Virus record (IMG/VR): IMGVR_UViG_3300035498_000371
Location: 1-64,000 of that record
Length of the DNA stretch: 64,000 bases
Direction: 5' to 3' (one strand)
Origin: a virus
Lineage: Duplodnaviria > Caudoviricetes
The position numbers and the translations under genes are program-made. Positions 1 to 64,000 of the stretch are shown in pieces (position 1 is the stretch's first letter; each line of letters starts with the position of its first letter). The notes under the pieces were generated by a model that had not been told where the DNA came from, did not search any database, and saw only the letters and a program-made list of their open reading frames with translations.

Positions 1-1
1 A

Positions 2-835
2 CTCAAATCTAAGGGCAATTTAAATATAGCTGATAATGACCCGATTGATATTATAATCAAATTTAGACCTAATTTATCTGAGGATACATCTTATTTATAT
101 ACATTAACAGAAGACTTGGAAGACGAGGGTTATGAAGTTATATGCGTATTGCAAGATTATCTCAAAAGGATTAGATCGGTTGAAGGTAATTTCAATGGAG
201 ATCTTAGAATGCAATTAGGTGCAGTAATTAATGAGTTCAAAGTATTTGCTACACTTAAAGATATTCCAGTTATAACAGCATCTCAGTTAAATAGAACAGC
301 AACATCTTCTATCGATGAAGCAAGGATTAAGAATAAAGCAGATTTAGTTAGACTAATCGGAAGAAGTAATGTTGGTGAGTCAAACTTGATTCTTGAAAAT
401 AGTGACTGGATAGCATTGATAGCTCCAGAGTTTGATAGAACTGGAGTCAAATATCTTGGTATTCAAATGGTTAAGTCTAGATATTATATTCCTGGGGACT
501 TCCATGTTGCATATATGCCTTACGTTAATGGGACTATTAAATTCGTTGAAGATTTCTATTCACCAATTCCTGTACACAAGATTACATTGCGTGAAGAAAT
601 AGCTCTTAATACTGGAGTTAATTCAGCTCAAGGAGTTGCTACAGAGATCAAAGAGTTTACTCAATTCAACGAAGTTAAACTTCCTCAGGATAATAAGGCA
701 AATATGTTTGTTAACGCTAATGCATTCGCAGCGCTATGCATGTATAATACAATTGCTATGCAGGCAGAACAACGACAGATGTGTTCTATCCAAACACCAC
801 AAAAAAGAAATATGTGCAATATAATATCCAGATAG
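2..835 (+). CDS. dnaB: Replicative DnaB-like helicase, C-terminal part (5' end outside the window)
   Basis: Frame is open from base 2; LQDYL and DIPVITASQLNR motifs typical of SF4/DnaB helicases. Confidence 0.85.
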   Translation, partial: LKSKGNLNIADNDPIDIIIKFRPNLSEDTSYLYTLTEDLEDEGYEVICVLQDYLKRIRSVEGNFNGDLRMQLGAVINEFKVFATLKDIPVITASQLNRTATSSIDEARIKNKADLVRLIGRSNVGESNLILENSDWIALIAPEFDRTGVKYLGIQMVKSRYYIPGDFHVAYMPYVNGTIKFVEDFYSPIPVHKITLREEIALNTGVNSAQGVATEIKEFTQFNEVKLPQDNKANMFVNANAFAALCMYNTIAMQAEQRQMCSIQTPQKRNMCNIISR

Positions 836-861
836 CTATATGGCTATCTGGATTATTCTTG

Positions 862-1317
862 CTATATATTTTCTTTTGATTTTTTATTATAGACTTCCAT
901 TGCTGTTCTATTAGCGTTAATGATTCTGCTAGAAATCAATTTCATTGATTCTGCTGTAGGCATTAACAGTTTCTTTTTCGTAAACTGCTTAGTAGAATAC
1001 ATATCGTTGATAAGAAGAATAATGAAATATAGTTCTGTATTACCATAAATATCATAGCATAATAATTTTGGTCTATATTTATACTTAGTCAGTTGCTCAT
1101 CTGTTAGCTCTACCGTTACGCAATATTCATCATCTCTTAATTCATCTATGTAGTCTGAGACTACGTTGTATGAGGTCTGACATAAATCTCCATCATTAAG
1201 ATAATCATTAAACGAAGTATTAGCGTAGCACATCAGAGTATCAGATTTACAAGCAATATATTGATCTAAAGTGTACGTATTTTGTGGTTTCTGATATTCA
1301 TACGTTACTGACGACAT
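862..1317 (-). CDS. Baseplate wedge-like protein (T4 gp53/LysM-like)
   Basis: YRPKLLCYDIYGNTELYFIILLIN resembles the gp53-like RPD-hh-YG-W-h pattern. Confidence 0.55.
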   Translation of the reverse strand: MSSVTYEYQKPQNTYTLDQYIACKSDTLMCYANTSFNDYLNDGDLCQTSYNVVSDYIDELRDDEYCVTVELTDEQLTKYKYRPKLLCYDIYGNTELYFIILLINDMYSTKQFTKKKLLMPTAESMKLISSRIINANRTAMEVYNKKSKENI

Positions 1318-1320
1318 ATT

Positions 1321-1800
1321 TTACACCCCCATATCTGAATCACTGTGAGATATGCCATTGAGTGATTCTACTTTCTTTAGTCTTTTAACTACCTCTTTAA
1401 ACTTCTTCTCCAGCTCATAGTAGCTAAAGATGAAATCAGTGTATTGCTCAGTATCATATAAGCCTATAATCTTTGCATCGTTTATATTTGCTCCAACAAA
1501 TGTAGCAATAAACTTTGTTCCTGCAGGAATTTTCTTCTTATCACTAAAGAAGAATCTTAAATTCATAGGTATATCTACTTCAATATAGTTTTCTGAAGAC
1601 ATTGTTGTAGACCTCTTGGCTCCAGTACTTTTATTCTGTATATTTCTAGTAGAAGTAGATATTGTAGACACATTATCTTGTGTCATTACAACTGGTATTT
1701 TGAATTTGCCTTTAACTGGATTTTTTAAATCAACTTGTTCTTGTAGAATCGCTATCTCAGTTCTTAATTGATCTATATTGAGAGAATTATTACTTTCCAC
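1321..1800 (-). CDS. Hypothetical protein, possibly virion/baseplate-associated
   Basis: 159-aa ORF, GGAGG RBS, directly upstream of the gp53-like gene. Confidence 0.6.
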   Translation of the reverse strand: MESNNSLNIDQLRTEIAILQEQVDLKNPVKGKFKIPVVMTQDNVSTISTSTRNIQNKSTGAKRSTTMSSENYIEVDIPMNLRFFFSDKKKIPAGTKFIATFVGANINDAKIIGLYDTEQYTDFIFSYYELEKKFKEVVKRLKKVESLNGISHSDSDMGV

Positions 1801-1851
1801 TTTTAATGCACCTCCAACTTAACAATAATATTTTAATTTCTATTTTAGCCA

Positions 1852-1859
1852 TATATTAT
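1852..1859 (+). promoter_or_regulatory. Putative early promoter motif TATATTAT (representative copy)
   Basis: Recurs upstream of genes at 3641, 10579, 13062, 17380, 18532, 24829, 38893, 57122; resembles phiKZ/AR9 early motifs. Confidence 0.65.
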
Positions 1860-1908
1860 AAAAATGTCGAAAGGCTATAAAAATAATTAAATCTTAGGAG
1901 GTAATAAA

Positions 1909-2415
1909 ATGAAAACTATAGCAAAAAGCAAATCATTAGAATATAAGGTCGGTTTTAACGACTATTGTATGAGGGAGATGGGTTTTGATATAGATGAGCA
2001 CAATCATCTGTACGATATGGAAACCAATACTCTCCTCCAAATAAAAGAGAAATTTATCGCATATAACGACGAGGATGTTTATCCTTACTTACAGTATAAT
2101 GAAATAGACCTCAATCTTATTGAGAACTATAGATTATTTGAGACTCTGTTTCAGGTTTATATTACAAACTATGCAAGAAGCCATAACATGGACGTTAGGA
2201 GTTTCTCATTATCCAAAATGAAGGGCACTAAGAAAGGCAAGTTTACAGTATCTTATATGAATAATGGAGAGATTGTAAATATAGAATCAGATCCATATGA
2301 GAATGAATCAGTGCGTATATTCAATCTTATATGCAAACTTAATCATAGAACTCATTTATATGATTTTGAAGCATTCGACATATTTATAGAGAAGGATAAA
2401 GAAAGAAAAAGGTAG
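1909..2415 (+). CDS. Hypothetical protein
   Basis: AGGAGG RBS; TATATTAT motif at 1852. Confidence 0.75.
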   Translation: MKTIAKSKSLEYKVGFNDYCMREMGFDIDEHNHLYDMETNTLLQIKEKFIAYNDEDVYPYLQYNEIDLNLIENYRLFETLFQVYITNYARSHNMDVRSFSLSKMKGTKKGKFTVSYMNNGEIVNIESDPYENESVRIFNLICKLNHRTHLYDFEAFDIFIEKDKERKR

Positions 2416-2426
2416 GTGATTATGAA

Positions 2427-3635
2427 ATGATTACACCGAACCAAGAACAGCAGTATATAATAGATAGAGCTGTTGAATGGTATTTACACGATAATATTAA
2501 TCAGATATTTCAGTACGATGGTCCACCTGGAAGTGGTAAATCGTATGTATTATCTGAGATAATAAATAGGCTCGGACTTAATCCAACAACTGAAGTAGCA
2601 GCAATGAGTTTCATTGGTTCTGCTAGTTTGGTTATGCGTAATAAAGGATTATGGAGTGCTAAAACTGCGCACTCCTGGCTGTTTAATGTGGGGACGGTTA
2701 CATTAAAAGATAAGCATGGTAATGTGATAATGGATACTCTTTTGAATGTGCCGATTAAAAGACCGAAGTTTATCCCAGTAGATTATTTAGATCCAAGAAT
2801 AAAACTTATAGCCATAGATGAAGGTTATAGTATGCCATACTGGATGAGAAAAGAAGTTTTAAAATTTGGCATTAAAGTAATCGTATGTGGAGATCAATAT
2901 CAGCTCCCTCCAGTTAATGATGCTCCAGCATTCTTAGCAGGAGGACCAATCTTTCATCTTCATAAATGTATGAGACAGATGGATATGAAAGATATTACGT
3001 TCATTGCTAATAGGGTTAGGGCTGGATTACCGCTTAATAATGGCTATTATGGTAATTCTCTTGTGATTAATCAGAAAGACTTGTCAGATAATATGCTTGC
3101 ATGGGCTGATGCAATTATATGTAGCCGTAATAATACTAGAGATGATATCAATAATAGAGTAAGGGCAATATATGGCTACAATACAGCATTGCCAGCTCGT
3201 GGAGAGAAAGTTGTATGCAGAAATAACAACTGGTTTGAATCTGTTCCTATAGGAATGGGGATGGAGATTAATCTGGTTAATGGATTAATAGGGAGAGTTG
3301 CTAGCAATCCAGATATATCTACGTATGATGGTGAGATGTTCTCAATGAACTTCATACCAGACTTACAGCCAAACGTGATGTTTGCTAACTCTAGGTGCAA
3401 TTATCTGCATATGGTTTCTGATAATGCTACAAGGCAGGCTTTGCGTAAGAATAAGTACGCTAAAGGAAATATGTTTGAATATGCATACTGTCTTACTGGG
3501 TATGTGGCTCAAGGAAGCCAGTTTCATAATGTAATATATATAGAAGAAAACGTAAATGGTCCTATTCAGAATAGCATGAATCTTGTAGGAGCTACAAGGG
3601 CAGATAGGGCTCTAATATACGTTAAATCTTATTAA
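2427..3635 (+). CDS. SF1B (Dda/RecD-like) DNA helicase
   Basis: GPPGSGKS Walker A, IDEG Walker B, GDQYQLPPV, YAYCLT..AQGSQF, ATRA. Confidence 0.9.
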   Translation: MITPNQEQQYIIDRAVEWYLHDNINQIFQYDGPPGSGKSYVLSEIINRLGLNPTTEVAAMSFIGSASLVMRNKGLWSAKTAHSWLFNVGTVTLKDKHGNVIMDTLLNVPIKRPKFIPVDYLDPRIKLIAIDEGYSMPYWMRKEVLKFGIKVIVCGDQYQLPPVNDAPAFLAGGPIFHLHKCMRQMDMKDITFIANRVRAGLPLNNGYYGNSLVINQKDLSDNMLAWADAIICSRNNTRDDINNRVRAIYGYNTALPARGEKVVCRNNNWFESVPIGMGMEINLVNGLIGRVASNPDISTYDGEMFSMNFIPDLQPNVMFANSRCNYLHMVSDNATRQALRKNKYAKGNMFEYAYCLTGYVAQGSQFHNVIYIEENVNGPIQNSMNLVGATRADRALIYVKSY

Positions 3636-3680
3636 AATTATATATTATATTGATAATAAATAGAAAGGAGATTAATTTAT

Positions 3681-4124
3681 ATGGGAAAAGAAATGGTTAG
3701 AGTTGTAGATAATTCTCAACCAAGAATCTCTGCAGAAGAGAAACGTTATCTTGTTTGTATCGAAGAAGATAGTGGAGAAAAAGATTGGGGAATAATGATC
3801 GGTAGAACTGCAGCGTATGAGTATATCAAGGAGCGAATCGAGTATATTAATTTAGATGAATCATTCGTGCTTGTAGAGACTCTTAAATTAGCCGACAGGA
3901 AATCGATTTATTCATTTATGAAATATGCTCAAGACTTCTTCGAAGACAACTTTGATATAGATGATTATATAAAGGGAGATTTTGATGAGAATGATTTCTT
4001 AAGAAGCTCTGACGGAGCAGATCAAAACGAAATAATGCAACAAATTAATCAGGCAAGAAGTGATGGAAATATTTCGACACAAGAGTTCATTGATGGCGGA
4101 ATAAATTCAATTCCATTAGATTAA
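3681..4124 (+). CDS. Hypothetical protein (N-terminal KEMVRVV tag)
   Basis: AAGGAG RBS, TATATTAT at 3641. Confidence 0.75.
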   Translation: MGKEMVRVVDNSQPRISAEEKRYLVCIEEDSGEKDWGIMIGRTAAYEYIKERIEYINLDESFVLVETLKLADRKSIYSFMKYAQDFFEDNFDIDDYIKGDFDENDFLRSSDGADQNEIMQQINQARSDGNISTQEFIDGGINSIPLD

Positions 4125-4140
4125 AAGGAGGAATAGTAAA

Positions 4141-4608
4141 ATGGCAGGAAGAAAGAGTTATTTTGAAGAGAAGAGATCTCAGTATTCAGATCCTAACTTC
4201 TTCAACAAGTCTAATTCTATTGACGATATTAGCAATAACGTCAAGAGGATTATTAAGGATGTAAAATTCGGGATGATTGCAGATACAGACTATGTGTATT
4301 TCCAGAACCCTAATGTAATCAACACATGTATTCAGGTCTCTTATAAAAATTCTATAGAGGCTATGACTTGTGCAAATGCATTGCAGTATTACATCAATGC
4401 AGGTCTTAACAAGGGATATGCGCCAGTGGGATTCGATCAGATTAATGAACTTAATAATGCGACAAATGCATACAACACATTTAGTAGAAGAGCATTTACA
4501 TGGATGAATATCTATCAGATGTTTCTTGCGGTACAGAATGGGTATGATGCTAAGTCATGCCTGCATTATATTGAGTCTATCGATAAGGGTGCTATTTTGG
4601 ACCTGTAG
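4141..4608 (+). CDS. Hypothetical protein
   Basis: AGGAGG RBS, 155 aa. Confidence 0.75.
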   Translation: MAGRKSYFEEKRSQYSDPNFFNKSNSIDDISNNVKRIIKDVKFGMIADTDYVYFQNPNVINTCIQVSYKNSIEAMTCANALQYYINAGLNKGYAPVGFDQINELNNATNAYNTFSRRAFTWMNIYQMFLAVQNGYDAKSCLHYIESIDKGAILDL

Positions 4609-4685
4609 ACATAATAATAAATCATTGCAGCGGCTTGGATTCAATATTCAAGTCGTTGCAAAATTTCTGAAAGGAGTACTTTTTT

Positions 4686-5258
4686 ATGCAAAAAGAAGAG
4701 GTCATTACTTTAAGGAATACCTTAAAGACTGTAGAGAACTTTCCTTTAAGAGTATTTATCGATAATGGAAATACTATTGTTGATGAGTCTCTGAAGACTC
4801 AATTTACTAAATGGGATGATAATAACGGTATTCTTTATTCATTCCGTTTGATCGGTATGCAGGAAGATTCTGCTCCAAATAATCGTGAGCAGGCTATTTC
4901 TCTTATTGCTATCGATTATGATACTATTCAGGCTATGGAGATTTCTAGATTACCTGTAGATAAGATTGCAGCGTGTATTGATGGGCTTAATAAGTCTGGT
5001 GCTGGTATTGGTGATGAGTTTAAGAATCTTATTGTTTCTACTTTCACCAAATTACTTACAACTGACAGGTCTAGTTTATCACCATCTGATATGAATAGAA
5101 TCATATCTTCAAGTACATTACAAAGCGATGCTCTAGATGCTGTAAACGAGAAAGATGATTACTATGCAGGTAAGTTTACAGAATCACGTCAGGAGACATT
5201 AGCAGTAAACCGTTATAATACTTCTATTAATTCATCAACAGAAACTAAGAATAGTTAA
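4686..5258 (+). CDS. Hypothetical protein
   Basis: AAGGAG RBS, 190 aa. Confidence 0.75.
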   Translation: MQKEEVITLRNTLKTVENFPLRVFIDNGNTIVDESLKTQFTKWDDNNGILYSFRLIGMQEDSAPNNREQAISLIAIDYDTIQAMEISRLPVDKIAACIDGLNKSGAGIGDEFKNLIVSTFTKLLTTDRSSLSPSDMNRIISSSTLQSDALDAVNEKDDYYAGKFTESRQETLAVNRYNTSINSSTETKNS

Positions 5259-5401
5259 ATAGAAGTATAAAAATAATAACGAGTAAACAAAATTGTAATG
5301 ATATAATATAATATCGATTAAGAGCAGATGCATCTTGCATCTGTTCTAATTCGGTATGCAATCCATATCACAAAAAATCATTTTATAGGAGGTAACAAAT
5401 T

Positions 5402-6409
5402 ATGATTATGGATCTTAATTCTCAGTACGGTAATGGTTATTATGGGGCAGCTGCAGGTCAGCCAATGCCTGGGTATTACAACTATCAGCCGTACATGTAC
5501 CAGCAGGCCGCAGCTCCTCAGAACATGAACGCATTGACCAATGAGGAGATCAAGATCTTGAGAAGCAATAGGCCTACAAGCAAAATCAACCTTAACATCG
5601 ACCAGAACGAATATCTTCAGGCACTGTGTACTCATAAGGACACAGAGCATCATACTGATGTAGTTTATCAGATGAACGATGGATCAGGTAGAGTATTCTG
5701 CCCGATTTGTAATGAAGTATGGAATCCTGACAAGATGACCAAGGAAGAGATTACTGACCTGGTAGAGCAGTTCATTAGCCAGATTCAAAACATGAAGTGG
5801 GTTGGCGATATGCCAGTAGATGTGGTACGTGAGTACTGCGCTATTATTCCGCTTGTAAGAAAGTTCCCTGAGTTGTATGAGTATGCTGTAAACAACTTCA
5901 ACAAGTATGCTGGTGCTAATCAGTATTATAACGCTGGAGAGGCAGCTATCTATTCTCAGTACAATTCACTTATGAATGGCGGATTTAATATGAACTACGC
6001 TATGCCACAGGGACAGCCTGGATATTATGGACAGCAGCCGTTCATGAATCAGCCAATTGCTCCAATGGGACAACCGGCTAATCCAAGTGTAAATCCGATG
6101 CAGGCTAATGTAAATCAGCAGGCTGGATACTATGGACAGCCACAGCCAATGGGATATCCTGCACAGCAGCCTAACGGTTATTACGGAGCTCCTGCAATGG
6201 GAGGTTATCCGGCTCAGCCTCAGGGTCAGCCAATGGGATTTCCTGGACAGCCAGTAGCTCAGCAGCAGGTTACACAGCCGATGCCTTCAGCTCCTCAGGC
6301 TTATTCACCAGTTTTCAATCCTGCAGTTCAGCAGCAGGTTGCAGCTCCTGCACAGAATGCAGCAACAGGAGAGAAGACAGAAACCAAGGAAGAGAAGGTT
6401 AATCTGTAA
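5402..6409 (+). CDS. Putative Zn-binding protein with Q/P/G/Y-rich low-complexity termini
   Basis: CTH...CPIC core; repeated GYYGQ/PMGYPAQ segments. Confidence 0.8.
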   Translation: MIMDLNSQYGNGYYGAAAGQPMPGYYNYQPYMYQQAAAPQNMNALTNEEIKILRSNRPTSKINLNIDQNEYLQALCTHKDTEHHTDVVYQMNDGSGRVFCPICNEVWNPDKMTKEEITDLVEQFISQIQNMKWVGDMPVDVVREYCAIIPLVRKFPELYEYAVNNFNKYAGANQYYNAGEAAIYSQYNSLMNGGFNMNYAMPQGQPGYYGQQPFMNQPIAPMGQPANPSVNPMQANVNQQAGYYGQPQPMGYPAQQPNGYYGAPAMGGYPAQPQGQPMGFPGQPVAQQQVTQPMPSAPQAYSPVFNPAVQQQVAAPAQNAATGEKTETKEEKVNL

Positions 6410-6547
6410 TTACATTGAGAACAATTTAGACAATATAATGGGGCTACAGGATATTTGTCCTGTAGCCCTAATTGTGTCTTAAAAATACTTTTTTAGTTAT
6501 TGCTCTAACTATGTAATAATCTAAAAATAAGAAAGGAAAGTGTAATT

Positions 6548-8677
6548 ATGGCTGAAAAGATAAACGAGCAGGCTCAAATACAATATTTGACCGACGACGT
6601 AGATGCTGTAAGAAAATTGCCTGACGTATATATTGGCGCTCTTGGTAACGCTGGTTATAAGAATATGGTTAGGGAAATCATTCAAAACAGTTTTGACTCT
6701 AGGATGAAAGGTGAAGTTCTTGATCTTATTGTCAATATATCTTATGACATGAGGAACCATACTTGCATTGTTGAAGATAATGGTCAAGGAATAAGATTAG
6801 AGGATTTAGCAAAAGTGTTCTCTGTTCTACATTCCTCATCTAATTATGACAAAGTCGAAGGTTCAGGACAGTACTCTTCTGGAAAAAATGGAATGGGTGC
6901 TACTATAACTAATTACTTATCTAGATTCTTTGTTGTTGAATCTTATCGTATGGATGGGACAGCATTAAGAGTAAAATTCGAGGAAGGGAAATTAGTTAAA
7001 GAAGAACCTATCAAATGCCCTAAAGGAAAACATGGGCTTATAACATCATTTGCTCCCACTGATATGATGGGAGAAATAACAGTAACCGATCAAGAGATTT
7101 ATTATCTCACTTGGTTATTATGTAATCTTTGTGCTATAGGAACTGTCGTTAAGTTTAATTCTATCGATAATATGGGACAGAAGAAATCTTTAGTAATCAA
7201 AAATACTAAGGGTATTTATGAGTTCATAGATACCATATGCGAAAAGAAAGTATTCGAACCAATCTACTTTACAGAAGATAACGGTAGTATGAAACTTGAA
7301 GTACTTCTTACGTACGATATTAAAAATATGGATGATCCTAATATTATGAGTTTCGGTAATACTTGCCCAACAAACGGAGGAACTCATGTAGATGGATTTA
7401 TGGATGCTGTAGTTAAATTCTTCAGAGATTATATGAATAAGATTTATCTTGTTAATAATAAGAAACTTACAGTAACAGCGCAAGATATTCGTACTGGATT
7501 GCGTGCGGTCGTATCTTGCTTTCACATAAAGCCCCTGTTCACAGGGCAATCTAAGGAAATTTTCTCTAAGGAAGATATGAAACCATATGCTTATGGAGTT
7601 ACACTTAGAGGATTGGAAAGTTGGGCTCAGAGTAACCCTGCAGATTTGCAAAAGATTTCTAAATACTTAAAAGAAGTATGCGAAATCAGAATGAAATCTG
7701 AAGGTGAAAAAATTAAAATGTCTGATAAATATACAGCTTCTGTTGTATCAGGAATGCCAGCCAAGTATAAGAAACCTAACGGCAAAGGCCAGTTTGAAGT
7801 TATAATTGGCGAGGGTGATTCTGCTATATCGGGCATGGAGAATAATAGAGATAAATCATCTCAAGGATTATTCCCAATTCGTGGTAAGATTTTAAATGCG
7901 ATGACTACACCCGTAAAGAAATTCTTCGAGAATGAAGAGATATGCGGGATGTTTAAGATATTTGGATATAACGGATATTCTAAAACGTTTGATCCTGTAA
8001 AGTTTAGACCTTCTAAAGTTATTATAGCGACAGATGCTGATGCAGATGGAAAACATATTGAAAGTTTGCTGATGCTCATGTTTCTTAAATACTTACCTTT
8101 CGTTATTCTGGAGGGTAAATTGTATTGTGCTAATCCACCTTTGTATGGTATAAGTACTGGAAAGAATAAGATGAAGTTCTTTGCAGATAATATTGAGTAT
8201 ATCGAGTATGTACAAGATTTATTCTGTAAAGATAACAAAATCGAATCTGTTAAAGGGAAACCACTTACAAAGAAAGAGATTACTAATATTCTATATAAGA
8301 ATATCGATTATGTAAAGATAATTAATCATATCTGTAATACGTATTCGATAGATCCTTGGCTTCTTGAATATATTTTGTATAATCTTGATTTGATGAAAGA
8401 TTTCAAGAAATTCAAGAAAGCAATAGAAAAGCAATACAAGTTTACCACAGTTGTAATCGAAAATGGTATAATTATAGTTAGAGGTCTTGTAGGATCTAAG
8501 TATCAGACAGTGTTCTGCAATCAGATGCTGTTAAATGATGCTCGTCCGTTAATAGATCTTATCAATCGTTCTGATGACTATTATATCATCAATGGTAATA
8601 AGTCTAGTATATATGACTTGATGCTGCTATTTAATTCATTTGAACCTAAATCTCTAACGAGATATAAAGGATTGGGT
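6548..8677 (+). CDS. gyrB: Type IIA topoisomerase subunit B (GyrB/ParE-like), exon 1
   Basis: EIIQNSFD, EDNGQGI, SGKNGMG, EGDSA, PIRGKILN, TDADADG; ends at RYKGLG. Confidence 0.92.
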
Positions 8678-9097
8678 AAACGAACTTGCCCCATTACAAT
8701 TAATTTTGTGATGAAAATCTTTTGAATTGCTGGGAAGTGCTAAGAGCTCGGGTGCTCATTATTATACATGAGAATCGAAAGATAGAAACAAAGTACCGAG
8801 ATGATCTATGGTGAAATAAAAGCTTCATATAGTGGCAATATATGAAGTCCTAAGGATTGGAACAATGTGCAATCAGCAGCTAAGACTTTTAGTAATAAAG
8901 TAAAGTTCAACGACTATCCCCATATGGGACGTGAAATTCGTCTATAGGAGTACGGCCTAAGTAGGTAGGTGAGAACCCTTTAAATGGAAGTGGAAGAGTG
9001 CTTGCAAAAGCATAATGATATAGTCTCAACATTCGGAGAAAAACCGAAGAAGTTCATAAGAGAACTGCATAGATTAACGACCTATGTGAAGACATTG
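8678..9097 (+). ncRNA. Group I intron in gyrB (420 nt, no endonuclease ORF)
   Basis: Exon ends in U with a P1 partner gccc; core elements gaattgctgggaa, aatcagcagc, gttcaacgacta, gatatagtct; terminal G. Removal restores RYKGLG|EMPPKQL. Confidence 0.9.
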
Positions 9098-9274
9098 GAG
9101 ATGCCTCCTAAGCAGCTTGGAGTTTCTACAATAATTCCGGGTATGGGTAGGATATTAAAACAGTATACTATTGATGATGTAAAGAAACAGCTTGATTATA
9201 CTAAGTCTATACAGAACGATAAGTCAGCATTCCTTAAGAATGTGGGAACAATTCGTAAAGAAGATATTATTTAA
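9098..9274 (+). CDS. gyrB: Topoisomerase subunit B, exon 2
   Basis: EMPPKQL completes the conserved KGLGEM motif. Confidence 0.88.
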   Translation, partial: EMPPKQLGVSTIIPGMGRILKQYTIDDVKKQLDYTKSIQNDKSAFLKNVGTIRKEDII

Positions 9275-9285
9275 ACAAAAAGATG

Positions 9286-9310
9286 CACCGTAGGGATGAC
9301 CCCTACGGTG
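9286..9310. terminator. Hairpin between convergent genes, probably a bidirectional terminator
   Basis: caccgtaggg-atgac-ccctacggtg flanked by A and T tracts. Confidence 0.7.
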
Positions 9311-9332
9311 TTTACTTTTCAGATATTATTTT

Positions 9333-9752
9333 TTATATAGTATTCCCATACTCATCCTGTATTCCAGGAGTTGTAGCATCATAATCTGCTACGCCGATAT
9401 CATTATCCATATAACTGGTTAATGTTTCTGTAAGAATTTGTACTTTATCCTGTAAATCCTCTACAGCCATACTCAAAGATTTTACTTGTTCTTTCAATTC
9501 AGAAACTTCTTCTGATGATGAAGAATCATTTCCAGTATTATTAGAAGAATCACTGGAAGAATTATTACTGCTTGTATTTAAGCCTATAATATCCTTAGCA
9601 TTATGAGTGTGGTGCATCAAATCATAAAACTCCTCTATAGTAAGAGTCTTCTTCATATTACTATTGGGAGAATTATCATTTTCATCTATTACTATCTTAG
9701 GGTACTTACTAATGTAAGATGATGATGAAAGTATTAAATCGTTGTTAAGCAT
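9333..9752 (-). CDS. Hypothetical Ser/Asn-rich coiled-coil protein (start moved to 9752)
   Basis: AGGAGGT RBS precedes MLNNDL. Confidence 0.65.
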   Translation of the reverse strand: MLNNDLILSSSSYISKYPKIVIDENDNSPNSNMKKTLTIEEFYDLMHHTHNAKDIIGLNTSSNNSSSDSSNNTGNDSSSSEEVSELKEQVKSLSMAVEDLQDKVQILTETLTSYMDNDIGVADYDATTPGIQDEYGNTI

Positions 9753-9874
9753 TATTGTATACCTCCTTTTATTATTATTTGAATGTAAATAAATACCGTG
9801 ATCATTACATATAAGTATTGCAAAGAGAATTGTTGCTCTGCTAAAATACACTTAAAAATTGGAGGTATTGAATA

Positions 9875-10495
9875 ATGGACAAGAAAAAGAAAAATAATAA
9901 GAAGTCTCAGGCACAGTCTAATGCGTCTAAAAAGTATGTGTTAGCTACATTATCTATGCCTGAAGGAATTTCTGAGAAAGTCCATGTGGAGGTCATGGCA
10001 GTTGTTCAGTCGACACAGTTCGATAAGATCAGCATTCCGCTGAGCGCTTACAGAAAGTCGATTGGTACACAGGAGAGAGACGATGACGACAGAATCAGTA
10101 CAGTAGGTTACATAAAGGATTTTGATCTTGAGAAGAACCAGTTCCAGGTTGTTATCTTCAATGGATCTAAAGAAGCTGTTGATGCTTTCAAGAACCCTGT
10201 TATTATCCCTATTATTACAGTATACAATGATTCACTTGGAACAATCACAAAGCTTATCATCGATGATGTAGAGCCGGAACCTGAAGACGAAGTTGATACA
10301 ACATCTCCTCAGGAAGAAGTAACAGAAGAGGCGCAGGAAGAAGAGGTAGTAGCAGAGGAAACATCTGAGCCTGCTTCTAAAGATGATACTTACGAAGAGG
10401 CGGAACATCTTAAGTCAAACATCGAAGTTCCTGAGGCTGTGAAAGCTCAGGTTGCTAACAACGTGGTTACGAAGGCTACAGAAGATAACAGTTAA
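9875..10495 (+). CDS. Hypothetical protein with basic N-terminus and acidic C-terminus
   Basis: GGAGG RBS, 206 aa. Confidence 0.75.
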   Translation: MDKKKKNNKKSQAQSNASKKYVLATLSMPEGISEKVHVEVMAVVQSTQFDKISIPLSAYRKSIGTQERDDDDRISTVGYIKDFDLEKNQFQVVIFNGSKEAVDAFKNPVIIPIITVYNDSLGTITKLIIDDVEPEPEDEVDTTSPQEEVTEEAQEEEVVAEETSEPASKDDTYEEAEHLKSNIEVPEAVKAQVANNVVTKATEDNS

Positions 10496-10642
10496 CCTTC
10501 CTATAAATATCTTAAATAAAATGAATGCGGGGAGAAACATTTCTCCCCGTATAAGTTTTGCAAATTGATAATAGGTTATATATTATAATAAAGATTAGAA
10601 ATTTGCATACAACTAATTAAATCATATAGGAGGTTAATAAAA

Positions 10643-13012
10643 ATGGCTACAGTAAAAGATAATATCATTAAGGTCGATTTTAGAGAGACCTATGATAATA
10701 ATATGGTGCGCTATAGTCTGTATGTATTATATGATAGATACGTACCAGATATTAGAGATGGCTTAAAGCCAGTACAGAGAAGAACTCTCTACGCAATGTG
10801 GCATGATATTGGTTGTGTATCTAATGCCACTAAAAGAAAATCGGCAAACAGTGTCGGAACTGTTATTGCTAAATACCACGCTCACGGCGATAGCGCGGTC
10901 TATGAGGCAATGAAGTGTTTAACAAACTGGTTTGAGATTAAAGTTCCATTGATTGTGTATGATTCAAACTCTGGATCTATGCAGGGTGGCCCTCAAGCAG
11001 CAATGCGATATACAGAATCATACCTATCTAAGTTTGCTATGGATTGTGTTATTGGAGAAATGGCAGAATTTAGGCAGGTTGTTGATTGGCAGAATACATT
11101 TGATAATCACACAATGGAGCCAGAAAGTCTTCCAGTTAAAGTTCCTCTGTTGCTTGTAAATGGTTGTTTTGGTATTGCTATTGGTCACAAAATCGAAGTT
11201 CCAAAGCACTCATTAAATGATGTAATAGATGCCACGATAGATGTGCTTCATAATCCTAAAGCTAAGGTTATATTAATTCCTGATCCATGCCATAGATGTG
11301 AAGTCATTGATACAGACTGGAAGAGAATATCCAATATGGGATTTGGATATTTCACAGAGAGAGGTATTGTAGAGATAGAGACTTGTAAGAATGGTTCTTC
11401 TATTCTTCATATCAGATCAGTTCCGGATCTCGTATTTCCAGATAGTATTACTGCTAAGATTGAATCTCTTATTAAAGAGAATAAGCTTATCGGCATTGAT
11501 GATATTCAGGATCATTCATCAGAGGAAGAACTTGATATATGGATTATGCTTAAGAAAGGCACTGATCCAAATTATATTAAGCAGGTTCTTTATAGCAATA
11601 CTCAACTTCAGGATAATAAGAGAGTTAATATGGAAGTAATCAATGGAGTAGAGATTAGTCGTGTAAGTTATAAGGCTTATATTTCATATTTCATTGAGTA
11701 TAGACGTAATGTAAAGTTCAGGCTTTACAATGCTAGACTTCAGAGCATTGAAACTAGACTTCATGAAATGGAGATTTACGTTAAGATTCTTGAGTCTGGC
11801 GATGTAGATACTGTAATAGACATGATTCGCAATCAGAATTCTATGGATGAAAATTATCTTATAGATTGGCTGATGAAGAAACTCAAAATTACAGATCTTC
11901 AAGCCAAATTTGTATTGAATATTAAGCTTATGAAACTTTCTAAAGGTTATCTATCTAGCTATAAAGCAGAGCAGGCTAGATTATCAGCTCTCGTTAATGA
12001 TTACGTTAATGCTATAACTAATCCTGCTATTATAGATGCTGAGATAGAGAATGAGTTGCTTGATATTAAGGCAAAATATGGAGTACCAAGAAGATCAATA
12101 CTTATATCTGAAGCATCAGCGTCTAATATCCCTGAGGGAGAATTTAAGGTTATTATTACTGAGCAAAATTATGTAAAGAAAATGCCAGTTAATGAACCTT
12201 TCAAAGCATTCAAAGGAGATCAGGCTAAATGTATGGTTATCGGAGATAACTCAAAAGATCTTGTTTTATTTGATCAGATGGGTAAAGCATTTAGATTACC
12301 AATGCATAAGATTGCATTTACTGAAAAGAATTCTCCAGGAATAGATATAAGGTTGTTGGTAAAGAAGCTTACGAGTAATATTATAAGCGTGATGTATCTT
12401 CCTATAATAGAGGCGCTTAATGAGAAGAACTCTAAATACTTCTTGGTTGTGGTATCTAAGGGAGGATTGATTAAAAAGATTGATCTTGCCGATATAATCA
12501 ATACCACACCATCTGGAATTATATATTCTAAACTTAATCCAGGAGATGAAGTTTGTGAGGTATTAATAGCAAATTGTAAATCGGATGTTGTTGTTTATAC
12601 CAAATCAAAAGCTTTGAGGATTTCTATGGATAGTATTCCTTATCTTAAGAGATCTACTCTTGGTAATATTTCCATTAAATCATCTGAGCCTGTAGATGGT
12701 ATATCAGTAATCACATCTGAGACTAAGGATTTGATTATTGTAACTTATAGAGGAAGATTTAATAGACTTACGCAATCAGCCCTTGTGAGGAGCGATAGAA
12801 ATAGAGCAGGGTCATCTGTTATACGATTATCTAAAGGAGACTATATCAAGAAAATATTCCCTTGCATTGATGATACAAAGATTCGTGTAATAAGACCAGA
12901 TGAAATGCTGGAGATAGAAACAGCAAGTATTCCTGTAAGTTCTACGATTTCTTCAGGAGAGAAGTTATGTAAAGATGGTATTCTCAAAGTAGAAATGCTA
13001 AAGATTCAGTAA
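10643..13012 (+). CDS. gyrA: Type IIA topoisomerase subunit A (GyrA/ParC-like)
   Basis: DGLKPVQRR, YHAHGD, AAMRYTE (catalytic Tyr), C-terminal pinwheel-like repeats. Confidence 0.93.
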   Translation: MATVKDNIIKVDFRETYDNNMVRYSLYVLYDRYVPDIRDGLKPVQRRTLYAMWHDIGCVSNATKRKSANSVGTVIAKYHAHGDSAVYEAMKCLTNWFEIKVPLIVYDSNSGSMQGGPQAAMRYTESYLSKFAMDCVIGEMAEFRQVVDWQNTFDNHTMEPESLPVKVPLLLVNGCFGIAIGHKIEVPKHSLNDVIDATIDVLHNPKAKVILIPDPCHRCEVIDTDWKRISNMGFGYFTERGIVEIETCKNGSSILHIRSVPDLVFPDSITAKIESLIKENKLIGIDDIQDHSSEEELDIWIMLKKGTDPNYIKQVLYSNTQLQDNKRVNMEVINGVEISRVSYKAYISYFIEYRRNVKFRLYNARLQSIETRLHEMEIYVKILESGDVDTVIDMIRNQNSMDENYLIDWLMKKLKITDLQAKFVLNIKLMKLSKGYLSSYKAEQARLSALVNDYVNAITNPAIIDAEIENELLDIKAKYGVPRRSILISEASASNIPEGEFKVIITEQNYVKKMPVNEPFKAFKGDQAKCMVIGDNSKDLVLFDQMGKAFRLPMHKIAFTEKNSPGIDIRLLVKKLTSNIISVMYLPIIEALNEKNSKYFLVVVSKGGLIKKIDLADIINTTPSGIIYSKLNPGDEVCEVLIANCKSDVVVYTKSKALRISMDSIPYLKRSTLGNISIKSSEPVDGISVITSETKDLIIVTYRGRFNRLTQSALVRSDRNRAGSSVIRLSKGDYIKKIFPCIDDTKIRVIRPDEMLEIETASIPVSSTISSGEKLCKDGILKVEMLKIQ

Positions 13013-13123
13013 TGATTTAAGGGTAGGATAATTCCTACCCTTTTATTATTTTTTATGAGAATATATTATAAAAGTAATAATGGTTAGCCATTATAATAAT
13101 ATAAGTTAAGGAGGTAAAGTATA

Positions 13124-13297
13124 ATGAAGGTAAAGAATTTAACCAGAAGAATGAAGGATTTTGCTATTAAAAGAAAGCTTAATCCTGACGAATGGGGATA
13201 TATAATGAATACTTCCGAATTATTCGTCATGGTTAATAAGAATACCAATGAGAAGAAGGAGTACGATAAGAGTTTATATCCTAATACATATTTCTAG
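13124..13297 (+). CDS. Small 57-aa phage protein (DUF6906-like), not in the ORF track
   Basis: AAGGAGGT RBS; MKVKNLTRRMKDFAIKRKLNPDEWGYIMNTSELFVMVNK. Confidence 0.65.
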   Translation: MKVKNLTRRMKDFAIKRKLNPDEWGYIMNTSELFVMVNKNTNEKKEYDKSLYPNTYF

Positions 13298-13312
13298 AAA
13301 GGAGACATATGA

Positions 13313-14074
13313 ATGCCTAACATTTGTATTGCAAAATTAGTTATTAAAGGCTATAAAGATAACGTAGATGAATTCTGCAAGATATTAAGAGCAGATTACA
13401 ACTACGGAACTATGGAGTTTTCACATAAGAAGCATTTCTATAGAATCTTTGAAGTATATGATCTTGATGAAGAAATTCATGGCGTAGAAAAAACAAAGAC
13501 TGTAGAAATAGAATGCGCTTGGAGCGTATCTTGTTGCATGTTTGACGAACCGATGTCATATTATGATCAGTGTACAGGAATGCCTTCATACAGTAAACTA
13601 GATCCATATCGCGGCCTTAGTTCAATAAACGATTATAGTCGCGATATATATAAAGAAAAAGAAATGGCCGCATGGCATATTATTCATTCTACTCATATAA
13701 TGGCTGAAACTAGAAGGCTGGGATTATTTATAGAAATAGTTTCAGAGGAACCAGGCATGTGCTTCCAAGAGCATTATAAGATAAACCAAAGCACTCTTGT
13801 TAGTGATGAAACAACAGATTTCTATGAGTTTTATATTGGAGATCATGATACGAAGAAGGAATGGGAAGAAGAGTACGAAAGTGAAATTCCATTAACAGAA
13901 GAAGAATATAAGAAACTACGTGAAGAGGGAGAAGAGTATTACGTTCCTCTGTATGTGGAGATAGATGAGAATTCTTCTATTTATTATCCTACTCCTGTAA
14001 AGAATGTAATGTGCAAAGTCATAGACAACTCTAAAGAGTTTATCCCATTATATGAAAGGAATAAACAGAAATGA
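13313..14074 (+). CDS. DUF1281/YubB ferredoxin-like domain protein
   Basis: MPNxC start, AWS and EEPGMCF motifs. Confidence 0.55.
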   Translation: MPNICIAKLVIKGYKDNVDEFCKILRADYNYGTMEFSHKKHFYRIFEVYDLDEEIHGVEKTKTVEIECAWSVSCCMFDEPMSYYDQCTGMPSYSKLDPYRGLSSINDYSRDIYKEKEMAAWHIIHSTHIMAETRRLGLFIEIVSEEPGMCFQEHYKINQSTLVSDETTDFYEFYIGDHDTKKEWEEEYESEIPLTEEEYKKLREEGEEYYVPLYVEIDENSSIYYPTPVKNVMCKVIDNSKEFIPLYERNKQK

Positions 14075-14637
14075 AGATAATATTTTTAGATATAGATGGA
14101 GTACTAAATGGGTATGGCTTAATAACGCATCTAATATTTAAAATATGTGGATTTCTTCACATTCCAGCAAGAATTGTAAAGCGATTTATTGATCCATTTG
14201 GAGTTCATTACTTCAAAGTGAGAAGACTAGCAAAGATAGTTCGTATTACTGGAGCTGAAGTTGTATTAAGTTCATCATGGAGGCACGCTTATTTCGATGA
14301 TAGTCATCAATCAGATGATATTAAAAAATTAAAAAGATTATTCAAGAGGTTTAAAATTCATGTAATGGATAAAACCGATAGGGATGTCGATGGTATTCGT
14401 GGAGCAGAAATATGTGATTGGATGCATTGTGCACAGCATCTAATCTCTATAGAATCATACATTGTTATAGATGATGAAACGTGCGATATTATAGATTATA
14501 TTCCTACAGATAGAATTATTAAAACAACAACTAAACCTCATGATTATATTATTAATGGTCATTGGAGTGAGCGTACAGGATTAAAGAATAAACACGTAAA
14601 GCAAGCTATTAAAGCTCTTAGAACGCCATGTTTCTAG
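14071..14637 (+). CDS. HAD-family phosphatase (Swiss-army-knife RNA-repair type)
   Basis: FLDIDGVLN, VLSSSWR, RGAEI, IVIDD. Confidence 0.85.
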   Translation: MKIIFLDIDGVLNGYGLITHLIFKICGFLHIPARIVKRFIDPFGVHYFKVRRLAKIVRITGAEVVLSSSWRHAYFDDSHQSDDIKKLKRLFKRFKIHVMDKTDRDVDGIRGAEICDWMHCAQHLISIESYIVIDDETCDIIDYIPTDRIIKTTTKPHDYIINGHWSERTGLKNKHVKQAIKALRTPCF

Positions 14638-14647
14638 AAATAATTTT

Positions 14648-14672
14648 CCCTCTACGGTTATTCCGTAGAGGG
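14648..14672. terminator. Hairpin of the repeated ctctacgg/ccgtagag family
   Basis: ccctctacgg-ttatt-ccgtagaggg between convergent genes. Confidence 0.7.
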
Positions 14673-14686
14673 ATATCTTTTGTTTA

Positions 14687-15862
14687 TTATTTATTTGATT
14701 CCTGAATGAGTAATGCAAAATACGCATTTATAGATCTATAGTATGATGATTCTGTTGCACCTCTAGAACGTCTTCTAGTAAAATGCTCTGAATTATTAAT
14801 CAGTATGAGATTCAATAATTCTTTCTGCCTTACGACATATTTATTTTTTGAGTTTGGTTTTGGTTTAATAGAGAAGCTAACGAAGTCTAAATCTTTTACA
14901 TCTTTCGTATTAGACTGCTGGAAATAGCACGCTACCATTAGAGTTACAAACTCTTTTATTAATGGAACGTTCTTATTATCAGCCATTATGTTTTCTATAA
15001 TGCTCTTAAGCTCATCCATCTTTACATCATTATTTGATGCCATCTTACAAAGCTTGTAATTTATACCATGAGTATTTATAGCATACATTGTATTGCTAAC
15101 AATTCTTTCCATTCTAAATACATCAGAATCTGCTAATCTATAATTATCCTCAGAAACATCATCTGAATCGTAAGTCATATACAAATCTTTATTATCATAA
15201 GCCTCATAATATAACTCAGCGATATTGGTCATAAACGACCCTATACGATTATGCAACTGCTGAACGAGATAAGCACAATCATCATCATGGAAATCTTTAA
15301 ATCTCTGGCCATATGATTCTAACCATGTTGTACTTACGCTTTTTATAGCACCAATAACATTTCCTTCACGAACAATATCGAATTTATTATTGCACATATT
15401 GTTTATAACATAATCCATTACGTGTTCTTGTGGTGCTGCTACTGGAAATGATCTATACCATATACTTGGATAGAACTTTCCACTGAATGCCATACTTATC
15501 AGTGCCAATTCAAGATCTTTCTTATCATTTTTTGTTCTGAAATATCTTACTAAACAAAGCATTGCTATAGTACATTCATCTTTAGCATATCTAGGATTGA
15601 AATTAGATATCTCAGCATAATAAGTATGATCGATAGCATCCTTAATTACTTCTTTATTGATACCTGTAGATTTGAAGAAATCATCTACATCTGTTGCTGT
15701 AAAATAAATCTGCTCTGATGGCATATTAGAATATAACTGTTTTGATCTATTACTCATAAATCTTGATAAGAATTTTTTATATCCGTTCATATTATTCTTA
15801 ATCTTGTTTTCGCATTCTTTATATGCAATATTGAGTATTGCTGTTGTATCTTTCATTATCAA
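14687..15862 (-). CDS. Hypothetical protein, 391 aa
   Basis: Long ORF with GGAGG RBS. Confidence 0.8.
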   Translation of the reverse strand: MIMKDTTAILNIAYKECENKIKNNMNGYKKFLSRFMSNRSKQLYSNMPSEQIYFTATDVDDFFKSTGINKEVIKDAIDHTYYAEISNFNPRYAKDECTIAMLCLVRYFRTKNDKKDLELALISMAFSGKFYPSIWYRSFPVAAPQEHVMDYVINNMCNNKFDIVREGNVIGAIKSVSTTWLESYGQRFKDFHDDDCAYLVQQLHNRIGSFMTNIAELYYEAYDNKDLYMTYDSDDVSEDNYRLADSDVFRMERIVSNTMYAINTHGINYKLCKMASNNDVKMDELKSIIENIMADNKNVPLIKEFVTLMVACYFQQSNTKDVKDLDFVSFSIKPKPNSKNKYVVRQKELLNLILINNSEHFTRRRSRGATESSYYRSINAYFALLIQESNK

Positions 15863-16093
15863 ACACCTCCATTATTAGAATTTAATTAGATGTCGGGAAA
15901 TTCATATATTAACGTAAAATGAGCTATTTTCAATCTAATCACACCAGATTATCAGAAATGACTAAATATTTTGAATACGTTAATTTTAGAGTTCCTAAAC
16001 TAACGTATTGCGTTAGATAGAGAACGAAGAATTTTATTGATATTTAAATTGCATAATATATTAATATAATAAAATGCTTGGAGGTATTAATCT

Positions 16094-16507
16094 ATGAAAA
16101 AGACAGTATTAAAACGTATCACTTCAATTATGCTTATTATCAATACAGTAAGCATCGCAGTATGGTCAACCAATATTAACGAAATTCTGAATATAGTTTG
16201 CATATTTTCATGGTGCATTAGTGATCTATGGATAATAGCATTCATCTATGCGAATTGTATTTATGAAACTCCGAAAAAATCAAATAAGAAGAATGGAAAT
16301 AAACAACCATCTAAAGTCTTAAAGATAATAAAGATTCTGTTTGATTTGGTATTACTTATATTTTCTATGGCAAACATCGCTATAGGCGTGTATAATATTT
16401 ATCATGGAAATATGATCTTTATCTTATGCGTATTTATAGGTATAGTATTTTTATCAGGGTTAATTGGGGAATATGGGAAAGATGAAGTAAAGCATTTAAC
16501 AAAGTGA
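16094..16507 (+). CDS. Membrane protein with about four TM helices
   Basis: Four hydrophobic stretches; GGAGG RBS. Confidence 0.7.
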   Translation: MKKTVLKRITSIMLIINTVSIAVWSTNINEILNIVCIFSWCISDLWIIAFIYANCIYETPKKSNKKNGNKQPSKVLKIIKILFDLVLLIFSMANIAIGVYNIYHGNMIFILCVFIGIVFLSGLIGEYGKDEVKHLTK

Positions 16508-16596
16508 TACTACATAGACGGATGGGTAATAATCCCATCCGTCATTTATGTAATTCTATTTATTTTTTACATGCTAATAATATCTAAGGAGGTGAA

Positions 16597-17331
16597 ATGT
16601 TTATGTATAAAGAAAGACTTGAAACTGAACGTATGATTTATGAAGTAATGGATATTCTTGATAAGTCTACAGGATGCGATAATAAATCATTTTGGATGGA
16701 TAAACTAGGAGGTATGTCGGATACTCAATTTAAAGCGTATATCTCAAAACCATTCCCTTTCTTCTACCAGGTTGGGGCGTTTAAGGAACCATCAATGAAT
16801 GATATTATCAAAGCTTTAGATCATATTGGAGTTCCATTATTGGAAGAAGTTTATATGCCATTTAAGTATAAAGACAAAGATGGTAATCCAGTAAAATCTC
16901 AGAAATGTCTTGTTATTTATCCATGCGATAAACGAATGAAACAGATTATTACTAAGAAAAATAAAGTAAGCTTAGACAACAGTATGAGAGATATGAGAAC
17001 AGGACAATTAACTGGAGCTTCTAAGGGAGGACGAAACAGCGATCATGAAGTTGAGGCTGCTACATTATCTGGATTGGATAATTTACTTAAGGAATTATCT
17101 AGACCTAGAGGCGATGCTATGGTAGATAAAGAAATTATGAATAATACCATTAAAACTCTTGGGCAGGTATCGTTAGCAGATTTACCAGATGATCCTACAG
17201 ATTCTCTTGGAAAAAATAATTTGTCAATGATGTTTATTGGCGCTCAGTTATATACGAATCTTGTTAATGAAGATTATTTACTTCCATATACATTGAAAAT
17301 GAGAGATAAAAAAGTAGAACGTGTTGATTAA
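16597..17331 (+). CDS. RNA polymerase beta extreme C-terminal fragment (probable small virion-RNAP subunit)
   Basis: RTGQLTGASKGGRNSDHEVEA..GLDNLLKEL..RGD aligns with RpoB TQQP..GGQRFGEMEV..L.E..KSD. Confidence 0.75.
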   Translation: MFMYKERLETERMIYEVMDILDKSTGCDNKSFWMDKLGGMSDTQFKAYISKPFPFFYQVGAFKEPSMNDIIKALDHIGVPLLEEVYMPFKYKDKDGNPVKSQKCLVIYPCDKRMKQIITKKNKVSLDNSMRDMRTGQLTGASKGGRNSDHEVEAATLSGLDNLLKELSRPRGDAMVDKEIMNNTIKTLGQVSLADLPDDPTDSLGKNNLSMMFIGAQLYTNLVNEDYLLPYTLKMRDKKVERVD

Positions 17332-17338
17332 GCTATAT

Positions 17339-17362
17339 CCTCTACGGTTAATTCCGTAGAGG
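17339..17362 (+). terminator. Intrinsic terminator (ctctacgg family)
   Basis: cctctacgg-ttaatt-ccgtagagg followed by T-rich tract. Confidence 0.7.
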
Positions 17363-17409
17363 AATTTCTTTTCGGATTGTATATTATAATTACAAGTGAG
17401 GTGATTAAT

Positions 17410-18231
17410 ATGATATCTGGAATAGATTATGATAAAATATATGAAAGTAATGGGTATGGAAAATATAAAATACTTAGGGAAGTTGAACCTAGAATGTATG
17501 GATCATATAAAGCTAGAATGGTTGAAGTTTTATTTCTTCAGACTGGGTATATTGCAACTGTTAAACTGGCAGTTGCTACAGGAAGTCATGCTATTAGAGA
17601 TCCATATTATCCTAAAGTATGTGGAGTTGGATATATGGGAGATACTCATATGGGAAATAAGAAAATATATAAATGCTGGAATGCTATGATTGCCAGGTGT
17701 TATAATCCTGCAACTCCTTGGTATAATTTATATGGAGGTATTGGTATTACTGTATGTGATAGATGGTTATGCTATGAAAATTTTGCTAATGATGTAAAAG
17801 ATCTTCCTGGATATGAAGATTACATAAATAAACCTGGATATGCATTAGATAAAGATATATTACAATCTGGGATTCCTCATAATCAGAAAGTATATTCAAA
17901 AGAAACTTGTTGTTTCATTCCTATAGCAGATAACCATTGTGAAGTTGTTGAACGTAATAGTGGAGATTCATTGATTGGAGTTCGTGAAGTTTCTGAAGGT
18001 AAATTCACTGCTAGGGTTACTCATAATGGAAAAGAACAACATCTTGGGACATTCGATGCTCCTGAATATGCTGCGACAATATTTGATTATTATGCCAGAT
18101 TGTATAATCATAAAGCTCTTAATAATTTAGATGTAGATATTGGAGTCTCATTACAGCATAGGATTGGATGTAATACTGTTCCTATTTGCAAGAAAATTAT
18201 GTGTAAAACTGTAAAAAATGAAAAATTGTAA
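17410..18231 (+). CDS. Free-standing HNH-like homing endonuclease with C-terminal AP2 domain
   Basis: WNAMIARCY..YGGIGITVCDRW..F..D, LDKD, YSKETCCF; AP2-like FTARVTHNGKEQHLGTF; GAGGTG RBS before 17410. Confidence 0.8.
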   Translation: MISGIDYDKIYESNGYGKYKILREVEPRMYGSYKARMVEVLFLQTGYIATVKLAVATGSHAIRDPYYPKVCGVGYMGDTHMGNKKIYKCWNAMIARCYNPATPWYNLYGGIGITVCDRWLCYENFANDVKDLPGYEDYINKPGYALDKDILQSGIPHNQKVYSKETCCFIPIADNHCEVVERNSGDSLIGVREVSEGKFTARVTHNGKEQHLGTFDAPEYAATIFDYYARLYNHKALNNLDVDIGVSLQHRIGCNTVPICKKIMCKTVKNEKL

Positions 18232-18261
18232 TATTTTACAACACTAAAAACTTTTTGGTAA

Positions 18262-18510
18262 TTAGGTGGTGGCGGGTGTCAACCGGCACGGCGGAGCAAT
18301 CACCATGGGACAACCATCACTACGACTAGGCCTTCGGCCATTATAATGTCGTATACGCGCTCTCGCGCAGAACTGGCCATGGCATGTGTTTCCCTCCCTC
18401 TTCGAGGGAGGGCTAATTTGCACTAATTAGTGCGCATTGATTTATATTAGGGGACGCCGGAAAGGATCACCCTATCGGTTTGAAAATCGACCAGAAATCC
18501 ATTATTTTTT
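18262..18510 (+). ncRNA. Unclassified GC-rich structured RNA candidate
   Basis: Several perfect hairpins plus long-range pairing; AACT-N6-TA motif at 18249-18260 and a T tract near 18505. Confidence 0.6.
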
Positions 18511-18567
18511 GTGCAACTTTCTATTTGATTATATATTATAATCATACAGAAAGGAGATTTATAAATT

Positions 18568-19062
18568 ATGAAATCAGAAGATATTGAACTATATAGACCA
18601 TATCCCAGTCAGGGATATGGTTATTTTAAAGTAACAGGAATAGATTATTCCAAAAGCAAAGAAAATCCAACGTTACAAATTGTATTTTATGAAACTGGGT
18701 ATGGGGCAACCATATCCTTCAAACAATTTACTTATGGATTAGCAGAAGATTATCATCAAAAATATCCTGCAGATGTTTTAAAGATAGGATATTCAGACGG
18801 TCTATTTAAATCTGACAATCCAAAGGCATGGAAATTGTGGGTTGATATATTACGCAGATATTGTGATAGAAGCCACCCGCAGTTTGATTACTATGGAGCC
18901 GTATATGATTTATATAATATTAAATGGATTCATTATGGTGAATTCCTTAAGTATTATAATTATAGAGAATATATTGGTAGACCAATAGAAAGATTCGATG
19001 ACCCTGAATTAACAGCTCAAGGAAACACTAAAGTAGTGATGGTAAGCGATTGTGTAAAATAA
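18568..19062 (+). CDS. Truncated/diverged paralogue of the 17410 endonuclease N-terminal region
   Basis: YPSQGYGYFKV..FYETGY..W..IL.R..YG parallels YESNGYGKYKI..FLQTGY..W..MI.R..YG; no HNH or AP2 part. Confidence 0.65.
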   Translation: MKSEDIELYRPYPSQGYGYFKVTGIDYSKSKENPTLQIVFYETGYGATISFKQFTYGLAEDYHQKYPADVLKIGYSDGLFKSDNPKAWKLWVDILRRYCDRSHPQFDYYGAVYDLYNIKWIHYGEFLKYYNYREYIGRPIERFDDPELTAQGNTKVVMVSDCVK

Positions 19063-19297
19063 TACGTATCATAGAACTATATGGTAAGTATACGATCTTG
19101 CCAATCGTACCCATATACATTTACTATTCTTCATTGCTCCCAGATGCCTACAATGGCATCTGGATAGCTTTATTTTTGAGGATTTGGTAGATGAGAAATA
19201 ATACAAAATAAAAGCTTATGAAACTTTATAATAAGATTTGCACAACAAATCATTATAGAAATAGCACTCATAAAATCTATTTTAAGGAGGTGAAAAT

Positions 19298-19453
19298 ATG
19301 AGCGAAAACAAGCAATATGGAGTAATACACGAGCTAGGAGATTACTCAGGATTTAAGCAGCTGAATGATAAAGATAATAAAGATTATAATCAACAGCTCT
19401 TAGAGGAACAGCAGCGCAAACAGGAAGAGCGCAAAAATAGTACCAAAAAATAA
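19298..19453 (+). CDS. Small 51-aa hydrophilic protein, not in the ORF track
   Basis: AAGGAGGTG RBS; MSENKQYGVIHELGDYSGFKQL... Confidence 0.6.
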   Translation: MSENKQYGVIHELGDYSGFKQLNDKDNKDYNQQLLEEQQRKQEERKNSTKK

Positions 19454-19508
19454 TACATCTTAAGTACAAAGCTGAGCAGAAATAACGCTTGGTGAAAGGA
19501 GAATAACA

Positions 19509-20411
19509 ATGGCAAAACAAAGTAAGTTGACGCAAATTATTTACATCCTAATTGCGTTAGTACCAGTATTGACATTGATGAATACCCTTTCAGCCTCAAC
19601 GAAAACACAGGACGAGGTTGTTATGGAAGAAGTAGTGGCGACCCCGCCTGCCAATGATTCATCAATAAATGAGGAGGCAGGCACCTCTATGATAGCATCA
19701 GTTGCTATGAGTGGGAGGATGATTGTCTCTGAAGCAGCAAGTATTGAAACTTTAGAATTAACTGAAGTAAAATCAAGTTACGAAGAGGAGGAAGCTGAAA
19801 AAGCAGCAGAAGAAGAGCGCCGTAGAGAAGAGGCTATAGCCGAACAACGACGCTTAGAGTATGAAGAGCAACAAGAAAAAGACAGAGTGACCGCATATGT
19901 TTACAGTACCGAGAGCGTATATGAAGGTTATTTTACCAAATATATGGACCTAAGGAATTGTAAAGAGGTTACTATTGATGAAATGAATTATCTGATTGAT
20001 ACCATTGTTGCGGGTAGAGAATCAGCACTTACAGGTTGTGGAGAAGCATACATAAAAGCATCTCAACAAACTGGATTAAATCCAATATTCTTATTATGCC
20101 TTACGGCACAAGAGGCTGGCTGGGTAGTTTCAGATATGCACGCAGAAAAATGCAATCCGTATTCTATCCGTATGCTTGACGATAATGTAGAACTAGGATA
20201 CGTTTTAGGAGATACATTTAGTGAAGGGATAATTGCTGGAGCTGAATGGATTAACGAAAATTACTATGATGAGGGTGCTCATTCATTGTATGAATTTATT
20301 TATGGAAATAAATGCTACTCATCTTCAAAAGATAAGTGGATTAGTGGCATTGTTTCAAATATGAATAAGTGTTACGACTTATTAAAATCTTATAACCAAC
20401 AGGAGGAATAG
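19509..20411 (+). CDS. Membrane-anchored or secreted glucosaminidase-like (GH73) peptidoglycan hydrolase
   Basis: N-terminal hydrophobic helix; GEAYIKAS..GLNPIFL..AQEAGW, NPYSI, Y.S...W. Confidence 0.75.
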   Translation: MAKQSKLTQIIYILIALVPVLTLMNTLSASTKTQDEVVMEEVVATPPANDSSINEEAGTSMIASVAMSGRMIVSEAASIETLELTEVKSSYEEEEAEKAAEEERRREEAIAEQRRLEYEEQQEKDRVTAYVYSTESVYEGYFTKYMDLRNCKEVTIDEMNYLIDTIVAGRESALTGCGEAYIKASQQTGLNPIFLLCLTAQEAGWVVSDMHAEKCNPYSIRMLDDNVELGYVLGDTFSEGIIAGAEWINENYYDEGAHSLYEFIYGNKCYSSSKDKWISGIVSNMNKCYDLLKSYNQQEE

Positions 20412-20415
20412 TAAA

Positions 20416-21585
20416 ATGATGACAATGAATTTATTTGGAGTTGGAGCTGCAGGAAATAAAGCAGCTATCGCTGCGATTGAAAATAATGTAATCGCAGAGG
20501 AAAATGTAAAGCTTGTCAATACGACGGTTAAAGATATCCCAGAGAAATATAAAATGGGAAAGGATTTAGTAGTACAGTTTAGCTCAATGCTTGGTGGTTG
20601 TGGCAAGGAACCAGCTAAAGGAGCTAAGGCAATTACAGATGCAATTCTTGGAAACAAGATTAATTTCAGCGAAATGGTAACTGAAGATTGTAGAGAAATC
20701 GTTATCGTTGCATCTACTGAAGGAGGTACAGGGTGTGGTGCTGCTCCTGTAATAGCACAGTATTTCAGCACAATGAATTTACCAGTGCATGTATTTGCAT
20801 TAATAGGCTTCCAGGATGAGAGCCGTGGGTTAAATAATACCCTTAGATTCTTTAAGAATTTGAACGATAATGTCATTCTCCATACTATTATGAATGATCA
20901 GTTCTTGGATTACACTGGTAATTATACAAAGGCAGAAGAAGCTGCTAATATGGAATTTGTAAGACAGCTTAGAATACTAACAGGTTCTGACATGATCCCA
21001 TCAAGTCAGAATATTGACGATACAGATATGTATAAGGTCACAACAACCAGCGGCTATATGGATATCAAGAGTATCTCTATGGCAGGAGTTAAAAATCTTG
21101 ATACATTTAATGATGCTATTATTAAGGCATTTGAGAATGGAAACTGCTTGGAATACGATAAGAGCTGTAAAAGACTTGCGGTTATTGTAAATGCTTCTGA
21201 GAGAGTACAGGATGCAGTAGACAGTAAGCTTGAAGTTATCAAGCGTTATACTGGAGAACCATTCGAGATCTTCCGTCATATTCAGAATGATGGTGGAGAC
21301 GAATACGTTAATATCATTGTATCTGGCATGAACTTCCCAGAGAAGGGTATTGTAGATATCAGCAAGAAGTATACATCATTAAAGCAGAACCTCAATAAAG
21401 AGGTTAAAGGTTTTAGTGCTATATACGAGAACATCGACCTCGACGAAGACAGTGAATTCGATATGGATCTTAAACAGAAGAACGATAATGTAGGCAGTAT
21501 GTTCGCCAACATGGTCAAAGCTCAGGCTGGTAAGGTAAACAATGTAGTTGTTAAACCTTCAAAAGATGAGAATAGCGAGTATTAA
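20416..21585 (+). CDS. Tubulin/FtsZ-family GTPase (PhuZ/TubZ-like)
   Basis: GVGAAGNK, GGCGKEP, EGGTGCG signature, NIDDTD T7 loop. Confidence 0.9.
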   Translation: MMTMNLFGVGAAGNKAAIAAIENNVIAEENVKLVNTTVKDIPEKYKMGKDLVVQFSSMLGGCGKEPAKGAKAITDAILGNKINFSEMVTEDCREIVIVASTEGGTGCGAAPVIAQYFSTMNLPVHVFALIGFQDESRGLNNTLRFFKNLNDNVILHTIMNDQFLDYTGNYTKAEEAANMEFVRQLRILTGSDMIPSSQNIDDTDMYKVTTTSGYMDIKSISMAGVKNLDTFNDAIIKAFENGNCLEYDKSCKRLAVIVNASERVQDAVDSKLEVIKRYTGEPFEIFRHIQNDGGDEYVNIIVSGMNFPEKGIVDISKKYTSLKQNLNKEVKGFSAIYENIDLDEDSEFDMDLKQKNDNVGSMFANMVKAQAGKVNNVVVKPSKDENSEY

Positions 21586-21599
21586 GGAGGTAGAATGAA

Positions 21600-22526
21600 A
21601 TGGCGGTCTTTGATAAATATTGGAATGAAAGAGCTGAATATGAGAAGAATCATAAAGTAGAAATGGTTCGAGTAATGCCAAGCACCAGACCGGCTTTCAA
21701 TCGGTCAATTCTAATGCAGAATATAGATAGCGTCTCTCAAATGGGAGACGCTGATCTGCTTAGATTCATAAACAGCAATTTCAATAATATCTTAAAGAAT
21801 GTATTTAATGGAGGCAATATATCCAAGCATGTAAAATGCTTTCAGGATGTAAGATTCTTAGATGCATTTATCAATATTATGGTGCAGAGACAATTCTTCG
21901 ATACAGATGAGATTGTTTATATAAATACGATCTGCTACCATTATCTTACGATACCATATGATATGAGAGATCCTCATGTGGTTGACAGAATGATGAAGAT
22001 GTCTGGCATTGTTAATCGTGGTGGAATACCTAGATTATTAGGTTTAGGGTTATCTGATAATTTAGCAAGCTTATTGCTTATCGCTAGATATTCAGATACA
22101 AATCTTAGCGTTGTAGTAAGAAGAGTAAACTTTATTATTATAACACAGCCACCTGAGATTATGTCTCAGAAAATGATATCAGAGATATTCAAAATTCTTT
22201 ACAATGTAATGGAAGATTGGAGTAGAGTATTTCCGTATATTATGACGGACGTGCTTCCGAATTATAGAGAAGATGACCAGAGCACATGGTGGGTTACAGA
22301 TGAAGTGTCTGAAGTAGATTCTACTATGTCTTTATCAGCACTGGAAATCTTAGATAATCTTCCAACTGAAATTATAAGATCAACGCTTATAAACTATGCT
22401 GAGGGGTACGCTATTATTGGTGGGAACAAACCAATTAGATTCTCTATGCGTAGATTGAGTGACGATTATTATCGTATAAATAATGTAATTCTTCAGCTTG
22501 AGTCTGAGGGTATTTATGTACCATAA
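21600..22526 (+). CDS. Hypothetical helical protein (N-terminal KVEMVRVM tag)
   Basis: AAGGAGG RBS; directly follows the tubulin gene. Confidence 0.75.
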   Translation: MAVFDKYWNERAEYEKNHKVEMVRVMPSTRPAFNRSILMQNIDSVSQMGDADLLRFINSNFNNILKNVFNGGNISKHVKCFQDVRFLDAFINIMVQRQFFDTDEIVYINTICYHYLTIPYDMRDPHVVDRMMKMSGIVNRGGIPRLLGLGLSDNLASLLLIARYSDTNLSVVVRRVNFIIITQPPEIMSQKMISEIFKILYNVMEDWSRVFPYIMTDVLPNYREDDQSTWWVTDEVSEVDSTMSLSALEILDNLPTEIIRSTLINYAEGYAIIGGNKPIRFSMRRLSDDYYRINNVILQLESEGIYVP

Positions 22527-22664
22527 AATATATCTGGTAGGAGCAATCCTACCAGATTATTTCTCTTTATTTCTTTATTATTTTTTATTATATTAAGTTG
22601 TAGAAAAATATAAAAAATCCTACATGATGGTAAAGAAAACAATATCCGTAGGAGGGATTAAATT

Positions 22665-23024
22665 ATGAATAGATTAGACACTATACAGCAAATTGGAATA
22701 ATGAATGATATCTATCCAGCAGATGAAATTGGTGCTGGTAATGCATATCATAAATACGAAATTAAAGACGCTAATGGCGGAAACTTTTCTTTTTTGTTAC
22801 AAATGCAGCATGGTAGAAGAACAGATTATAATCCTACAAATGGATTATTGTTAGTTGATCTTCTTGAGATTGCTAGAAACCAATTACAAGGATTTCAGAC
22901 AGGAGAATTTGCTAACGAAAATAACGCAGAAGCACTTAATCATATAGAACAGGCTCTTATGTTCCTGAATAAGAGGAGTACTGATAGAGCTAATAGGGGA
23001 GTCCTTGGGACTTATAATAAATAA
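22665..23024 (+). CDS. tad1: Tad1/Acb2-family anti-defence nucleotide sponge
   Basis: L.TIQ, GAGNAYHKY, Q.G.R, DLLEIAR..L..FQ.G.F...N..AL.HIE.AL..L..R..DR..RGVLGT match Clostridium-phage Tad1 as recalled. Confidence 0.85.
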   Translation: MNRLDTIQQIGIMNDIYPADEIGAGNAYHKYEIKDANGGNFSFLLQMQHGRRTDYNPTNGLLLVDLLEIARNQLQGFQTGEFANENNAEALNHIEQALMFLNKRSTDRANRGVLGTYNK

Positions 23025-23036
23025 GGAGGAAATACT

Positions 23037-24263
23037 ATGGGAATATTAATGCAAGCTTTTAACGAGCAAATTAAAAATACCAAAGATCTCACTCAGGCTT
23101 CAGAAATGACCTACTCGGTATCATACCCAACAGGATTTCTTAATCTTGATTTCGCTAATGGATATATACAAGAGATAAACGGAGTAAGAAAGTTTGAGTT
23201 GGGCTTATCTGATGGGAGCATAAATATGTTTATCTCAGATTCTGGTGTTGGTAAAACAACCCTTGCATGTCAGGCGGCATGTAATATTATTAAGCCATTT
23301 GAGAATGGTGCAATTTTTTACGAGCAGGCTGAAGTAGGAACAAATATTCAGCGTATTAAGAATTTATCTGGATTTTCTGATGAGGAATTCGTAAAGAGAT
23401 TTAAGGTAAGAGATGCTGGCATTACAACTCAATCTTTATTCAGAAGAGTAAAGATGATTTATGATACTAAAATGAGCCATAGAGATGAGCTTACATATGA
23501 TACTGGATTAAGAGATCTTAAAGGTGCTCCTGTAATTAAGTTTGTTCCTACAGTGGTAATCGTTGACTCTGTAAAGATGGTTATGTCTGAGAAGAATGCA
23601 GAGAATGATGAATCCAATAATATGGAAGGCGCGACAAATGCTAAGGCTAATTCTGAGTATTATACAAGAATGGTGCCGATGTGTCGTCAGGCTAATATAA
23701 TTATGATTCTTATTAATCATATCACAACTTCAATTAATACAGGGCCATTCCATATGAAGCCAGAGCTTTCTTATCTTAAAGAGGGAGAGCATATATCTGG
23801 AGGCAAGTCTCTTACTTATATACAGAATAATATCTTTAGATTGGATATCAGCACTAAATTTAAGCTTGGTGAAGGATTTAATATAATCGGTTCCGCTGTC
23901 AATATAGATATTGTGAAATCAAGAACTAATAAAACCAGTAGAGCAAGATGTGAACTTGTATTTGATCAGGATACTGGCTATGATCCCGATCTGAGTTTAT
24001 TCTGGATGCTTAAACAGAATAAATTACTTGAGGGTTCTGGAGCATATCTTAAAGTTCCTGGATGTGAAACTAAATTTGCCCAGAGACAGTTTAAGGAAGT
24101 TTTATATTCTGATAAAGATTTCTATAATGCATTCGTTAATGTATGTTACGGATATCTTACACAGACACTTATTGAAGAGTATGAGAGAGTTGAGGCTGAA
24201 AAGAAGAACAGAATATCTGCAATGTCTCCTTACGAAGCAATTCTTGCTAAATTAAATGAATAG
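23037..24263 (+). CDS. recA: RecA/UvsX-like recombinase
   Basis: YPTGF..LD, SGVGKTT, VIVDSV, ILINH, SGGKSL, VKSR. Confidence 0.88.
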   Translation: MGILMQAFNEQIKNTKDLTQASEMTYSVSYPTGFLNLDFANGYIQEINGVRKFELGLSDGSINMFISDSGVGKTTLACQAACNIIKPFENGAIFYEQAEVGTNIQRIKNLSGFSDEEFVKRFKVRDAGITTQSLFRRVKMIYDTKMSHRDELTYDTGLRDLKGAPVIKFVPTVVIVDSVKMVMSEKNAENDESNNMEGATNAKANSEYYTRMVPMCRQANIIMILINHITTSINTGPFHMKPELSYLKEGEHISGGKSLTYIQNNIFRLDISTKFKLGEGFNIIGSAVNIDIVKSRTNKTSRARCELVFDQDTGYDPDLSLFWMLKQNKLLEGSGAYLKVPGCETKFAQRQFKEVLYSDKDFYNAFVNVCYGYLTQTLIEEYERVEAEKKNRISAMSPYEAILAKLNE

Positions 24264-24289
24264 TTCTATAAGTAAAGGAGAATTGGAAA

Positions 24290-24622
24290 ATGATTGATAA
24301 AGTTTATATAGTGTATACAAATGAGAGAAACGCCAGTGTTGCTGGTGTTTTTCTTTCCAAAGAAGTAGCTAAACAAACTATAGCTAATTCTAATGGAAAC
24401 CTTCTTGATATTGAGCCAGAGGAATGGAAGATAATTGGAAATTTACCATATTCTGAGGAAGAACTTAGGTCTAAGGTTAAGTTTAACGTTAGTTTGGTTG
24501 GAACGGTTGATGATACAGACTATTTAGAGATGTCTAGATTTAGTGTTAAAGATTTTACTGACAAGATCACCGATGCTTTATTAGATTCCATATATAAACT
24601 TTTTGGAGGTGATGAGAAATGA
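24290..24622 (+). CDS. Hypothetical protein
   Basis: AAGGAG RBS, 110 aa. Confidence 0.7.
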   Translation: MIDKVYIVYTNERNASVAGVFLSKEVAKQTIANSNGNLLDIEPEEWKIIGNLPYSEEELRSKVKFNVSLVGTVDDTDYLEMSRFSVKDFTDKITDALLDSIYKLFGGDEK

Positions 24623-24825
24623 CAGGTAAAGCGGTTATTGAAATTGACGACCTCTGCTCTTATCTTGGAATTGGAAAGAATACTGCTTACTCGTTATTAA
24701 CGAGTGGTGAAATAGATGCGTTTAAAATTGGAACTGTGTGGAAGATTCCAGTTAGTAGTATAGATGAATACATTTCTAGGAAATGTGAACAGCATAAGAA
24801 GCAGATGTGTGAAATTATAAAATGA
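24619..24825 (+). CDS. Excisionase-like (HTH_17) DNA-binding protein
   Basis: DLCSYLGIGKNTAYSLL..GEI.AFKIG..WKIP. Confidence 0.85.
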   Translation: MTGKAVIEIDDLCSYLGIGKNTAYSLLTSGEIDAFKIGTVWKIPVSSIDEYISRKCEQHKKQMCEIIK

Positions 24826-24903
24826 TCATATATTATATATTTGGATAGGGTAGAACAAATAAGTTCTACTCATTCAAATATTGTAACAAGGAGGAATAGG
24901 TAA

Positions 24904-27093
24904 ATGGCAGAATTTGATATTGAAAAACAAATCAACGATTCAATAGCTGGTTTGGATGACTGGAATAAGATGTTGGGCAGAACATTGATGCAGCCGTTTA
25001 AACCAGCGAATTCAGGATCAAGAGCCCTCATGAGTAGTATTCATGTAGAGCATTTACTTGTACCAACTCATGCCGAAGTTCCAACAATTCAGACTGGGTA
25101 TGAGACAGAGTTTGGTAGAAACTCATCATCTTATATTGAGGCTTCGTCTAGATACGAAGTAATATATAAGGTGGATAAATTCCAATTCAAACCAAACCAT
25201 CATTATTATCTTATAGTGAGGGATATGATTACTGGCGAATATGACGTAATAGAGCGAGTAGCATACCATCATAATACTGAGAGTTATGGTTATCTTTGGA
25301 ATAATAAAACACTTGATTCATTAAAGCCAGGAGATATTATTGCACAGGGAGATGTAATTAAAACAAGTACTGGATTTGATGAGTATGGAAATAAGATGAA
25401 CGGTGTTAATCTGTTAACGATGTATATTAGTTGTGCACAGAATATGGAAGATTCAGTAATCTTATCAGAATCAGCAGCTAAGAAACTTGAGACATCGTTA
25501 ATCAAGAATACAGATATTGCAATCAACGATAATGATGTTTTAATCAATAGATATGGAGATGAGAATATCTATAAGGCTTTTCCAGATATTGGAGAAGAGA
25601 TCAAAGACGGTATATTCTGTTCTATTAGAAGAACCGAAAATGAAACAGCATTATATACTCTAGCACAGCCAATGCTTAGAGATAGCCTTATAACAGATAG
25701 AAATATTCTGTTTGATGGTATTGTAGCAGATATAGATGTATCTTGTAATAATCCAGAAGCATTACAGGAATCATTCTATAACCAGCAGTTGTATTATTAT
25801 CATACAGAGAAAATTAGATTTGCTAAAGAGATTAACGATCTCATTGGACCAATAGCAATGACTGAGAAGATGAGTTATAATCTTCAAAAGCTTTATGCGA
25901 TCTGTAGAGATATAACTAATGGAAAGCAGTATTATAAGAATAATCAGTTTAATAACGTATCAATGAGTGTTACTGTAATTGAGCCTTTAGGAATGGCACC
26001 TGGAGATAAATTGGCTGACCGTCATGGCGGTAAAGGTGTTGTATCTATGATACTTCCAGATAATCTGATGCCTAGACTCGATAATGGTAGAGTGGTTGAA
26101 GCCATCAAGAATCAGTCTACTTGTATTAATAGAGAGAATCTTGGTCAGTTACATGAAATGTCTCTGTCATTCATAGGAATGAGATTGCTTGATTATTTTG
26201 ATCTTGGATTTTTACATCCTACAGAAATGATAGAAATGCTCTATAAGTTTGTATCTATGGTAGATAAGCATGAAGCCGATATGATGATTAGTGGAGTAGA
26301 TTTCTTTGATGAAACCGAAGCAGCGGCGTTTATAAATATCTATTGTGGTGAAGGAAGAATTATTCTTAGTACTCCTCCATTCACAACCCCAGTAAGTCTC
26401 GATACTATATCTGCAATCTATGATGAATTCCCATTCATTAAACAGTGCAGAGTAGAAGTGCCAATGAAAGATTCAGCTGGAAATATTAGGTATATTGAAA
26501 CTCGTAGAAGACTTGTAGCTGCAGAGATTTATAATTACAGATTAAAGCAGTATGCTGAAGAGAAATTCTCTGTAACATCTTTGGCTGCAACTAATCTTAA
26601 GAATCTCAACACAAGATCTAAAGCAAATAAAATGTATGAGGCTAAGTTTACTAAGACTCCTATCATGTTTGGTCCAATGGAGTCTGGAGATGAAGCTCAT
26701 ATGGGAATGCAGTATGTAATTATGAATTTGATGCTGTATTCTAGCTCACCGCAAGCAAGAAGATTATTTGAGCAGTTATTGATTGGAGATCCATACAATA
26801 TCGATATAAAGCTTGATAAGAATTCTAAGAATAGAAATGCGGAAATAATTAATGCTCTTCTTAAAACTATGGGGTTAGAGATTATATTCAGAAAGATCCC
26901 TAAGGTTAAAAAGAAGATGGTCGGTCTTGTAATGTGTAAGACTGTGCCAAATGCGCAGCATCAGTATAAAACCAATATTAGGGAAATTATGGGTCATTTT
27001 GATGAGTTAGATTCTAAATATAATATAGCTATCCAGAGACCTAATGATAAACCTATGGTTAACCTCGTTATGTGTAAGGAGGTAAAGAAATGA
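24904..27093 (+). CDS. Multisubunit RNA polymerase beta, C-terminal half (probably non-virion RNAP)
   Basis: NSGSRALM, NMEDS, GDKLADRHGGKGVVS, R.NLGQ, FGPMESG. Confidence 0.9.
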   Translation: MAEFDIEKQINDSIAGLDDWNKMLGRTLMQPFKPANSGSRALMSSIHVEHLLVPTHAEVPTIQTGYETEFGRNSSSYIEASSRYEVIYKVDKFQFKPNHHYYLIVRDMITGEYDVIERVAYHHNTESYGYLWNNKTLDSLKPGDIIAQGDVIKTSTGFDEYGNKMNGVNLLTMYISCAQNMEDSVILSESAAKKLETSLIKNTDIAINDNDVLINRYGDENIYKAFPDIGEEIKDGIFCSIRRTENETALYTLAQPMLRDSLITDRNILFDGIVADIDVSCNNPEALQESFYNQQLYYYHTEKIRFAKEINDLIGPIAMTEKMSYNLQKLYAICRDITNGKQYYKNNQFNNVSMSVTVIEPLGMAPGDKLADRHGGKGVVSMILPDNLMPRLDNGRVVEAIKNQSTCINRENLGQLHEMSLSFIGMRLLDYFDLGFLHPTEMIEMLYKFVSMVDKHEADMMISGVDFFDETEAAAFINIYCGEGRIILSTPPFTTPVSLDTISAIYDEFPFIKQCRVEVPMKDSAGNIRYIETRRRLVAAEIYNYRLKQYAEEKFSVTSLAATNLKNLNTRSKANKMYEAKFTKTPIMFGPMESGDEAHMGMQYVIMNLMLYSSSPQARRLFEQLLIGDPYNIDIKLDKNSKNRNAEIINALLKTMGLEIIFRKIPKVKKKMVGLVMCKTVPNAQHQYKTNIREIMGHFDELDSKYNIAIQRPNDKPMVNLVMCKEVKK

Positions 27094-29393
27094 TTGATTT
27101 AGAAGCTAAAGTTACATTTGAGAGAGTATTAGATAGAGCTCTTAATTGTGATCTTGTAGAAGCGAGAGATTTGAAGTTTCAAACTTATGCAAGCAACGTA
27201 GCGACTAATCTAATAAACACTGATAATTGGAGTTTAGATCAGCAAGGAATTGCTGATTGTTTGCTCCGCATTAGTAATATTATGTATAATGATACTACTG
27301 ATGAAATATTGCCGCTCGATGATGGATTGTATGATAGACTTCTTGAGAAGTATAAGAAATATAATCCTTATTATCAGATAGGAGCAATGCCACTTATATT
27401 TGAGGAAAACCCTCAGAATGAGTTCCAAGATCAGAAAGTTATGTGCAGTATTGTATCTGATAAGGAAAAGATGGATAATCTTTATATAGATTCTATTCAG
27501 AGACAGAACGTTCCATTATCATGGGGTTTACGTCCAGTAACAATGTGCTATATAGCTAGAGATCCGATAAGCAAAAGACTTATAAATGTTCAGCATAAAT
27601 ACCCAGAACTTGTTGGTACTCTGGACAAATGTAAATTTGTGTTGAATAATGATGCTAGAGAGAAAGATGCTTTTGATACAGATTCTGTTAAAGTATTTGA
27701 ACGAGATTTCATTCATAAATGCCTCGAATCTGGCGTTATATCACCAACAGAAGTATTTGAGATGGTTGCAGAATTAAAATATGATGGTGTTTCTGTAGAG
27801 GCAGAAATACAGGGTGACACCATTATATCAGCATTATCTAGAGGAGATACAGCTGATAATATTGCAACTGATTTAACGCCCATATTGGGAGGGTATAAAT
27901 TCCCATATGCAAATAAAGTACCAAAAGATATAAAATTCGGTATGAAGTTTGAAGCAGTAATGCTTAAAAGAGATCTGGAAAGAATTGGAGAAAGCAGAGG
28001 AAAATCATATAAAAATTGCAGAAATGCAATAATCGGTTTATTTGGTTCATCTGATGCCTTCAAGTTCGTTGATTATATTACGCTAATTCCATTATCTACA
28101 AGCTTAGATATGCCTAGAGAAGAGGAATTGAAATTCATAAATCATTTCTATAATTCTGGGCAGTTTAATCGGCATGTATTTATAAGAGGTAATTATCAGC
28201 AGATTCTATTTCAGGTTAAAGAGTTTACCAATTCGGCAGAAATCATAAGGAAGATTCTTCCTTACATGATCGATGGAGTTGTGATATCATTTACAGATCC
28301 AGATAAGATTAAAGCTCTCGGTAGAGTGAATTCTGTTAATAAGTATTCTATGGCAATTAAATTTACACCAAAGAATGCTAGAACGATATTCCTTGGATAT
28401 ACGTTCAATATTGGTAAATCTGGCGATGTAATTCCAATGGTTCATTTTAAGCCATGTGAATTCATTGGAGGAATTCATACAAAACAGACCCTTCATTCAT
28501 ACCAGAGATTTATGGAATTGGGATTAATAGTTGGTCAGGAGATTGATATTGAGTACCGTAATGAGGTTATAACCTACGTTACCAAACCAGATAACGAATT
28601 CAATCGCAGCATCAAAGGAGATCCAGTTCCATTTATCGATACTTGCCCGTATTGTGGTAGTAAGATAGTTATATCTGATTCTGGAAAATCTGCTAAGTGC
28701 CCAAATAGATATTGTTCTGAAAGGGCTATTGCTAGAATGACCGATATGATAAGTCGTTTAGGGTTTGTTGATTTCTCTGAAGAAGCTGTAAGAGCTCTTG
28801 GAATTAGATCTTTTGTAGATCTTACCGATCCTTATAGCGTAGACTATGGAGTGTTAGGACCTAACGATTCTGTTAAGTTTATAGAACAGCTCAATAGATT
28901 ATTATCAGAACCAATCCCTGATTATAAGTTCTTATCAGCGATGGGATTTGATGATATGGCTGATGAAAAATGGAAAAAAGTTCTGGACGTGCTAACGCTT
29001 AAAGAAATTATGGAGCTAAATGAAGTAGAACTCTATGATAGATTAATACAGATTAAAGGTGTTGGTAAAGGAATTATAGATTCCATTATTAAAGGTAGAT
29101 TAGAATTGAAAGAAGAATTAGATAGAGGTATTCAAGTTCTTCATATAGTAGATTCTAAGGGAGCTGTCAAGTTGCCAAGAGTATCATTCACAGGATTCAG
29201 AGATCCAGAATTATCTGAATTATTATTACAGTATGGTTTCGATGCTGGAGATTATGGAGTTACTAATGCAACTGTTGCTGTAATAGCAGCAGATAAGAAT
29301 GAGCAATCTGGAAAGATAACTAAAGCTCATGACAAAGGAATTCCAGTATACACAAAAGAAGAGTTTATGTTAGCAAATAATATCAAAATATAA
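27090..29393 (+). CDS. ligA: NAD-dependent DNA ligase
   Basis: ELKYDG, SRGD, RNA..G, IDGVVI, CPYC..CPN..C Zn finger, BRCT-like C-terminus. Confidence 0.9.
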   Translation: MIDLEAKVTFERVLDRALNCDLVEARDLKFQTYASNVATNLINTDNWSLDQQGIADCLLRISNIMYNDTTDEILPLDDGLYDRLLEKYKKYNPYYQIGAMPLIFEENPQNEFQDQKVMCSIVSDKEKMDNLYIDSIQRQNVPLSWGLRPVTMCYIARDPISKRLINVQHKYPELVGTLDKCKFVLNNDAREKDAFDTDSVKVFERDFIHKCLESGVISPTEVFEMVAELKYDGVSVEAEIQGDTIISALSRGDTADNIATDLTPILGGYKFPYANKVPKDIKFGMKFEAVMLKRDLERIGESRGKSYKNCRNAIIGLFGSSDAFKFVDYITLIPLSTSLDMPREEELKFINHFYNSGQFNRHVFIRGNYQQILFQVKEFTNSAEIIRKILPYMIDGVVISFTDPDKIKALGRVNSVNKYSMAIKFTPKNARTIFLGYTFNIGKSGDVIPMVHFKPCEFIGGIHTKQTLHSYQRFMELGLIVGQEIDIEYRNEVITYVTKPDNEFNRSIKGDPVPFIDTCPYCGSKIVISDSGKSAKCPNRYCSERAIARMTDMISRLGFVDFSEEAVRALGIRSFVDLTDPYSVDYGVLGPNDSVKFIEQLNRLLSEPIPDYKFLSAMGFDDMADEKWKKVLDVLTLKEIMELNEVELYDRLIQIKGVGKGIIDSIIKGRLELKEELDRGIQVLHIVDSKGAVKLPRVSFTGFRDPELSELLLQYGFDAGDYGVTNATVAVIAADKNEQSGKITKAHDKGIPVYTKEEFMLANNIKI

Positions 29394-29501
29394 ACTTAGT
29401 AAAACTTTAAAATAAGCATATACTATAATAAAGAATAAAGTGGAGCGATCTACTTTAGGATATAGTAAAACCTAAATTATATTTATAGGAGGTAATTTAA
29501 A

Positions 29502-30221
29502 ATGGTTAAAACTTTAAACCAGACAAATTTCGGAGGAATTATGGCAGTAAGAGATTACACAGGAGTATTACAGGCGATCGGTCGCCCTCAGGCTAATAAG
29601 TCTGTAGAGGACACTGAGTTGCATCATGCATTCGTCGTTAACGCTGACTCCATGGGATATTCATTCGGAGATGATGATCGCCCACAGAGAATCGTTAAGG
29701 CATTCTTCGCATCAACAGCAGCTTACCTGTCAAAGACAAAAGTTCCTAATGAGGATGAGGCAGTAGCACTGGTTCTTACAGACGTAGCAGGAACATTCAA
29801 GTTTGCAGGTATCGTTAAGTACAATCTCAACAAGGAGAATCCTGATGAGCCAGGCAACTGGGATTATGTACTTACATTCAACGAGGACGATCTTACAGAG
29901 TTAGAGAATACTCGTAAGGTTAAGAAGTTGTTGTATGGCGATCGTGCATTCCAGTCATTGTTCGACAAGATTGCTTATGACATCGCATCAATTCAGTTTG
30001 AACAGGAGCGTTATATGTATGATGCTTGCTTATTGACGATTGATACATTGGTGCAGGTTCTTGATAATGAGGCTCAGCCGAATGAGGTTGTTGACATTGA
30101 GATGCCGGGTTATTTTGTGGCAAGTGTTGGTATAGAGGACAATGTGAAAGTATTCTCAATTGTTCCTGACGGACACATGAAAGCTATCATCAAAGATGAT
30201 TCAGCTCTTGAAGTTATGTAA
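29502..30221 (+). CDS. Hypothetical protein
   Basis: AGGAGG RBS; followed by a hairpin terminator. Confidence 0.8.
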   Translation: MVKTLNQTNFGGIMAVRDYTGVLQAIGRPQANKSVEDTELHHAFVVNADSMGYSFGDDDRPQRIVKAFFASTAAYLSKTKVPNEDEAVALVLTDVAGTFKFAGIVKYNLNKENPDEPGNWDYVLTFNEDDLTELENTRKVKKLLYGDRAFQSLFDKIAYDIASIQFEQERYMYDACLLTIDTLVQVLDNEAQPNEVVDIEMPGYFVASVGIEDNVKVFSIVPDGHMKAIIKDDSALEVM

Positions 30222-30308
30222 TCTTCTCATAAAATCAGAAATCATGAGGAGGGGTATGATTAAGTTCATACCCCTCTGTCTTATAATTTTTTGAGGAGGT
30301 AAAGTATA

Positions 30309-30941
30309 ATGAAGAAGGTACAGATTGGCAAATGTCTATACAACGTAGTAGGACCAGATGACTATAAGGAAAATGGATCTTACAATCCAAGGTTCACAGC
30401 TATACAATGTAACGGAGGACAAACAGTATTACCAGTTAATAGTAGAGTAACAGATACCTCTACAGGAATATACTTCTATCCAGGCAATGGAATGGTTGCT
30501 AAAGTAATCAAACCAAATCCTGGAAGTGAAGCAGATTTTTCATGTGAAAATATTATTGATTATTCTCAGGCTAAGACAATCAGCGATATTATTCATAATA
30601 ATGAGATTATAAGAGATATCCAGAATGATATCATAACTACATCCGATAATGTATTAAAGCTTAATATAAGCGACAATGATACACCGGAAATGAAAGCATT
30701 GAAAAATGCGATCAATGCTAAAGGCGTTGATAAAAAGCAATATGAAGATCGTTTTGATCAATTCCAAAATGATATGAGATTGCTCAAGGGAAATTCTATT
30801 ACCCTTGGAAAACTTATCAGTATTTGTTCTGCATTTGATATATCTGCAGAGCTTACTTTAAAAGATAAGGAAGGCGTACCAAATCCTATCGGTCAGGAGT
30901 TTGTAGTTGATTTGACCGAGGAAAGAGATGGTGGTAAATAA
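30309..30941 (+). CDS. Hypothetical protein, possible C-terminal HTH
   Basis: GGAGG RBS; SITLGKLISICSAFD; translationally coupled to the RNAP gene. Confidence 0.7.
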   Translation: MKKVQIGKCLYNVVGPDDYKENGSYNPRFTAIQCNGGQTVLPVNSRVTDTSTGIYFYPGNGMVAKVIKPNPGSEADFSCENIIDYSQAKTISDIIHNNEIIRDIQNDIITTSDNVLKLNISDNDTPEMKALKNAINAKGVDKKQYEDRFDQFQNDMRLLKGNSITLGKLISICSAFDISAELTLKDKEGVPNPIGQEFVVDLTEERDGGK

Positions 30942-32752
30942 TGATAGAGAATCAAAGGCAGTTTATACATGAATATAATGACAAATATCGTGAAAGATTC
31001 AATAAGGATCTTTTCGTTCGTCACGATTCAGATATTGTAGATGCTCTACGTTATATTATCTATAGCATAGAGCGCAATTCTACATTCACTATTAAAGTTT
31101 TAAACTTTGAGGTTATCGATAACTATGATGATGTAAATCATATTCTTTGGGAGTATGAGGATTTCATCGTTAATAAAGGTAAGAAACCTTCAGAGAGCGC
31201 AAAAAAGAAATCATACGGTAAGAAAAAGAAAGTTAATATCTATGATTTCATAAATCTTAATGATTCAGATATCAATCTTATTAAGGTTACGTATTATATT
31301 CAGATTACTGAAAAGAAACGTGGTCTTGTAGATGATACTCTAGTGGTGTATATTGCCATACCAAGAATAGTAGACGACTTCTACTTCAGGTTGAATGGAA
31401 ATATTTATTCTGCAATGTACCAGATTGTAGATGCTAGTACTTATAATAATAGCGCTAGTAAGAATTCTAAGAAACAGTCTATTACTTTTAAGACAGTATT
31501 CACACCAATTCGTATCTATAGATACGCAATAAATCTTAAGGATGTAAATGGCTATGCAATTCCGTGTAGCTATTTTATTATCAACGTATTCAAAAAATCA
31601 GTTTTAGTTATGAAATATTTCTTGGCTAAATTCGGATTCTTTGGATGTATGGATTTTCTCCATATAAATGGAGTTAATGTGGTAACCTCTGTTGATAGCA
31701 TCGATATGGAGAATAATTATATCTTCCCAATAAGAGATTATTACATTATAGCACCAAAGTACTTTTACGATAATATCCAGATTATGCAGTCGTTTGTATA
31801 TACAATATATTCTGTATTGAATTATATGAAAGATGCTGAGTTTGGAGATATTTTCGGAACTGATATTTACGTAAGAGCTTTAGGTGCTGATTTCACCAAT
31901 AAAAACGTAGATTCAATCTATGAGAAAGGTTTGTCTCTTCTTGAATCATTAGAGTTCAACTATGATGATATGAGCAGAGCAGATCTTAAGTTAGATCTTG
32001 AGGACAAGGATGATATATATAAAGTTCTTAGATGGATGATTTATGAGTTTAATGCTCTACGCCAGAAAGATAATTTAGATATATCTACCAAGAAAGTAAG
32101 ATATGCTGAGTATATTGCATCCCTGTATGCAACTCGTTTAGCCAATGGTATTTATAGAGTATCAGATAAAGGAGATAAGGCTGATTTATCTGATATAAGA
32201 AAGGCGATTATGATACCGCCAATGTATCTTATAAATGCTATTGTTAAATGTGAGCTGGTTAACTACAAAAACTGCGTAAATGATCTTGATGCTCTTATAG
32301 CATTAAAATATACTTACAAGGGAATTGCGGGAATCGGGGAAAAATCTAATGCAGTATCTGATGCATATCGATCGATTCAACCAAGCCATTTAGGAAGGGT
32401 TGATATCGATAGTTCATCGAACTCAGATCCAGGAGTTTCTGGAACAATATGTCCGTATGTTGTCTTACACGATGGTCATTTTGATGAATACGTGGAGCCG
32501 AGTACGTGGCGTGATGATATCACACGTCTTATAGATACTTATAAGGCTATAGATTCGAGACTTGTAATGTGTAAAATCATAGACGACCATAATCTTTCTG
32601 ATAAACGAAAAGATAACAAAGTGGTGGAAGAGTGTGTATCTATTGCAAAGTCTTTATTAGATATGCCGAGATACGTTTTAGAAACTGAGCAATATATTAA
32701 CGGTTTCGATATTTTTGGAGATGGCCTTATGTTCTATCTAAACGACGAATAA
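30941..32752 (+). CDS. Multisubunit RNA polymerase beta, N-terminal half (probably non-virion RNAP)
   Basis: IP....YF.LNG..Y..MYQ; R.I.PSHLGRVD..SS.SDPG.SG.ICP. Confidence 0.85.
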   Translation: MIENQRQFIHEYNDKYRERFNKDLFVRHDSDIVDALRYIIYSIERNSTFTIKVLNFEVIDNYDDVNHILWEYEDFIVNKGKKPSESAKKKSYGKKKKVNIYDFINLNDSDINLIKVTYYIQITEKKRGLVDDTLVVYIAIPRIVDDFYFRLNGNIYSAMYQIVDASTYNNSASKNSKKQSITFKTVFTPIRIYRYAINLKDVNGYAIPCSYFIINVFKKSVLVMKYFLAKFGFFGCMDFLHINGVNVVTSVDSIDMENNYIFPIRDYYIIAPKYFYDNIQIMQSFVYTIYSVLNYMKDAEFGDIFGTDIYVRALGADFTNKNVDSIYEKGLSLLESLEFNYDDMSRADLKLDLEDKDDIYKVLRWMIYEFNALRQKDNLDISTKKVRYAEYIASLYATRLANGIYRVSDKGDKADLSDIRKAIMIPPMYLINAIVKCELVNYKNCVNDLDALIALKYTYKGIAGIGEKSNAVSDAYRSIQPSHLGRVDIDSSSNSDPGVSGTICPYVVLHDGHFDEYVEPSTWRDDITRLIDTYKAIDSRLVMCKIIDDHNLSDKRKDNKVVEECVSIAKSLLDMPRYVLETEQYINGFDIFGDGLMFYLNDE

Positions 32753-32772
32753 TAGTTTAGGAGGAATATATT

Positions 32773-33009
32773 ATGGCTTCAAAAACTGTGCCATCTATGT
32801 ATAATCGATACTTCATGTACTCTGCATCGGATGCTGCAAGAGCAACCAGAGTATATGGAAAGAATACAGAGTGTGGAACTGTTATTGTTAGAGGTGTACC
32901 TAAACCATACACCTCTATCGTAACAGACCCATCTTCATCCGCAACAGACGCGGTCGTTGTCACCCAGGGTGATATAAGAAAAATTAAATATACTGAACCT
33001 ACAAGATGA
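32773..33009 (+). CDS. Small hypothetical protein
   Basis: AGGAGG RBS, 78 aa. Confidence 0.7.
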   Translation: MASKTVPSMYNRYFMYSASDAARATRVYGKNTECGTVIVRGVPKPYTSIVTDPSSSATDAVVVTQGDIRKIKYTEPTR

Positions 33010-33034
33010 TTATTTTTTGTAAAGGAGAACAAAA

Positions 33035-33355
33035 ATGAGCAAAGAAATGGTTAGATTAGTTCCTATAGGAAGCTGTCCTATATGTGGTCATAACCAATTC
33101 GTTGTAGCTGAATCTGAACTCAATATTTTTCTTACAAATAGAGATGGAGAGATAGTTGATTCTAGCAATTGTTCTTATAAGTGTGAAGGAATGTGTATAA
33201 ACTGCAAGACTAGGATGCCGATGTTGGCTACTCCTGAAAGGTTCATTCCTTTAACACCATTAAGGAAACTTCTTTATGAGAATATTAATCACAACGAGTT
33301 AGGTTTGTCTGTAGATGAGGATGTGGTTCCTAATCCTATGGAGGTAGCTAAATGA
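33035..33355 (+). CDS. Zn-ribbon protein (N-terminal KEMVRLV tag)
   Basis: CPIC...CINC. Confidence 0.7.
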   Translation: MSKEMVRLVPIGSCPICGHNQFVVAESELNIFLTNRDGEIVDSSNCSYKCEGMCINCKTRMPMLATPERFIPLTPLRKLLYENINHNELGLSVDEDVVPNPMEVAK

Positions 33356-34011
33356 AGATAACTTCAGGCCCAATAGCTAATTTTGTAATAGCATTATTAA
33401 GTGCTATAACTGACATAAAAGAATCAGATTTTGAACAATACACCAAAGTTGATGAGGATGAGATATTACTCCTCATGAACAATGGGTGTAGAATATCAGA
33501 CGTGGAACCAATGGAAAATATGGTTTCATTGGACAATAATTACTATGTGTCCATTATCACTGGTATGATGGGTAATGATAAGAATACTTTCTTTGATTTC
33601 TATTACACGCATGATGGTAATAGAAATGTAATAAAAATCCTTGTGGTATTCTTAGATTATTTTAAAGACGTAAAGACTGAAGAAACGCCTTTAGTCGATG
33701 AAAATGGCATTACCGATATTACTGGTAACAGCAATTTCTTTTTTGCAATAAAACAGATATCGGAAATATTCTTAATGTCTTATTATAATCCTGCGACATT
33801 TACTGGAGCGTTTAATGCTACAGTTGCAGGTACAAACTTCAGGTATTTACCAAATATAATTGCGGGAATTATTCTGGCTCAATTTAAACCGCTTACAGAA
33901 GAAGATACGGAAGGGTGTGGAATGGAACATAATATGCTTACTGAAATTTTGCAAGATGAATCAATGCCTATAAACCTGATTCTATCAGGAATTAGAAGGC
34001 AAGATAGATAA
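33352..34011 (+). CDS. Hypothetical protein
   Basis: GGAGG RBS; overlaps neighbouring genes. Confidence 0.7.
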   Translation: MKITSGPIANFVIALLSAITDIKESDFEQYTKVDEDEILLLMNNGCRISDVEPMENMVSLDNNYYVSIITGMMGNDKNTFFDFYYTHDGNRNVIKILVVFLDYFKDVKTEETPLVDENGITDITGNSNFFFAIKQISEIFLMSYYNPATFTGAFNATVAGTNFRYLPNIIAGIILAQFKPLTEEDTEGCGMEHNMLTEILQDESMPINLILSGIRRQDR

Positions 34012-34295
34012 TGCAAGATAATAAAGTAGAAATGTGTAAACTCCATACTCCATACGTATGTAAGCATTGCGGAGAAGAGCTTTTATTTTTTGTCACTAAT
34101 AGAAATACTCTGATTGATTACAAGAATCTTTTTGTTAACGGTAAAACCTCACCAGAAATATATGCGGAACTTCAAAATAAGAATATACGTTCAATGAAAT
34201 GCATTGTATGCGGAAAGTATTATCTTATTGATTGGAGCGAGCATTTCCCACAACAATTATTAGATAGAAATAGTTTGAGCAAATTTGGGGTATGA
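34011..34295 (+). CDS. Zn-ribbon protein (N-terminal KVEMCKL tag)
   Basis: CKHC...CIVC. Confidence 0.7.
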   Translation: MQDNKVEMCKLHTPYVCKHCGEELLFFVTNRNTLIDYKNLFVNGKTSPEIYAELQNKNIRSMKCIVCGKYYLIDWSEHFPQQLLDRNSLSKFGV

Positions 34296-34370
34296 GGAAA
34301 CTCATACCCTATAAATTTTGCGATAATATAAAGCCGTTCACATTATTATAAAGAAAGGCGGTGCTATAAA

Positions 34371-37067
34371 ATGAAATATCTTTCTGTAGAACTTATAGGT
34401 TACGGTGGAATATATAATGGTTTAGGGCTAAACCAGATAAAAATAGATTTTACAAGATGCGTTCATAATAAAGTAATTATTAGAGGAAAAAATGGTTCTG
34501 GAAAATCTACTTTAATGAATGCCATAAATCCAAATCCAGATGGTAATGAATGTTTTATGCCTGGAGTTGAGGCTAGAAAAACATTGGTTTTATTCTGCAA
34601 TGGGATAATTTATACGATAAGATATATTCATCCAATAACTGGAAACGGCTCTAGAGCAACGACTAAGGGTTATATATCTAAGACTATAGATGGGCAAATG
34701 GTTGAATTAAATCCTAATGGAAATATTTCCTCATGCAAAGATATTCTTTACGATGAATTCTCTTTGGATTCGAATTATGTATCCTTATCCAAATTATCGT
34801 CAGAGAATAGAGGATTGGTTGATAGCAAACCAGCAGAGAGAAAGAAACTTTTAAATGGTATTATAAATATCTTAGACGTTTATAATGGAATATATAAGAA
34901 TCTTTCTAAGAAATCTAGCGCTTATAAACAGATCATCAATTCTTTAGTATATAAAATTGATAGTATTGGAGATGAAAATATGGTCACTGGAGCGCTAGCT
35001 AATCTTGAGGCTAGAATAGATGAATTAGAGTCAGATAAGTCTAAAGCAATAGAAGCATCAGCAGCGATCAAAGTAAAGATTGCTGATTATGAAGCTATAT
35101 TGAAAGAGAATAATTACGATTCAATTTTATCTGAATTAAGAGCTCTCGATAAAGATATAAAATCGCTGGATAATAATATTCAGAAACAATTGCAGGCTTA
35201 TGGTATAACTGATATATCTAAAGTTGATGATTTCTTAAATTATATCAACACCCAGATTACAAGTATTCAGCATGAGGTTGATTTATATAAGCAGATAATA
35301 CCTGAAAAATTGGCAGAGAGGGAAGCTGAATCTAAAGATCTTCAAAATAAAAGAGAAAAACTTAATTCATTGCAAAGCGAATATAATTATTTAGATATAA
35401 AGAAAGCGATGGAGAATGCAAGAGCGATCGTAAACGAGTACGATGCGGTCTTTGAGAGAATGGGTTTAACTCATATAGACCTTATTACAAGAGATGAGTA
35501 TGATTCCGCTATGGAATCATTAAATTATCTTCTAATGTCATCTAATGCGTTAACTTCAATGTACCAGATTGATGATATAAAATATGTAATTTATCATCAG
35601 CAAGAAATTACACTACAATCTTCTGATATTAAATCCCTTAAAGATCAACTGGATCGGTATAAGAATGAAAGATCAGAATTAGATAAACAAATTGCTATAT
35701 TCCAATCAAAGAGGGAAGTTGCTAATGAGTTAAATAATCGCCCATCTGGATGTAAGATTGATGATTGTCCTTACATAAAGAGCGCCGTAGATGCAAATAA
35801 TCAATATCCTGAAAGCGAATTGCAAATAATGTCTGCTAGATTGGAAGTCCTTAATTCTTCTATAGCAGATATTACTGCTAAGATAGATAAATATGAGACT
35901 TACTCTGCTATATTTACTCATATTAATTCTATCATAAGAGAGTTGAACTCTAAAATGAAATTTATTTCTAAGTTTCCTCTAAGAAAGGATTTTAAAGAAA
36001 CTTTTCTATATAGATTAGCAGAATTAGATCCATTTGATGATATAAGAGAATGCTACAAATACGTTGAGTATAGTAATATTTTAGACGAATATAAGATTGC
36101 CAAAGAACAACTTCATACATATGAAGTTGAGCATAAATTGTATGAGTCTAAGAATAGTATTATAGAATCATTAATTGATTCTATAAATGATATATCCAGG
36201 AAGACAGATGAATTAGCCCAACAGATTGAGCATTTAAATTCTCAAATATCTGAGAAGGAAATGAATTTAGAGGAATTGAAAACTCTTAAATCTAAAGTAG
36301 AATCTTTATCTATCAGCATCAATCAATCCTATAAACCATCGGTGGAAAGGCAGAATGAGTTATTGATATTGAAGAAATCACTAGACTCAAATACATCAGC
36401 GTTAGATGAACTTCATGCTAATCTTTCTATTGCCGATAATAATATTGGTTCTATATCTAGTGATATTAAGAATTTATCTTTAGAGAGAGATAAGCTTAGA
36501 CACAATTTATCACTGCTTGCTGACTATAAGCAAGAATATGCTGATTACAATAATAAATATTCTAAGATGGAGAAGATTAGATATTATTCATCCCCATCAA
36601 CTGGGATACAAACCTTATTCATGCAGTTATATATGAATAAGATTATCACTACAGCCAATGATCTTCTCTCTTTATTATTTGATGGAGAATTTATATTGCA
36701 GCCATTCATAATCAATGAAGCGGAGTTTAAGATTCCATGCGTTGGAAATGGTTTAATGCATGATGATATAAGCAGTATGTCTACAGCTCAAAAATCTATG
36801 ATATCAATGATATTATCGTTCTCTCTATTAAGACAATCATCAACTAAATATAATATTGTATTTGTAGATGAGATAGATGGCGGTCTTGATACGGGCAATA
36901 GGGCGTACTTTATTACATTACTGGATAGGCTTATGATGATGCTTCAATGTGAACAATGCTTTATCGTTAGTCATAATTCCGAATTAGATACTTCTATGGC
37001 TGATTTGATAGTGCTAAAAACAGATCCTGGAGAAACATATGGCGGTAACGTGATTTGGCATTATTGA
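34371..37067 (+). CDS. sbcC: SbcC/Rad50-like ATPase
   Basis: GKNGSGKS, long coiled coil with central C....CP hook, MSTAQ signature, FVDEIDGGLD, VSH. Confidence 0.9.
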   Translation: MKYLSVELIGYGGIYNGLGLNQIKIDFTRCVHNKVIIRGKNGSGKSTLMNAINPNPDGNECFMPGVEARKTLVLFCNGIIYTIRYIHPITGNGSRATTKGYISKTIDGQMVELNPNGNISSCKDILYDEFSLDSNYVSLSKLSSENRGLVDSKPAERKKLLNGIINILDVYNGIYKNLSKKSSAYKQIINSLVYKIDSIGDENMVTGALANLEARIDELESDKSKAIEASAAIKVKIADYEAILKENNYDSILSELRALDKDIKSLDNNIQKQLQAYGITDISKVDDFLNYINTQITSIQHEVDLYKQIIPEKLAEREAESKDLQNKREKLNSLQSEYNYLDIKKAMENARAIVNEYDAVFERMGLTHIDLITRDEYDSAMESLNYLLMSSNALTSMYQIDDIKYVIYHQQEITLQSSDIKSLKDQLDRYKNERSELDKQIAIFQSKREVANELNNRPSGCKIDDCPYIKSAVDANNQYPESELQIMSARLEVLNSSIADITAKIDKYETYSAIFTHINSIIRELNSKMKFISKFPLRKDFKETFLYRLAELDPFDDIRECYKYVEYSNILDEYKIAKEQLHTYEVEHKLYESKNSIIESLIDSINDISRKTDELAQQIEHLNSQISEKEMNLEELKTLKSKVESLSISINQSYKPSVERQNELLILKKSLDSNTSALDELHANLSIADNNIGSISSDIKNLSLERDKLRHNLSLLADYKQEYADYNNKYSKMEKIRYYSSPSTGIQTLFMQLYMNKIITTANDLLSLLFDGEFILQPFIINEAEFKIPCVGNGLMHDDISSMSTAQKSMISMILSFSLLRQSSTKYNIVFVDEIDGGLDTGNRAYFITLLDRLMMMLQCEQCFIVSHNSELDTSMADLIVLKTDPGETYGGNVIWHY

Positions 37068-37118
37068 AAACAATCTAGTAAATAGCTGTATAATATTATT
37101 CTAAGGAGGTACAAATAA

Positions 37119-37841
37119 ATGGCTAGTATTTGTGGTAAGAGCAATCAGGAAAGATTTTACCCATTCTTTAAATTCTTGCATACAATAAAAGATGCATTAG
37201 ATTGGGATTACATCTTAAAGAACTATGAAGTCGAGGAGGTTATTCTCGAAGAATTCATCAATCAGATTGATATCTCTACAGCTTGTCAATATTGTAAACT
37301 GTCAGAGGAATTCATTAACAAGTATGCTGATACAGTAGATTGGGATAAGATTTCTGCATTCCAGTCTCTTAGCGAAGATTTCATTAATAGAAATATTAAG
37401 AAACTCAATCTTCAGAAGATCGCTAATGATAACAATACTTTATCAGAAACATTCATTTACAACCATGCAGATGAATTAAACTGGGATCAGGTTGTTAGTT
37501 GCCAGAAATTATCCAGCTCAATCTTATATGATTTCAGAGATAAGATAGATTGGAAGTCAGCGTTCTGTTTACAGCAAATGGCTCCAAGTTTCATTACAAC
37601 TATCAGAGATGCTGGAGTGTTAATGAACTGGGATGCAATTGCTATCCATCAGAGACTCAATGAGCAGTTTATTAAAGATAATCTCAATAAGCTTAATATT
37701 GAGCTCGTATTAAAATTTCAGACTTTGTCCGAATCATTTAAGGCAGAACTTCAGAGTATGCTTGACCAGCAGAAAGAAGAAAATGCAGAAACAGAGGAGT
37801 CTGAAAAAGATTCTTCATCTGAAGAAGACGGAGAAAATTAA
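37119..37841 (+). CDS. Tryptophan-repeat protein
   Basis: ~22-aa repeats LSE.FI......DW..I...Q. Confidence 0.75.
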   Translation: MASICGKSNQERFYPFFKFLHTIKDALDWDYILKNYEVEEVILEEFINQIDISTACQYCKLSEEFINKYADTVDWDKISAFQSLSEDFINRNIKKLNLQKIANDNNTLSETFIYNHADELNWDQVVSCQKLSSSILYDFRDKIDWKSAFCLQQMAPSFITTIRDAGVLMNWDAIAIHQRLNEQFIKDNLNKLNIELVLKFQTLSESFKAELQSMLDQQKEENAETEESEKDSSSEEDGEN

Positions 37842-37874
37842 ATCATAATAAATCATTTTTAGAGGAGGTACAGC

Positions 37875-38828
37875 ATGAAGACTGTATTATTATTTACTCA
37901 TAGTGATCTGGACGGAATCGGATGTGATATTGTAGCACGAAAATATTTTTCCAATTATCCAGATAAGTATACACTTAAAACGTTTTTCTGCGATTATTCA
38001 AACGTAGATGAAATTGTTCTTGATACAATTTCAAGTATCGAAACAACCCCCGATATTATTTATATCACAGACATTTCTGTTACTGATAAAACAGCAGAGA
38101 TTCTTGATAAGTATGCCAAAGATAATAATATCGTTCTTAAGCTGCTTGATCATCATCCTACAGCATTAAGACTTAATACTTATGAGTGGGCCGATGTAGT
38201 AATCAATATTACTCCTAATAAGAAAGCTTGCGGAACATTCTTGTTATTTAAGGAGTTATATATTGATCCTTCATATGCAAGCAAAACAATGCTTGAGTTT
38301 GTAGAGCTAGTAAGACTTTATGATACATATGAGTTTGAGACCAATACTGTATATGGAGATAGACCTAAGAGGTTGAATTATCTGTTCCAGAATATGCTCA
38401 GGGATAAGTTCATTGTCGATATTATCGATTATTATCTCGATGATTCTGTTTACAATGTATTTCCTGAATTTACAGAATGCGATAAAGAGATAGTTGATAG
38501 AGCAATTCAGAGAGAAGAAGATGCGTATGAATCAGCTAAGAAGTCTTTAACTGTTAGATATTTTAGTTCACATAATAGTGGGTGGTATTTTGGTAATGCT
38601 TACGTATCTGCTGTGTGCAACAGATTGTGCAAAGAGAATCCTGATTTAGATTTTGTTTGCTGCATAAACACTAATCGATTAACGTTCGAGTTCAGAACAA
38701 TAAGAGATGATTTAGACCTTGGTAAAGAGATTGCACCATTATTTGGTGGTGGAGGCCATCCTAAAGCTGCCGGAGCACAGATCAACCAGGATCAGGTTAA
38801 GCACATGATTAATGCATTAATAAACTAA
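37875..38828 (+). CDS. DHH/DHHA1 phosphoesterase
   Basis: HSDLDG, ITD, LDHH, GGGGHPKAAG. Confidence 0.9.
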   Translation: MKTVLLFTHSDLDGIGCDIVARKYFSNYPDKYTLKTFFCDYSNVDEIVLDTISSIETTPDIIYITDISVTDKTAEILDKYAKDNNIVLKLLDHHPTALRLNTYEWADVVINITPNKKACGTFLLFKELYIDPSYASKTMLEFVELVRLYDTYEFETNTVYGDRPKRLNYLFQNMLRDKFIVDIIDYYLDDSVYNVFPEFTECDKEIVDRAIQREEDAYESAKKSLTVRYFSSHNSGWYFGNAYVSAVCNRLCKENPDLDFVCCINTNRLTFEFRTIRDDLDLGKEIAPLFGGGGHPKAAGAQINQDQVKHMINALIN

Positions 38829-38964
38829 ATAATATTGGAGGTACCATTATAGGTACCTCCATAAATTTTGTAATTTTGTTTTTTAATAATCATATATTAT
38901 ACCTCTGATAAATAGATCCTAAGAGATTAAATAAAAATATTTTTCATATCGGAGGTAAAGTACT

Positions 38965-39213
38965 ATGAAAAGAGCATTATTAAGTTACATTGATCCTTAT
39001 GATCATCGCCGCAGCGATGCTATTGATCGTTATGAATGGGGAATGTCTAGCGATAAACAACTTGATGAAGAGTTGCTCATGGTTGACCTTATTCAGAAAT
39101 ATGGTATCTATCCATATAGCGATCGAGAATTACAGCATTTTGCTGAGCGTGGTGATATGGTGCAGCCACTTAGAAATATGTGCACAATAGTGCAGAAAGG
39201 AGCTGTAGCATAG
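38965..39213 (+). CDS. Small hypothetical protein (C-terminal RNMCTIV tag)
   Basis: GGAGG RBS; TATATTAT at 38893. Confidence 0.7.
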   Translation: MKRALLSYIDPYDHRRSDAIDRYEWGMSSDKQLDEELLMVDLIQKYGIYPYSDRELQHFAERGDMVQPLRNMCTIVQKGAVA

Positions 39214-39216
39214 AGT

Positions 39217-39396
39217 ATGTATCAATGTAATGCACTGTTAGAAACTAGAAATACGCCAGTTAGTTATTTTACAGAGAGCGTACATGAAGTATTGAGAGAA
39301 CAGTTTAAGATTGTTAGTAATCGTTCATCTGCATACATAGAAGATCAGATTGAACAGATTAGATCAATCAAATGGGATAATGATGAATGGAATTAA
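39217..39396 (+). CDS. Small 59-aa hypothetical protein, not in the ORF track
   Basis: Same frame as the preceding ORF after its TAG; AAGGAG upstream. Confidence 0.5.
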   Translation: MYQCNALLETRNTPVSYFTESVHEVLREQFKIVSNRSSAYIEDQIEQIRSIKWDNDEWN

Positions 39397-39452
39397 ACAT
39401 AAAGTAGCCCGGACTCGTAGTTGAGTCCGGGTTGCTTATTCATCATTATTTT

Positions 39453-40391
39453 TTAATATTCTGACATATCTCCTGCGCCAGCGTTAAGCACTATAAGAGG
39501 ATATACTGCATTTCTGTTTGAGTCTTTAGCGAAACCGCCTCTTACGTTTATATCTAATTCATAGATATAGGTATCACTTGGTTTTTCTACGTTAGGAACT
39601 GGCTGACGAGTATTCTTATCTACTACTTCAAACCATCTATTTCCCGTAGCCGCATCATACATAACTACAGTTTCGATTAGTCCTTTAGCATCAAGAACCA
39701 TGCGGTTTTCTGCTGGTGATAGGCTCTGTTCCCATGCTGCCTGGTCATTCATTCCGCCTATAGGAGCTCTATTAAGAGATGATCCATTTTGTATAATCAT
39801 ATCCTGCATTGATGGTCCAAGCATTGCAGGTCCAACACCAACAGGCGTGTTGATAAATGCGTCATACATACTTGCAATTCTTGTGTTATCATCTTCTTCA
39901 TTGGCTCTAGATTTGAGCTCTTTCATTCTTGTAATCTCAAGATGATTAATATCATTGATTGTTTTGTTCTTTTCTTTAATAGCAGAGATTTTAGAGTTGA
40001 TAATTGTACCAACTGTCTCTGTCATATCATTGATATAACCATATTTGTTACGAAGAGTTTTAGATGCTCTAACCTGTTGGAGATCATTCATGATTTCTCC
40101 ACCTAAAATATTGAGCTGTTGAATAGCCTCATCAAGCTGCTGATTTGTTTCCTGATATGCTGTAGCATAAGGAATATTCTCCTGAATATATGACATGCTT
40201 GTTTGGGGTACCAATGGTGCTGCTGAAACAATAGCAGGTGTTTCTTTTTTTGCTCTCTTTTTTGCCGTCTCTGCAGGAATTTGTTCGGTTACAACAACCA
40301 TTTGGGTTCCAGTGAGGGTATGGTCTTTACATTCTTCGGAACCGTTAATAAAAGATTTGATGTTGAATGACACATCTTGTTTCTTTGCCAT
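39453..40391 (-). CDS. Hypothetical coiled-coil protein
   Basis: AAGGAGG RBS; AACA-N6-TA at 40422-40433. Confidence 0.8.
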   Translation of the reverse strand: MAKKQDVSFNIKSFINGSEECKDHTLTGTQMVVVTEQIPAETAKKRAKKETPAIVSAAPLVPQTSMSYIQENIPYATAYQETNQQLDEAIQQLNILGGEIMNDLQQVRASKTLRNKYGYINDMTETVGTIINSKISAIKEKNKTINDINHLEITRMKELKSRANEEDDNTRIASMYDAFINTPVGVGPAMLGPSMQDMIIQNGSSLNRAPIGGMNDQAAWEQSLSPAENRMVLDAKGLIETVVMYDAATGNRWFEVVDKNTRQPVPNVEKPSDTYIYELDINVRGGFAKDSNRNAVYPLIVLNAGAGDMSEY

Positions 40392-40571
40392 AGCGTAATT
40401 GCCTCCTTCATTAATATACTTTATTTTGCTGTTTCAAAAAATGAAAATCTGTTAATTTATAACCTTCAATTATTATTGAAGGTTTAATCGAATGTTTTAT
40501 TTATGTAAAGTCTCTGGGACATAATTGTAATGAAGAATAAGCAAAAATAAACGTAAATGGAGGCGATACGC

Positions 40572-42488
40572 ATGTTTAGGATCAAAGGTTACGAACCAGG
40601 GGCAAATATAACGGTTCTTAATACGATTTATCATAAGAGCAGAAAAGATCCAGAGACTGGAAAATATGGGAAAGATTCCATAGATATTATTTTTAAAGAT
40701 TTGGATACAGGGCAGAAAAAGATTGAGCATATAGTTGAACCGACGTATACTTATTATATAGCTAATGATGACGTTCAGATTCCATATAATCAATTATTTA
40801 CATCTAAAGATAACGTTCATCCAGTCATATGTAAATATCGAGATCTTCTGAAGGATATAGCAGAGAAGACAAATAATACAGAATTCTTTTATGATAATAT
40901 AAAGAATGGTAATTATAGAGAGAATAATAAGCTTCTTACAATTCCAAAAATATTTGGTGCTGATACTCATATAGAAGATTTTTATAGAGCAGAATTCGAT
41001 AGAACTTATAAGAATGATCCATATGTTCCAAGTAAATTGTATTTCGATATAGAGGTTGATGGTAAAAATATGAGAGGAGATTTTCCTCAGCCTGGAGAAT
41101 GTCCTATAAATGCAGTAACATTGGTAGATGATTTAAATAAGCAGGTTTATACACTATTGCTAAATAATCCTGATAATCCTCTTATAGCAGAATTTGCAGC
41201 ACAACCAAATCTTACAGCAAAACTAAAAGATTTTGTTAGGAAAAGTGTTGGCGGATGGAAACAAGAGAAGAGATTTGGATTAGATGTATTTGAATACCAT
41301 ATTTTGTTTTATGATGAAGAAATCAAATTAATCTACGATATGTTTAAGTATATCAATATGGTTAAGCCAGATTTTGCATTAGCGTGGAATATAGCATTCG
41401 ACTTACCATATATTATTGAACGTATTAGAGTATTAGGATATGATCCATTAGATATTATTTGTCATCCAGACTTCAAAGAGAAAGAGTGTTATTATTATAT
41501 AGATAAGAGAGCTCAGAAGTTTGAAGAAAGAGGAGATTATGCAGCAATATGTGCATATACAATTTATCTTGATCAGTTGATTACATTTGCATCTCGTCGT
41601 AAAGGACAGAAGAAAGGAGCAATCACAAGTTATAAGCTTGATTTTGTTGGTTCGGTTATTGCAAAGGTTAGAAAGCTCGATTATTCTCATATAACTCATA
41701 GTGTTATTGAATTACCATATCTTAATTATGAAGTCTTTGCGTTCTATAACGTAATGGATACAATAGTTCAGTTATGTATTGAACGTAAGGTTGGTGATAT
41801 TGATTTTGTATTCAATAAAGCATTAACGGTTAATACTAGATTTTCTAAAGTTCATAGGCAGACGACTTATTTAGTTAATCGTGGTATAAAAGATTTCTAT
41901 GATATGGGTTATGTGATGGGTAATAATATCAATAAATCTAACGAAAAAGAAGGTTTTGCAGGAGCATTCGTAGCAGATCCTACTTTAGTTAGTGATAAAC
42001 CTAAGGTTAAAATAAATGGTAGAGCAATTAATATTTGTGATAACCTAGACGATTTCGATTATAAAGCACTTTATCCGTCCATTATTGACGAATCAAATAT
42101 GGCACCAAATACTCAGCATGGTAAAATATTGTTGCCTGAAAAGTTGGACGCTAAGGAGAATAGATTCAATAACGAATACTTTGATAGGAGCGTTTGGTTT
42201 GTTGAAGATTTGGTATGCCACAATAGATTGGATTTCTGTCAAAGATATTTGCATCTTGCAGGTTATGAAGAAATGTATGATGATATAATCAAATACTTCT
42301 CAACGATAGAAAATCCTGCGGGAAGATTTAGATATTCTGATCCTATAAGTGGTAAGAGATATATGTACCATATTATCAACAATCAGCAAAATAGGATTAT
42401 GTGCAGAATATCTCAAGATGGAGAAAAGAGAAGAATGTGTTTTAAGGTAGATAAAATGCCTAATGGTATATTACCTAACGTGATGTAA
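40572..42488 (+). CDS. Family B DNA polymerase, N-terminal polypeptide (3'-5' exonuclease plus motif A)
   Basis: FDIEV, AWNIAFDLPY, YNVMD, FAGAFV, DFDYKALYPS; lacks motifs B and C. Confidence 0.9.
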   Translation: MFRIKGYEPGANITVLNTIYHKSRKDPETGKYGKDSIDIIFKDLDTGQKKIEHIVEPTYTYYIANDDVQIPYNQLFTSKDNVHPVICKYRDLLKDIAEKTNNTEFFYDNIKNGNYRENNKLLTIPKIFGADTHIEDFYRAEFDRTYKNDPYVPSKLYFDIEVDGKNMRGDFPQPGECPINAVTLVDDLNKQVYTLLLNNPDNPLIAEFAAQPNLTAKLKDFVRKSVGGWKQEKRFGLDVFEYHILFYDEEIKLIYDMFKYINMVKPDFALAWNIAFDLPYIIERIRVLGYDPLDIICHPDFKEKECYYYIDKRAQKFEERGDYAAICAYTIYLDQLITFASRRKGQKKGAITSYKLDFVGSVIAKVRKLDYSHITHSVIELPYLNYEVFAFYNVMDTIVQLCIERKVGDIDFVFNKALTVNTRFSKVHRQTTYLVNRGIKDFYDMGYVMGNNINKSNEKEGFAGAFVADPTLVSDKPKVKINGRAINICDNLDDFDYKALYPSIIDESNMAPNTQHGKILLPEKLDAKENRFNNEYFDRSVWFVEDLVCHNRLDFCQRYLHLAGYEEMYDDIIKYFSTIENPAGRFRYSDPISGKRYMYHIINNQQNRIMCRISQDGEKRRMCFKVDKMPNGILPNVM

Positions 42489-42506
42489 TTGGAGGTGTAT
42501 TATATT

Positions 42507-43145
42507 TTGGAATTAAGTATAAGCGATTTAGTTTATATAAATGATGCGGCGAAGTCCCTGAAATACAGTGACTTCGTCTTTATAAATAATCTACTGGTTG
42601 GTATAGATAATATAAATACGTATACAAGCAAGGTTATTCTTGATGTAAATAAGCTATCTAACGTATCATTGATTGGATTGAGTTTTAATCAGAGAGAACT
42701 ATCTAAATTTGTGAAATCTCTATCAGTAGAGTCATCATTCTATATAGATGAAAATCAACCAATAAATAAAATATATAGCACTGCAGGTGCAGTAGAGTTA
42801 AATATTCATATTGATTCAGTGATGAATAATCTTGTAGCAGCAAAGATTAATCAGAGTTTAGATATAGATAATCTTATGATTAATTCAGAAGATGTGACTG
42901 CTGATATGGAAAAGTTATTTAGCATGAGAAAGGGAGACGGAGCATTCTATTATGTGAGCCATGATAACCATTATATGACTTTATTTAATGGATTGCTCCC
43001 ATTGAATAAATCTGACAAAATATTCCTATCGATATATGACGCAGGGTATGGAACATTCACTGCAAGATTTATTGTAAAGAAATCAAAATTCACAATTATG
43101 GTTTATGTGTCTTATCTTTCAATACCAAAGAAAGGACCTCAATAA
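42507..43145 (+). CDS. Hypothetical protein downstream of polB (TTG start)
   Basis: GGAGGTG RBS at 42491. Confidence 0.7.
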   Translation: MELSISDLVYINDAAKSLKYSDFVFINNLLVGIDNINTYTSKVILDVNKLSNVSLIGLSFNQRELSKFVKSLSVESSFYIDENQPINKIYSTAGAVELNIHIDSVMNNLVAAKINQSLDIDNLMINSEDVTADMEKLFSMRKGDGAFYYVSHDNHYMTLFNGLLPLNKSDKIFLSIYDAGYGTFTARFIVKKSKFTIMVYVSYLSIPKKGPQ

Positions 43146-43173
43146 TGAGGTCCTACTTTCGTTTTAAGCCTAA

Positions 43174-43185
43174 AACATGAGAATA
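43174..43185 (+). promoter_or_regulatory. Putative late promoter AACA-N6-TA (representative copy, portal)
   Basis: Also at 37069, 60743, 61383, 63157 (+) and 40422-40433, 48652-48663, 57082-57093 (-); matches the AR9 late consensus. Confidence 0.7.
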
Positions 43186-43208
43186 AAACATAAAGGAGGT
43201 TGTAAAAG

Positions 43209-45641
43209 ATGGCTGATAATAAAAAAGACGATAAGCGCCCAATTAGATTTAATGTAATCAATAAGATGGCGAATAGAGTCCAGGATAATATTACTTCATT
43301 ATACAGGTCTGCATATTATTCGGATTCTACAAATCGTCAACAGTTGCAAGCATTAAAGACTGATATATCTTCTTCGATTAAGTCTATAATGGACACAAGC
43401 TCGGATAATATCGGAGAGCCAAATATATCAAGATTATACGAAAGGTTATTTCTAAAATCTCAGGACAATCCAGAAGTTACAAAAGAATTTGAAAGAATTT
43501 TTGGAGATAATGATTTTGTAAATAATCTTGCTAATTCATATCTTGATAATAGATGGGTAAGAGCAGTAGATTCTGAGATAGATGAAGTTCTTAAATATAT
43601 GCCTAAGCTTGAAGAGGCATTACAGACAATACGTGATAACGTGTTGTCGTCAGATAGTTTCTCTAAAGATTATCTTAATCTTGAATCTCATTTTGGTATT
43701 AGTAATGATGATACCAATCAGTTCTCAAGAAATGTAGAGGAATTAAAGAAGAAGTATGATCTTCTATCATTCATTAATGAGCTATATTATGATATCTCAA
43801 AGTATGGTGAGGTATTCGTATATTGTGTACCATATACCAAAGCTATACAGAAGCTTATGGATGATAAGAATACTAACTCTAAGATTGCTCTCAAAACAAA
43901 CTATACTGAAGGTGCAATCATTACCGAATCTGTAACAGGTTTAAGTAGTACTAAAATTCCTGAAGTTGGTTCTGCTAGATCATTGAATGATACATATGGC
44001 GGAGAAGTTAACGTCGATGTACAATTAGAAAGAGGTTTAATTTCTTCTATCGTGCAGAACGAAAAGTTTGCTAGAGATAAGAAGAAGCAGATTAAGATGA
44101 CTTCATTAACAGAACAGTATTTGCATGAGAATGGAGTTATAGATGACGATGGTAAAATATTAATGGAGGCTAAATCATTCAATATCAATGAGGCTCAGAC
44201 GATAGATATTAGAAATGATGGCAAGCCATATAATTATTCCAATACATTTGATCATGATCTTGAAATGGGGGAGAAACTTCCAGTTCATCATAATTTCGAT
44301 CATACTCTCGACGATAATTTACCACTCCCAAATGACAGTGATCCGTCATCTGAGGGACTCGTAGATTCACGTAAACGAAATAAAAGAATAAATGAGATGA
44401 ACGGGTGTATCATTAAAAAATTAAAGCGCGAGAGCGTCACTCCAATCGTCTTGAATGATATTTGCTTGGGTTATTATTACTTTGAATTTGATAATAATCA
44501 GGGAATCTTTGACGAAAGATATACAACTACTGGAATGGTTAATACCATTACGGGATTAATGAATAGCAACAGAGATGAGAATTTTGATATGCTGCAGAGA
44601 AGAGAAGAACTTCTCAGAACTATAGCCTCTCAGTTAGCAGATAAAATTGATACAGAATTTATTAATGATAATCAGGATCTTAAGAAAGAGATCTATTATA
44701 TTCTTAAGTATAATGATGATTTCAATAATGCTGCTGCAATGCATACAAATATCAGAGTTTCTTATATCCCTCCAGAGGATATCCATCATATGTACTTCAA
44801 GCTTGATGAGGATACTGGCAGAGGAATATCTGATCTTAAATTATCTCTTATCCCTGCAAAATTATGGGTTGCCATCTATATTACAAACTGCTTGGCTATA
44901 ATGACCAGAGGAAACGATAAGAGGGTTTATTATGTAAGACAGTCTGTAGAGACAAATATCTCAAAAACATTATTGAAGACTATCAATGAGATCAAGAAAT
45001 CTAACTTTGGTATTCGTCAGGTTGAGAATATTAACTCTGTACTTAACGTTACTGGAAGATTTAATGATTATATCATCCCTAGAGGAAGTGATGGTCAGTC
45101 TCCAATTGAATTTGAAGTTATGCAAGGCCAACAGGTTGAAATCAAAACAGAACTTCTTAATCTTTTGGAAGAATCGGCTATTAATCCTACAGGTGTTCCA
45201 ATAGAGATTATACAGAATCGTCAATCTCCAGATTATGCTATGCAGCTCACTATGAGTAATTCAAAGTTCTTAAGATTCGTATATGGAAGACAGTCTGATT
45301 TCGAGAATATAATTTCTCCATTCTTGACTAAAGTATATGATATTGAGTTTCTATGCAGTGACAGAGTTGAGGTTGTATTGCCTCCACCATTGTTCATTAA
45401 TGTGACAAATACTAACCAGCTCATTGTTAATACTAATGATTATTGCGAGAATGTAGCTAATATAGTAATGAGCGATGAGACTAACGATGCTGTTAAAGCT
45501 AAGTTTATCAAGAAGCTTAAGATATATCATCTTGGTTCTTATATTAAGATGGATGTTATTGAGAATCTTGCAAATCAGGCTAAACAGGAAGTAACCAAAG
45601 ATATGGTATCAAATCCAGAATCTATAGATACAGGTGAATAA
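43209..45641 (+). CDS. Portal protein
   Basis: 810 aa; KYGE.F, R...KRVYYV, D..IP, TGVP motifs; next to tail and terminase genes; late-type promoter motif. Confidence 0.7.
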   Translation: MADNKKDDKRPIRFNVINKMANRVQDNITSLYRSAYYSDSTNRQQLQALKTDISSSIKSIMDTSSDNIGEPNISRLYERLFLKSQDNPEVTKEFERIFGDNDFVNNLANSYLDNRWVRAVDSEIDEVLKYMPKLEEALQTIRDNVLSSDSFSKDYLNLESHFGISNDDTNQFSRNVEELKKKYDLLSFINELYYDISKYGEVFVYCVPYTKAIQKLMDDKNTNSKIALKTNYTEGAIITESVTGLSSTKIPEVGSARSLNDTYGGEVNVDVQLERGLISSIVQNEKFARDKKKQIKMTSLTEQYLHENGVIDDDGKILMEAKSFNINEAQTIDIRNDGKPYNYSNTFDHDLEMGEKLPVHHNFDHTLDDNLPLPNDSDPSSEGLVDSRKRNKRINEMNGCIIKKLKRESVTPIVLNDICLGYYYFEFDNNQGIFDERYTTTGMVNTITGLMNSNRDENFDMLQRREELLRTIASQLADKIDTEFINDNQDLKKEIYYILKYNDDFNNAAAMHTNIRVSYIPPEDIHHMYFKLDEDTGRGISDLKLSLIPAKLWVAIYITNCLAIMTRGNDKRVYYVRQSVETNISKTLLKTINEIKKSNFGIRQVENINSVLNVTGRFNDYIIPRGSDGQSPIEFEVMQGQQVEIKTELLNLLEESAINPTGVPIEIIQNRQSPDYAMQLTMSNSKFLRFVYGRQSDFENIISPFLTKVYDIEFLCSDRVEVVLPPPLFINVTNTNQLIVNTNDYCENVANIVMSDETNDAVKAKFIKKLKIYHLGSYIKMDVIENLANQAKQEVTKDMVSNPESIDTGE

Positions 45642-45736
45642 AATAAAATATATATTACAAGAGATATACCGAGTACCCATATGGGTACTCGGTAATCCTT
45701 AGGAGTATTCACAAATGTCATTTATGGGTTAACTTC

Positions 45737-46711
45737 TTATGATGGTACATAGAAGCTTGAAGCATCGTATGTTGTACCTGTACCCTGAGCTTCTTTTACA
45801 GAACTGTAATCATCTGCAGAAGCACCATAGCTTCCAAGAGTCTTACCAATAAGCTCACTTCCAGTGTAATCATAGTTGTTGCTGTTAATGATAATCTGAC
45901 GAGCTTTAGCATCAGAGCTAAGCAAGTACGTGATCATCTCAGAGGCAGCCTTATCGATCTTCGGAGAAGAGATTGGATAGCCACTGAATTTAACAGTTGT
46001 TTCACGCTTACCAATGTCGCCCTTTGTATAGTTATACATATCTGTATCTGCCGAGTTAAGCTGACAAGCAATAAGCAAGTAAGCAGCCTCAACCTTAAGC
46101 ATGGTATTATCAGTATTGATGAATAAGAAGGTAAATACCTCCTTCTCAAATCCTGGAGTATAACCCTGACCATGGATAAGTCCATGATATGTCTTAACCT
46201 GTGTACGGGGATCTTTAATACCTGTAAGATACAACTTAGCAAACTTGGTTAACGGAGATCCAGATTTCTCATCATAAGTAAGAGAGAATTCTGACGCGCT
46301 CTGCATATTTACCTTAGAGATAACGTTAATGTTATTCAAGTCATCACCAAGCTGAATTGTATCAGCGCTGATATCCTGTAAGCCGTCGAATGACTTAAAC
46401 TCATACTCAATAATATGGGCCCAGTTTACCATGAGTTTATAATACTCAGAATTGTATCTTGCAAGTTCCTGAATGAACTTAGGCATCTGGCAAATAATAA
46501 ATGCAGCATACCCAGTCTCATACGGGTTGAACTGTACGAGAGAGCCAAAATCAGGAACGCCACGCATCAGACGATAACTACTTACGTCCTTGAAATCCTT
46601 CGTATTGGCAAACATATTGATTATTGTTTTATTTGGATCAGAGTTGCTAGCCTGAGATGCTAACGACGCTTTATTGGTCCAGTAATCAGTATTACTTCCT
46701 GCTACGATCAT
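45737..46711 (-). CDS. Tail tube protein
   Basis: Directly downstream of the sheath; QFNPYETGY, EKSGSP.TK, GIKDPRTQ.KTYHG. Confidence 0.7.
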   Translation of the reverse strand: MIVAGSNTDYWTNKASLASQASNSDPNKTIINMFANTKDFKDVSSYRLMRGVPDFGSLVQFNPYETGYAAFIICQMPKFIQELARYNSEYYKLMVNWAHIIEYEFKSFDGLQDISADTIQLGDDLNNINVISKVNMQSASEFSLTYDEKSGSPLTKFAKLYLTGIKDPRTQVKTYHGLIHGQGYTPGFEKEVFTFLFINTDNTMLKVEAAYLLIACQLNSADTDMYNYTKGDIGKRETTVKFSGYPISSPKIDKAASEMITYLLSSDAKARQIIINSNNYDYTGSELIGKTLGSYGASADDYSSVKEAQGTGTTYDASSFYVPS

Positions 46712-46728
46712 TCTTTTTGCCCTCCTTC

Positions 46729-48588
46729 CTAATTAATAGCAATGATCTTAAAGTATTCTTCTTGGAAGAATTCTCTAAACTTCACTACAAGTACTGCATA
46801 GAAGATCTTATTCAACTCGTACTTCTCATCTGCCATATACGTTACAGTGATACTGTTGTAATTAGCAGCATACTCGTTGATAATCTCCTTGATATTGTCA
46901 ATATATGTCTCCAGATCGTCACCGTCTGTAAACGTATATCTTGTCTTTGGGCATTCACTACGAAGTCTCTTGATGATTTCCTGCACGCCCATTACGTTGC
47001 TAAGATAGCTAAGCTGAGTATGCTCTTCGTTATTGGTATACATTGTATCCATTACAGGAAGCCCATCGTAGTAGTTCAGATAGTTGATATTGTTATCAAC
47101 TAACATCTGCTTCTGGTTGGTGCCCGGAATATCGTAAGGCAAGAAGTTGATAGTATCATCAATGATTCCATCGAATGTGAGATTATTTGCAATTCCTGCA
47201 AATGGTCTATGAACTCCAGCCTCAATATGACTAACCATTTTTACCGCCAATAAGTATGGCATTGTAACAGTGATTTCTCTCTTTGTATATGGATCATATA
47301 CATTGAAGAAGTTGTGATAGATTGAAATGTATCTTGAATAAGGAATATTCTTTACATAAGCAATCATGCTGTCGATATCGACGAACTCTGTTCCAAGATC
47401 GGCAAAATACATCATATCACCACGGAAATCTGCAACATTAAGAATCTGCTTCTTAACAGAAAGCGGATAAGCACAGTCGAATGTAGCATCGATCTTATAA
47501 GCATCCAAGTCATAGATAACTGGATCGAACAAGATAGAACTTGTATTTGCTCCCCATGTAGCTAAGAGCATCTTCTCGTATTCATCTGCATTCTTCATAG
47601 GGTCTGTACCCATAGTACCATAAGTACCATTAATGAGTCTAACACCTGTATCTGTAGAAAGATCAATGACTTTATCTGAAATATCAGAAGGAACGTTTGT
47701 AGACCAAAGATCTGATCCGTCTGATGTAGCATCAGAGATTGTTACGAGATTACCAATTTTAACCTTACCTCTGTTATTCATTCCATAAAGGAAATCATAA
47801 TTGATAAGATCATTGGCTGTAAGAGCATTTCCGCTTCCATCTGTTGCTACAGTAGCAAGAGTAGAAACGAATGTCTGAATTCCATCATCATACAGTTTTA
47901 CCTGTACCTGCTTAGAATTAGATTTTACTTTAGGATTTAATGCCTGAGAAACGCCATCCACGATTACATTTGGATTCATTGTAAATAAGATGCTCTCAAG
48001 CTCTGTTGTGCCTTCATATATCTCAAACGAGTAGTTTGTGTAAATAGATGAAGTTTTGTTTGTTGTGTACTCAGGATTGATTCTAATGAAGAGGTTGCTT
48101 ACTCCTCTTCCCATTGGTGCTACAGTAAATAATGGAATATCTACTGTACCATCTGCAGCCTCTGGCTCATCTGCGTTGAAATCTCCGTAGCCTTCAGCAC
48201 ATGCTTCTTTGAATGTCACAACATCTTCGGCCGAGTCTGCATAGATGTAGCTATATAAGATTCCATCTACCTTGACAAGCCTTACCTTAACAGTTATATT
48301 AGCAAGTGTAGCATCTTCAGATACCATACGCTTAGCCAATACAACTCCACCAGCTCTCAAAACTTCAGCAATGGTTAACATTGACTGTCCATGTCTTGCA
48401 AAACTGATAGGGCCCTTAACATCAGTGAAACCATCAAATCCACGGAGCAGTTCCCATTTTTCGGTACCTTTATCGGAAGTGTAAGTTTGCGCTATCACTG
48501 TCACATTACCTGAAACTACTGAGGAATCGATTTCCTGAATCTGAGACTGATCTACAATCTCAGCTTTGAACTTAGGATAACCCTTCAT
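46729..48588 (-). CDS. Contractile tail sheath protein
   Basis: 619 aa; RGD...FAD, DPYT..EI.V, PFAG, INY, sheath-like C-terminus. Confidence 0.75.
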   Translation of the reverse strand: MKGYPKFKAEIVDQSQIQEIDSSVVSGNVTVIAQTYTSDKGTEKWELLRGFDGFTDVKGPISFARHGQSMLTIAEVLRAGGVVLAKRMVSEDATLANITVKVRLVKVDGILYSYIYADSAEDVVTFKEACAEGYGDFNADEPEAADGTVDIPLFTVAPMGRGVSNLFIRINPEYTTNKTSSIYTNYSFEIYEGTTELESILFTMNPNVIVDGVSQALNPKVKSNSKQVQVKLYDDGIQTFVSTLATVATDGSGNALTANDLINYDFLYGMNNRGKVKIGNLVTISDATSDGSDLWSTNVPSDISDKVIDLSTDTGVRLINGTYGTMGTDPMKNADEYEKMLLATWGANTSSILFDPVIYDLDAYKIDATFDCAYPLSVKKQILNVADFRGDMMYFADLGTEFVDIDSMIAYVKNIPYSRYISIYHNFFNVYDPYTKREITVTMPYLLAVKMVSHIEAGVHRPFAGIANNLTFDGIIDDTINFLPYDIPGTNQKQMLVDNNINYLNYYDGLPVMDTMYTNNEEHTQLSYLSNVMGVQEIIKRLRSECPKTRYTFTDGDDLETYIDNIKEIINEYAANYNSITVTYMADEKYELNKIFYAVLVVKFREFFQEEYFKIIAIN

Positions 48589-48692
48589 TGGTTGTACCTC
48601 CTTTAACGTTATTTTTTAATTTATTTATAAATAAATTAAAGCAGTAAGCTTTATTCATATGTTTATTCTAAAGCCATGATCTTGGTAGTGAG

Positions 48693-49127
48693 CTATTTGA
48701 ACTCAAACCCGAAGATATCGTCAACTTCAGCCTTCATATAAGCCTCTAATTTAGCGGTCTCTTTCTCCAAAAATTTGCGTTCATTTTTAACCCACTTCAG
48801 GCATTCTTCCATTTGCTTAATAATCCTATCCCAATCTTCTTTTGTATAACCGCCAGATTCAATTCCAGTAAGGGTACCAAAAGGACCAAATAAGCCATAA
48901 TTAATGCCAGCTCTATTTGCTTGGGCAAGTGTTTTCTGCATATCATTTTTATACTCCTTATGAGGAGTTTTAGATTCTGCCTTGGCTCTTTCTATGCACT
49001 TCTCATATTCTTTCTGATAAGTATCTAAATACGTTAGTCTTCTTTTCCCGTGCTGCATTCTATAAGATTGCTTTAGATAATTCATTGTAGGAGCAGTCCT
49101 GTATATGTACGATGGTTCGTTAAGCAT
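48693..49127 (-). CDS. Hypothetical protein
   Basis: GGAGGTG RBS within the upstream gene end. Confidence 0.65.
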   Translation of the reverse strand: MLNEPSYIYRTAPTMNYLKQSYRMQHGKRRLTYLDTYQKEYEKCIERAKAESKTPHKEYKNDMQKTLAQANRAGINYGLFGPFGTLTGIESGGYTKEDWDRIIKQMEECLKWVKNERKFLEKETAKLEAYMKAEVDDIFGFEFK

Positions 49128-49129
49128 AA

Positions 49130-49873
49130 TTATTCACCTCCATATGCTTCTTCATTCAAATCAGCAGATTCCATCATTATCTTTTCCAATGGCGAGCTTG
49201 TATTTGACTTAACAGTCATAGCAGCAGCAATAGCCTCATCAGCATTTTCTGATGTTATAGCTGTATATGGAGAAGTGTATTTAGGAACCTGAAGAATTGA
49301 TATTGCTTTGTAATCTGTCATATTTTTCATTTCTGAGAATCTAAATGGCTTAGATAAATCAGCCTTAGATCTACACAACTCAGATATTAATAAACCAATA
49401 ATCTGAGGTGATATCTTATAACTAAATCCATTTAACTCTGCATTTTGTAAGATATATTCATGAAGTTCGTCGTAAGGTATAGTCTCTGGCAAATTAGCCC
49501 TCATAAGTAATGTAGTAAATTTCTCTACATTATCTATATCCTTAGGAACTCTTGTAGAACATATTAATTCATCACCATCTTTGAAATGTAAGAATCTATA
49601 TGCGGCTGGTTCTGAAGTGCCCTGTAAATGAAATTTTGGTTCTTTTGTAATGGACGATGGTTTGCATTGAATCATTGTAGGGCATTTAAATGGTTTTAAT
49701 GCAAGCTGTTTACCATTCTTATCATATAAGCCATATGAGAATACTCCCATAACATTTATTACCTCACCAATTGTTTCAGCAGCGCTAATATTAAAGTACT
49801 TCTCAGGAACGTAATAAATGGCTTCACCTTCACCAGTGAAAACAACCTTATCTCCGTCTTTCTTGTAGAACAT
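49130..49873 (-). CDS. Hypothetical protein (late region)
   Basis: AGGAGG RBS; AACT-N6-TA upstream. Confidence 0.75.
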   Translation of the reverse strand: MFYKKDGDKVVFTGEGEAIYYVPEKYFNISAAETIGEVINVMGVFSYGLYDKNGKQLALKPFKCPTMIQCKPSSITKEPKFHLQGTSEPAAYRFLHFKDGDELICSTRVPKDIDNVEKFTTLLMRANLPETIPYDELHEYILQNAELNGFSYKISPQIIGLLISELCRSKADLSKPFRFSEMKNMTDYKAISILQVPKYTSPYTAITSENADEAIAAAMTVKSNTSSPLEKIMMESADLNEEAYGGE

Positions 49874-49930
49874 AATTTAGACCTCCTTTCAAATAAGATA
49901 TTAATTAAAAGTTCAATACAACAAAAATCA

Positions 49931-49955
49931 CCCTCTACGGATTTACCGTAGAGGG
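49931..49955 (-). terminator. Intrinsic terminator (ctctacgg family)
   Basis: ccctctacgg-attta-ccgtagaggg. Confidence 0.7.
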
Positions 49956-49962
49956 ATAATTT

Positions 49963-50706
49963 TTATAAATCTTCACTTGTTATTTGATCAGCATAGATGC
50001 TTGTATTACTAAGTTCTGTAAGTTTTAGATTAATCTCATCCATCTTCTCAGAAGCCTCAACACAACAATCACATCCGTTAGATTCAAGTTCATTAAGAAT
50101 CTCTTCAAGCCTCTCAAGGATTGAGTATTTCTTAACAGAATCATCCTCTGATGGCGCTACATAATCTTCATCATCTTCAAGACATTCGATTCCTCTGATG
50201 GTTGCTATATAGATCTTTCTCTTATCAGAAACACCTTTTGTAGAACAATCAACGCCGATGAATCCCTGAGTAGCAGAATCTGAATATTCCCCTACATATT
50301 TGGTACACTCTTCAGGAATACTAGAGCTTAAGAATCTAAGATAACCATCTGCTACTTTCATTCCTTGCTCTGTTACATAAGTAATGGCATAGCGCTTACC
50401 AATTTCAAGCGTATAGGATTGATCATATTCCTCACTGGTTCCGTATAGATAAACCTTAAGAGTCTTAACCATCATGGTCTCTACGTTGATTATATTTGGA
50501 ACGTTTCCTCTTATTATATTACCATCGCTATTTGTATCATCAGTTGTATATTCCGAACCATCATCGAATACCCTTTCAGCACTTAACCCTCTGAACCTGC
50601 CAGTTTTACAAGCATGATGCTTTGTATGATTGTAGTAAGGAACTTCCTGTTCGTAGAACGTATGTCCGTATTGATATGCGCCTCTTGATATAAAAGGTCC
50701 TTCCAT
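49963..50706 (-). CDS. Hypothetical protein
   Basis: AGGAGG RBS, 247 aa. Confidence 0.75.
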   Translation of the reverse strand: MEGPFISRGAYQYGHTFYEQEVPYYNHTKHHACKTGRFRGLSAERVFDDGSEYTTDDTNSDGNIIRGNVPNIINVETMMVKTLKVYLYGTSEEYDQSYTLEIGKRYAITYVTEQGMKVADGYLRFLSSSIPEECTKYVGEYSDSATQGFIGVDCSTKGVSDKRKIYIATIRGIECLEDDEDYVAPSEDDSVKKYSILERLEEILNELESNGCDCCVEASEKMDEINLKLTELSNTSIYADQITSEDL

Positions 50707-50722
50707 GGTAACATTACCTCCT

Positions 50723-51769
50723 TTATAAAAGATTATTTATCTTATCTAATGCTTTAGCAATGTTACCAAAAATTGTATTATACCTTTCTGACTCTGGATC
50801 TGAAGAGAATTTAAAATCGTAGATGTTATCAACGGTTCTATATACATAAGCCAGATTGCTAAGATTCTCTTCCCCTTCAAGCTGCAGATTTGTTGTCGTC
50901 TTAACGATAATTGAGACGAATTTCTCAATTACATCCATATCATATTCAGGTAGACGAGCTTTAATAATCTCAGGTAACTCTCCAATATCAGGAATTTTGA
51001 TTTCAGTAACATTTACTCTTTTGTTAAAGTAATAAACATCATTCCTTAATCTTTTTCCTCCATGATATTTGTTGAGCCTCTTAGTATTAAGAGTATCGAT
51101 ATAGTCTAACTGGCGCTGATAAGTCATGGATTCGGCAAAAGCATTCTTAATAGCAAGAATTCTATCTGCTCTTTCTGGATCTTCCTGACGAATCTTATCA
51201 ATATCATTGAAGATATCTTCGATTGCATCGCTATAAATAAGATCATATTCTTTATTCATGCCTTTAATGGTTTCATCCATTTCTGTAGTAAATTCATCCA
51301 CAGCCTTATTAAGCTTAGCGTCATTAATAAAGCTATTGATCAAGAATTCAGCAGCAGAATTCTTAGAGATTTTATGACCCATAGCATCAGGACTTGTTCT
51401 TAATCCATCTGCAATTTTCTGCATATCAGATGGCAATCTGTTATAAAGGAACGCATGGTCAACCTTACCAGCCTTATAATCATAAATAAGATTAAGAAGT
51501 TTAACTGCATCCTCATCACCAATATTGTAAGGAGCAAATGCTTCAAGATAATCAGCTTTTTCCTCATTAACCTGAGTATTATCTACTCCTGTAACACTAA
51601 CGTCTGTAATGTTGCTCATAGGTTCAACACCAGCATATTCTGTATTTTCTGTTTCTTCCTGCGCAGCCTTCAATCTTTCAGCGTCTTTGTTATCTTTTTC
51701 TAATTCGTTATACACCATCCCCACCTGTTCTGGTGTAATCTTCGTATCATTGTTTTCAGTAGCAGCCAT
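50723..51769 (-). CDS. Hypothetical acidic helical protein
   Basis: AGGAGG RBS, 348 aa. Confidence 0.75.
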   Translation of the reverse strand: MAATENNDTKITPEQVGMVYNELEKDNKDAERLKAAQEETENTEYAGVEPMSNITDVSVTGVDNTQVNEEKADYLEAFAPYNIGDEDAVKLLNLIYDYKAGKVDHAFLYNRLPSDMQKIADGLRTSPDAMGHKISKNSAAEFLINSFINDAKLNKAVDEFTTEMDETIKGMNKEYDLIYSDAIEDIFNDIDKIRQEDPERADRILAIKNAFAESMTYQRQLDYIDTLNTKRLNKYHGGKRLRNDVYYFNKRVNVTEIKIPDIGELPEIIKARLPEYDMDVIEKFVSIIVKTTTNLQLEGEENLSNLAYVYRTVDNIYDFKFSSDPESERYNTIFGNIAKALDKINNLL

Positions 51770-51771
51770 AA

Positions 51772-52731
51772 TTACTGTTCCTCCTTAATTGATTTCTTCT
51801 TTCTTACCAACTGGAATCCAAAGATATTATGAATCATCATTTCCTTAGTATCAGGATATGTACCATCAGCCATAGCTATCTTAGATTTTACATTATCTCC
51901 GATCATAAGCATTCCAGCAAATAATTCATCTCCAATAAGATTTTTATTATTAAGAAGCATCTTTCCATGGATTGACGCCCTATTTACGTTTACCATTATA
52001 TATCCTTCCTCAATATTATATTCGTAAACGAATCCTAAGATTTGATCCATAGGAATAGACCCAGATTCAAAATCAGGATTACCAACAATCATCGGACAAG
52101 ATTTATCTTTAAGCATCTTCTGCAATGTTTCAGCTTTATTATAAGCATCAAGAAGAGTCTTCTTAGTATAGAAGTATCCATTGGGAGATGTATAAACATC
52201 ATTCTCATCCCTAGTAATGAACATCGGTACCTTGATTTGTTCATAATCTTCTTCGCCTGCATACATGGCGCTCTCAACAAGAACTTCTTTTTTGATAAAT
52301 AAAGTAAATATCTGAATGCCCTTAATATCTAATCTCTTTACAGTTCCAACGTCTTCATAAGAACCAAAGAAACCGATATCTGCTATAGCATCTCCATCAG
52401 TTAATGCTTTACCATATTCTACAAGTAATCTATATGCAGGAATATTAGGATTAGTTTCTACCTCAATATAATTACCCTCTTTATCATATTTAAGCACTCT
52501 ACCAATTATAGGGCTATTCATTACAATATTAGCAAGTTCAGTATTTAAGTAAGGAACCATATCCTGAGATGCTATAAGAGGAATCTTCTCCTCTAATTTA
52601 GCATTATTAAGTAATTCTACAGCGCTATTGAATTGTTCTTCTTCAATAAAACTTCTTCCATTATCGAAAGTATGCTTACCAAATAAGAATTTCTTAGGCT
52701 CTACAGGAATTCTAATCTTTTTACTTTTCAT
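51772..52731 (-). CDS. Hypothetical protein with internal duplication
   Basis: Two ~150-aa halves with parallel motifs (NG.., IG.V..Y..EG.YI.V..N). Confidence 0.7.
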   Translation of the reverse strand: MKSKKIRIPVEPKKFLFGKHTFDNGRSFIEEEQFNSAVELLNNAKLEEKIPLIASQDMVPYLNTELANIVMNSPIIGRVLKYDKEGNYIEVETNPNIPAYRLLVEYGKALTDGDAIADIGFFGSYEDVGTVKRLDIKGIQIFTLFIKKEVLVESAMYAGEEDYEQIKVPMFITRDENDVYTSPNGYFYTKKTLLDAYNKAETLQKMLKDKSCPMIVGNPDFESGSIPMDQILGFVYEYNIEEGYIMVNVNRASIHGKMLLNNKNLIGDELFAGMLMIGDNVKSKIAMADGTYPDTKEMMIHNIFGFQLVRKKKSIKEEQ

Positions 52732-52742
52732 ATTATTTCCCT

Positions 52743-53534
52743 CTACTCTTCTTCATTCATATTTATGATTGTATTTATATCTGCTGTAGATACGTTACCA
52801 ACCAATCTTTGTAATGCTAATTTGATATTAGTAATAACTATAGGAGCAATCTCGGGATTATTAATTGTGCTGCAATAATAATCTTTGAAGAAATTACCTT
52901 TATCAGCAAAAGCATTATCGAGAAACATTGTAAGTTGCTGATCTCTGTAAGTGCTCTGGAAGATATTAAGAAGAGTAACATCCATCTCACTGATATATTT
53001 AATAACGCTATTCATATTAGAGCTTATTGTAACGTATTTCTGGTCAGCATATACAAGCTTACCGTAATTAGAAGAGCTATCTCTGCTCTTCTTAATACCG
53101 TCTGTGGTCAGCATATTATACAATGAATCTTTGTTATTAACAATAAATGCCACGAAGAAGTTTGTCATAATATCATTTCTCCTACTTACAAGAAATTCAT
53201 ATAAGTAAGATGCTGCTGTAAATACATCAATCGTATCATCAACAGTATTGAATGTAAGATTATAAGCATTTGTAAGTATATCAATAATCTGCCTATAAAC
53301 TTGCTCTCTGATATTTCTTATATTCTGACTATCCCCTGGATAAGTCTGATTCATGATTTTGAAATTCTCTTCGAAAGCCTGTACGACATTCGGCTCTGGT
53401 AATTGGTTAGCATAGTTTACCCTTTGCAATTTATCATTGATAATTGAAAAAATATAATTGGAATCAAAATGAGCAATGACTTCAGAGAAGTCATATTCAT
53501 TACCAATTAAATAGGGCTGGAAATTTTCTATCAT
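52743..53534 (-). CDS. Hypothetical protein
   Basis: 263-aa ORF in the late gene block. Confidence 0.75.
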   Translation of the reverse strand: MIENFQPYLIGNEYDFSEVIAHFDSNYIFSIINDKLQRVNYANQLPEPNVVQAFEENFKIMNQTYPGDSQNIRNIREQVYRQIIDILTNAYNLTFNTVDDTIDVFTAASYLYEFLVSRRNDIMTNFFVAFIVNNKDSLYNMLTTDGIKKSRDSSSNYGKLVYADQKYVTISSNMNSVIKYISEMDVTLLNIFQSTYRDQQLTMFLDNAFADKGNFFKDYYCSTINNPEIAPIVITNIKLALQRLVGNVSTADINTIINMNEEE

Positions 53535-53635
53535 AATTTTTATTCCTTCCTTTCTTTTATAAGTTTATCTATCTGTTTTTGCGCGATTATAAACTAAAAA
53601 TCATAGGAGAGGGCTTTGACCCTCTCCTTAAAGAC

Positions 53636-54496
53636 TTAGAAATTGAAATGATCATAATAACTGTAGTCTTCTCCCTCTATATATCCACGATACGCTTCAG
53701 GAACTGCTCCAACATTCTGGAATGGTTGATCGCTATCGTAATAATCATTGAGGGTATTAGTTGATTGATTATAGAAACCAATAAATACTGTGTCAGGCAC
53801 AGAGAACTCCGTCTGATCTCCAACAAAATTGGTTATAGGTACATTATCAGGAATATTGTATTTCTGTCTATACGCCCTTTCTCCTAAAGGAGTATTTACA
53901 AGAGATTCAAATCTTGCTTTCTCTTCTGCTCTACGATTATCAATAAAGTCTTGCATCTGAATTCCGCCAGCTTTAATAGCTGCATTAAGATCTCTTTCTA
54001 TCTCATTATTGAGCTCTGACTGAGTATTGAAATGCTCTACGATTTCTACTGTATCATCATCATAGTAATTGATCTCTTCATCTACATCTTCATCTGTTCG
54101 TATAGAAGTCTTCCGAATTCCATATCTTTCAGCAAGATTGATTCCTTCATACCATACATAAAGAGCCATAAGCATAGAGAATACCTGATCATCATGGGTA
54201 GAAGCTGAGTGCTCTACTTTACCATTTCTCTTAATCTCCATTCCAAGTAACTCATTGTAAATGATTGGAGATATTATCTTGTCTTTATGCATTTCTACAC
54301 GTTCTATCAAGATATCAATAAGTAGCTTTCTGATATCTCTGGTTGAATTGAGACCGTATTCTTTTATTCTAACCTGATGCTTGTAAGCATGAACACCATC
54401 TTGTCTCTCTTCTACCACTTTATCTTTAATCTCATAATAGAGATTTCTCTTTAATCCCATTTTAAGAAGCTTAGATATAACTGTACTACCGTAACC
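53636..54496 (-). CDS. terL: Terminase large subunit, exon 2
   Basis: GYGSTVISKL...GKVEH...HDDQVFS nuclease motif. Confidence 0.8.
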   Translation of the reverse strand, partial: GYGSTVISKLLKMGLKRNLYYEIKDKVVEERQDGVHAYKHQVRIKEYGLNSTRDIRKLLIDILIERVEMHKDKIISPIIYNELLGMEIKRNGKVEHSASTHDDQVFSMLMALYVWYEGINLAERYGIRKTSIRTDEDVDEEINYYDDDTVEIVEHFNTQSELNNEIERDLNAAIKAGGIQMQDFIDNRRAEEKARFESLVNTPLGERAYRQKYNIPDNVPITNFVGDQTEFSVPDTVFIGFYNQSTNTLNDYYDSDQPFQNVGAVPEAYRGYIEGEDYSYYDHFNF

Positions 54497-55571
54497 ATTT
54501 GTGTTTAGATATATACGCAACTATATACCCCATGGTTGATTCCATGCATCCCCGTTACAGGGAATGATCAGACTATACGTACATCCTTAGAATACCTAAG
54601 GAGCTGGATTTTTCTTCCGCCATTAGCTTGCGGTTTTACATTAAGGCTTTCGCCGCCCACGCAATGGGCCAGTCGTTAGACGTAATATTAAATTATTGCA
54701 CAATACGAACCATATTTCTATATATTTTCTTTCCTGTCCTATCGATCATATATCCAGCATATGGACCAAATGCTATTTTTCTACCATTACCGACCATATT
54801 CTTTAGACTTATTTCTTCATAACCTATCAAATCGGAAACTTCTGATCTTCCATTACAGACTATTCTATCTTCATCGTCATTATACACTTCATAAATATTG
54901 ACTATTTTTACAGACTTAGCTGGAGAGGATTTTCTATCTTCTCTAAAAGCCTGAGATATATTGTCTGATTGGGTTCCCCATTTTAAATTGGAAACGTGAT
55001 TATTAAGTTTATCGTTATCTTTATGCATAACTACTGGTAGATTATCTGGATTCGGAATGAATGTTTTAGCCACTAATCTATGTATTGATTCATTCTTTCT
55101 ATGCCCATCGTCGCAATCTTCTAATGCTGTTCTCAAATAACCAGAATTGCTTACAGCAGTTCTCATAGTATGACCGTTTTCGTTTATTACAATTCCAGAT
55201 TCATTTATTTTATATTTTCCATTATATCCTGGTATTTCTTTCATCATGATTCTATTTCCTCCTTAAACTTTTGATAGAGCAAAATGGCTATATCATATTA
55301 TTTAAGAAGTTAATATTATTGTGCGTTATTAATATTTTCGTAACTGCACGTTGGCTTGTTAATAGTAGCTGCAGGATTTAACCATACTACCATCCTTATA
55401 TCTTTTTTCTGCTTTCGCCGCATTCACGCTTACCTTTTGAGTTACGTTGTAGCGATATAAGGCTCTTGACCAATGAGTCGCAGTTTTAACACAGGAGAAC
55501 TAACAGCTTCCGCTATTAGCTGTGGTATTTAAACCGTATTCTTTATATTACTTTATACGGCTTTATTTCTC
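54497..55571 (-). ncRNA. Group I intron in the terminase carrying an HNH endonuclease (boundaries uncertain by 1-3 nt)
   Basis: gtctaacgactg and cgtatagtct (P7 elements); a P6-like stem encloses the HNH ORF; removal restores VERNG-GYG. Confidence 0.8.
54693..55247 (-). CDS. Intron-encoded NUMOD4-HNH homing endonuclease
   Basis: KEIPGYNGKYKINESG; IHRLVAKTFIPNPDNLPVVMHKDNDKLNNHVSNLKW. Confidence 0.9.
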   Translation of the reverse strand: MMKEIPGYNGKYKINESGIVINENGHTMRTAVSNSGYLRTALEDCDDGHRKNESIHRLVAKTFIPNPDNLPVVMHKDNDKLNNHVSNLKWGTQSDNISQAFREDRKSSPAKSVKIVNIYEVYNDDEDRIVCNGRSEVSDLIGYEEISLKNMVGNGRKIAFGPYAGYMIDRTGKKIYRNMVRIVQ

Positions 55572-57053
55572 ACCGTTCCTTTCCACATTTACCACCGCGT
55601 TCGGCATCCAATTCTTTACAATGAATTCAATACATCTTGCTAGGTCTAATGTAGAAATGTAGTTACAGTTCAAGCATCCTAGAACTTTGGTTGTTAAAGA
55701 GTCTATAACAGTGATTGTCGAACTATCCTGTTTATAACCACCAGCAACGTCGACGCCGATGATAGCAGGATAAGTTCTTGTATCAGCCTGTAAGTAAGTT
55801 TCAAATCTATACTTACCAAGCAAATATACTTCAGATATTGGTTGCCTAAGTAATCCAGAAATTGTATCAAGATCTTCTTCTCTAAATGGAGAATTCTCAA
55901 CTCCAGTAGCCCACTCAAGAAGAATCTCACGTCTGATATCAGGCCATGAATTCTTAAGCAATCTACATACTTCCTGGAACCATTCCTCAGAACATCCAAG
56001 TTGCTGATATGTATAACGAATGTATACATAATCAGAATTGTTATTAGCGTTAATAATCTCCATAAGCTGTAGATATGATTTATCATACCAGCTTTCAGAG
56101 AATGGAGTTGCAGCCTCTTTCATAGCATAAGCTTCTTTTCCTTCAGGAGTTGTCATAAATCCTGGAGTTGTAGTTATTGTAATACCATAAGGGGCATGAT
56201 TGTTCTTTGCTATAGAAGAAGCAGTCTTATACGCAGGTGCACCATTCATATAAATAATATCATTAAATGGCAAGAAAGCGTACTCATCATACCACATCAA
56301 AACGAGAGTTTTACCCCTGAGTAATGATGCTGCTTTTGCTTTATTTGTAGCAGAAGCAAACGTTTTGATGGTATTGTTGTTATAAGGATTTACTACTTCC
56401 GTTGTATTATTCTTACCTTTATCTAATTTACCATCTGGAGTTATACGCTCTTTAAGAATAAGATATGGTGGTAATAAATCCCTCATATCTTTCATGGCTG
56501 TAAGGTTGTCTGTAGAACCAGCCATATTCTTATGCAAGAATGCCATTTTAGAGTTAGTAGTACCAAAGTTATATAAATAAAGATATCTTACAATTACAGC
56601 GGTTGTTTTTCCACGCTGACGTGGCTCCTCAAAGAATATATTTAAGTTTAATGAAGCACAAAAGTTATATGCTAAATTACCTCTATCGAGTTTGTAAGGC
56701 ATCGGTCCAGAACCAGTAGATGGTAACCTTACAACCTCCCTGATGAAATACCAATAGTTACATATACACTCTCTAAGGATCTTTTGTTTATAGTACACAT
56801 TAAGATTCGGATCATATGGATTAATACCATCAAGATCTGGATCTATAAGTGCAAGCATAAACTCATTATTCTTAATTCCAATGGATTTAAGATAATGGTG
56901 CATGTCTAGGAAACTTTTGTTTTTAGTCGTTTTCTGACTATAAACAGTTCTTATAGGTGGTGGTTGATGCATTTGAGGCGGTGGCATTTGTTGTCGCTGC
57001 ATCTGAGCATTAAATGGAATATAAGACGGAGTAACAATGTTCCCATAAGGCAT
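55572..57053 (-). CDS. terL: Terminase large subunit, exon 1
   Basis: PRQRGKT Walker A, WYDEYAF Walker B, TTTPG, IGVDVAGG, NVERNG. Confidence 0.88.
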
Positions 57054-57183
57054 TTAAGATCTCCTCCTTTCTATTTTGCATTAAGTAAATGTTCCGCCTG
57101 GCAAAATCATAAGAGTTAAAATATATTATGACTTTATATTAAAGCTTTAGGCTTAAATATAATATTTTAAGGAGGAACAAATT

Positions 57184-57756
57184 ATGGCATTCAACAAACA
57201 GGCAGAGATTACAGCTATGATCTCAGATCCTAAGTACACATCAGATTGGATTGCTGCATCAACAGATCTTCTTGAGAAATATCCAGATCAGGGAGTGGAT
57301 ATGGAACATCTTAAAAACTCTGGACTTACAGCCATGCAGATCAATATCGTTGCTGAATTGGTAAAGCATTTCAACAATGATTTCTTATCAGCATACGAGT
57401 TCGTTGCAAATAACAAATACAACGATACACAGCTGCAGGTTATCATGAAGGCATTAGATGATGGAATGGCTTTCGATGATGTGATGAGCATTGCTGACGA
57501 TTCAACATCTTATGCTAAACTCAATTGGTTACTGATAGGTGTTAAGGAAGGGCTCGACAACTTCAGAGATCCTATCTATAAGAACTATCATCCAGATCAG
57601 TTACAGGAGATTTACTCTAGCTGGAAGGATGGAGTTAAGTTCGATGATTTCGATAGAGTAGATTTCGATGCAAGACTTATGCAGGTTATTCGTCATGCAC
57701 GTTGCATTGGTCTTACAGTTGAGATTAGCGACGAAAAGAAACTGACAATATATTAA
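57184..57756 (+). CDS. Hypothetical helical-repeat protein
   Basis: Repeats Y/F...Q(L/M)..I...L..G; AAGGAGG RBS; TATATTAT at 57122. Confidence 0.7.
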   Translation: MAFNKQAEITAMISDPKYTSDWIAASTDLLEKYPDQGVDMEHLKNSGLTAMQINIVAELVKHFNNDFLSAYEFVANNKYNDTQLQVIMKALDDGMAFDDVMSIADDSTSYAKLNWLLIGVKEGLDNFRDPIYKNYHPDQLQEIYSSWKDGVKFDDFDRVDFDARLMQVIRHARCIGLTVEISDEKKLTIY

Positions 57757-57878
57757 AGACGAAGTTTATATCTTATTAAGGCTGATTATATCCTATAAAT
57801 TTACAATTCTCAGTGCAAAAAATAATAAGCAAAACGGACCGGACTAGGCTATTATGCCTAGTCCATACGTTCCGCTTT

Positions 57879-59630
57879 TTATAGTTTAACAATATTAGAA
57901 TAATTCACTGAATCATTATCTAAACGATTCAATCCAATAGACTGTAATGGGAAGTTCTTTAATGAATCACTAATGATTTCTCCAAAGTCTACAAACTCTA
58001 ATACCCATTTTGGTACTGGGCTATCTAACGGTAATGCTATTACATTAACCTTAGAACCAAGAGTTGGAGAATCTAGTAATCTACATAACTTCTCATACTC
58101 TACTGGATAAAGATCTTTAATCTTGCTTACATTCTTCTTAGTAACATCGATCTTGATCTTTATAATAGAATTTCTTTCCTCAAGGTTTATTGCTGGCATA
58201 TCATCATCTCTCATTTCATTATAAATGAGGCACGCTACTATACCATTAATTTCAAGAGGATTCTTACCATACGAACTCATTGCAGCTACATTATCTGGTC
58301 GATAATATTTTGTTTCTCCGTTCATTATGCTATCATAAATACTGTTCTCCATCATAACTAATTTCTTCATAATAGCAATCTGATCAATATTATCTGCATT
58401 CATGATATCTTCGTAAAGAATCTCTTTGAACTCACTCTTAATATCGTCAGGAAGAGTAGATTTATCTATTGGTAATCCTGCTATGGCCAATCTACTACCC
58501 TCCGGTATTATATTTCCTTCCTGTAGCATTTGTAGCGATGCATAATTACGTCTATGGATTGTTAATAATGCTCTTAAGAAATAGAATTCGTTCTTCATCA
58601 CCATTCTGCATTTTGTTCCTTCGACATAGCTTCCTGTAAGTTTTGTATATTCATTCAAATAATCGACTACAAGAGCACTACATACGTAAGCTATGATATT
58701 TATAATTGAATACTTCAAAGAATCCTGAGGGATAAGTTTCGCAGGTTCAATATATCGATCCAGTTCGATAGTTTCATCTGTATAGAAATCATAATCAAGT
58801 CTTTGTTCTACTATCTCGCACATTACTCGTTTTTTATGATCTCCAAACTCATCTGGATCTGCAATATCAACCATATTAAATTTCTCTCTCTTAATCTTCA
58901 TAGGAATATTATAAACTTTATCCAGTACGAATCTATACCATGCGTCGAATGATACAATAGTACTATCTGTATCTACTATACAAACTGCGTCACGCTGCAT
59001 ATACTCTATTCTATCCAGCTTGTCTATATAGAAGTGAGGATAATATACATATTCCTTAATAAGATCTACAAGAATATCTAGTTCTTTTCTTATAGTCTTC
59101 GGTGGTTTATTAGGATTCATAAAGATATTAGGAGTAATCTTTTCCTTACCATCTTTACCCTCCTCGAATAATGGAGCACCGCCGAGATTACTAAGAATCT
59201 TAATAAGAAGATCTGTAACTACTGGAAGATCACAAAACGTATATAGATTATTCTTATAATATAATCTATTAATATCCTCCTGTGGAAGATCTCTTAGATA
59301 CTCCCATACCAAACCCATTTCCTTTTCGGTCGGTATCCACACTGCCATATCAGCAGTATTCATAAGCTTATAAAAACATTCTGCTACTGTAATATCCCTA
59401 TCCAGTATAGCAGAATCCAAACAATGACGATTATCTTTTTCATGCTCAACGTTATTTATAAACGTAATTACTTCATTTAAACTATTGAATTTTATATTAT
59501 TCGCCAATAAGGATTCAAATAAAGTAATACTGCATGATATATAAGATCTACCTTGTCTAGTAACTGCCTCTGCTACATATAGATTATAATACATAGACGT
59601 TGGAGCTCCTAGAACACCGTAAGTTGCGTT
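57879..59630 (-). CDS. Family B DNA polymerase, C-terminal polypeptide, exon 2
   Basis: NATYG (motif B), VTRQGR, VDTDS (motif C), KNE..F, RRNY. Confidence 0.88.
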   Translation of the reverse strand, partial: NATYGVLGAPTSMYYNLYVAEAVTRQGRSYISCSITLFESLLANNIKFNSLNEVITFINNVEHEKDNRHCLDSAILDRDITVAECFYKLMNTADMAVWIPTEKEMGLVWEYLRDLPQEDINRLYYKNNLYTFCDLPVVTDLLIKILSNLGGAPLFEEGKDGKEKITPNIFMNPNKPPKTIRKELDILVDLIKEYVYYPHFYIDKLDRIEYMQRDAVCIVDTDSTIVSFDAWYRFVLDKVYNIPMKIKREKFNMVDIADPDEFGDHKKRVMCEIVEQRLDYDFYTDETIELDRYIEPAKLIPQDSLKYSIINIIAYVCSALVVDYLNEYTKLTGSYVEGTKCRMVMKNEFYFLRALLTIHRRNYASLQMLQEGNIIPEGSRLAIAGLPIDKSTLPDDIKSEFKEILYEDIMNADNIDQIAIMKKLVMMENSIYDSIMNGETKYYRPDNVAAMSSYGKNPLEINGIVACLIYNEMRDDDMPAINLEERNSIIKIKIDVTKKNVSKIKDLYPVEYEKLCRLLDSPTLGSKVNVIALPLDSPVPKWVLEFVDFGEIISDSLKNFPLQSIGLNRLDNDSVNYSNIVKL

Positions 59631-60238
59631 CCGTTAACCTTATTTAATTAAAATAAGCGAGACTATATCTTCATCTTAGTAAGATGCCGTGCGCTTCCAT
59701 TTAAAGGGTTCTCACCTACCAGCATGTAATACTGGCCGTACTCCTGTAGACGAATTTCACGTCCCATATGGGGATAGTCGTTGAACTTCATTTGATATTT
59801 TACCTATATAATTAATAAAATGAATATAAAAATGCGCAACACTCACATGAGCCTATAAATTTATCGTAATAACGATCATAATAAGTTGTAGTATTATATG
59901 AGGCGCATTCATGAGAATCTGGCAGCCATTTCCATTTCTCATTATTTATTATTGCTGGTAGTAATTTATTATTTATTGAACTTTCAATATTATTATTATT
60001 CATAATTATGCCTCCCTTTTAAAATATCAAATATTAGCTGCTGATTAGACATTGTAATCGGATTTTAGCACCTTTAATAACTACGGTTATTATTAAAGGC
60101 TTTTATCTCAGCATGATCCATCTCTCTACTTGTTTCTGACTTTCGTCTCCATATAAATGGCAAGAGAGCATTAGCCTTTCCCAGCAATTCACACAGTAGT
60201 TTTTGCTATGCGTCACCGCATAACCCGCCTAGCCATTA
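59631..60238 (-). ncRNA. Group I intron in polB (608 nt)
   Basis: Exon ends GCU with P1 partner ggcg; gaattgctgggaa, aatcagcagc, gttcaacgacta, aagatatagtct; terminal G. Removal restores EKLNA|NATYG. Confidence 0.9.
59812..60003 (-). pseudogene. Short intron-internal ORF, probable homing-endonuclease remnant
   Basis: GGGAGG RBS; EKWKWLP resembles a NUMOD4 start; located between the Q and R elements. Confidence 0.45.
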
Positions 60239-60655
60239 AGCGTTTAATTTTTCTAGCAACTGAAATAAATTATATTTTTCAAACTCTGCAGATCCTTTAG
60301 GATATTTGAACATTGTTGATTTGTATTCAGCTCTTTTTACTAAGAAACCATTAATCATCTTACTTAATGGATTCTCTGCTTCTTTGTGTTTCTTAAATAA
60401 AACACCGCTGGATGTAACTATAGGTTCTAGACTTTCTATATATTTTAGAATATCAAGAACCGTACCATCCATTCTCTTTTTAGTGTAATTATTATCTAAA
60501 GATGCTGGACCATTATATAGTCGACTATTAATAGACCAATCAATGGCTTTAGATAATTCCTCTGGATGTAATCCGGGGAATGAATGTCGTAATCCTTCCA
60601 TCATGACTTGCTTATACTCATTGATGGGTTTAAGATTTAAACTATTTTGCTGCAT
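60239..60655 (-). CDS. Family B DNA polymerase, C-terminal polypeptide, exon 1
   Basis: GVLF..., R..YK..M, QLLEKLNA leading into motif B. Confidence 0.85.
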
Positions 60656-60804
60656 TCTTTAACCTCCTTTTCTTTATCGCATTTATAATATGCGCTTTAA
60701 TTTAAAGTTTTCCATGCTATAAAATGCAAAGATGAATCCAATAACATCATATTAAATAATTCAGCTGAGAATTGTTAATTCAAACTATTAAGGAGGTAAG
60801 TATA

Positions 60805-61302
60805 ATGATTTTCACTCATGAAAATGATAATACCATTGGTAGCCCTATTGAAGACGAAGTTGATAAGGTTATAAATAAAGACCCAGACACTCCAGAGGGT
60901 ATTGCCAGCATTGCAGCTGATGTAGAAAATCTTATGATGCAGTCTGCATTGGAATCAGCGTCTTACTTTGAGAATGGTGAAGAGGGTGTTAAGAACTTTA
61001 CTGAATCTGCAGAGGTTCAGCAGTTGCTTGAGGCTCGTAAGATGAGTAAGAAGACTCTTGTTCGTCTTGGTAAGAATGATGATTTCACTCGTCGTAAGCA
61101 TCTTGCTGCTATTGTTATTGCTAAGGAGAAGAATGATACTCTTTTCCATCAGTTAGCGCTTAACAGAGTTAAAGAGCGTAAGCTTAGAAACCTCATCTTC
61201 AAAAAGTATGAGAACAAGGCTACATTGGTAGCAAAGCAGAGTCAGAAGGAACATATCAAGGCTATGAAGAAAATGCCTTCCCTTCCAGTTATCAAATTCT
61301 AG
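60805..61302 (+). CDS. Hypothetical late protein (possibly virion head)
   Basis: AAGGAGG RBS before 60805; AACA-N6-TA at 60743. Confidence 0.7.
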   Translation: MIFTHENDNTIGSPIEDEVDKVINKDPDTPEGIASIAADVENLMMQSALESASYFENGEEGVKNFTESAEVQQLLEARKMSKKTLVRLGKNDDFTRRKHLAAIVIAKEKNDTLFHQLALNRVKERKLRNLIFKKYENKATLVAKQSQKEHIKAMKKMPSLPVIKF

Positions 61303-61451
61303 CGTAATACACGCTATGCAATGTCTACAACACAATATAAGGTCGTTGGGCATTTGTCCAACGGCCTATGGTTTGTCCTCTGAACATAAAACTAATGACT
61401 AAAATAATTTATATTTAGTCTCAAAAAATATTTTTATAAGGAGGTCATATT

Positions 61452-63086
61452 ATGGCAAACACAGTTGATAAGGTTATAGCAATTGCTAAAGCCGAAGTAG
61501 GTTATGTGGAGAAAGCTAGTAATAAGGATTTGTATGACAAGACCGCCAATGCAGGTAGTGCTAACTATACTAAGTACGGTTATGAGATGCACCAGCTCTA
61601 TCCATCAGTAATGGATTTCCCAGCAGCATGGTGTGATTGTTTTGTAGATTGGTGCTTCTACAAAGCATACGGAGTGTCTAACGCTAAAGCACTTCTTGGA
61701 GGTAACTTCGATGATTATACTGTAAATTCAGCACAACTCTATAAGAATAAGGGAGCTTATTATAAGTCAAATCCTCAGATTGGAGACCAGATTTTCTTCA
61801 AGAATTCATCTAGAATCTGCCACACGGGTTTAGTATATAACGTAGATTCTAATTACGTTTATACTGTTGAAGGAAATACATCGACTGCAGCTGGAGTAGT
61901 TGCAAATGGTGGCGGTGTAGCACTCAAGAAATATACTCTTAGTTATGCTAGTATTGATGGTTATGGAAGACCTAAATATGATACTGCTAGCACCACTACA
62001 TCAAGTGTAGCATCTACTCAGTCCACAGGAGTTGATGAAAAGACAATCTGGAATTATCTTATTGGTAAAGGATTGAACGCATTTGCCGCTGCAGGTCTTA
62101 TGGGCAATCTGTATGCTGAAAGTGGATTAAAACCAAATAACTTACAGAATACTTATGAGAAGAAACTTGGAATGACAGACGTGCAGTACACTGAAGCTGT
62201 AGATAATGGTTCTTATACAAACTTTGCTAAAGATGCTGCTGGTTATGGATTAGCTCAGTGGACTTATCATACTCGTAAACAGGGATTATTGGATCTCGCT
62301 AAATCTAAGAGCGTTTCTATCAGTAATCTCTCTATGCAGCTTGATTATTTATGGAGCGAATTGCAGGGTTATTCTACAGTAATTAAAACTCTCAAAGCAG
62401 CTACGTCGGTAAAAGAAGCTTCTGATGCGGTATTAACAGGATTTGAGAAACCTGCAGATACTAGTGATACTGTTAAAACAAAGAGGGCTGGATACGGTCA
62501 GGAATATTATAATAAATATTCTGGAGCATCTAATGCTACAGCTTCTACCACTACTGTAAATAATACTGTAAAGACAACTACCACTGCGGCTTCTTCATCT
62601 ACAGTTCCTGCAGTTGCTTCAGGAACACCTAATCTGAAATCTGGTTCTACTGGAGCACAGGTTACTTTACTTCAGCATGATTTAAATTATGTAATGAAGT
62701 CTGGACTTACGGTGGATGGAAGCTTTGGCGCTAAGACTAAAGCAGCTGTTATCGCATTCCAGAAGAAATATGGATTAACAGCAGATGGAATCTATGGCTC
62801 TAATTCTCAGAAGAAGATGGAAGCAGCCCTTAAAGGAAGTACAACTTCAGTTGTTCCTTCAGTAGCAGCTGGTTCTCCTACACTTAAGAAAGGAAGCAAG
62901 GGTGCTCAGGTTAAACTCTTACAGCAGGATCTTAATTATCTACTTAATAGTGGTTTAACTGTAGATGGAGACTTTGGAACTGCTACATATAATGCAGTAG
63001 TTGCATTCCAGAAGAAATATGGATTAACAGCAGATGGAAAGTATGGCCCAGCATCTTGCACTAAAATGAAATCCCTTCTTGGTTAA
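61452..63086 (+). CDS. Modular endolysin: CHAP, phage-tail-lysozyme-like and two PG-binding domains
   Basis: AWCDCFV..HTGLV..VEGNT; GLMGNLYAESG..GYGLAQWT..FEKP; repeated DG.FG..T..AV.AFQKKYGLTADG.YG. Confidence 0.9.
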   Translation: MANTVDKVIAIAKAEVGYVEKASNKDLYDKTANAGSANYTKYGYEMHQLYPSVMDFPAAWCDCFVDWCFYKAYGVSNAKALLGGNFDDYTVNSAQLYKNKGAYYKSNPQIGDQIFFKNSSRICHTGLVYNVDSNYVYTVEGNTSTAAGVVANGGGVALKKYTLSYASIDGYGRPKYDTASTTTSSVASTQSTGVDEKTIWNYLIGKGLNAFAAAGLMGNLYAESGLKPNNLQNTYEKKLGMTDVQYTEAVDNGSYTNFAKDAAGYGLAQWTYHTRKQGLLDLAKSKSVSISNLSMQLDYLWSELQGYSTVIKTLKAATSVKEASDAVLTGFEKPADTSDTVKTKRAGYGQEYYNKYSGASNATASTTTVNNTVKTTTTAASSSTVPAVASGTPNLKSGSTGAQVTLLQHDLNYVMKSGLTVDGSFGAKTKAAVIAFQKKYGLTADGIYGSNSQKKMEAALKGSTTSVVPSVAAGSPTLKKGSKGAQVKLLQQDLNYLLNSGLTVDGDFGTATYNAVVAFQKKYGLTADGKYGPASCTKMKSLLG

Positions 63087-63178
63087 TCATATACCTACAA
63101 GATAAGTTGATCAGAGGACGGGAAACTGTCCTCTGTAAACTTTTACAAATTAATATAACAATCTGGTAATGATGTAGA

Positions 63179-63250
63179 GTTCTGATAGCTCAAAGGGATA
63201 GAGCAAAGTATTTTTATATTTGATAATAGGTCCGAATCCTATTTCAGAAA
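63179..63250 (+). tRNA. Degenerate tRNA-like element (pseudo-tRNA)
   Basis: ttctga/tcagaa acceptor, tagctc..gagc D arm, atagg-tccgaat-cctat T arm; irregular anticodon loop, no CCA. Confidence 0.5.
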
Positions 63251-63254
63251 TTTT

Positions 63255-64000
63255 GCCGTTTATAAAACAGAAGCACCGTTGATTACGGCAAATGCGGTTT
63301 GAGTTGGCAGCCCGATATAGAGGCTGCGTGTTAAGTGAGTTGCAACCGCAATATATTAGGTGCTAGCCGTGGGACTTTCTCACCGTTCGGAATAATACTT
63401 GTGCTATGATGAAGCGGCCGCGAGGATAAGCAGGTGCGCGATGGAAGGCAAAGGATAACACCGAGATGCGCCAACGTAGAGTGCGTCTAGATAATTCGCG
63501 ATAATATTCTAGTTCAATCTAGCCGGTCAGCGTGTCACAGCGCTGATCGGTATTCCTTCGTTTTGCTGAATTCCCCGTTCTAGGCAAACGAAGATCTCCC
63601 ATGTTATACTCTCAATATGAGTACCTGTTAACATGATTGTGCAGAGTTCATCTGCTGCGAAATGAAAACGATTTGGGATGCCCAATGGAATAGCATATTA
63701 GATAAAGAGATCTTCTATGTTCCCAAGTTGGTAGCCGCTTATGCGTATAAGGGCGGTATAATAATAAGGATTGGCGTTGGCTTGAAACGTACAAGCTATG
63801 GGGTGGTTGAAGGAAATACACTGGTAAGTGCCTAGTAAATGTGTGCTAGAGTCAGTAATGAATTTCCTAAGGTTACTAATGACCGCTATTAAGCCGAGAG
63901 TGGTGGATCGGTGATGCCTGCAGGTGAGGATGATGGAGTTGTTGGAAGGGAAAGATGGATTGCGTTGTAATCGGCTGTCTGTGTGTAACCTGCAGGATGC
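63255..64000 (+). ncRNA. Large structured noncoding RNA, GOLLD-like candidate (runs off the window)
   Basis: More than 740 nt without a tracked ORF, raised GC, many hairpins, immediately after a tRNA-like element. Confidence 0.55.

Follow-up and report, generated by a model that had tools for sequence, protein, structure and literature searches.

Why should unrelated proteins of one uncultivated giant phage, among them a DnaB-like helicase, a DNA ligase and RNA polymerase subunits, share a short peptide tag? The question arises from a 64,000-nucleotide stretch (here called the window) of a 238.8-kb genome. The original prediction listed 23 such peptides on 16 proteins, and proposed that all dock on one phage receptor.

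A short tag recurs in unrelated proteins

Each of the 23 strings is encoded at the Met codon given for it, the last two (54713 and 58823) on the minus strand, and 16 is roughly the right number of tagged proteins in the window. The tag comprises a five-residue hydrophobic core, with Lys/Arg before it and often Asp or Pro after it, and lies in flexible terminal tails or loop insertions (Table 1). Genome-wide, ~30 proteins carry it; they are unrelated to each other and mostly handle DNA or RNA.

Tag counts in the window were compared with those in 2000 within-protein shuffles. The pattern [KR].{1,2}MC was found 17 times (1.74 expected), MC.[IV][IV] 7 times (0.18 expected) and [KR].{1,2}M[CV].[IVL][IVL] 17 times (0.48 expected), and 0 of 2000 shuffles attained the observed count for any of the three. 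Across the whole genome, MC.[IV][IV] occurs 13 times versus 0.6 expected, a result replicated in two relatives of ~63–65% identity (13 versus 0.8 and 11 versus 0.6); AR9 has none (0.3 expected). When gapped tripeptides of the terminal 35 residues are scanned without bias, MC..V and MC.I rank first and second in this genome. The terminal bias that had been predicted is also seen, with 18 of 25 instances at most 30 residues from a protein end (7.5 expected; P = 1.8e-5). These data confirm that the tag in unrelated proteins is real. Among the weaker members of the original list, KVVMVSD (19039) lacks orthologue support, whereas KRYMYHII and VTMCYIA look degenerate yet align with clear copies in relatives. 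One extra match of the pattern search, KARMVEVL (17518), is not conserved and is probably due to chance.

Selection acts on the tag at the protein level, as originally held: it forms a conserved island in variable orthologue tails. A nucleic-acid signal (a promoter, a terminator, or an RNA element that is translated in frame) might account for the occurrence of ATGTGY out of frame (9 in frame 1 and 2 in frame 2, versus 20 in frame). However, Cys, Ile and Val of the tag are encoded with the codon preferences of the genome, the Cys is exchanged for Val, Ala or Ile in orthologues, each of which needs two base changes, and the tag is unlike the AR9 promoter consensus sequences (PMC5312081). The shuffles likewise argue against a chance or compositional artefact. 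Both readings are already contradicted by these results, and we regard them as scarcely tenable.

Table 1. Tag sites and the clamp-fold gene in the window. G-numbers denote related phage genomes.
Feature	Position	Strand	Evidence
DnaB-like helicase, C-terminal tail, two tags (RQMCSI, KRNMCNII)	773..826	+	Translation; orthologue ends KGNMCRIV, KKVMCTIV
147-aa protein of unknown function, N-terminal GKEMVRVV	3684..3707	+	Kept as KEMVRII, KEMVKIV; G004 KMYDVV, G005 QMVARVV, G007 KEVIKIL
253-aa protein of unknown function, near-C-terminal KNVMCKVI	14000..14023	+	Relatives IMCKIV, LVMVKKV, LVAAKVV
Free-standing 284-aa protein, C-terminal KKIMCKTV	18190..18213	+	Relatives KEMCIIV, RDMCTII, KCMCMVI; no Pfam match (originally read as HNH-AP2 endonuclease)
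Paralogue of the 284-aa protein, degenerate KVVMVSD; weak	19030..19050	+	String present
308-aa protein downstream of FtsZ-like gene, KVEMVRVM at residue 22	21654..21677	+	Relatives KEMCRVI, VEMVKIV, VNMVRIV
68-aa HTH_17 protein, C-terminal KKQMCEII	24796..24819	+	Pfam HTH_17; kept in five relatives; G004 KMYDVV
Non-virion RNA polymerase beta-C tail, first double tag KKKMVGLVMCKTV	26908..26946	+	Translation; relatives
Non-virion RNA polymerase beta-C tail, second double tag KPMVNLVMCKEV, C-terminus	27046..27084	+	Translation; relatives
NAD-dependent DNA ligase, N-terminal extension, two tags (QKVMCSIV, PVTMCYIA)	27432..27557	+	Tags kept in relatives
Non-virion RNA polymerase beta-N, RLVMCKII 60 residues before C-terminus	32558..32581	+	Homologue of AR9 gp104
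106-aa zinc-ribbon protein, N-terminal SKEMVRLV	33038..33061	+	Relatives KEMCRII, IEMVNIV, KEMCHII
94-aa zinc-ribbon protein, N-terminal KVEMCKLH	34023..34046	+	Relatives KEMCRIV, KEMCTVI, NEMCKIT
82-aa protein, C-terminal LRNMCTIV	39169..39192	+	Translation; orthologue missing from G002 and G003
PolB-N (exonuclease half of split family-B polymerase), C-terminal tail, three tandem tags	42354..42449	+	Translation
Sliding-clamp-fold protein, proposed tag receptor	42507..43145	+	AF2, Foldseek, VIA; directly after PolB-N
HNH endonuclease between two terminase ORFs, C-terminal YRNMVRIV	54699..54722	-	Pfam HNH_3
PolB-C internal insertion, two tags (KFNMVDIA, KRVMCEIV)	58809..58883	-	Translation; relatives

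Each lineage has its own version of the tag

Related uncultivated phages have their own tag versions (MCKIV; MYDLV; VIKRV; VIRFV; LFKVI) at the same positions in at least 10 proteins. The version is M-C/V-[KR]-I-V in the clade of the phage studied here, M-[YIM]-[DE]-L-V in G004, [VA]-[IA]-K-[RV]-V in G005, [VA]-I-[RKS]-F-V in G007 and L-F-[KE]-[VI]-[IL] in G014, and each pattern is enriched solely in its own genome. All three PolB-N tags, whose Met codons are exactly 36 nt apart, are retained in G002, G003 and G004, each in its own lineage version. Both positions in the beta-C tail are filled by lineage-specific versions in many relatives, and the PolB-C insertion carries FDIMELI and LKMMDIL in G004 and KAISFLE and KVIDFVE in G007.

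A comparison with AR9 orthologues, suggested along with the original prediction, shows that AR9 lacks both tails and tags. Its DnaB is without the tagged C-terminal tail, its ligase without the tagged N-terminal segment (Pfam ligase domains begin at residue 193 in the phage enzyme), gp104 without the beta-N tag segment, gp131 (the PolB-N counterpart) without the tail and gp151 without the PolB-C insertion; homology of beta-C with AR9 gp088 stops near residue 660. Given that each lineage has its own version at the same positions, the alignments indicate that the tag has co-evolved in concert across whole proteomes, which implies one shared partner. Together with the protein-level conservation, this pattern strongly supports the core of the original prediction, namely one receptor for a short beta-strand-like docking peptide.

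The tag is limited to non-virion proteins. None of 20 homologues of AR9 virion proteins carries it, as had been noted for virion proteins in the window, compared to 13 of 28 nucleic-acid enzymes (P = 2e-4). The tag is on four of the five subunits of the non-virion RNA polymerase and on none of the four of the virion RNA polymerase. The other carriers include the split PolB, DnaB, an SF2 helicase, ligase, RNase HI, homing and HNH nucleases, Avd, and small HTH and zinc-ribbon proteins.

A clamp-fold gene follows PolB-N

Directly behind the PolB-N stop codon lies a GGAGG ribosome-binding site and then a gene (longest ORF from 42489) whose product is confidently predicted to have a PCNA/gp45-type sliding-clamp fold. 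The AF2 model has a mean pLDDT of 88.8 and a pTM of 0.85. With Foldseek, all of the 50 best matches listed are clamps, and 115 matches have E ≤ 0.001. Over ~190 of 218 residues, VIA aligns the model to PCNA and Rad1 with a Z of 10.8, to T4/RB69 gp45 with 9.5–9.8 (1CZD, 1B77, 6DRT, 3U61), and to HSV-1 UL42 with 9.2 (1DML); these matches include gp45 with bound ligase and polymerase peptides, and UL42 with the bound Pol C-terminus.

In the genome studied here and in G002, G003, G004 and G014, the gene either comes immediately after PolB-N or overlaps the end of PolB-N. It co-occurs with the tag: a search with one clamp profile (A3) detected it in each of the 13 genomes with tails that were searched, but gave no match in AR9, PALS_2 or phiKZ. 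In AR9, the corresponding position is occupied by a DEDD exonuclease. The same profile found no clamp in four more distant relatives (G009–G012), although the beta-C tail of G010 is still repetitive; limited sensitivity of the profile may be the cause. Few core genes are less conserved than the clamp (36% identity, compared to a median of 55%), which fits a drifting tag.

A probable clamp-interaction motif

We consider it probable that the tag is a clamp-interaction motif and that the clamp-fold protein, most likely a phage sliding clamp that had so far escaped recognition beside the DNA polymerase gene, is its receptor. The lineage-specific versions imply a shared partner, and this candidate has a confidently predicted fold with peptide-bound gp45 and UL42 among its matches, lies next to a polymerase half whose tail bears three tags, and has the phyletic distribution of the tails. 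The tag carriers, with a polymerase, ligase, RNase H, helicases, nucleases and RNA polymerase subunits among them, are much like the proteins known to be clients of PCNA, the beta clamp and gp45, and homologues of AR9 virion proteins are untagged. Moreover, the G014 beta-C tail repeats QKMLFE several times in tandem (the printed tail has five units), and these units resemble the bacterial clamp-binding consensus, Q-x-x-L-F. Of the two roles put forward originally, it is clamp binding that these data favor.

Other observations weigh against the clamp reading, including the profile result for G009–G012. UvsX, topoisomerase II, Dda, SbcCD and primase are untagged, and some carriers (two unassigned proteins and several small uncharacterised ones) have no obvious DNA role. 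A search for a clamp loader detected none, and hence the clamp-fold protein, instead of forming a hub ring, may act as a non-ring factor in the manner of UL42 or Rhc.

An unlikely alternative, though one of some weight, is that the tag docks to another group-specific hub, a scaffold or receptor that gathers or imports non-virion nucleic-acid enzymes into a replication/transcription compartment, possibly organised by the FtsZ-like tubulin homologue. Concerted evolution requires a shared partner without identifying it, and the tagging of the non-virion but not the virion RNA polymerase fits sorting by destination. Besides, ~25 untagged genes share the distribution of the clamp gene, occurring in the tagged group but not in AR9, which also counts against the clamp reading; they include the FtsZ-like gene (20416–21585) and those at 29502 and 30309, whose conserved acidic products have no known function. 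However, neither acidic protein has a family in PHROGs and Atlas (nor 29502 in Pfam), 29502 and 33352 are unrelated to the clamp profile, and no other candidate has a fold known for binding terminal peptides. Chimallivirus nuclear import (PicA and related factors) likewise addresses replication and transcription proteins selectively, in jumbo phages with two RNA polymerases, but no chimallin match (PF25677) was found here and the tubulin homologue is of the FtsZ type, leaving the nuclear-import role in the original prediction without support. We know of no linear import motif in chimalliviruses, nor of any AR9-type relative that forms a nucleus.

It is improbable that the tags instead pair mutually as beta-strands, such that multi-tag (PolB-N, beta-C, DnaB) and single-tag proteins form a network or condensate with no dedicated receptor. 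The core is strand-like and hydrophobic, tandem copies are 5–12 residues apart as in hairpins or meanders, concerted evolution would be equally expected, and a Q/N/Y/G-rich low-complexity protein adjoins RNase H. Yet five residues are very few for specific protein–protein pairing, the change of position 3 from basic to acidic between lineages argues against simple self-complementarity, and none of the results obtained favors this model. Less probable still is a degradation or processing signal (an unfoldase degron or protease site) that times turnover of non-virion proteins. Such a role would suit sites at the extreme ends of non-virion proteins only, but the non-virion RNA polymerase and the DNA polymerase have to last until late in infection, tandem or internal copies would be superfluous in a degron, cleavage would be pointless for N-terminal copies at residues 3–8, and the ATP-dependent protease gp082 of AR9 has no counterpart among the genome's best AR9 matches.

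Relation to known clamp systems

The predicted clamp resembles gp45 in fold and in protomer size (~220 residues), and the T4 clients (the gp43 C-terminus, a ligase peptide and the gp33/gp55 C-termini) are likewise short hydrophobic end peptides of polymerase, ligase and transcription proteins. Unlike in T4, there is no sequence similarity to gp45 (no PF02916 match), no loader was found, the motif differs, RNA polymerase subunits are themselves tagged, and the ~30 candidate clients far exceed those known for T4. The PIP box (Q-x-x-[LIM]-x-x-[FY]-[FY]; PCNA) and the beta-clamp motif (Q-L-[SD]-L-F) are also single short motifs that bind one hub, as the tag putatively does, and lie at the ends or in loops of a wide range of unrelated DNA-transaction enzymes; the G014 version, QKMLF, resembles Q-x-x-L-F. 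By contrast, [KR]-x-M-C-x-[IV]-[IV] of the phage's own clade has neither Gln nor aromatics, a further point against the clamp reading, and drifts between close lineages, whereas the known motifs are conserved across kingdoms.

The jumbo phage phiKZ also combines a split family-B polymerase (DNAP-N/DNAP-C) with a clamp-derived accessory protein, Rhc, and lacks a canonical clamp. In Rhc, RNase H is fused to a clamp-derived domain, and Rhc binds through a large thumb and palm surface rather than a peptide tail (bioRxiv 10.64898/2026.09.30.755723). Here, the clamp is free-standing after PolB-N, and RNase HI is separate and tagged. UL42, also of clamp fold, works without a loader and grips the Pol C-terminal tail, but serves one client, compared to ~30 tag carriers in the present phage.

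If the clamp-fold protein is the partner, we infer that the tag docks into its peptide-binding groove in the fashion of a PIP box or gp45 tail. Docking would tether the split PolB, DnaB, SF2 helicase, ligase and RNase HI to clamp-bound phage DNA, along with the homing/HNH nucleases, Avd, the HTH and zinc-ribbon proteins and the four tagged RNA polymerase subunits, with tandem tags (three on PolB-N, four on beta-C) adding avidity. The tethered non-virion RNA polymerase may then couple late transcription to replicating DNA, much as gp45, gp33 and gp55 do in T4.

Genome context

The window makes up the first 64 kb of a jumbo-phage contig (238.8 kb, 34% G+C). A DnaB-like gene runs across the contig ends, indicating that the contig is circularly permuted or terminally redundant. 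The closest cultured relatives are two Bacillus phages, AR9 and PBS1, whose beta-C subunit of the non-virion RNA polymerase is only 33% identical, and a megablast search of the window DNA against 50,697 phage records gave no match. Mapping onto the annotated AR9 genome, together with Pfam searches, identified DnaB, Dda, two topoisomerase II subunits, UvsX, SbcC/SbcD, NAD-ligase, a split family-B polymerase (PolB-N and PolB-C), RNase HI, an SF2 helicase and GroEL, as well as both RNA polymerase subunit sets and the virion module. Several genes are split, consistent with introns. We also noted a TATATATTATAA-like motif, present at 31 mostly intergenic sites genome-wide, which resembles the AR9 early-promoter consensus AAATATATATTAT (PMC5312081).

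Coordinates of features on the contig (window and genome positions share one numbering)
Feature	Position	Strand	Observation
DnaB-like gene	1-835 and 237764-238843		Runs across contig ends
TATATATTATAA-like intergenic motif	3639, 10577, 13060, 18530, 57120	+	Sites in the window
TATATATTATAA-like intergenic motif	16062	-	Site in the window
Operon	19509-22526		Glucosaminidase-like protein, FtsZ-like tubulin, tagged 308-aa protein
FtsZ-like tubulin	20416-21585	+	Ends NSEY
Function-unassigned protein	39453-40391	-	312 aa; ends ...DMSEY
Longest ORF after PolB-N	42489-43145	+
Putative clamp, from probable TTG start	42507-43145	+	Predicted sliding-clamp fold
Terminase large subunit	53636-57053	-	Two ORFs with tagged HNH gene in between
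Tagged HNH-type nuclease	54693-55247		Between the terminase ORFs
PolB-C	57879-60655	-	Two ORFs
Protein with terminal MC	71170-71955		Ends exactly ...KNKMC
GroEL-like chaperonin	83086-84813		Phage-encoded; homologue of AR9 gp227
Protein with terminal MC	120753-121157		Ends exactly ...NKTMC
Conserved RNase HI neighbour	186279-187403 (locus L058:2279-3403)		374 aa
Acidic protein	187369-189258 (locus L058:3369-5258)		629 aa; ends ...DMSEY
Non-virion RNA polymerase beta'-N	212245-214747	-	Three ORFs here, one ORF in relatives

Enrichment and position of the tag

The original prediction listed 23 copies of a short peptide, [KR]-x-M-[CV]-x-[IV]-[IV] (the tag), and all were recovered at their predicted positions; the final two are minus-strand copies. 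Its frequency was compared with 2000 within-protein shuffles of the 68 window proteins. The pattern [KR].{1,2}MC was observed 17 times (1.74 expected), MC.[IV][IV] 7 times (0.18 expected) and [KR].{1,2}M[CV].[IVL][IVL] 17 times (0.48 expected), values that 0/2000 shuffles reached for any of the three. Genome-wide, MC.[IV][IV] occurs 13 times against ∼0.6 expected. This enrichment was repeated in two complete or near-complete relatives, G002 (13 versus 0.8) and G003 (11 versus 0.6), and the same pattern has 0 occurrences in AR9. An unbiased gapped-tripeptide scan placed only zinc-finger CxxC and low-complexity runs ahead of MC..V and MC.I, and when the scan is confined to the 35 residues at protein ends, these two rank first and second.

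A preference for protein ends, also anticipated, is evident: of the 25 strict instances, 18 fall no more than 30 residues from an end, compared to 7.5 expected (P = 1.8e-5), and the bias is seen in two relatives as well. The tags sit in tails and insertions, every one of which is absent from the AR9 orthologues. In IMG/VR relatives at 58–76% beta-C identity, the motif recurs at the same positions, forming a conserved island within variable tails, in agreement with the predicted conservation at the protein level. The hexamer ATGTGY occurs 20 times in frame versus 9 and 2 times in the other sense frames, and Cys, Ile and Val codon use at the tag is that of the genome. In these relatives, Val, Ala or Ile can stand in place of the Cys, which is therefore a small hydrophobic residue, neither catalytic nor metal-binding. 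An intein junction needs an invariant Cys, Ser or Thr nucleophile, followed by intein blocks A and B. Such a junction, split or not, was rejected: Val, Ala, Ile, Tyr and Met all replace the Cys in orthologues, and the tails, with 3–12 residues after the motif, are too short. A DNA- or RNA-level signal was likewise rejected, given the frame bias, the genome-like codon use, the Cys/Val/Ala/Ile exchange and the motif being unlike the AR9 promoter consensus sequences (PMC5312081).

Distribution of the tag among phage proteins

About 30 proteins carry the tag genome-wide. DnaB has two copies in its tail, PolB-N three in tandem (12 residues apart and kept in all relatives), PolB-C two in an insertion and the ligase two in an N-terminal extension. 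RNase HI, the SF2 helicase, several HNH-type nucleases, the Avd protein of the diversity-generating retroelement (DGR), small HTH and zinc-ribbon proteins and several function-unassigned proteins are also tagged. A shortened copy, ...TMC, ends the NADAR protein, whose G002 orthologue has no tag at the corresponding position. Two proteins stop exactly at MC (see table of coordinates); for that at 71170, orthologues run on into a fuller tag (KNLMCKKV, KILCTPVRK), so its end looks like a truncated tag. The string KGNMVDLL in the GroEL-like chaperonin was rejected as a tag, being a conserved core segment.

In line with the original prediction, the tag is found in 0/20 homologues of AR9 virion proteins versus 13/28 non-virion nucleic-acid enzymes (Fisher P = 2e-4). 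Its reported absence from UvsX, topoisomerase II, Dda and SbcCD was also borne out, and primase and GroEL are likewise untagged. The sharpest contrast is between the RNA polymerase paralogues. Four subunits of the non-virion enzyme are tagged (beta-N, beta-C, beta'-C, whose tail ends EMVKIVDKK, and the homologue of AR9 gp225, the fifth non-virion subunit), compared to 0/4 subunits of the virion enzyme. The beta'-N subunit is untagged, and the next gene encodes a small protein with a C-terminal tag in all three genomes of the clade. A capsid-packaging signal was rejected, since neither the virion proteins nor any of the four subunits of the virion enzyme have the tag.

Lineage-specific versions of the tag

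A beta-C profile scan returned 80 loci at 31–76% identity. The strict MC motif ends at ∼58% beta-C identity, and two contigs at 65% are without it. We fetched four further full contigs (G004, G005, G007 and G014) and aligned the orthologues of the tag carriers. In every lineage, the same tail positions are filled, each lineage having its own peptide.

Versions of the tag by genome
Genome	Pattern	Examples
This genome, G002, G003	[KR]-x-M-C/V-[KR]-I-V
G004	M-[Y/I/M]-[D/E]-L-V	KMYDVV, MIELV, MMDIL
G005	[V/A]-[I/A]-K-[R/V]-V	VIKRV at three C-termini; AAKIV
G007	[V/A]-I-[R/K/S]-F-V	VIRFV, PIKFV, MKIIKFV
G014	L-F-[K/E]-[V/I]-[I/L]	PLFKVI, PLFEII

The matrix of patterns by genomes is cleanly diagonal (13/13/11, 12, 9, 20 and 9 instances, in the order of the table), with off-diagonal counts near expectation; one caveat here is that the patterns were derived after some instances had been seen, so the absolute enrichments are somewhat inflated, while genome specificity is unaffected. 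The tail of G014 beta-C (135313-137544; loci L114/L140) has at least five tandem QKMLFE units, and beta-C tails of the wider family contain 2–7 tandem short hydrophobic repeats of lineage-specific sequence (PFIH, KPFT, xLF, PI.F). Repeat arrays in the tails of distant relatives (loci L114/L140, L122, L118/L119, L084 and L088) comprise 3–7 tandem units and include ∼7 of [DEP]LF, PFIH and KPFT.

Because one motif shifts in concert across at least 10 unrelated proteins, a single co-evolving partner is the simplest cause. This supports the proposal of one shared receptor. Tags pairing with one another would yield the same concerted pattern, but this seems less likely to us.

A predicted sliding-clamp fold encoded next to PolB-N

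A GGAGG site lies directly after the PolB-N stop codon, ahead of a TTG that is probably the start of the next gene. By sequence the product matches nothing in Pfam, PHROG or PDB, its profile has no meaningful match in Pfam or PDB, and tblastn against the phage collection found none. The known clamp families PF02916 and PF02768 have no match in the genome. An AF2 model built from a 12-sequence alignment (pLDDT 88.8, pTM 0.85) gave 115 Foldseek matches at E ≤ 0.001, and those listed are only sliding clamps (PCNA, 9-1-1, DnaN, ASFV PCNA). By VIA-align, 334 chains scored Z ≥ 8. With 189–198 residues aligned (∼190/218), Z was 10.8 to PCNA and Rad1, 9.5–9.8 to T4/RB69 gp45 and 9.2 to HSV UL42 in complex with the Pol C-terminus, and the matched gp45 entries include structures with ligase and polymerase peptides bound. 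The predicted structure is the two-domain, pseudo-symmetric beta-alpha-beta-beta-beta fold of sliding clamps (PCNA/gp45/DnaN/UL42 type).

The clamp profile finds a homologue in 13/13 tail-bearing genomes searched (this genome, G002–G007 and G013–G018), and the clamp gene sits immediately behind PolB-N, or overlaps it, in this genome, G002, G003, G004 and G014. The profile found no homologue in AR9, PALS_2 or phiKZ, nor in four relatives at 31–39% identity, where sensitivity may be limiting. AR9 gp130, encoded at the clamp's position in that phage, was rejected as a clamp, being a DEDD exonuclease. The putative clamp ranks near the bottom of the core genes in conservation (mean identity 36% versus a median of 55%), which matches the drifting tag and argues against a conserved host beta clamp as partner. 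Against the clamp as sole candidate, ∼25 further genes show the same phyletic pattern.

A search for an AAA+ clamp loader gave no match to PF13177 and only sub-threshold P-loop matches to PF00004 (the Dda-like gene and a 1096-aa ORF). With none found, the clamp-fold protein might be a factor of the UL42 or Rhc kind; these results fit a diverged loader as well as a factor that needs no loader. We considered the RNase HI neighbour as a split Rhc-like clamp and rejected it, as its AF2 model shows no clamp. It has ∼45 homologues. Its N-terminal 132 residues are rich in Q/N/Y/G/P/F, disordered (AF2 pLDDT < 50) and prion-like in appearance, and its C-terminal domain is all-helical in the model, with no family match.

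Candidate receptors of the tag

The tag shares several properties with clamp-binding motifs. It is short and linear, lies at protein ends or in loops outside catalytic folds, and occurs on unrelated carriers: PolB-N, PolB-C, ligase, RNase HI, DnaB, the SF2 helicase, HNH nucleases and the non-virion RNA polymerase. Clamp folds are known for binding short terminal peptides of many DNA enzymes, and the carriers here, from polymerase, ligase and RNase H to helicases, nucleases and RNA polymerase, parallel the established clients of PCNA, the beta clamp and gp45. Given this job of the fold and these parallels among carriers, we lean, with moderate confidence, to the view that the tag is the interaction motif of the putative phage clamp. 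The tag does not match the known consensus (Q-x-x-L-x-x-F-F or Q-L-[SD]-L-F), having neither Gln nor an aromatic residue in this clade; a resemblance is confined to QKMLF, the version found in the distant G014. If the clamp is the receptor, the tag would dock in its interdomain groove and tandem copies would add avidity. A tethered non-virion RNA polymerase would couple late transcription to replication, the role played in T4 by gp33 and gp55.

The original prediction also raised import into a phage nucleus. This finds no support: PF25677, built on phiKZ-type chimallin and able to recognise phiKZ gp54, had no match at E ≤ 10, although the absence of chimallin is not proven because the record is about 76% complete (CheckV), and the tubulin homologue is FtsZ-like. 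Import survives only as part of a reading with another hub or compartment. In a further reading, the tag would be an address code directing ∼30 non-virion proteins, including the complete non-virion RNA polymerase as well as homing nucleases and Avd, to a chimallin-independent replication and transcription compartment. The clamp would be a client or gatekeeper rather than the receptor, and the versions would be private codes against sharing machinery with co-infecting relatives. We regard this as rather improbable. The FtsZ-like tubulin was also considered as receptor. It occurs only in the tagged group, and the 12-residue tag spacing, an estimated ∼40 Å if the chain is extended, is close to the subunit repeat of tubulin-type filaments. 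In PDB, the proteins closest to it in sequence are all FtsZ, and its operon is present in all tagged relatives and not in AR9. The conserved acidic proteins at 29502 and 30309 were rejected as receptors; neither has a PHROGs or Atlas family, and 29502 has no Pfam match. Against the clamp profile, 29502 and 33352 were unrelated.

The tubulin is one of three unrelated proteins ending ...SEY, which may be a second shared C-terminal peptide. Its orthologues in relatives end ENY, EEY or KKY, and the ...SEY ends recall the EEY tails of alpha-tubulin and EB1.

Implications

Descriptions of AR9- and phiKZ-type jumbo phages have them without a sliding clamp. The present data indicate that a large uncultivated sister group of AR9 encodes a clamp-fold protein, seen only by structure prediction, together with a proteome-wide peptide tag whose properties are those of clamp-binding motifs. 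Should the two prove linked, the tag would provide the first client map of a clamp in this phage group, straight from sequence, and tagging would suggest that homing endonucleases and the DGR are recruited to replicating DNA. With at least five tag versions, the group would also be a natural experiment in which a hub and ∼30 client motifs change together. Finally, a multisubunit phage RNA polymerase would be anchored on the replication clamp by its own subunits, a convergent version of the replication-coupled late transcription of T4.

Follow-up and report, generated by a model that had tools for sequence, protein, structure and literature searches.

A single-copy, promoter-headed GC-rich element beside an RNA polymerase gene of an AR9/phiKZ-like jumbo phage: a possible transcription-primed replication origin

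The locus described here raises the question of what a GC-rich, non-coding stretch does between two related genes (p1 and p2) of an AT-rich phage genome, and whether it acts as RNA or as DNA. It lies in a window of 64 kb (the whole stretch of DNA that was analysed), which is the start of a circular contig of 238.8 kb with 33.9% GC. Split RNA-polymerase (RNAP) subunits, a PhuZ-like tubulin and a UvsX-like recombinase are encoded in the window, and the nearest cultured matches of the subunit encoded from 16597 (33-37%) are in Bacillus phages Goe21 and PBS1 and Staphylococcus phages SA1 and DC4; the source is an uncultured AR9/phiKZ-like jumbo phage. To our knowledge, no origin has been mapped in phiKZ/AR9-like jumbo phages. 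How these phages start replication without a recognisable primase is an open question (PMC13648698).

The initial annotation of this DNA proposed a new structured RNA or else hairpins acting as DNA, for instance as an origin, and it is the latter reading that proved the better supported of the two. The reading ranked first here, tentatively and with rather less than an even chance of being right, is that the element is a single-copy, cis-acting stretch of DNA at which transcription primes replication, an origin of the T4 oriF kind; some role at the level of DNA, whatever its nature, is somewhat probable. Being single, positionally conserved and headed by a promoter, such a DNA element would give tests of R-loop priming a definite target. 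Were it an RNA instead, it would count among structured RNAs as unusually young and restricted to one lineage.

The island of high GC content was confirmed, with 52.5% GC at 18263-18500 against 33.9% for the genome. It is present in a single copy, and no other long intergenic stretch is richer in GC except in the DGR, whose variable and template repeats lie outside the window at genome 175.8-178.3 kb, with GNA-loop hairpins adjoining the variable repeat. Every local helix named in the annotation was found in its place (Table 1). When fold energy was compared with that of dinucleotide shuffles the z score was -3.07 for the + strand and -2.68 for the - strand, and a repeat of the test gave -2.85 and -2.89, respectively. 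As both strands beat the shuffles about equally, structure exceeds chance, but a strand preference is absent. We discarded a 53-aa minus-strand ORF (18262-18423) that has lost its start codon in three strains (L002, L010 and L042) and in which most changes are non-synonymous. A restriction-site decoy was likewise rejected, palindromes being only marginally enriched (p 0.03-0.06).

Table 1. Features of the element and its flanking genes (window coordinates; strand as +, - or. for neither)
Feature	Position	Strand	Evidence or remark
Small virion-RNAP beta-type subunit gene	16597..17331	+	phrog_3233, E 8e-31; synteny
p1, free-standing HNH-family nuclease with C-terminal AP2 DNA-binding domain	17410..18231	+	phrog_2081, E 1e-38
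TGTAA-N4-TTACA palindrome	18227..18240	.	Overlaps p1 stop; conserved head; only two exact copies in genome
Late-type promoter motif AACT-N6-TA	18249..18260	+	Motif enriched upstream of genes; AR9 consensus
G-rich start, four GG runs	18265..18276	+	Sole non-coding match to two-tier GG pattern in genome
GCGGAGC DNA mini-hairpin	18291..18297	+	Invariant in strains
Outer tacgac/gtcgta helix round first hairpin	18321..18353	.	2/6 pairs broken in L003
4-bp stem, C-GAA-G loop (mini-hairpin)	18329..18339	-	Invariant in strains
4-bp stem, C-GAGA-G loop	18357..18368	-	Invariant in strains
9-bp stem, C-GAA-G loop	18392..18412	-	Invariant in strains
14-bp perfect palindrome gcacta/tagtgc	18420..18433	.	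Three one-sided changes, all G-U/G-T on + strand
Short AT-rich tract (candidate melting site, from its sequence)	18436..18449	.	Sequence; invariant in strains
T tract	18501..18513	+	Not a canonical intrinsic terminator
Early-type promoter of p2	18529..18542	+	TATATTATA enriched, 14 vs 1.2; AR9 early consensus
p2, paralogue of p1 N-terminal half	18568..19062	+	Without DKD...C...N nuclease core; without AP2 domain

The late-type motif reported at the head of the element is present and credible as a promoter. Upstream of this phage's genes AACT-N6-TA was counted 16 times against 8.4 and AACA-N6-TA 25 times against 9.2, with enrichment at a spacer of 6 only, and the late consensus of AR9 is AACA-N6-TA/G (PMC5312081). 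By the AR9 rule the predicted start site is 18260. The first 30 nt are unusually rich in G (12 G per 30 nt against a mean of 5.1 over 354 motif sites). At the other end, the T tract at which the transcript was said to stop is indeed there, but it is not preceded by a strong hairpin and no terminator was recognised; in the absence of a good terminator a transcript could continue into p2. Since p2 has an early-type promoter of its own, the element appears not to be required for p2 expression.

Known RNA families did not account for the element. In agreement with the annotation it is not a tRNA, tmRNA or other known RNA: Rfam returned no hit at gathering threshold (best E 0.39 on 24 nt), with tRNA, tmRNA, SRP, RNase P, 6S, HEARO, GOLLD and ROOL among the unmatched families, and ARAGORN was negative. 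A collection of homologues yielded no relatives beyond strains of the same species. A covariance model of the element found no match in four related genomes (G001-G004) or in all the syntenic loci, BLAST against phages and plasmids gave chance fragments only, and exact-pattern scans of viral, metagenome and genome collections returned either nothing or chance matches confined to the pattern. A scan of viral contigs with the head motif produced 25 hits, L118 included, which look like chance or coding matches and added no support.

Variation could be followed in fifteen contigs of the same or very close species, which carry the element in six distinct variants. The gap diverges by 3-6% among strains, against about 5% at four-fold sites of neighbouring genes (17/371 in two strains). 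None of the 51 proposed pairs changed on both sides, in a set of six close variants with low power. Regarding the long-range pairings proposed earlier, the outer gggtg/caccc helix is invariant, whereas the pairing of the two ccatgg copies was not borne out, being kept in only 64% of cells; in the ccggc arm of L001 one pair breaks and two turn into G-U. Among the one-sided stem changes, six leave a G-U pair on the + strand, and the corresponding number for the - strand is two. This lean is the only comparative hint for an RNA, and it is not significant.

A transcript from the element may exist, as the promoter motif is genuine and is conserved in part, and the six one-sided changes leave + strand G-U pairs. 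Whether such a transcript would act through its fold, as a late structured RNA of about 250 nt peculiar to this lineage, alone or bound to p1 or p2, is a separate matter. In keeping with such an RNA are the late-promoter motif, the T tract, a fold z of about -3, the six-to-two lean and the invariant outer helix, and phiKZ-like phages do make non-coding RNAs (PMC13282480). Comparative evidence leaves the proposal unsupported, there being no both-sided changes, no strand preference and no homologue in sister phages that retain p1 and p2, while the element diverges at about the synonymous rate. We therefore regard a structured RNA as unlikely, if not strikingly so.

The strains and relatives compared are able to reveal a conserved RNA, because one was detected about 600 bases away, and the element behaves otherwise. 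At window 19075-19172 (+) there is an AACT-N6-TA late promoter followed by a hairpin whose 7-nt loop contains UGCC, a pyrimidine-rich linker and a terminator-like stem. This small unit (19086-19172) occurs in nine lineages with RNAP identities as low as 57%, has a fold z of -4 to -9, and 4/6 of its hairpin pairs covary in the six lineages aligned; divergence in the region among strains is 0.4-1.3%. No Rfam family matched 19075-19172. From sequence comparison it is a candidate conserved small late RNA, and a stronger non-coding RNA candidate than the GC-rich element.

The hairpins of the element are, by their loops, of a DNA type. The minus-strand C-GAA-G loops described earlier are present, and on the + strand three perfect GC stems end in TTC or TCTC loops, which read C-GAA-G or C-GAGA-G on the - strand. 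Mini-hairpins of this kind are far more stable as DNA than as RNA and are found at the G4, ssiA and N4 initiation sites, and GCGGAGC is the same heptamer as in the N4 vRNAP promoter hairpin (PMC13037366). Five C-GNA/GNNA-G mini-hairpins occur in the element against 0.69 in shuffles (p<0.002), and such loops close 3/4 of its GC-rich perfect hairpins as opposed to 7/199 elsewhere in the genome. No RNA-type stable hairpin (cUUCGg or GNRA) was found on its + strand, which also speaks against a folded RNA. The four mini-hairpins tested (51 nt) are invariant among strains, with 0/51 variable columns against 42/180 in the rest (Fisher p 1.6e-5; circular-shift p 0.004). Pooled over the tracts of relatives, mini-hairpins number 16 against 5.0 expected, and none were found in the tracts of L011, L015 and G001. 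The enrichment p-values are optimistic, since the hairpin class came from the hint of the earlier reader and the relatives' tracts were picked after inspection.

The RNAP subunit gene upstream of p1 serves as a landmark, and relatives retain an odd non-coding tract beside the same gene. Identity of this subunit is 84-85% in L011 and L015 and 80% in G001. The order p1-gap-p2 is retained in L011, L015 and L048 (p1 at 58-61%, p2 orthologues at 40-49%), and in all three the body of the gap is unrelated to the element. What these gaps share with it is the head only, about 45 nt comprising the palindrome, the late-promoter motif and the G-rich start. The promoter motif is exact and in the same place in L015 and L021, has one mismatch in L011 and is imperfect in L048 and G001. 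The palindrome is also found in L011, L015, L048 and G003, with a longer spacer in G001 and in looser forms in L021, L019 and G002. A scan of all non-coding gaps showed that it marks one gap each in G001 and G003, both at most 2.5 kb from the same RNAP gene. G001 is without p1, gap and p2 at this site, and its palindrome, followed by its only canonical G-quadruplex, lies 2.2 kb away; the quadruplex occupies the position that corresponds to the G-rich start. The RNAP gene and a divergently oriented p1-like gene flank a tract in L021, G002 and G003, and the head of this tract is either the same or looser. In G004 the RNAP gene is followed by a hairpin-rich gap, and no palindrome was found in G004. 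Long AT- or A-rich tracts are seen in L011, L015, G001 and G002, compared with only 14 nt in the element.

This turnover would also be expected of a fast-turnover spacer or a long late 5' leader of p2, with the head as promoter/operator, a replaceable body and acquired REP-like hairpins. The bodies are unrelated among sister phages and divergence is near neutral, the whole p1-gap-p2 block is missing at this site in G001, and a transcript could run into p2. Furthermore, the 21-mer of the 9-bp hairpin recurs in unrelated GC-rich contigs, in bacterial-type hairpin clusters, where similarity ends at the hairpin. A mere spacer or leader is nevertheless unlikely, as hairpin stems and loops are invariant where linkers vary, in G001 the tract with head and G-quadruplex persists although p1 and p2 are lacking, p2 is preceded by an early promoter of its own, and the element is single copy, unlike REP families.

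The annotation identified the flanking proteins as paralogues, and this was upheld (26% over 137 aa, E 1e-8); according to alignments, both end in a short Met tag. In p1 the residues D147-K148-D149, C167 and N175 are invariant, so that the nuclease core looks intact, and its AP2 domain matched AP2/ERF structures (E 4e-8). The model of p2 (pLDDT 80) had no significant match in the PDB, and matches otherwise were only to unnamed or HNH/AP2-like viral proteins. AP2 domains bind DNA. With such a domain in p1, nothing suggests the ribonucleoprotein that had been proposed for the element and its flanking proteins; p1 matches only HNH and AP2, and the element is not conserved with it. In L001 a divergent p2 allele (L001:299-796; 19% nucleotide difference, 80% identity) is embedded in DNA that is otherwise 95-99% identical, which indicates that p2 was exchanged by recombination. 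The element shows no change matching this swap, a further point against an RNA acting with p2.

An origin is ranked first because of the fixed neighbourhood, the single copy, the conserved promoter and G-rich head, the exchangeable body, the DNA-type hairpins and the lack of a detected primase. A search of the genome for primase domains of the DnaG type (Toprim, Toprim_2 and DnaG_N), with positive controls, found no match. Chimalliviruses have no primase, and R-loops have been proposed as their initiation sites (PMC13648698). In a mechanism of this kind, the non-virion RNAP would fire from 18260, the G-rich 5' end would keep the transcript on its template as an R-loop, and trimming by RNase H would leave a primer. 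The C-GNA-G hairpins, as cruciforms or on the unwound strand, could be SSB-free marks at which a helicase or polymerase is loaded. The RNA would count as a primer rather than as a folded product, which would explain why the body is replaceable in sister phages. An R-loop of a + strand transcript would displace the + strand, and the three long GNA hairpins are on the - strand, so the model needs either cruciforms or a leftward fork. More speculatively, p1 and the nuclease-less p2 might bind or nick at the element. A p1-like gene adjoins the tract in seven lineages, and p1 carries the C-terminal tag shared within the phage. The broader proposal, that this is the origin of a primase-less AR9/phiKZ-like clade, with a late-promoter R-loop primer, hairpin loading marks, p1 as domesticated initiator and p2 as regulator, is considered improbable as a whole.

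The closest parallels in working are T4 oriF (ori-uvsY) and oriG, in which a phage promoter likewise precedes a short non-coding stretch (about 100-300 bp) and RNA acts as primer. These two have little sequence likeness to each other, need only a promoter and an unwinding element, and use an R-loop primer (PMC3016281). They differ from the element in having a MotA middle promoter instead of an AR9-type late motif for the phage multisubunit RNAP (assigned by motif only), and the element has a GC-rich body, mini-hairpins, a short AT tract and a putative R-loop. C-GNA-G or C-GNNA-G hairpins are shared with the G4 origin, RSF1010 ssiA and the N4 vRNAP promoter, down to the N4 heptamer GCGGAGC and the ssiA CCGAAGG core (PMC13037366). 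Unlike ssi and N4 sites, the element comes with no detected DnaG-type primase, multisubunit RNAPs that are not N4-like, and no iterons or Rep protein that could be found. On sequence grounds it would resemble a T4-type or ssi-type initiation site in its working, and it is filed in neither family. The structured-looking non-coding stretch beside an HNH gene recalls HEARO/omega-RNA with IscB, but there is no Rfam match, p1 has HNH and AP2 only, and the stretch, located downstream of p1, has not been conserved together with it. REP/RAYT palindromes are similar in being GC-rich short-loop DNA hairpins, with an identical 21-nt hairpin in unrelated contigs; the element differs in its single copy, and the likeness is confined to the hairpin.

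Several observations count against an origin. The promoter is of late type, whereas T4 shuts its origins late, which by analogy would be unfavourable. Three relatives are without mini-hairpins, the AT tract spans no more than 14 nt, L048 and G001 have an imperfect promoter motif, G004 has no palindrome, and the stem changes lean 6 to 2 to G-U on the + strand. Cumulative and four-fold-site skew showed no clear strand-skew switch at the element and no switch of replichore type. A missing switch would still be compatible with an origin if rolling-circle or recombination-dependent replication operates in the phage as well.

In L021, G002 (95.7-96.1 kb) and G003 (159.7-160.0 kb) the RNAP gene has the opposite orientation to the p1-tubulin block, with the tract between them. 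The gene and the block are thus divergent in these relatives and co-oriented in the source phage, and as orientation differs, rearrangement breakpoints fall near the tract. This raises the prospect of another DNA site, such as a pac site, a recombination or inversion site, or a p1/p2 binding-nicking site apart from replication initiation. The DNA-level evidence would fit this equally, and GNA-loop DNA hairpins also serve the DGR of this phage; GRAIL hairpins are known DGR DNA hairpins. A conserved promoter motif and a G-rich, often purine-skewed strand are expected for R-loop priming and are unneeded for pac or recombination, and the contig is circular with no fixed end seen here. Such a site is judged fairly unlikely, and the transcription-primed origin keeps first place.

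Other structured regions were noted in these genomes. Gaps that are strongly structured or rich in GC, and whose sequences are unrelated to the element, occur at L107:2547-3009 (fold z -11, behind an early promoter) and L019:4350-4850. By eye, group I intron-like cores are visible at window 8720-8990, 54540-54690 and 59590-59790, below Rfam gathering thresholds. The second exact TGTAA-N4-TTACA palindrome of the genome is at window 63134-63147, just upstream of the tRNA cluster. About 740 nt of GC-richer non-coding DNA (window 63256-63995, +) separates a degenerate tRNA (63180-63250) from tRNA-Lys (genome 64001-64073); it matches no Rfam family, has homologous segments in G001 (231122-231672, E about 1e-6) and is a candidate large structured RNA.
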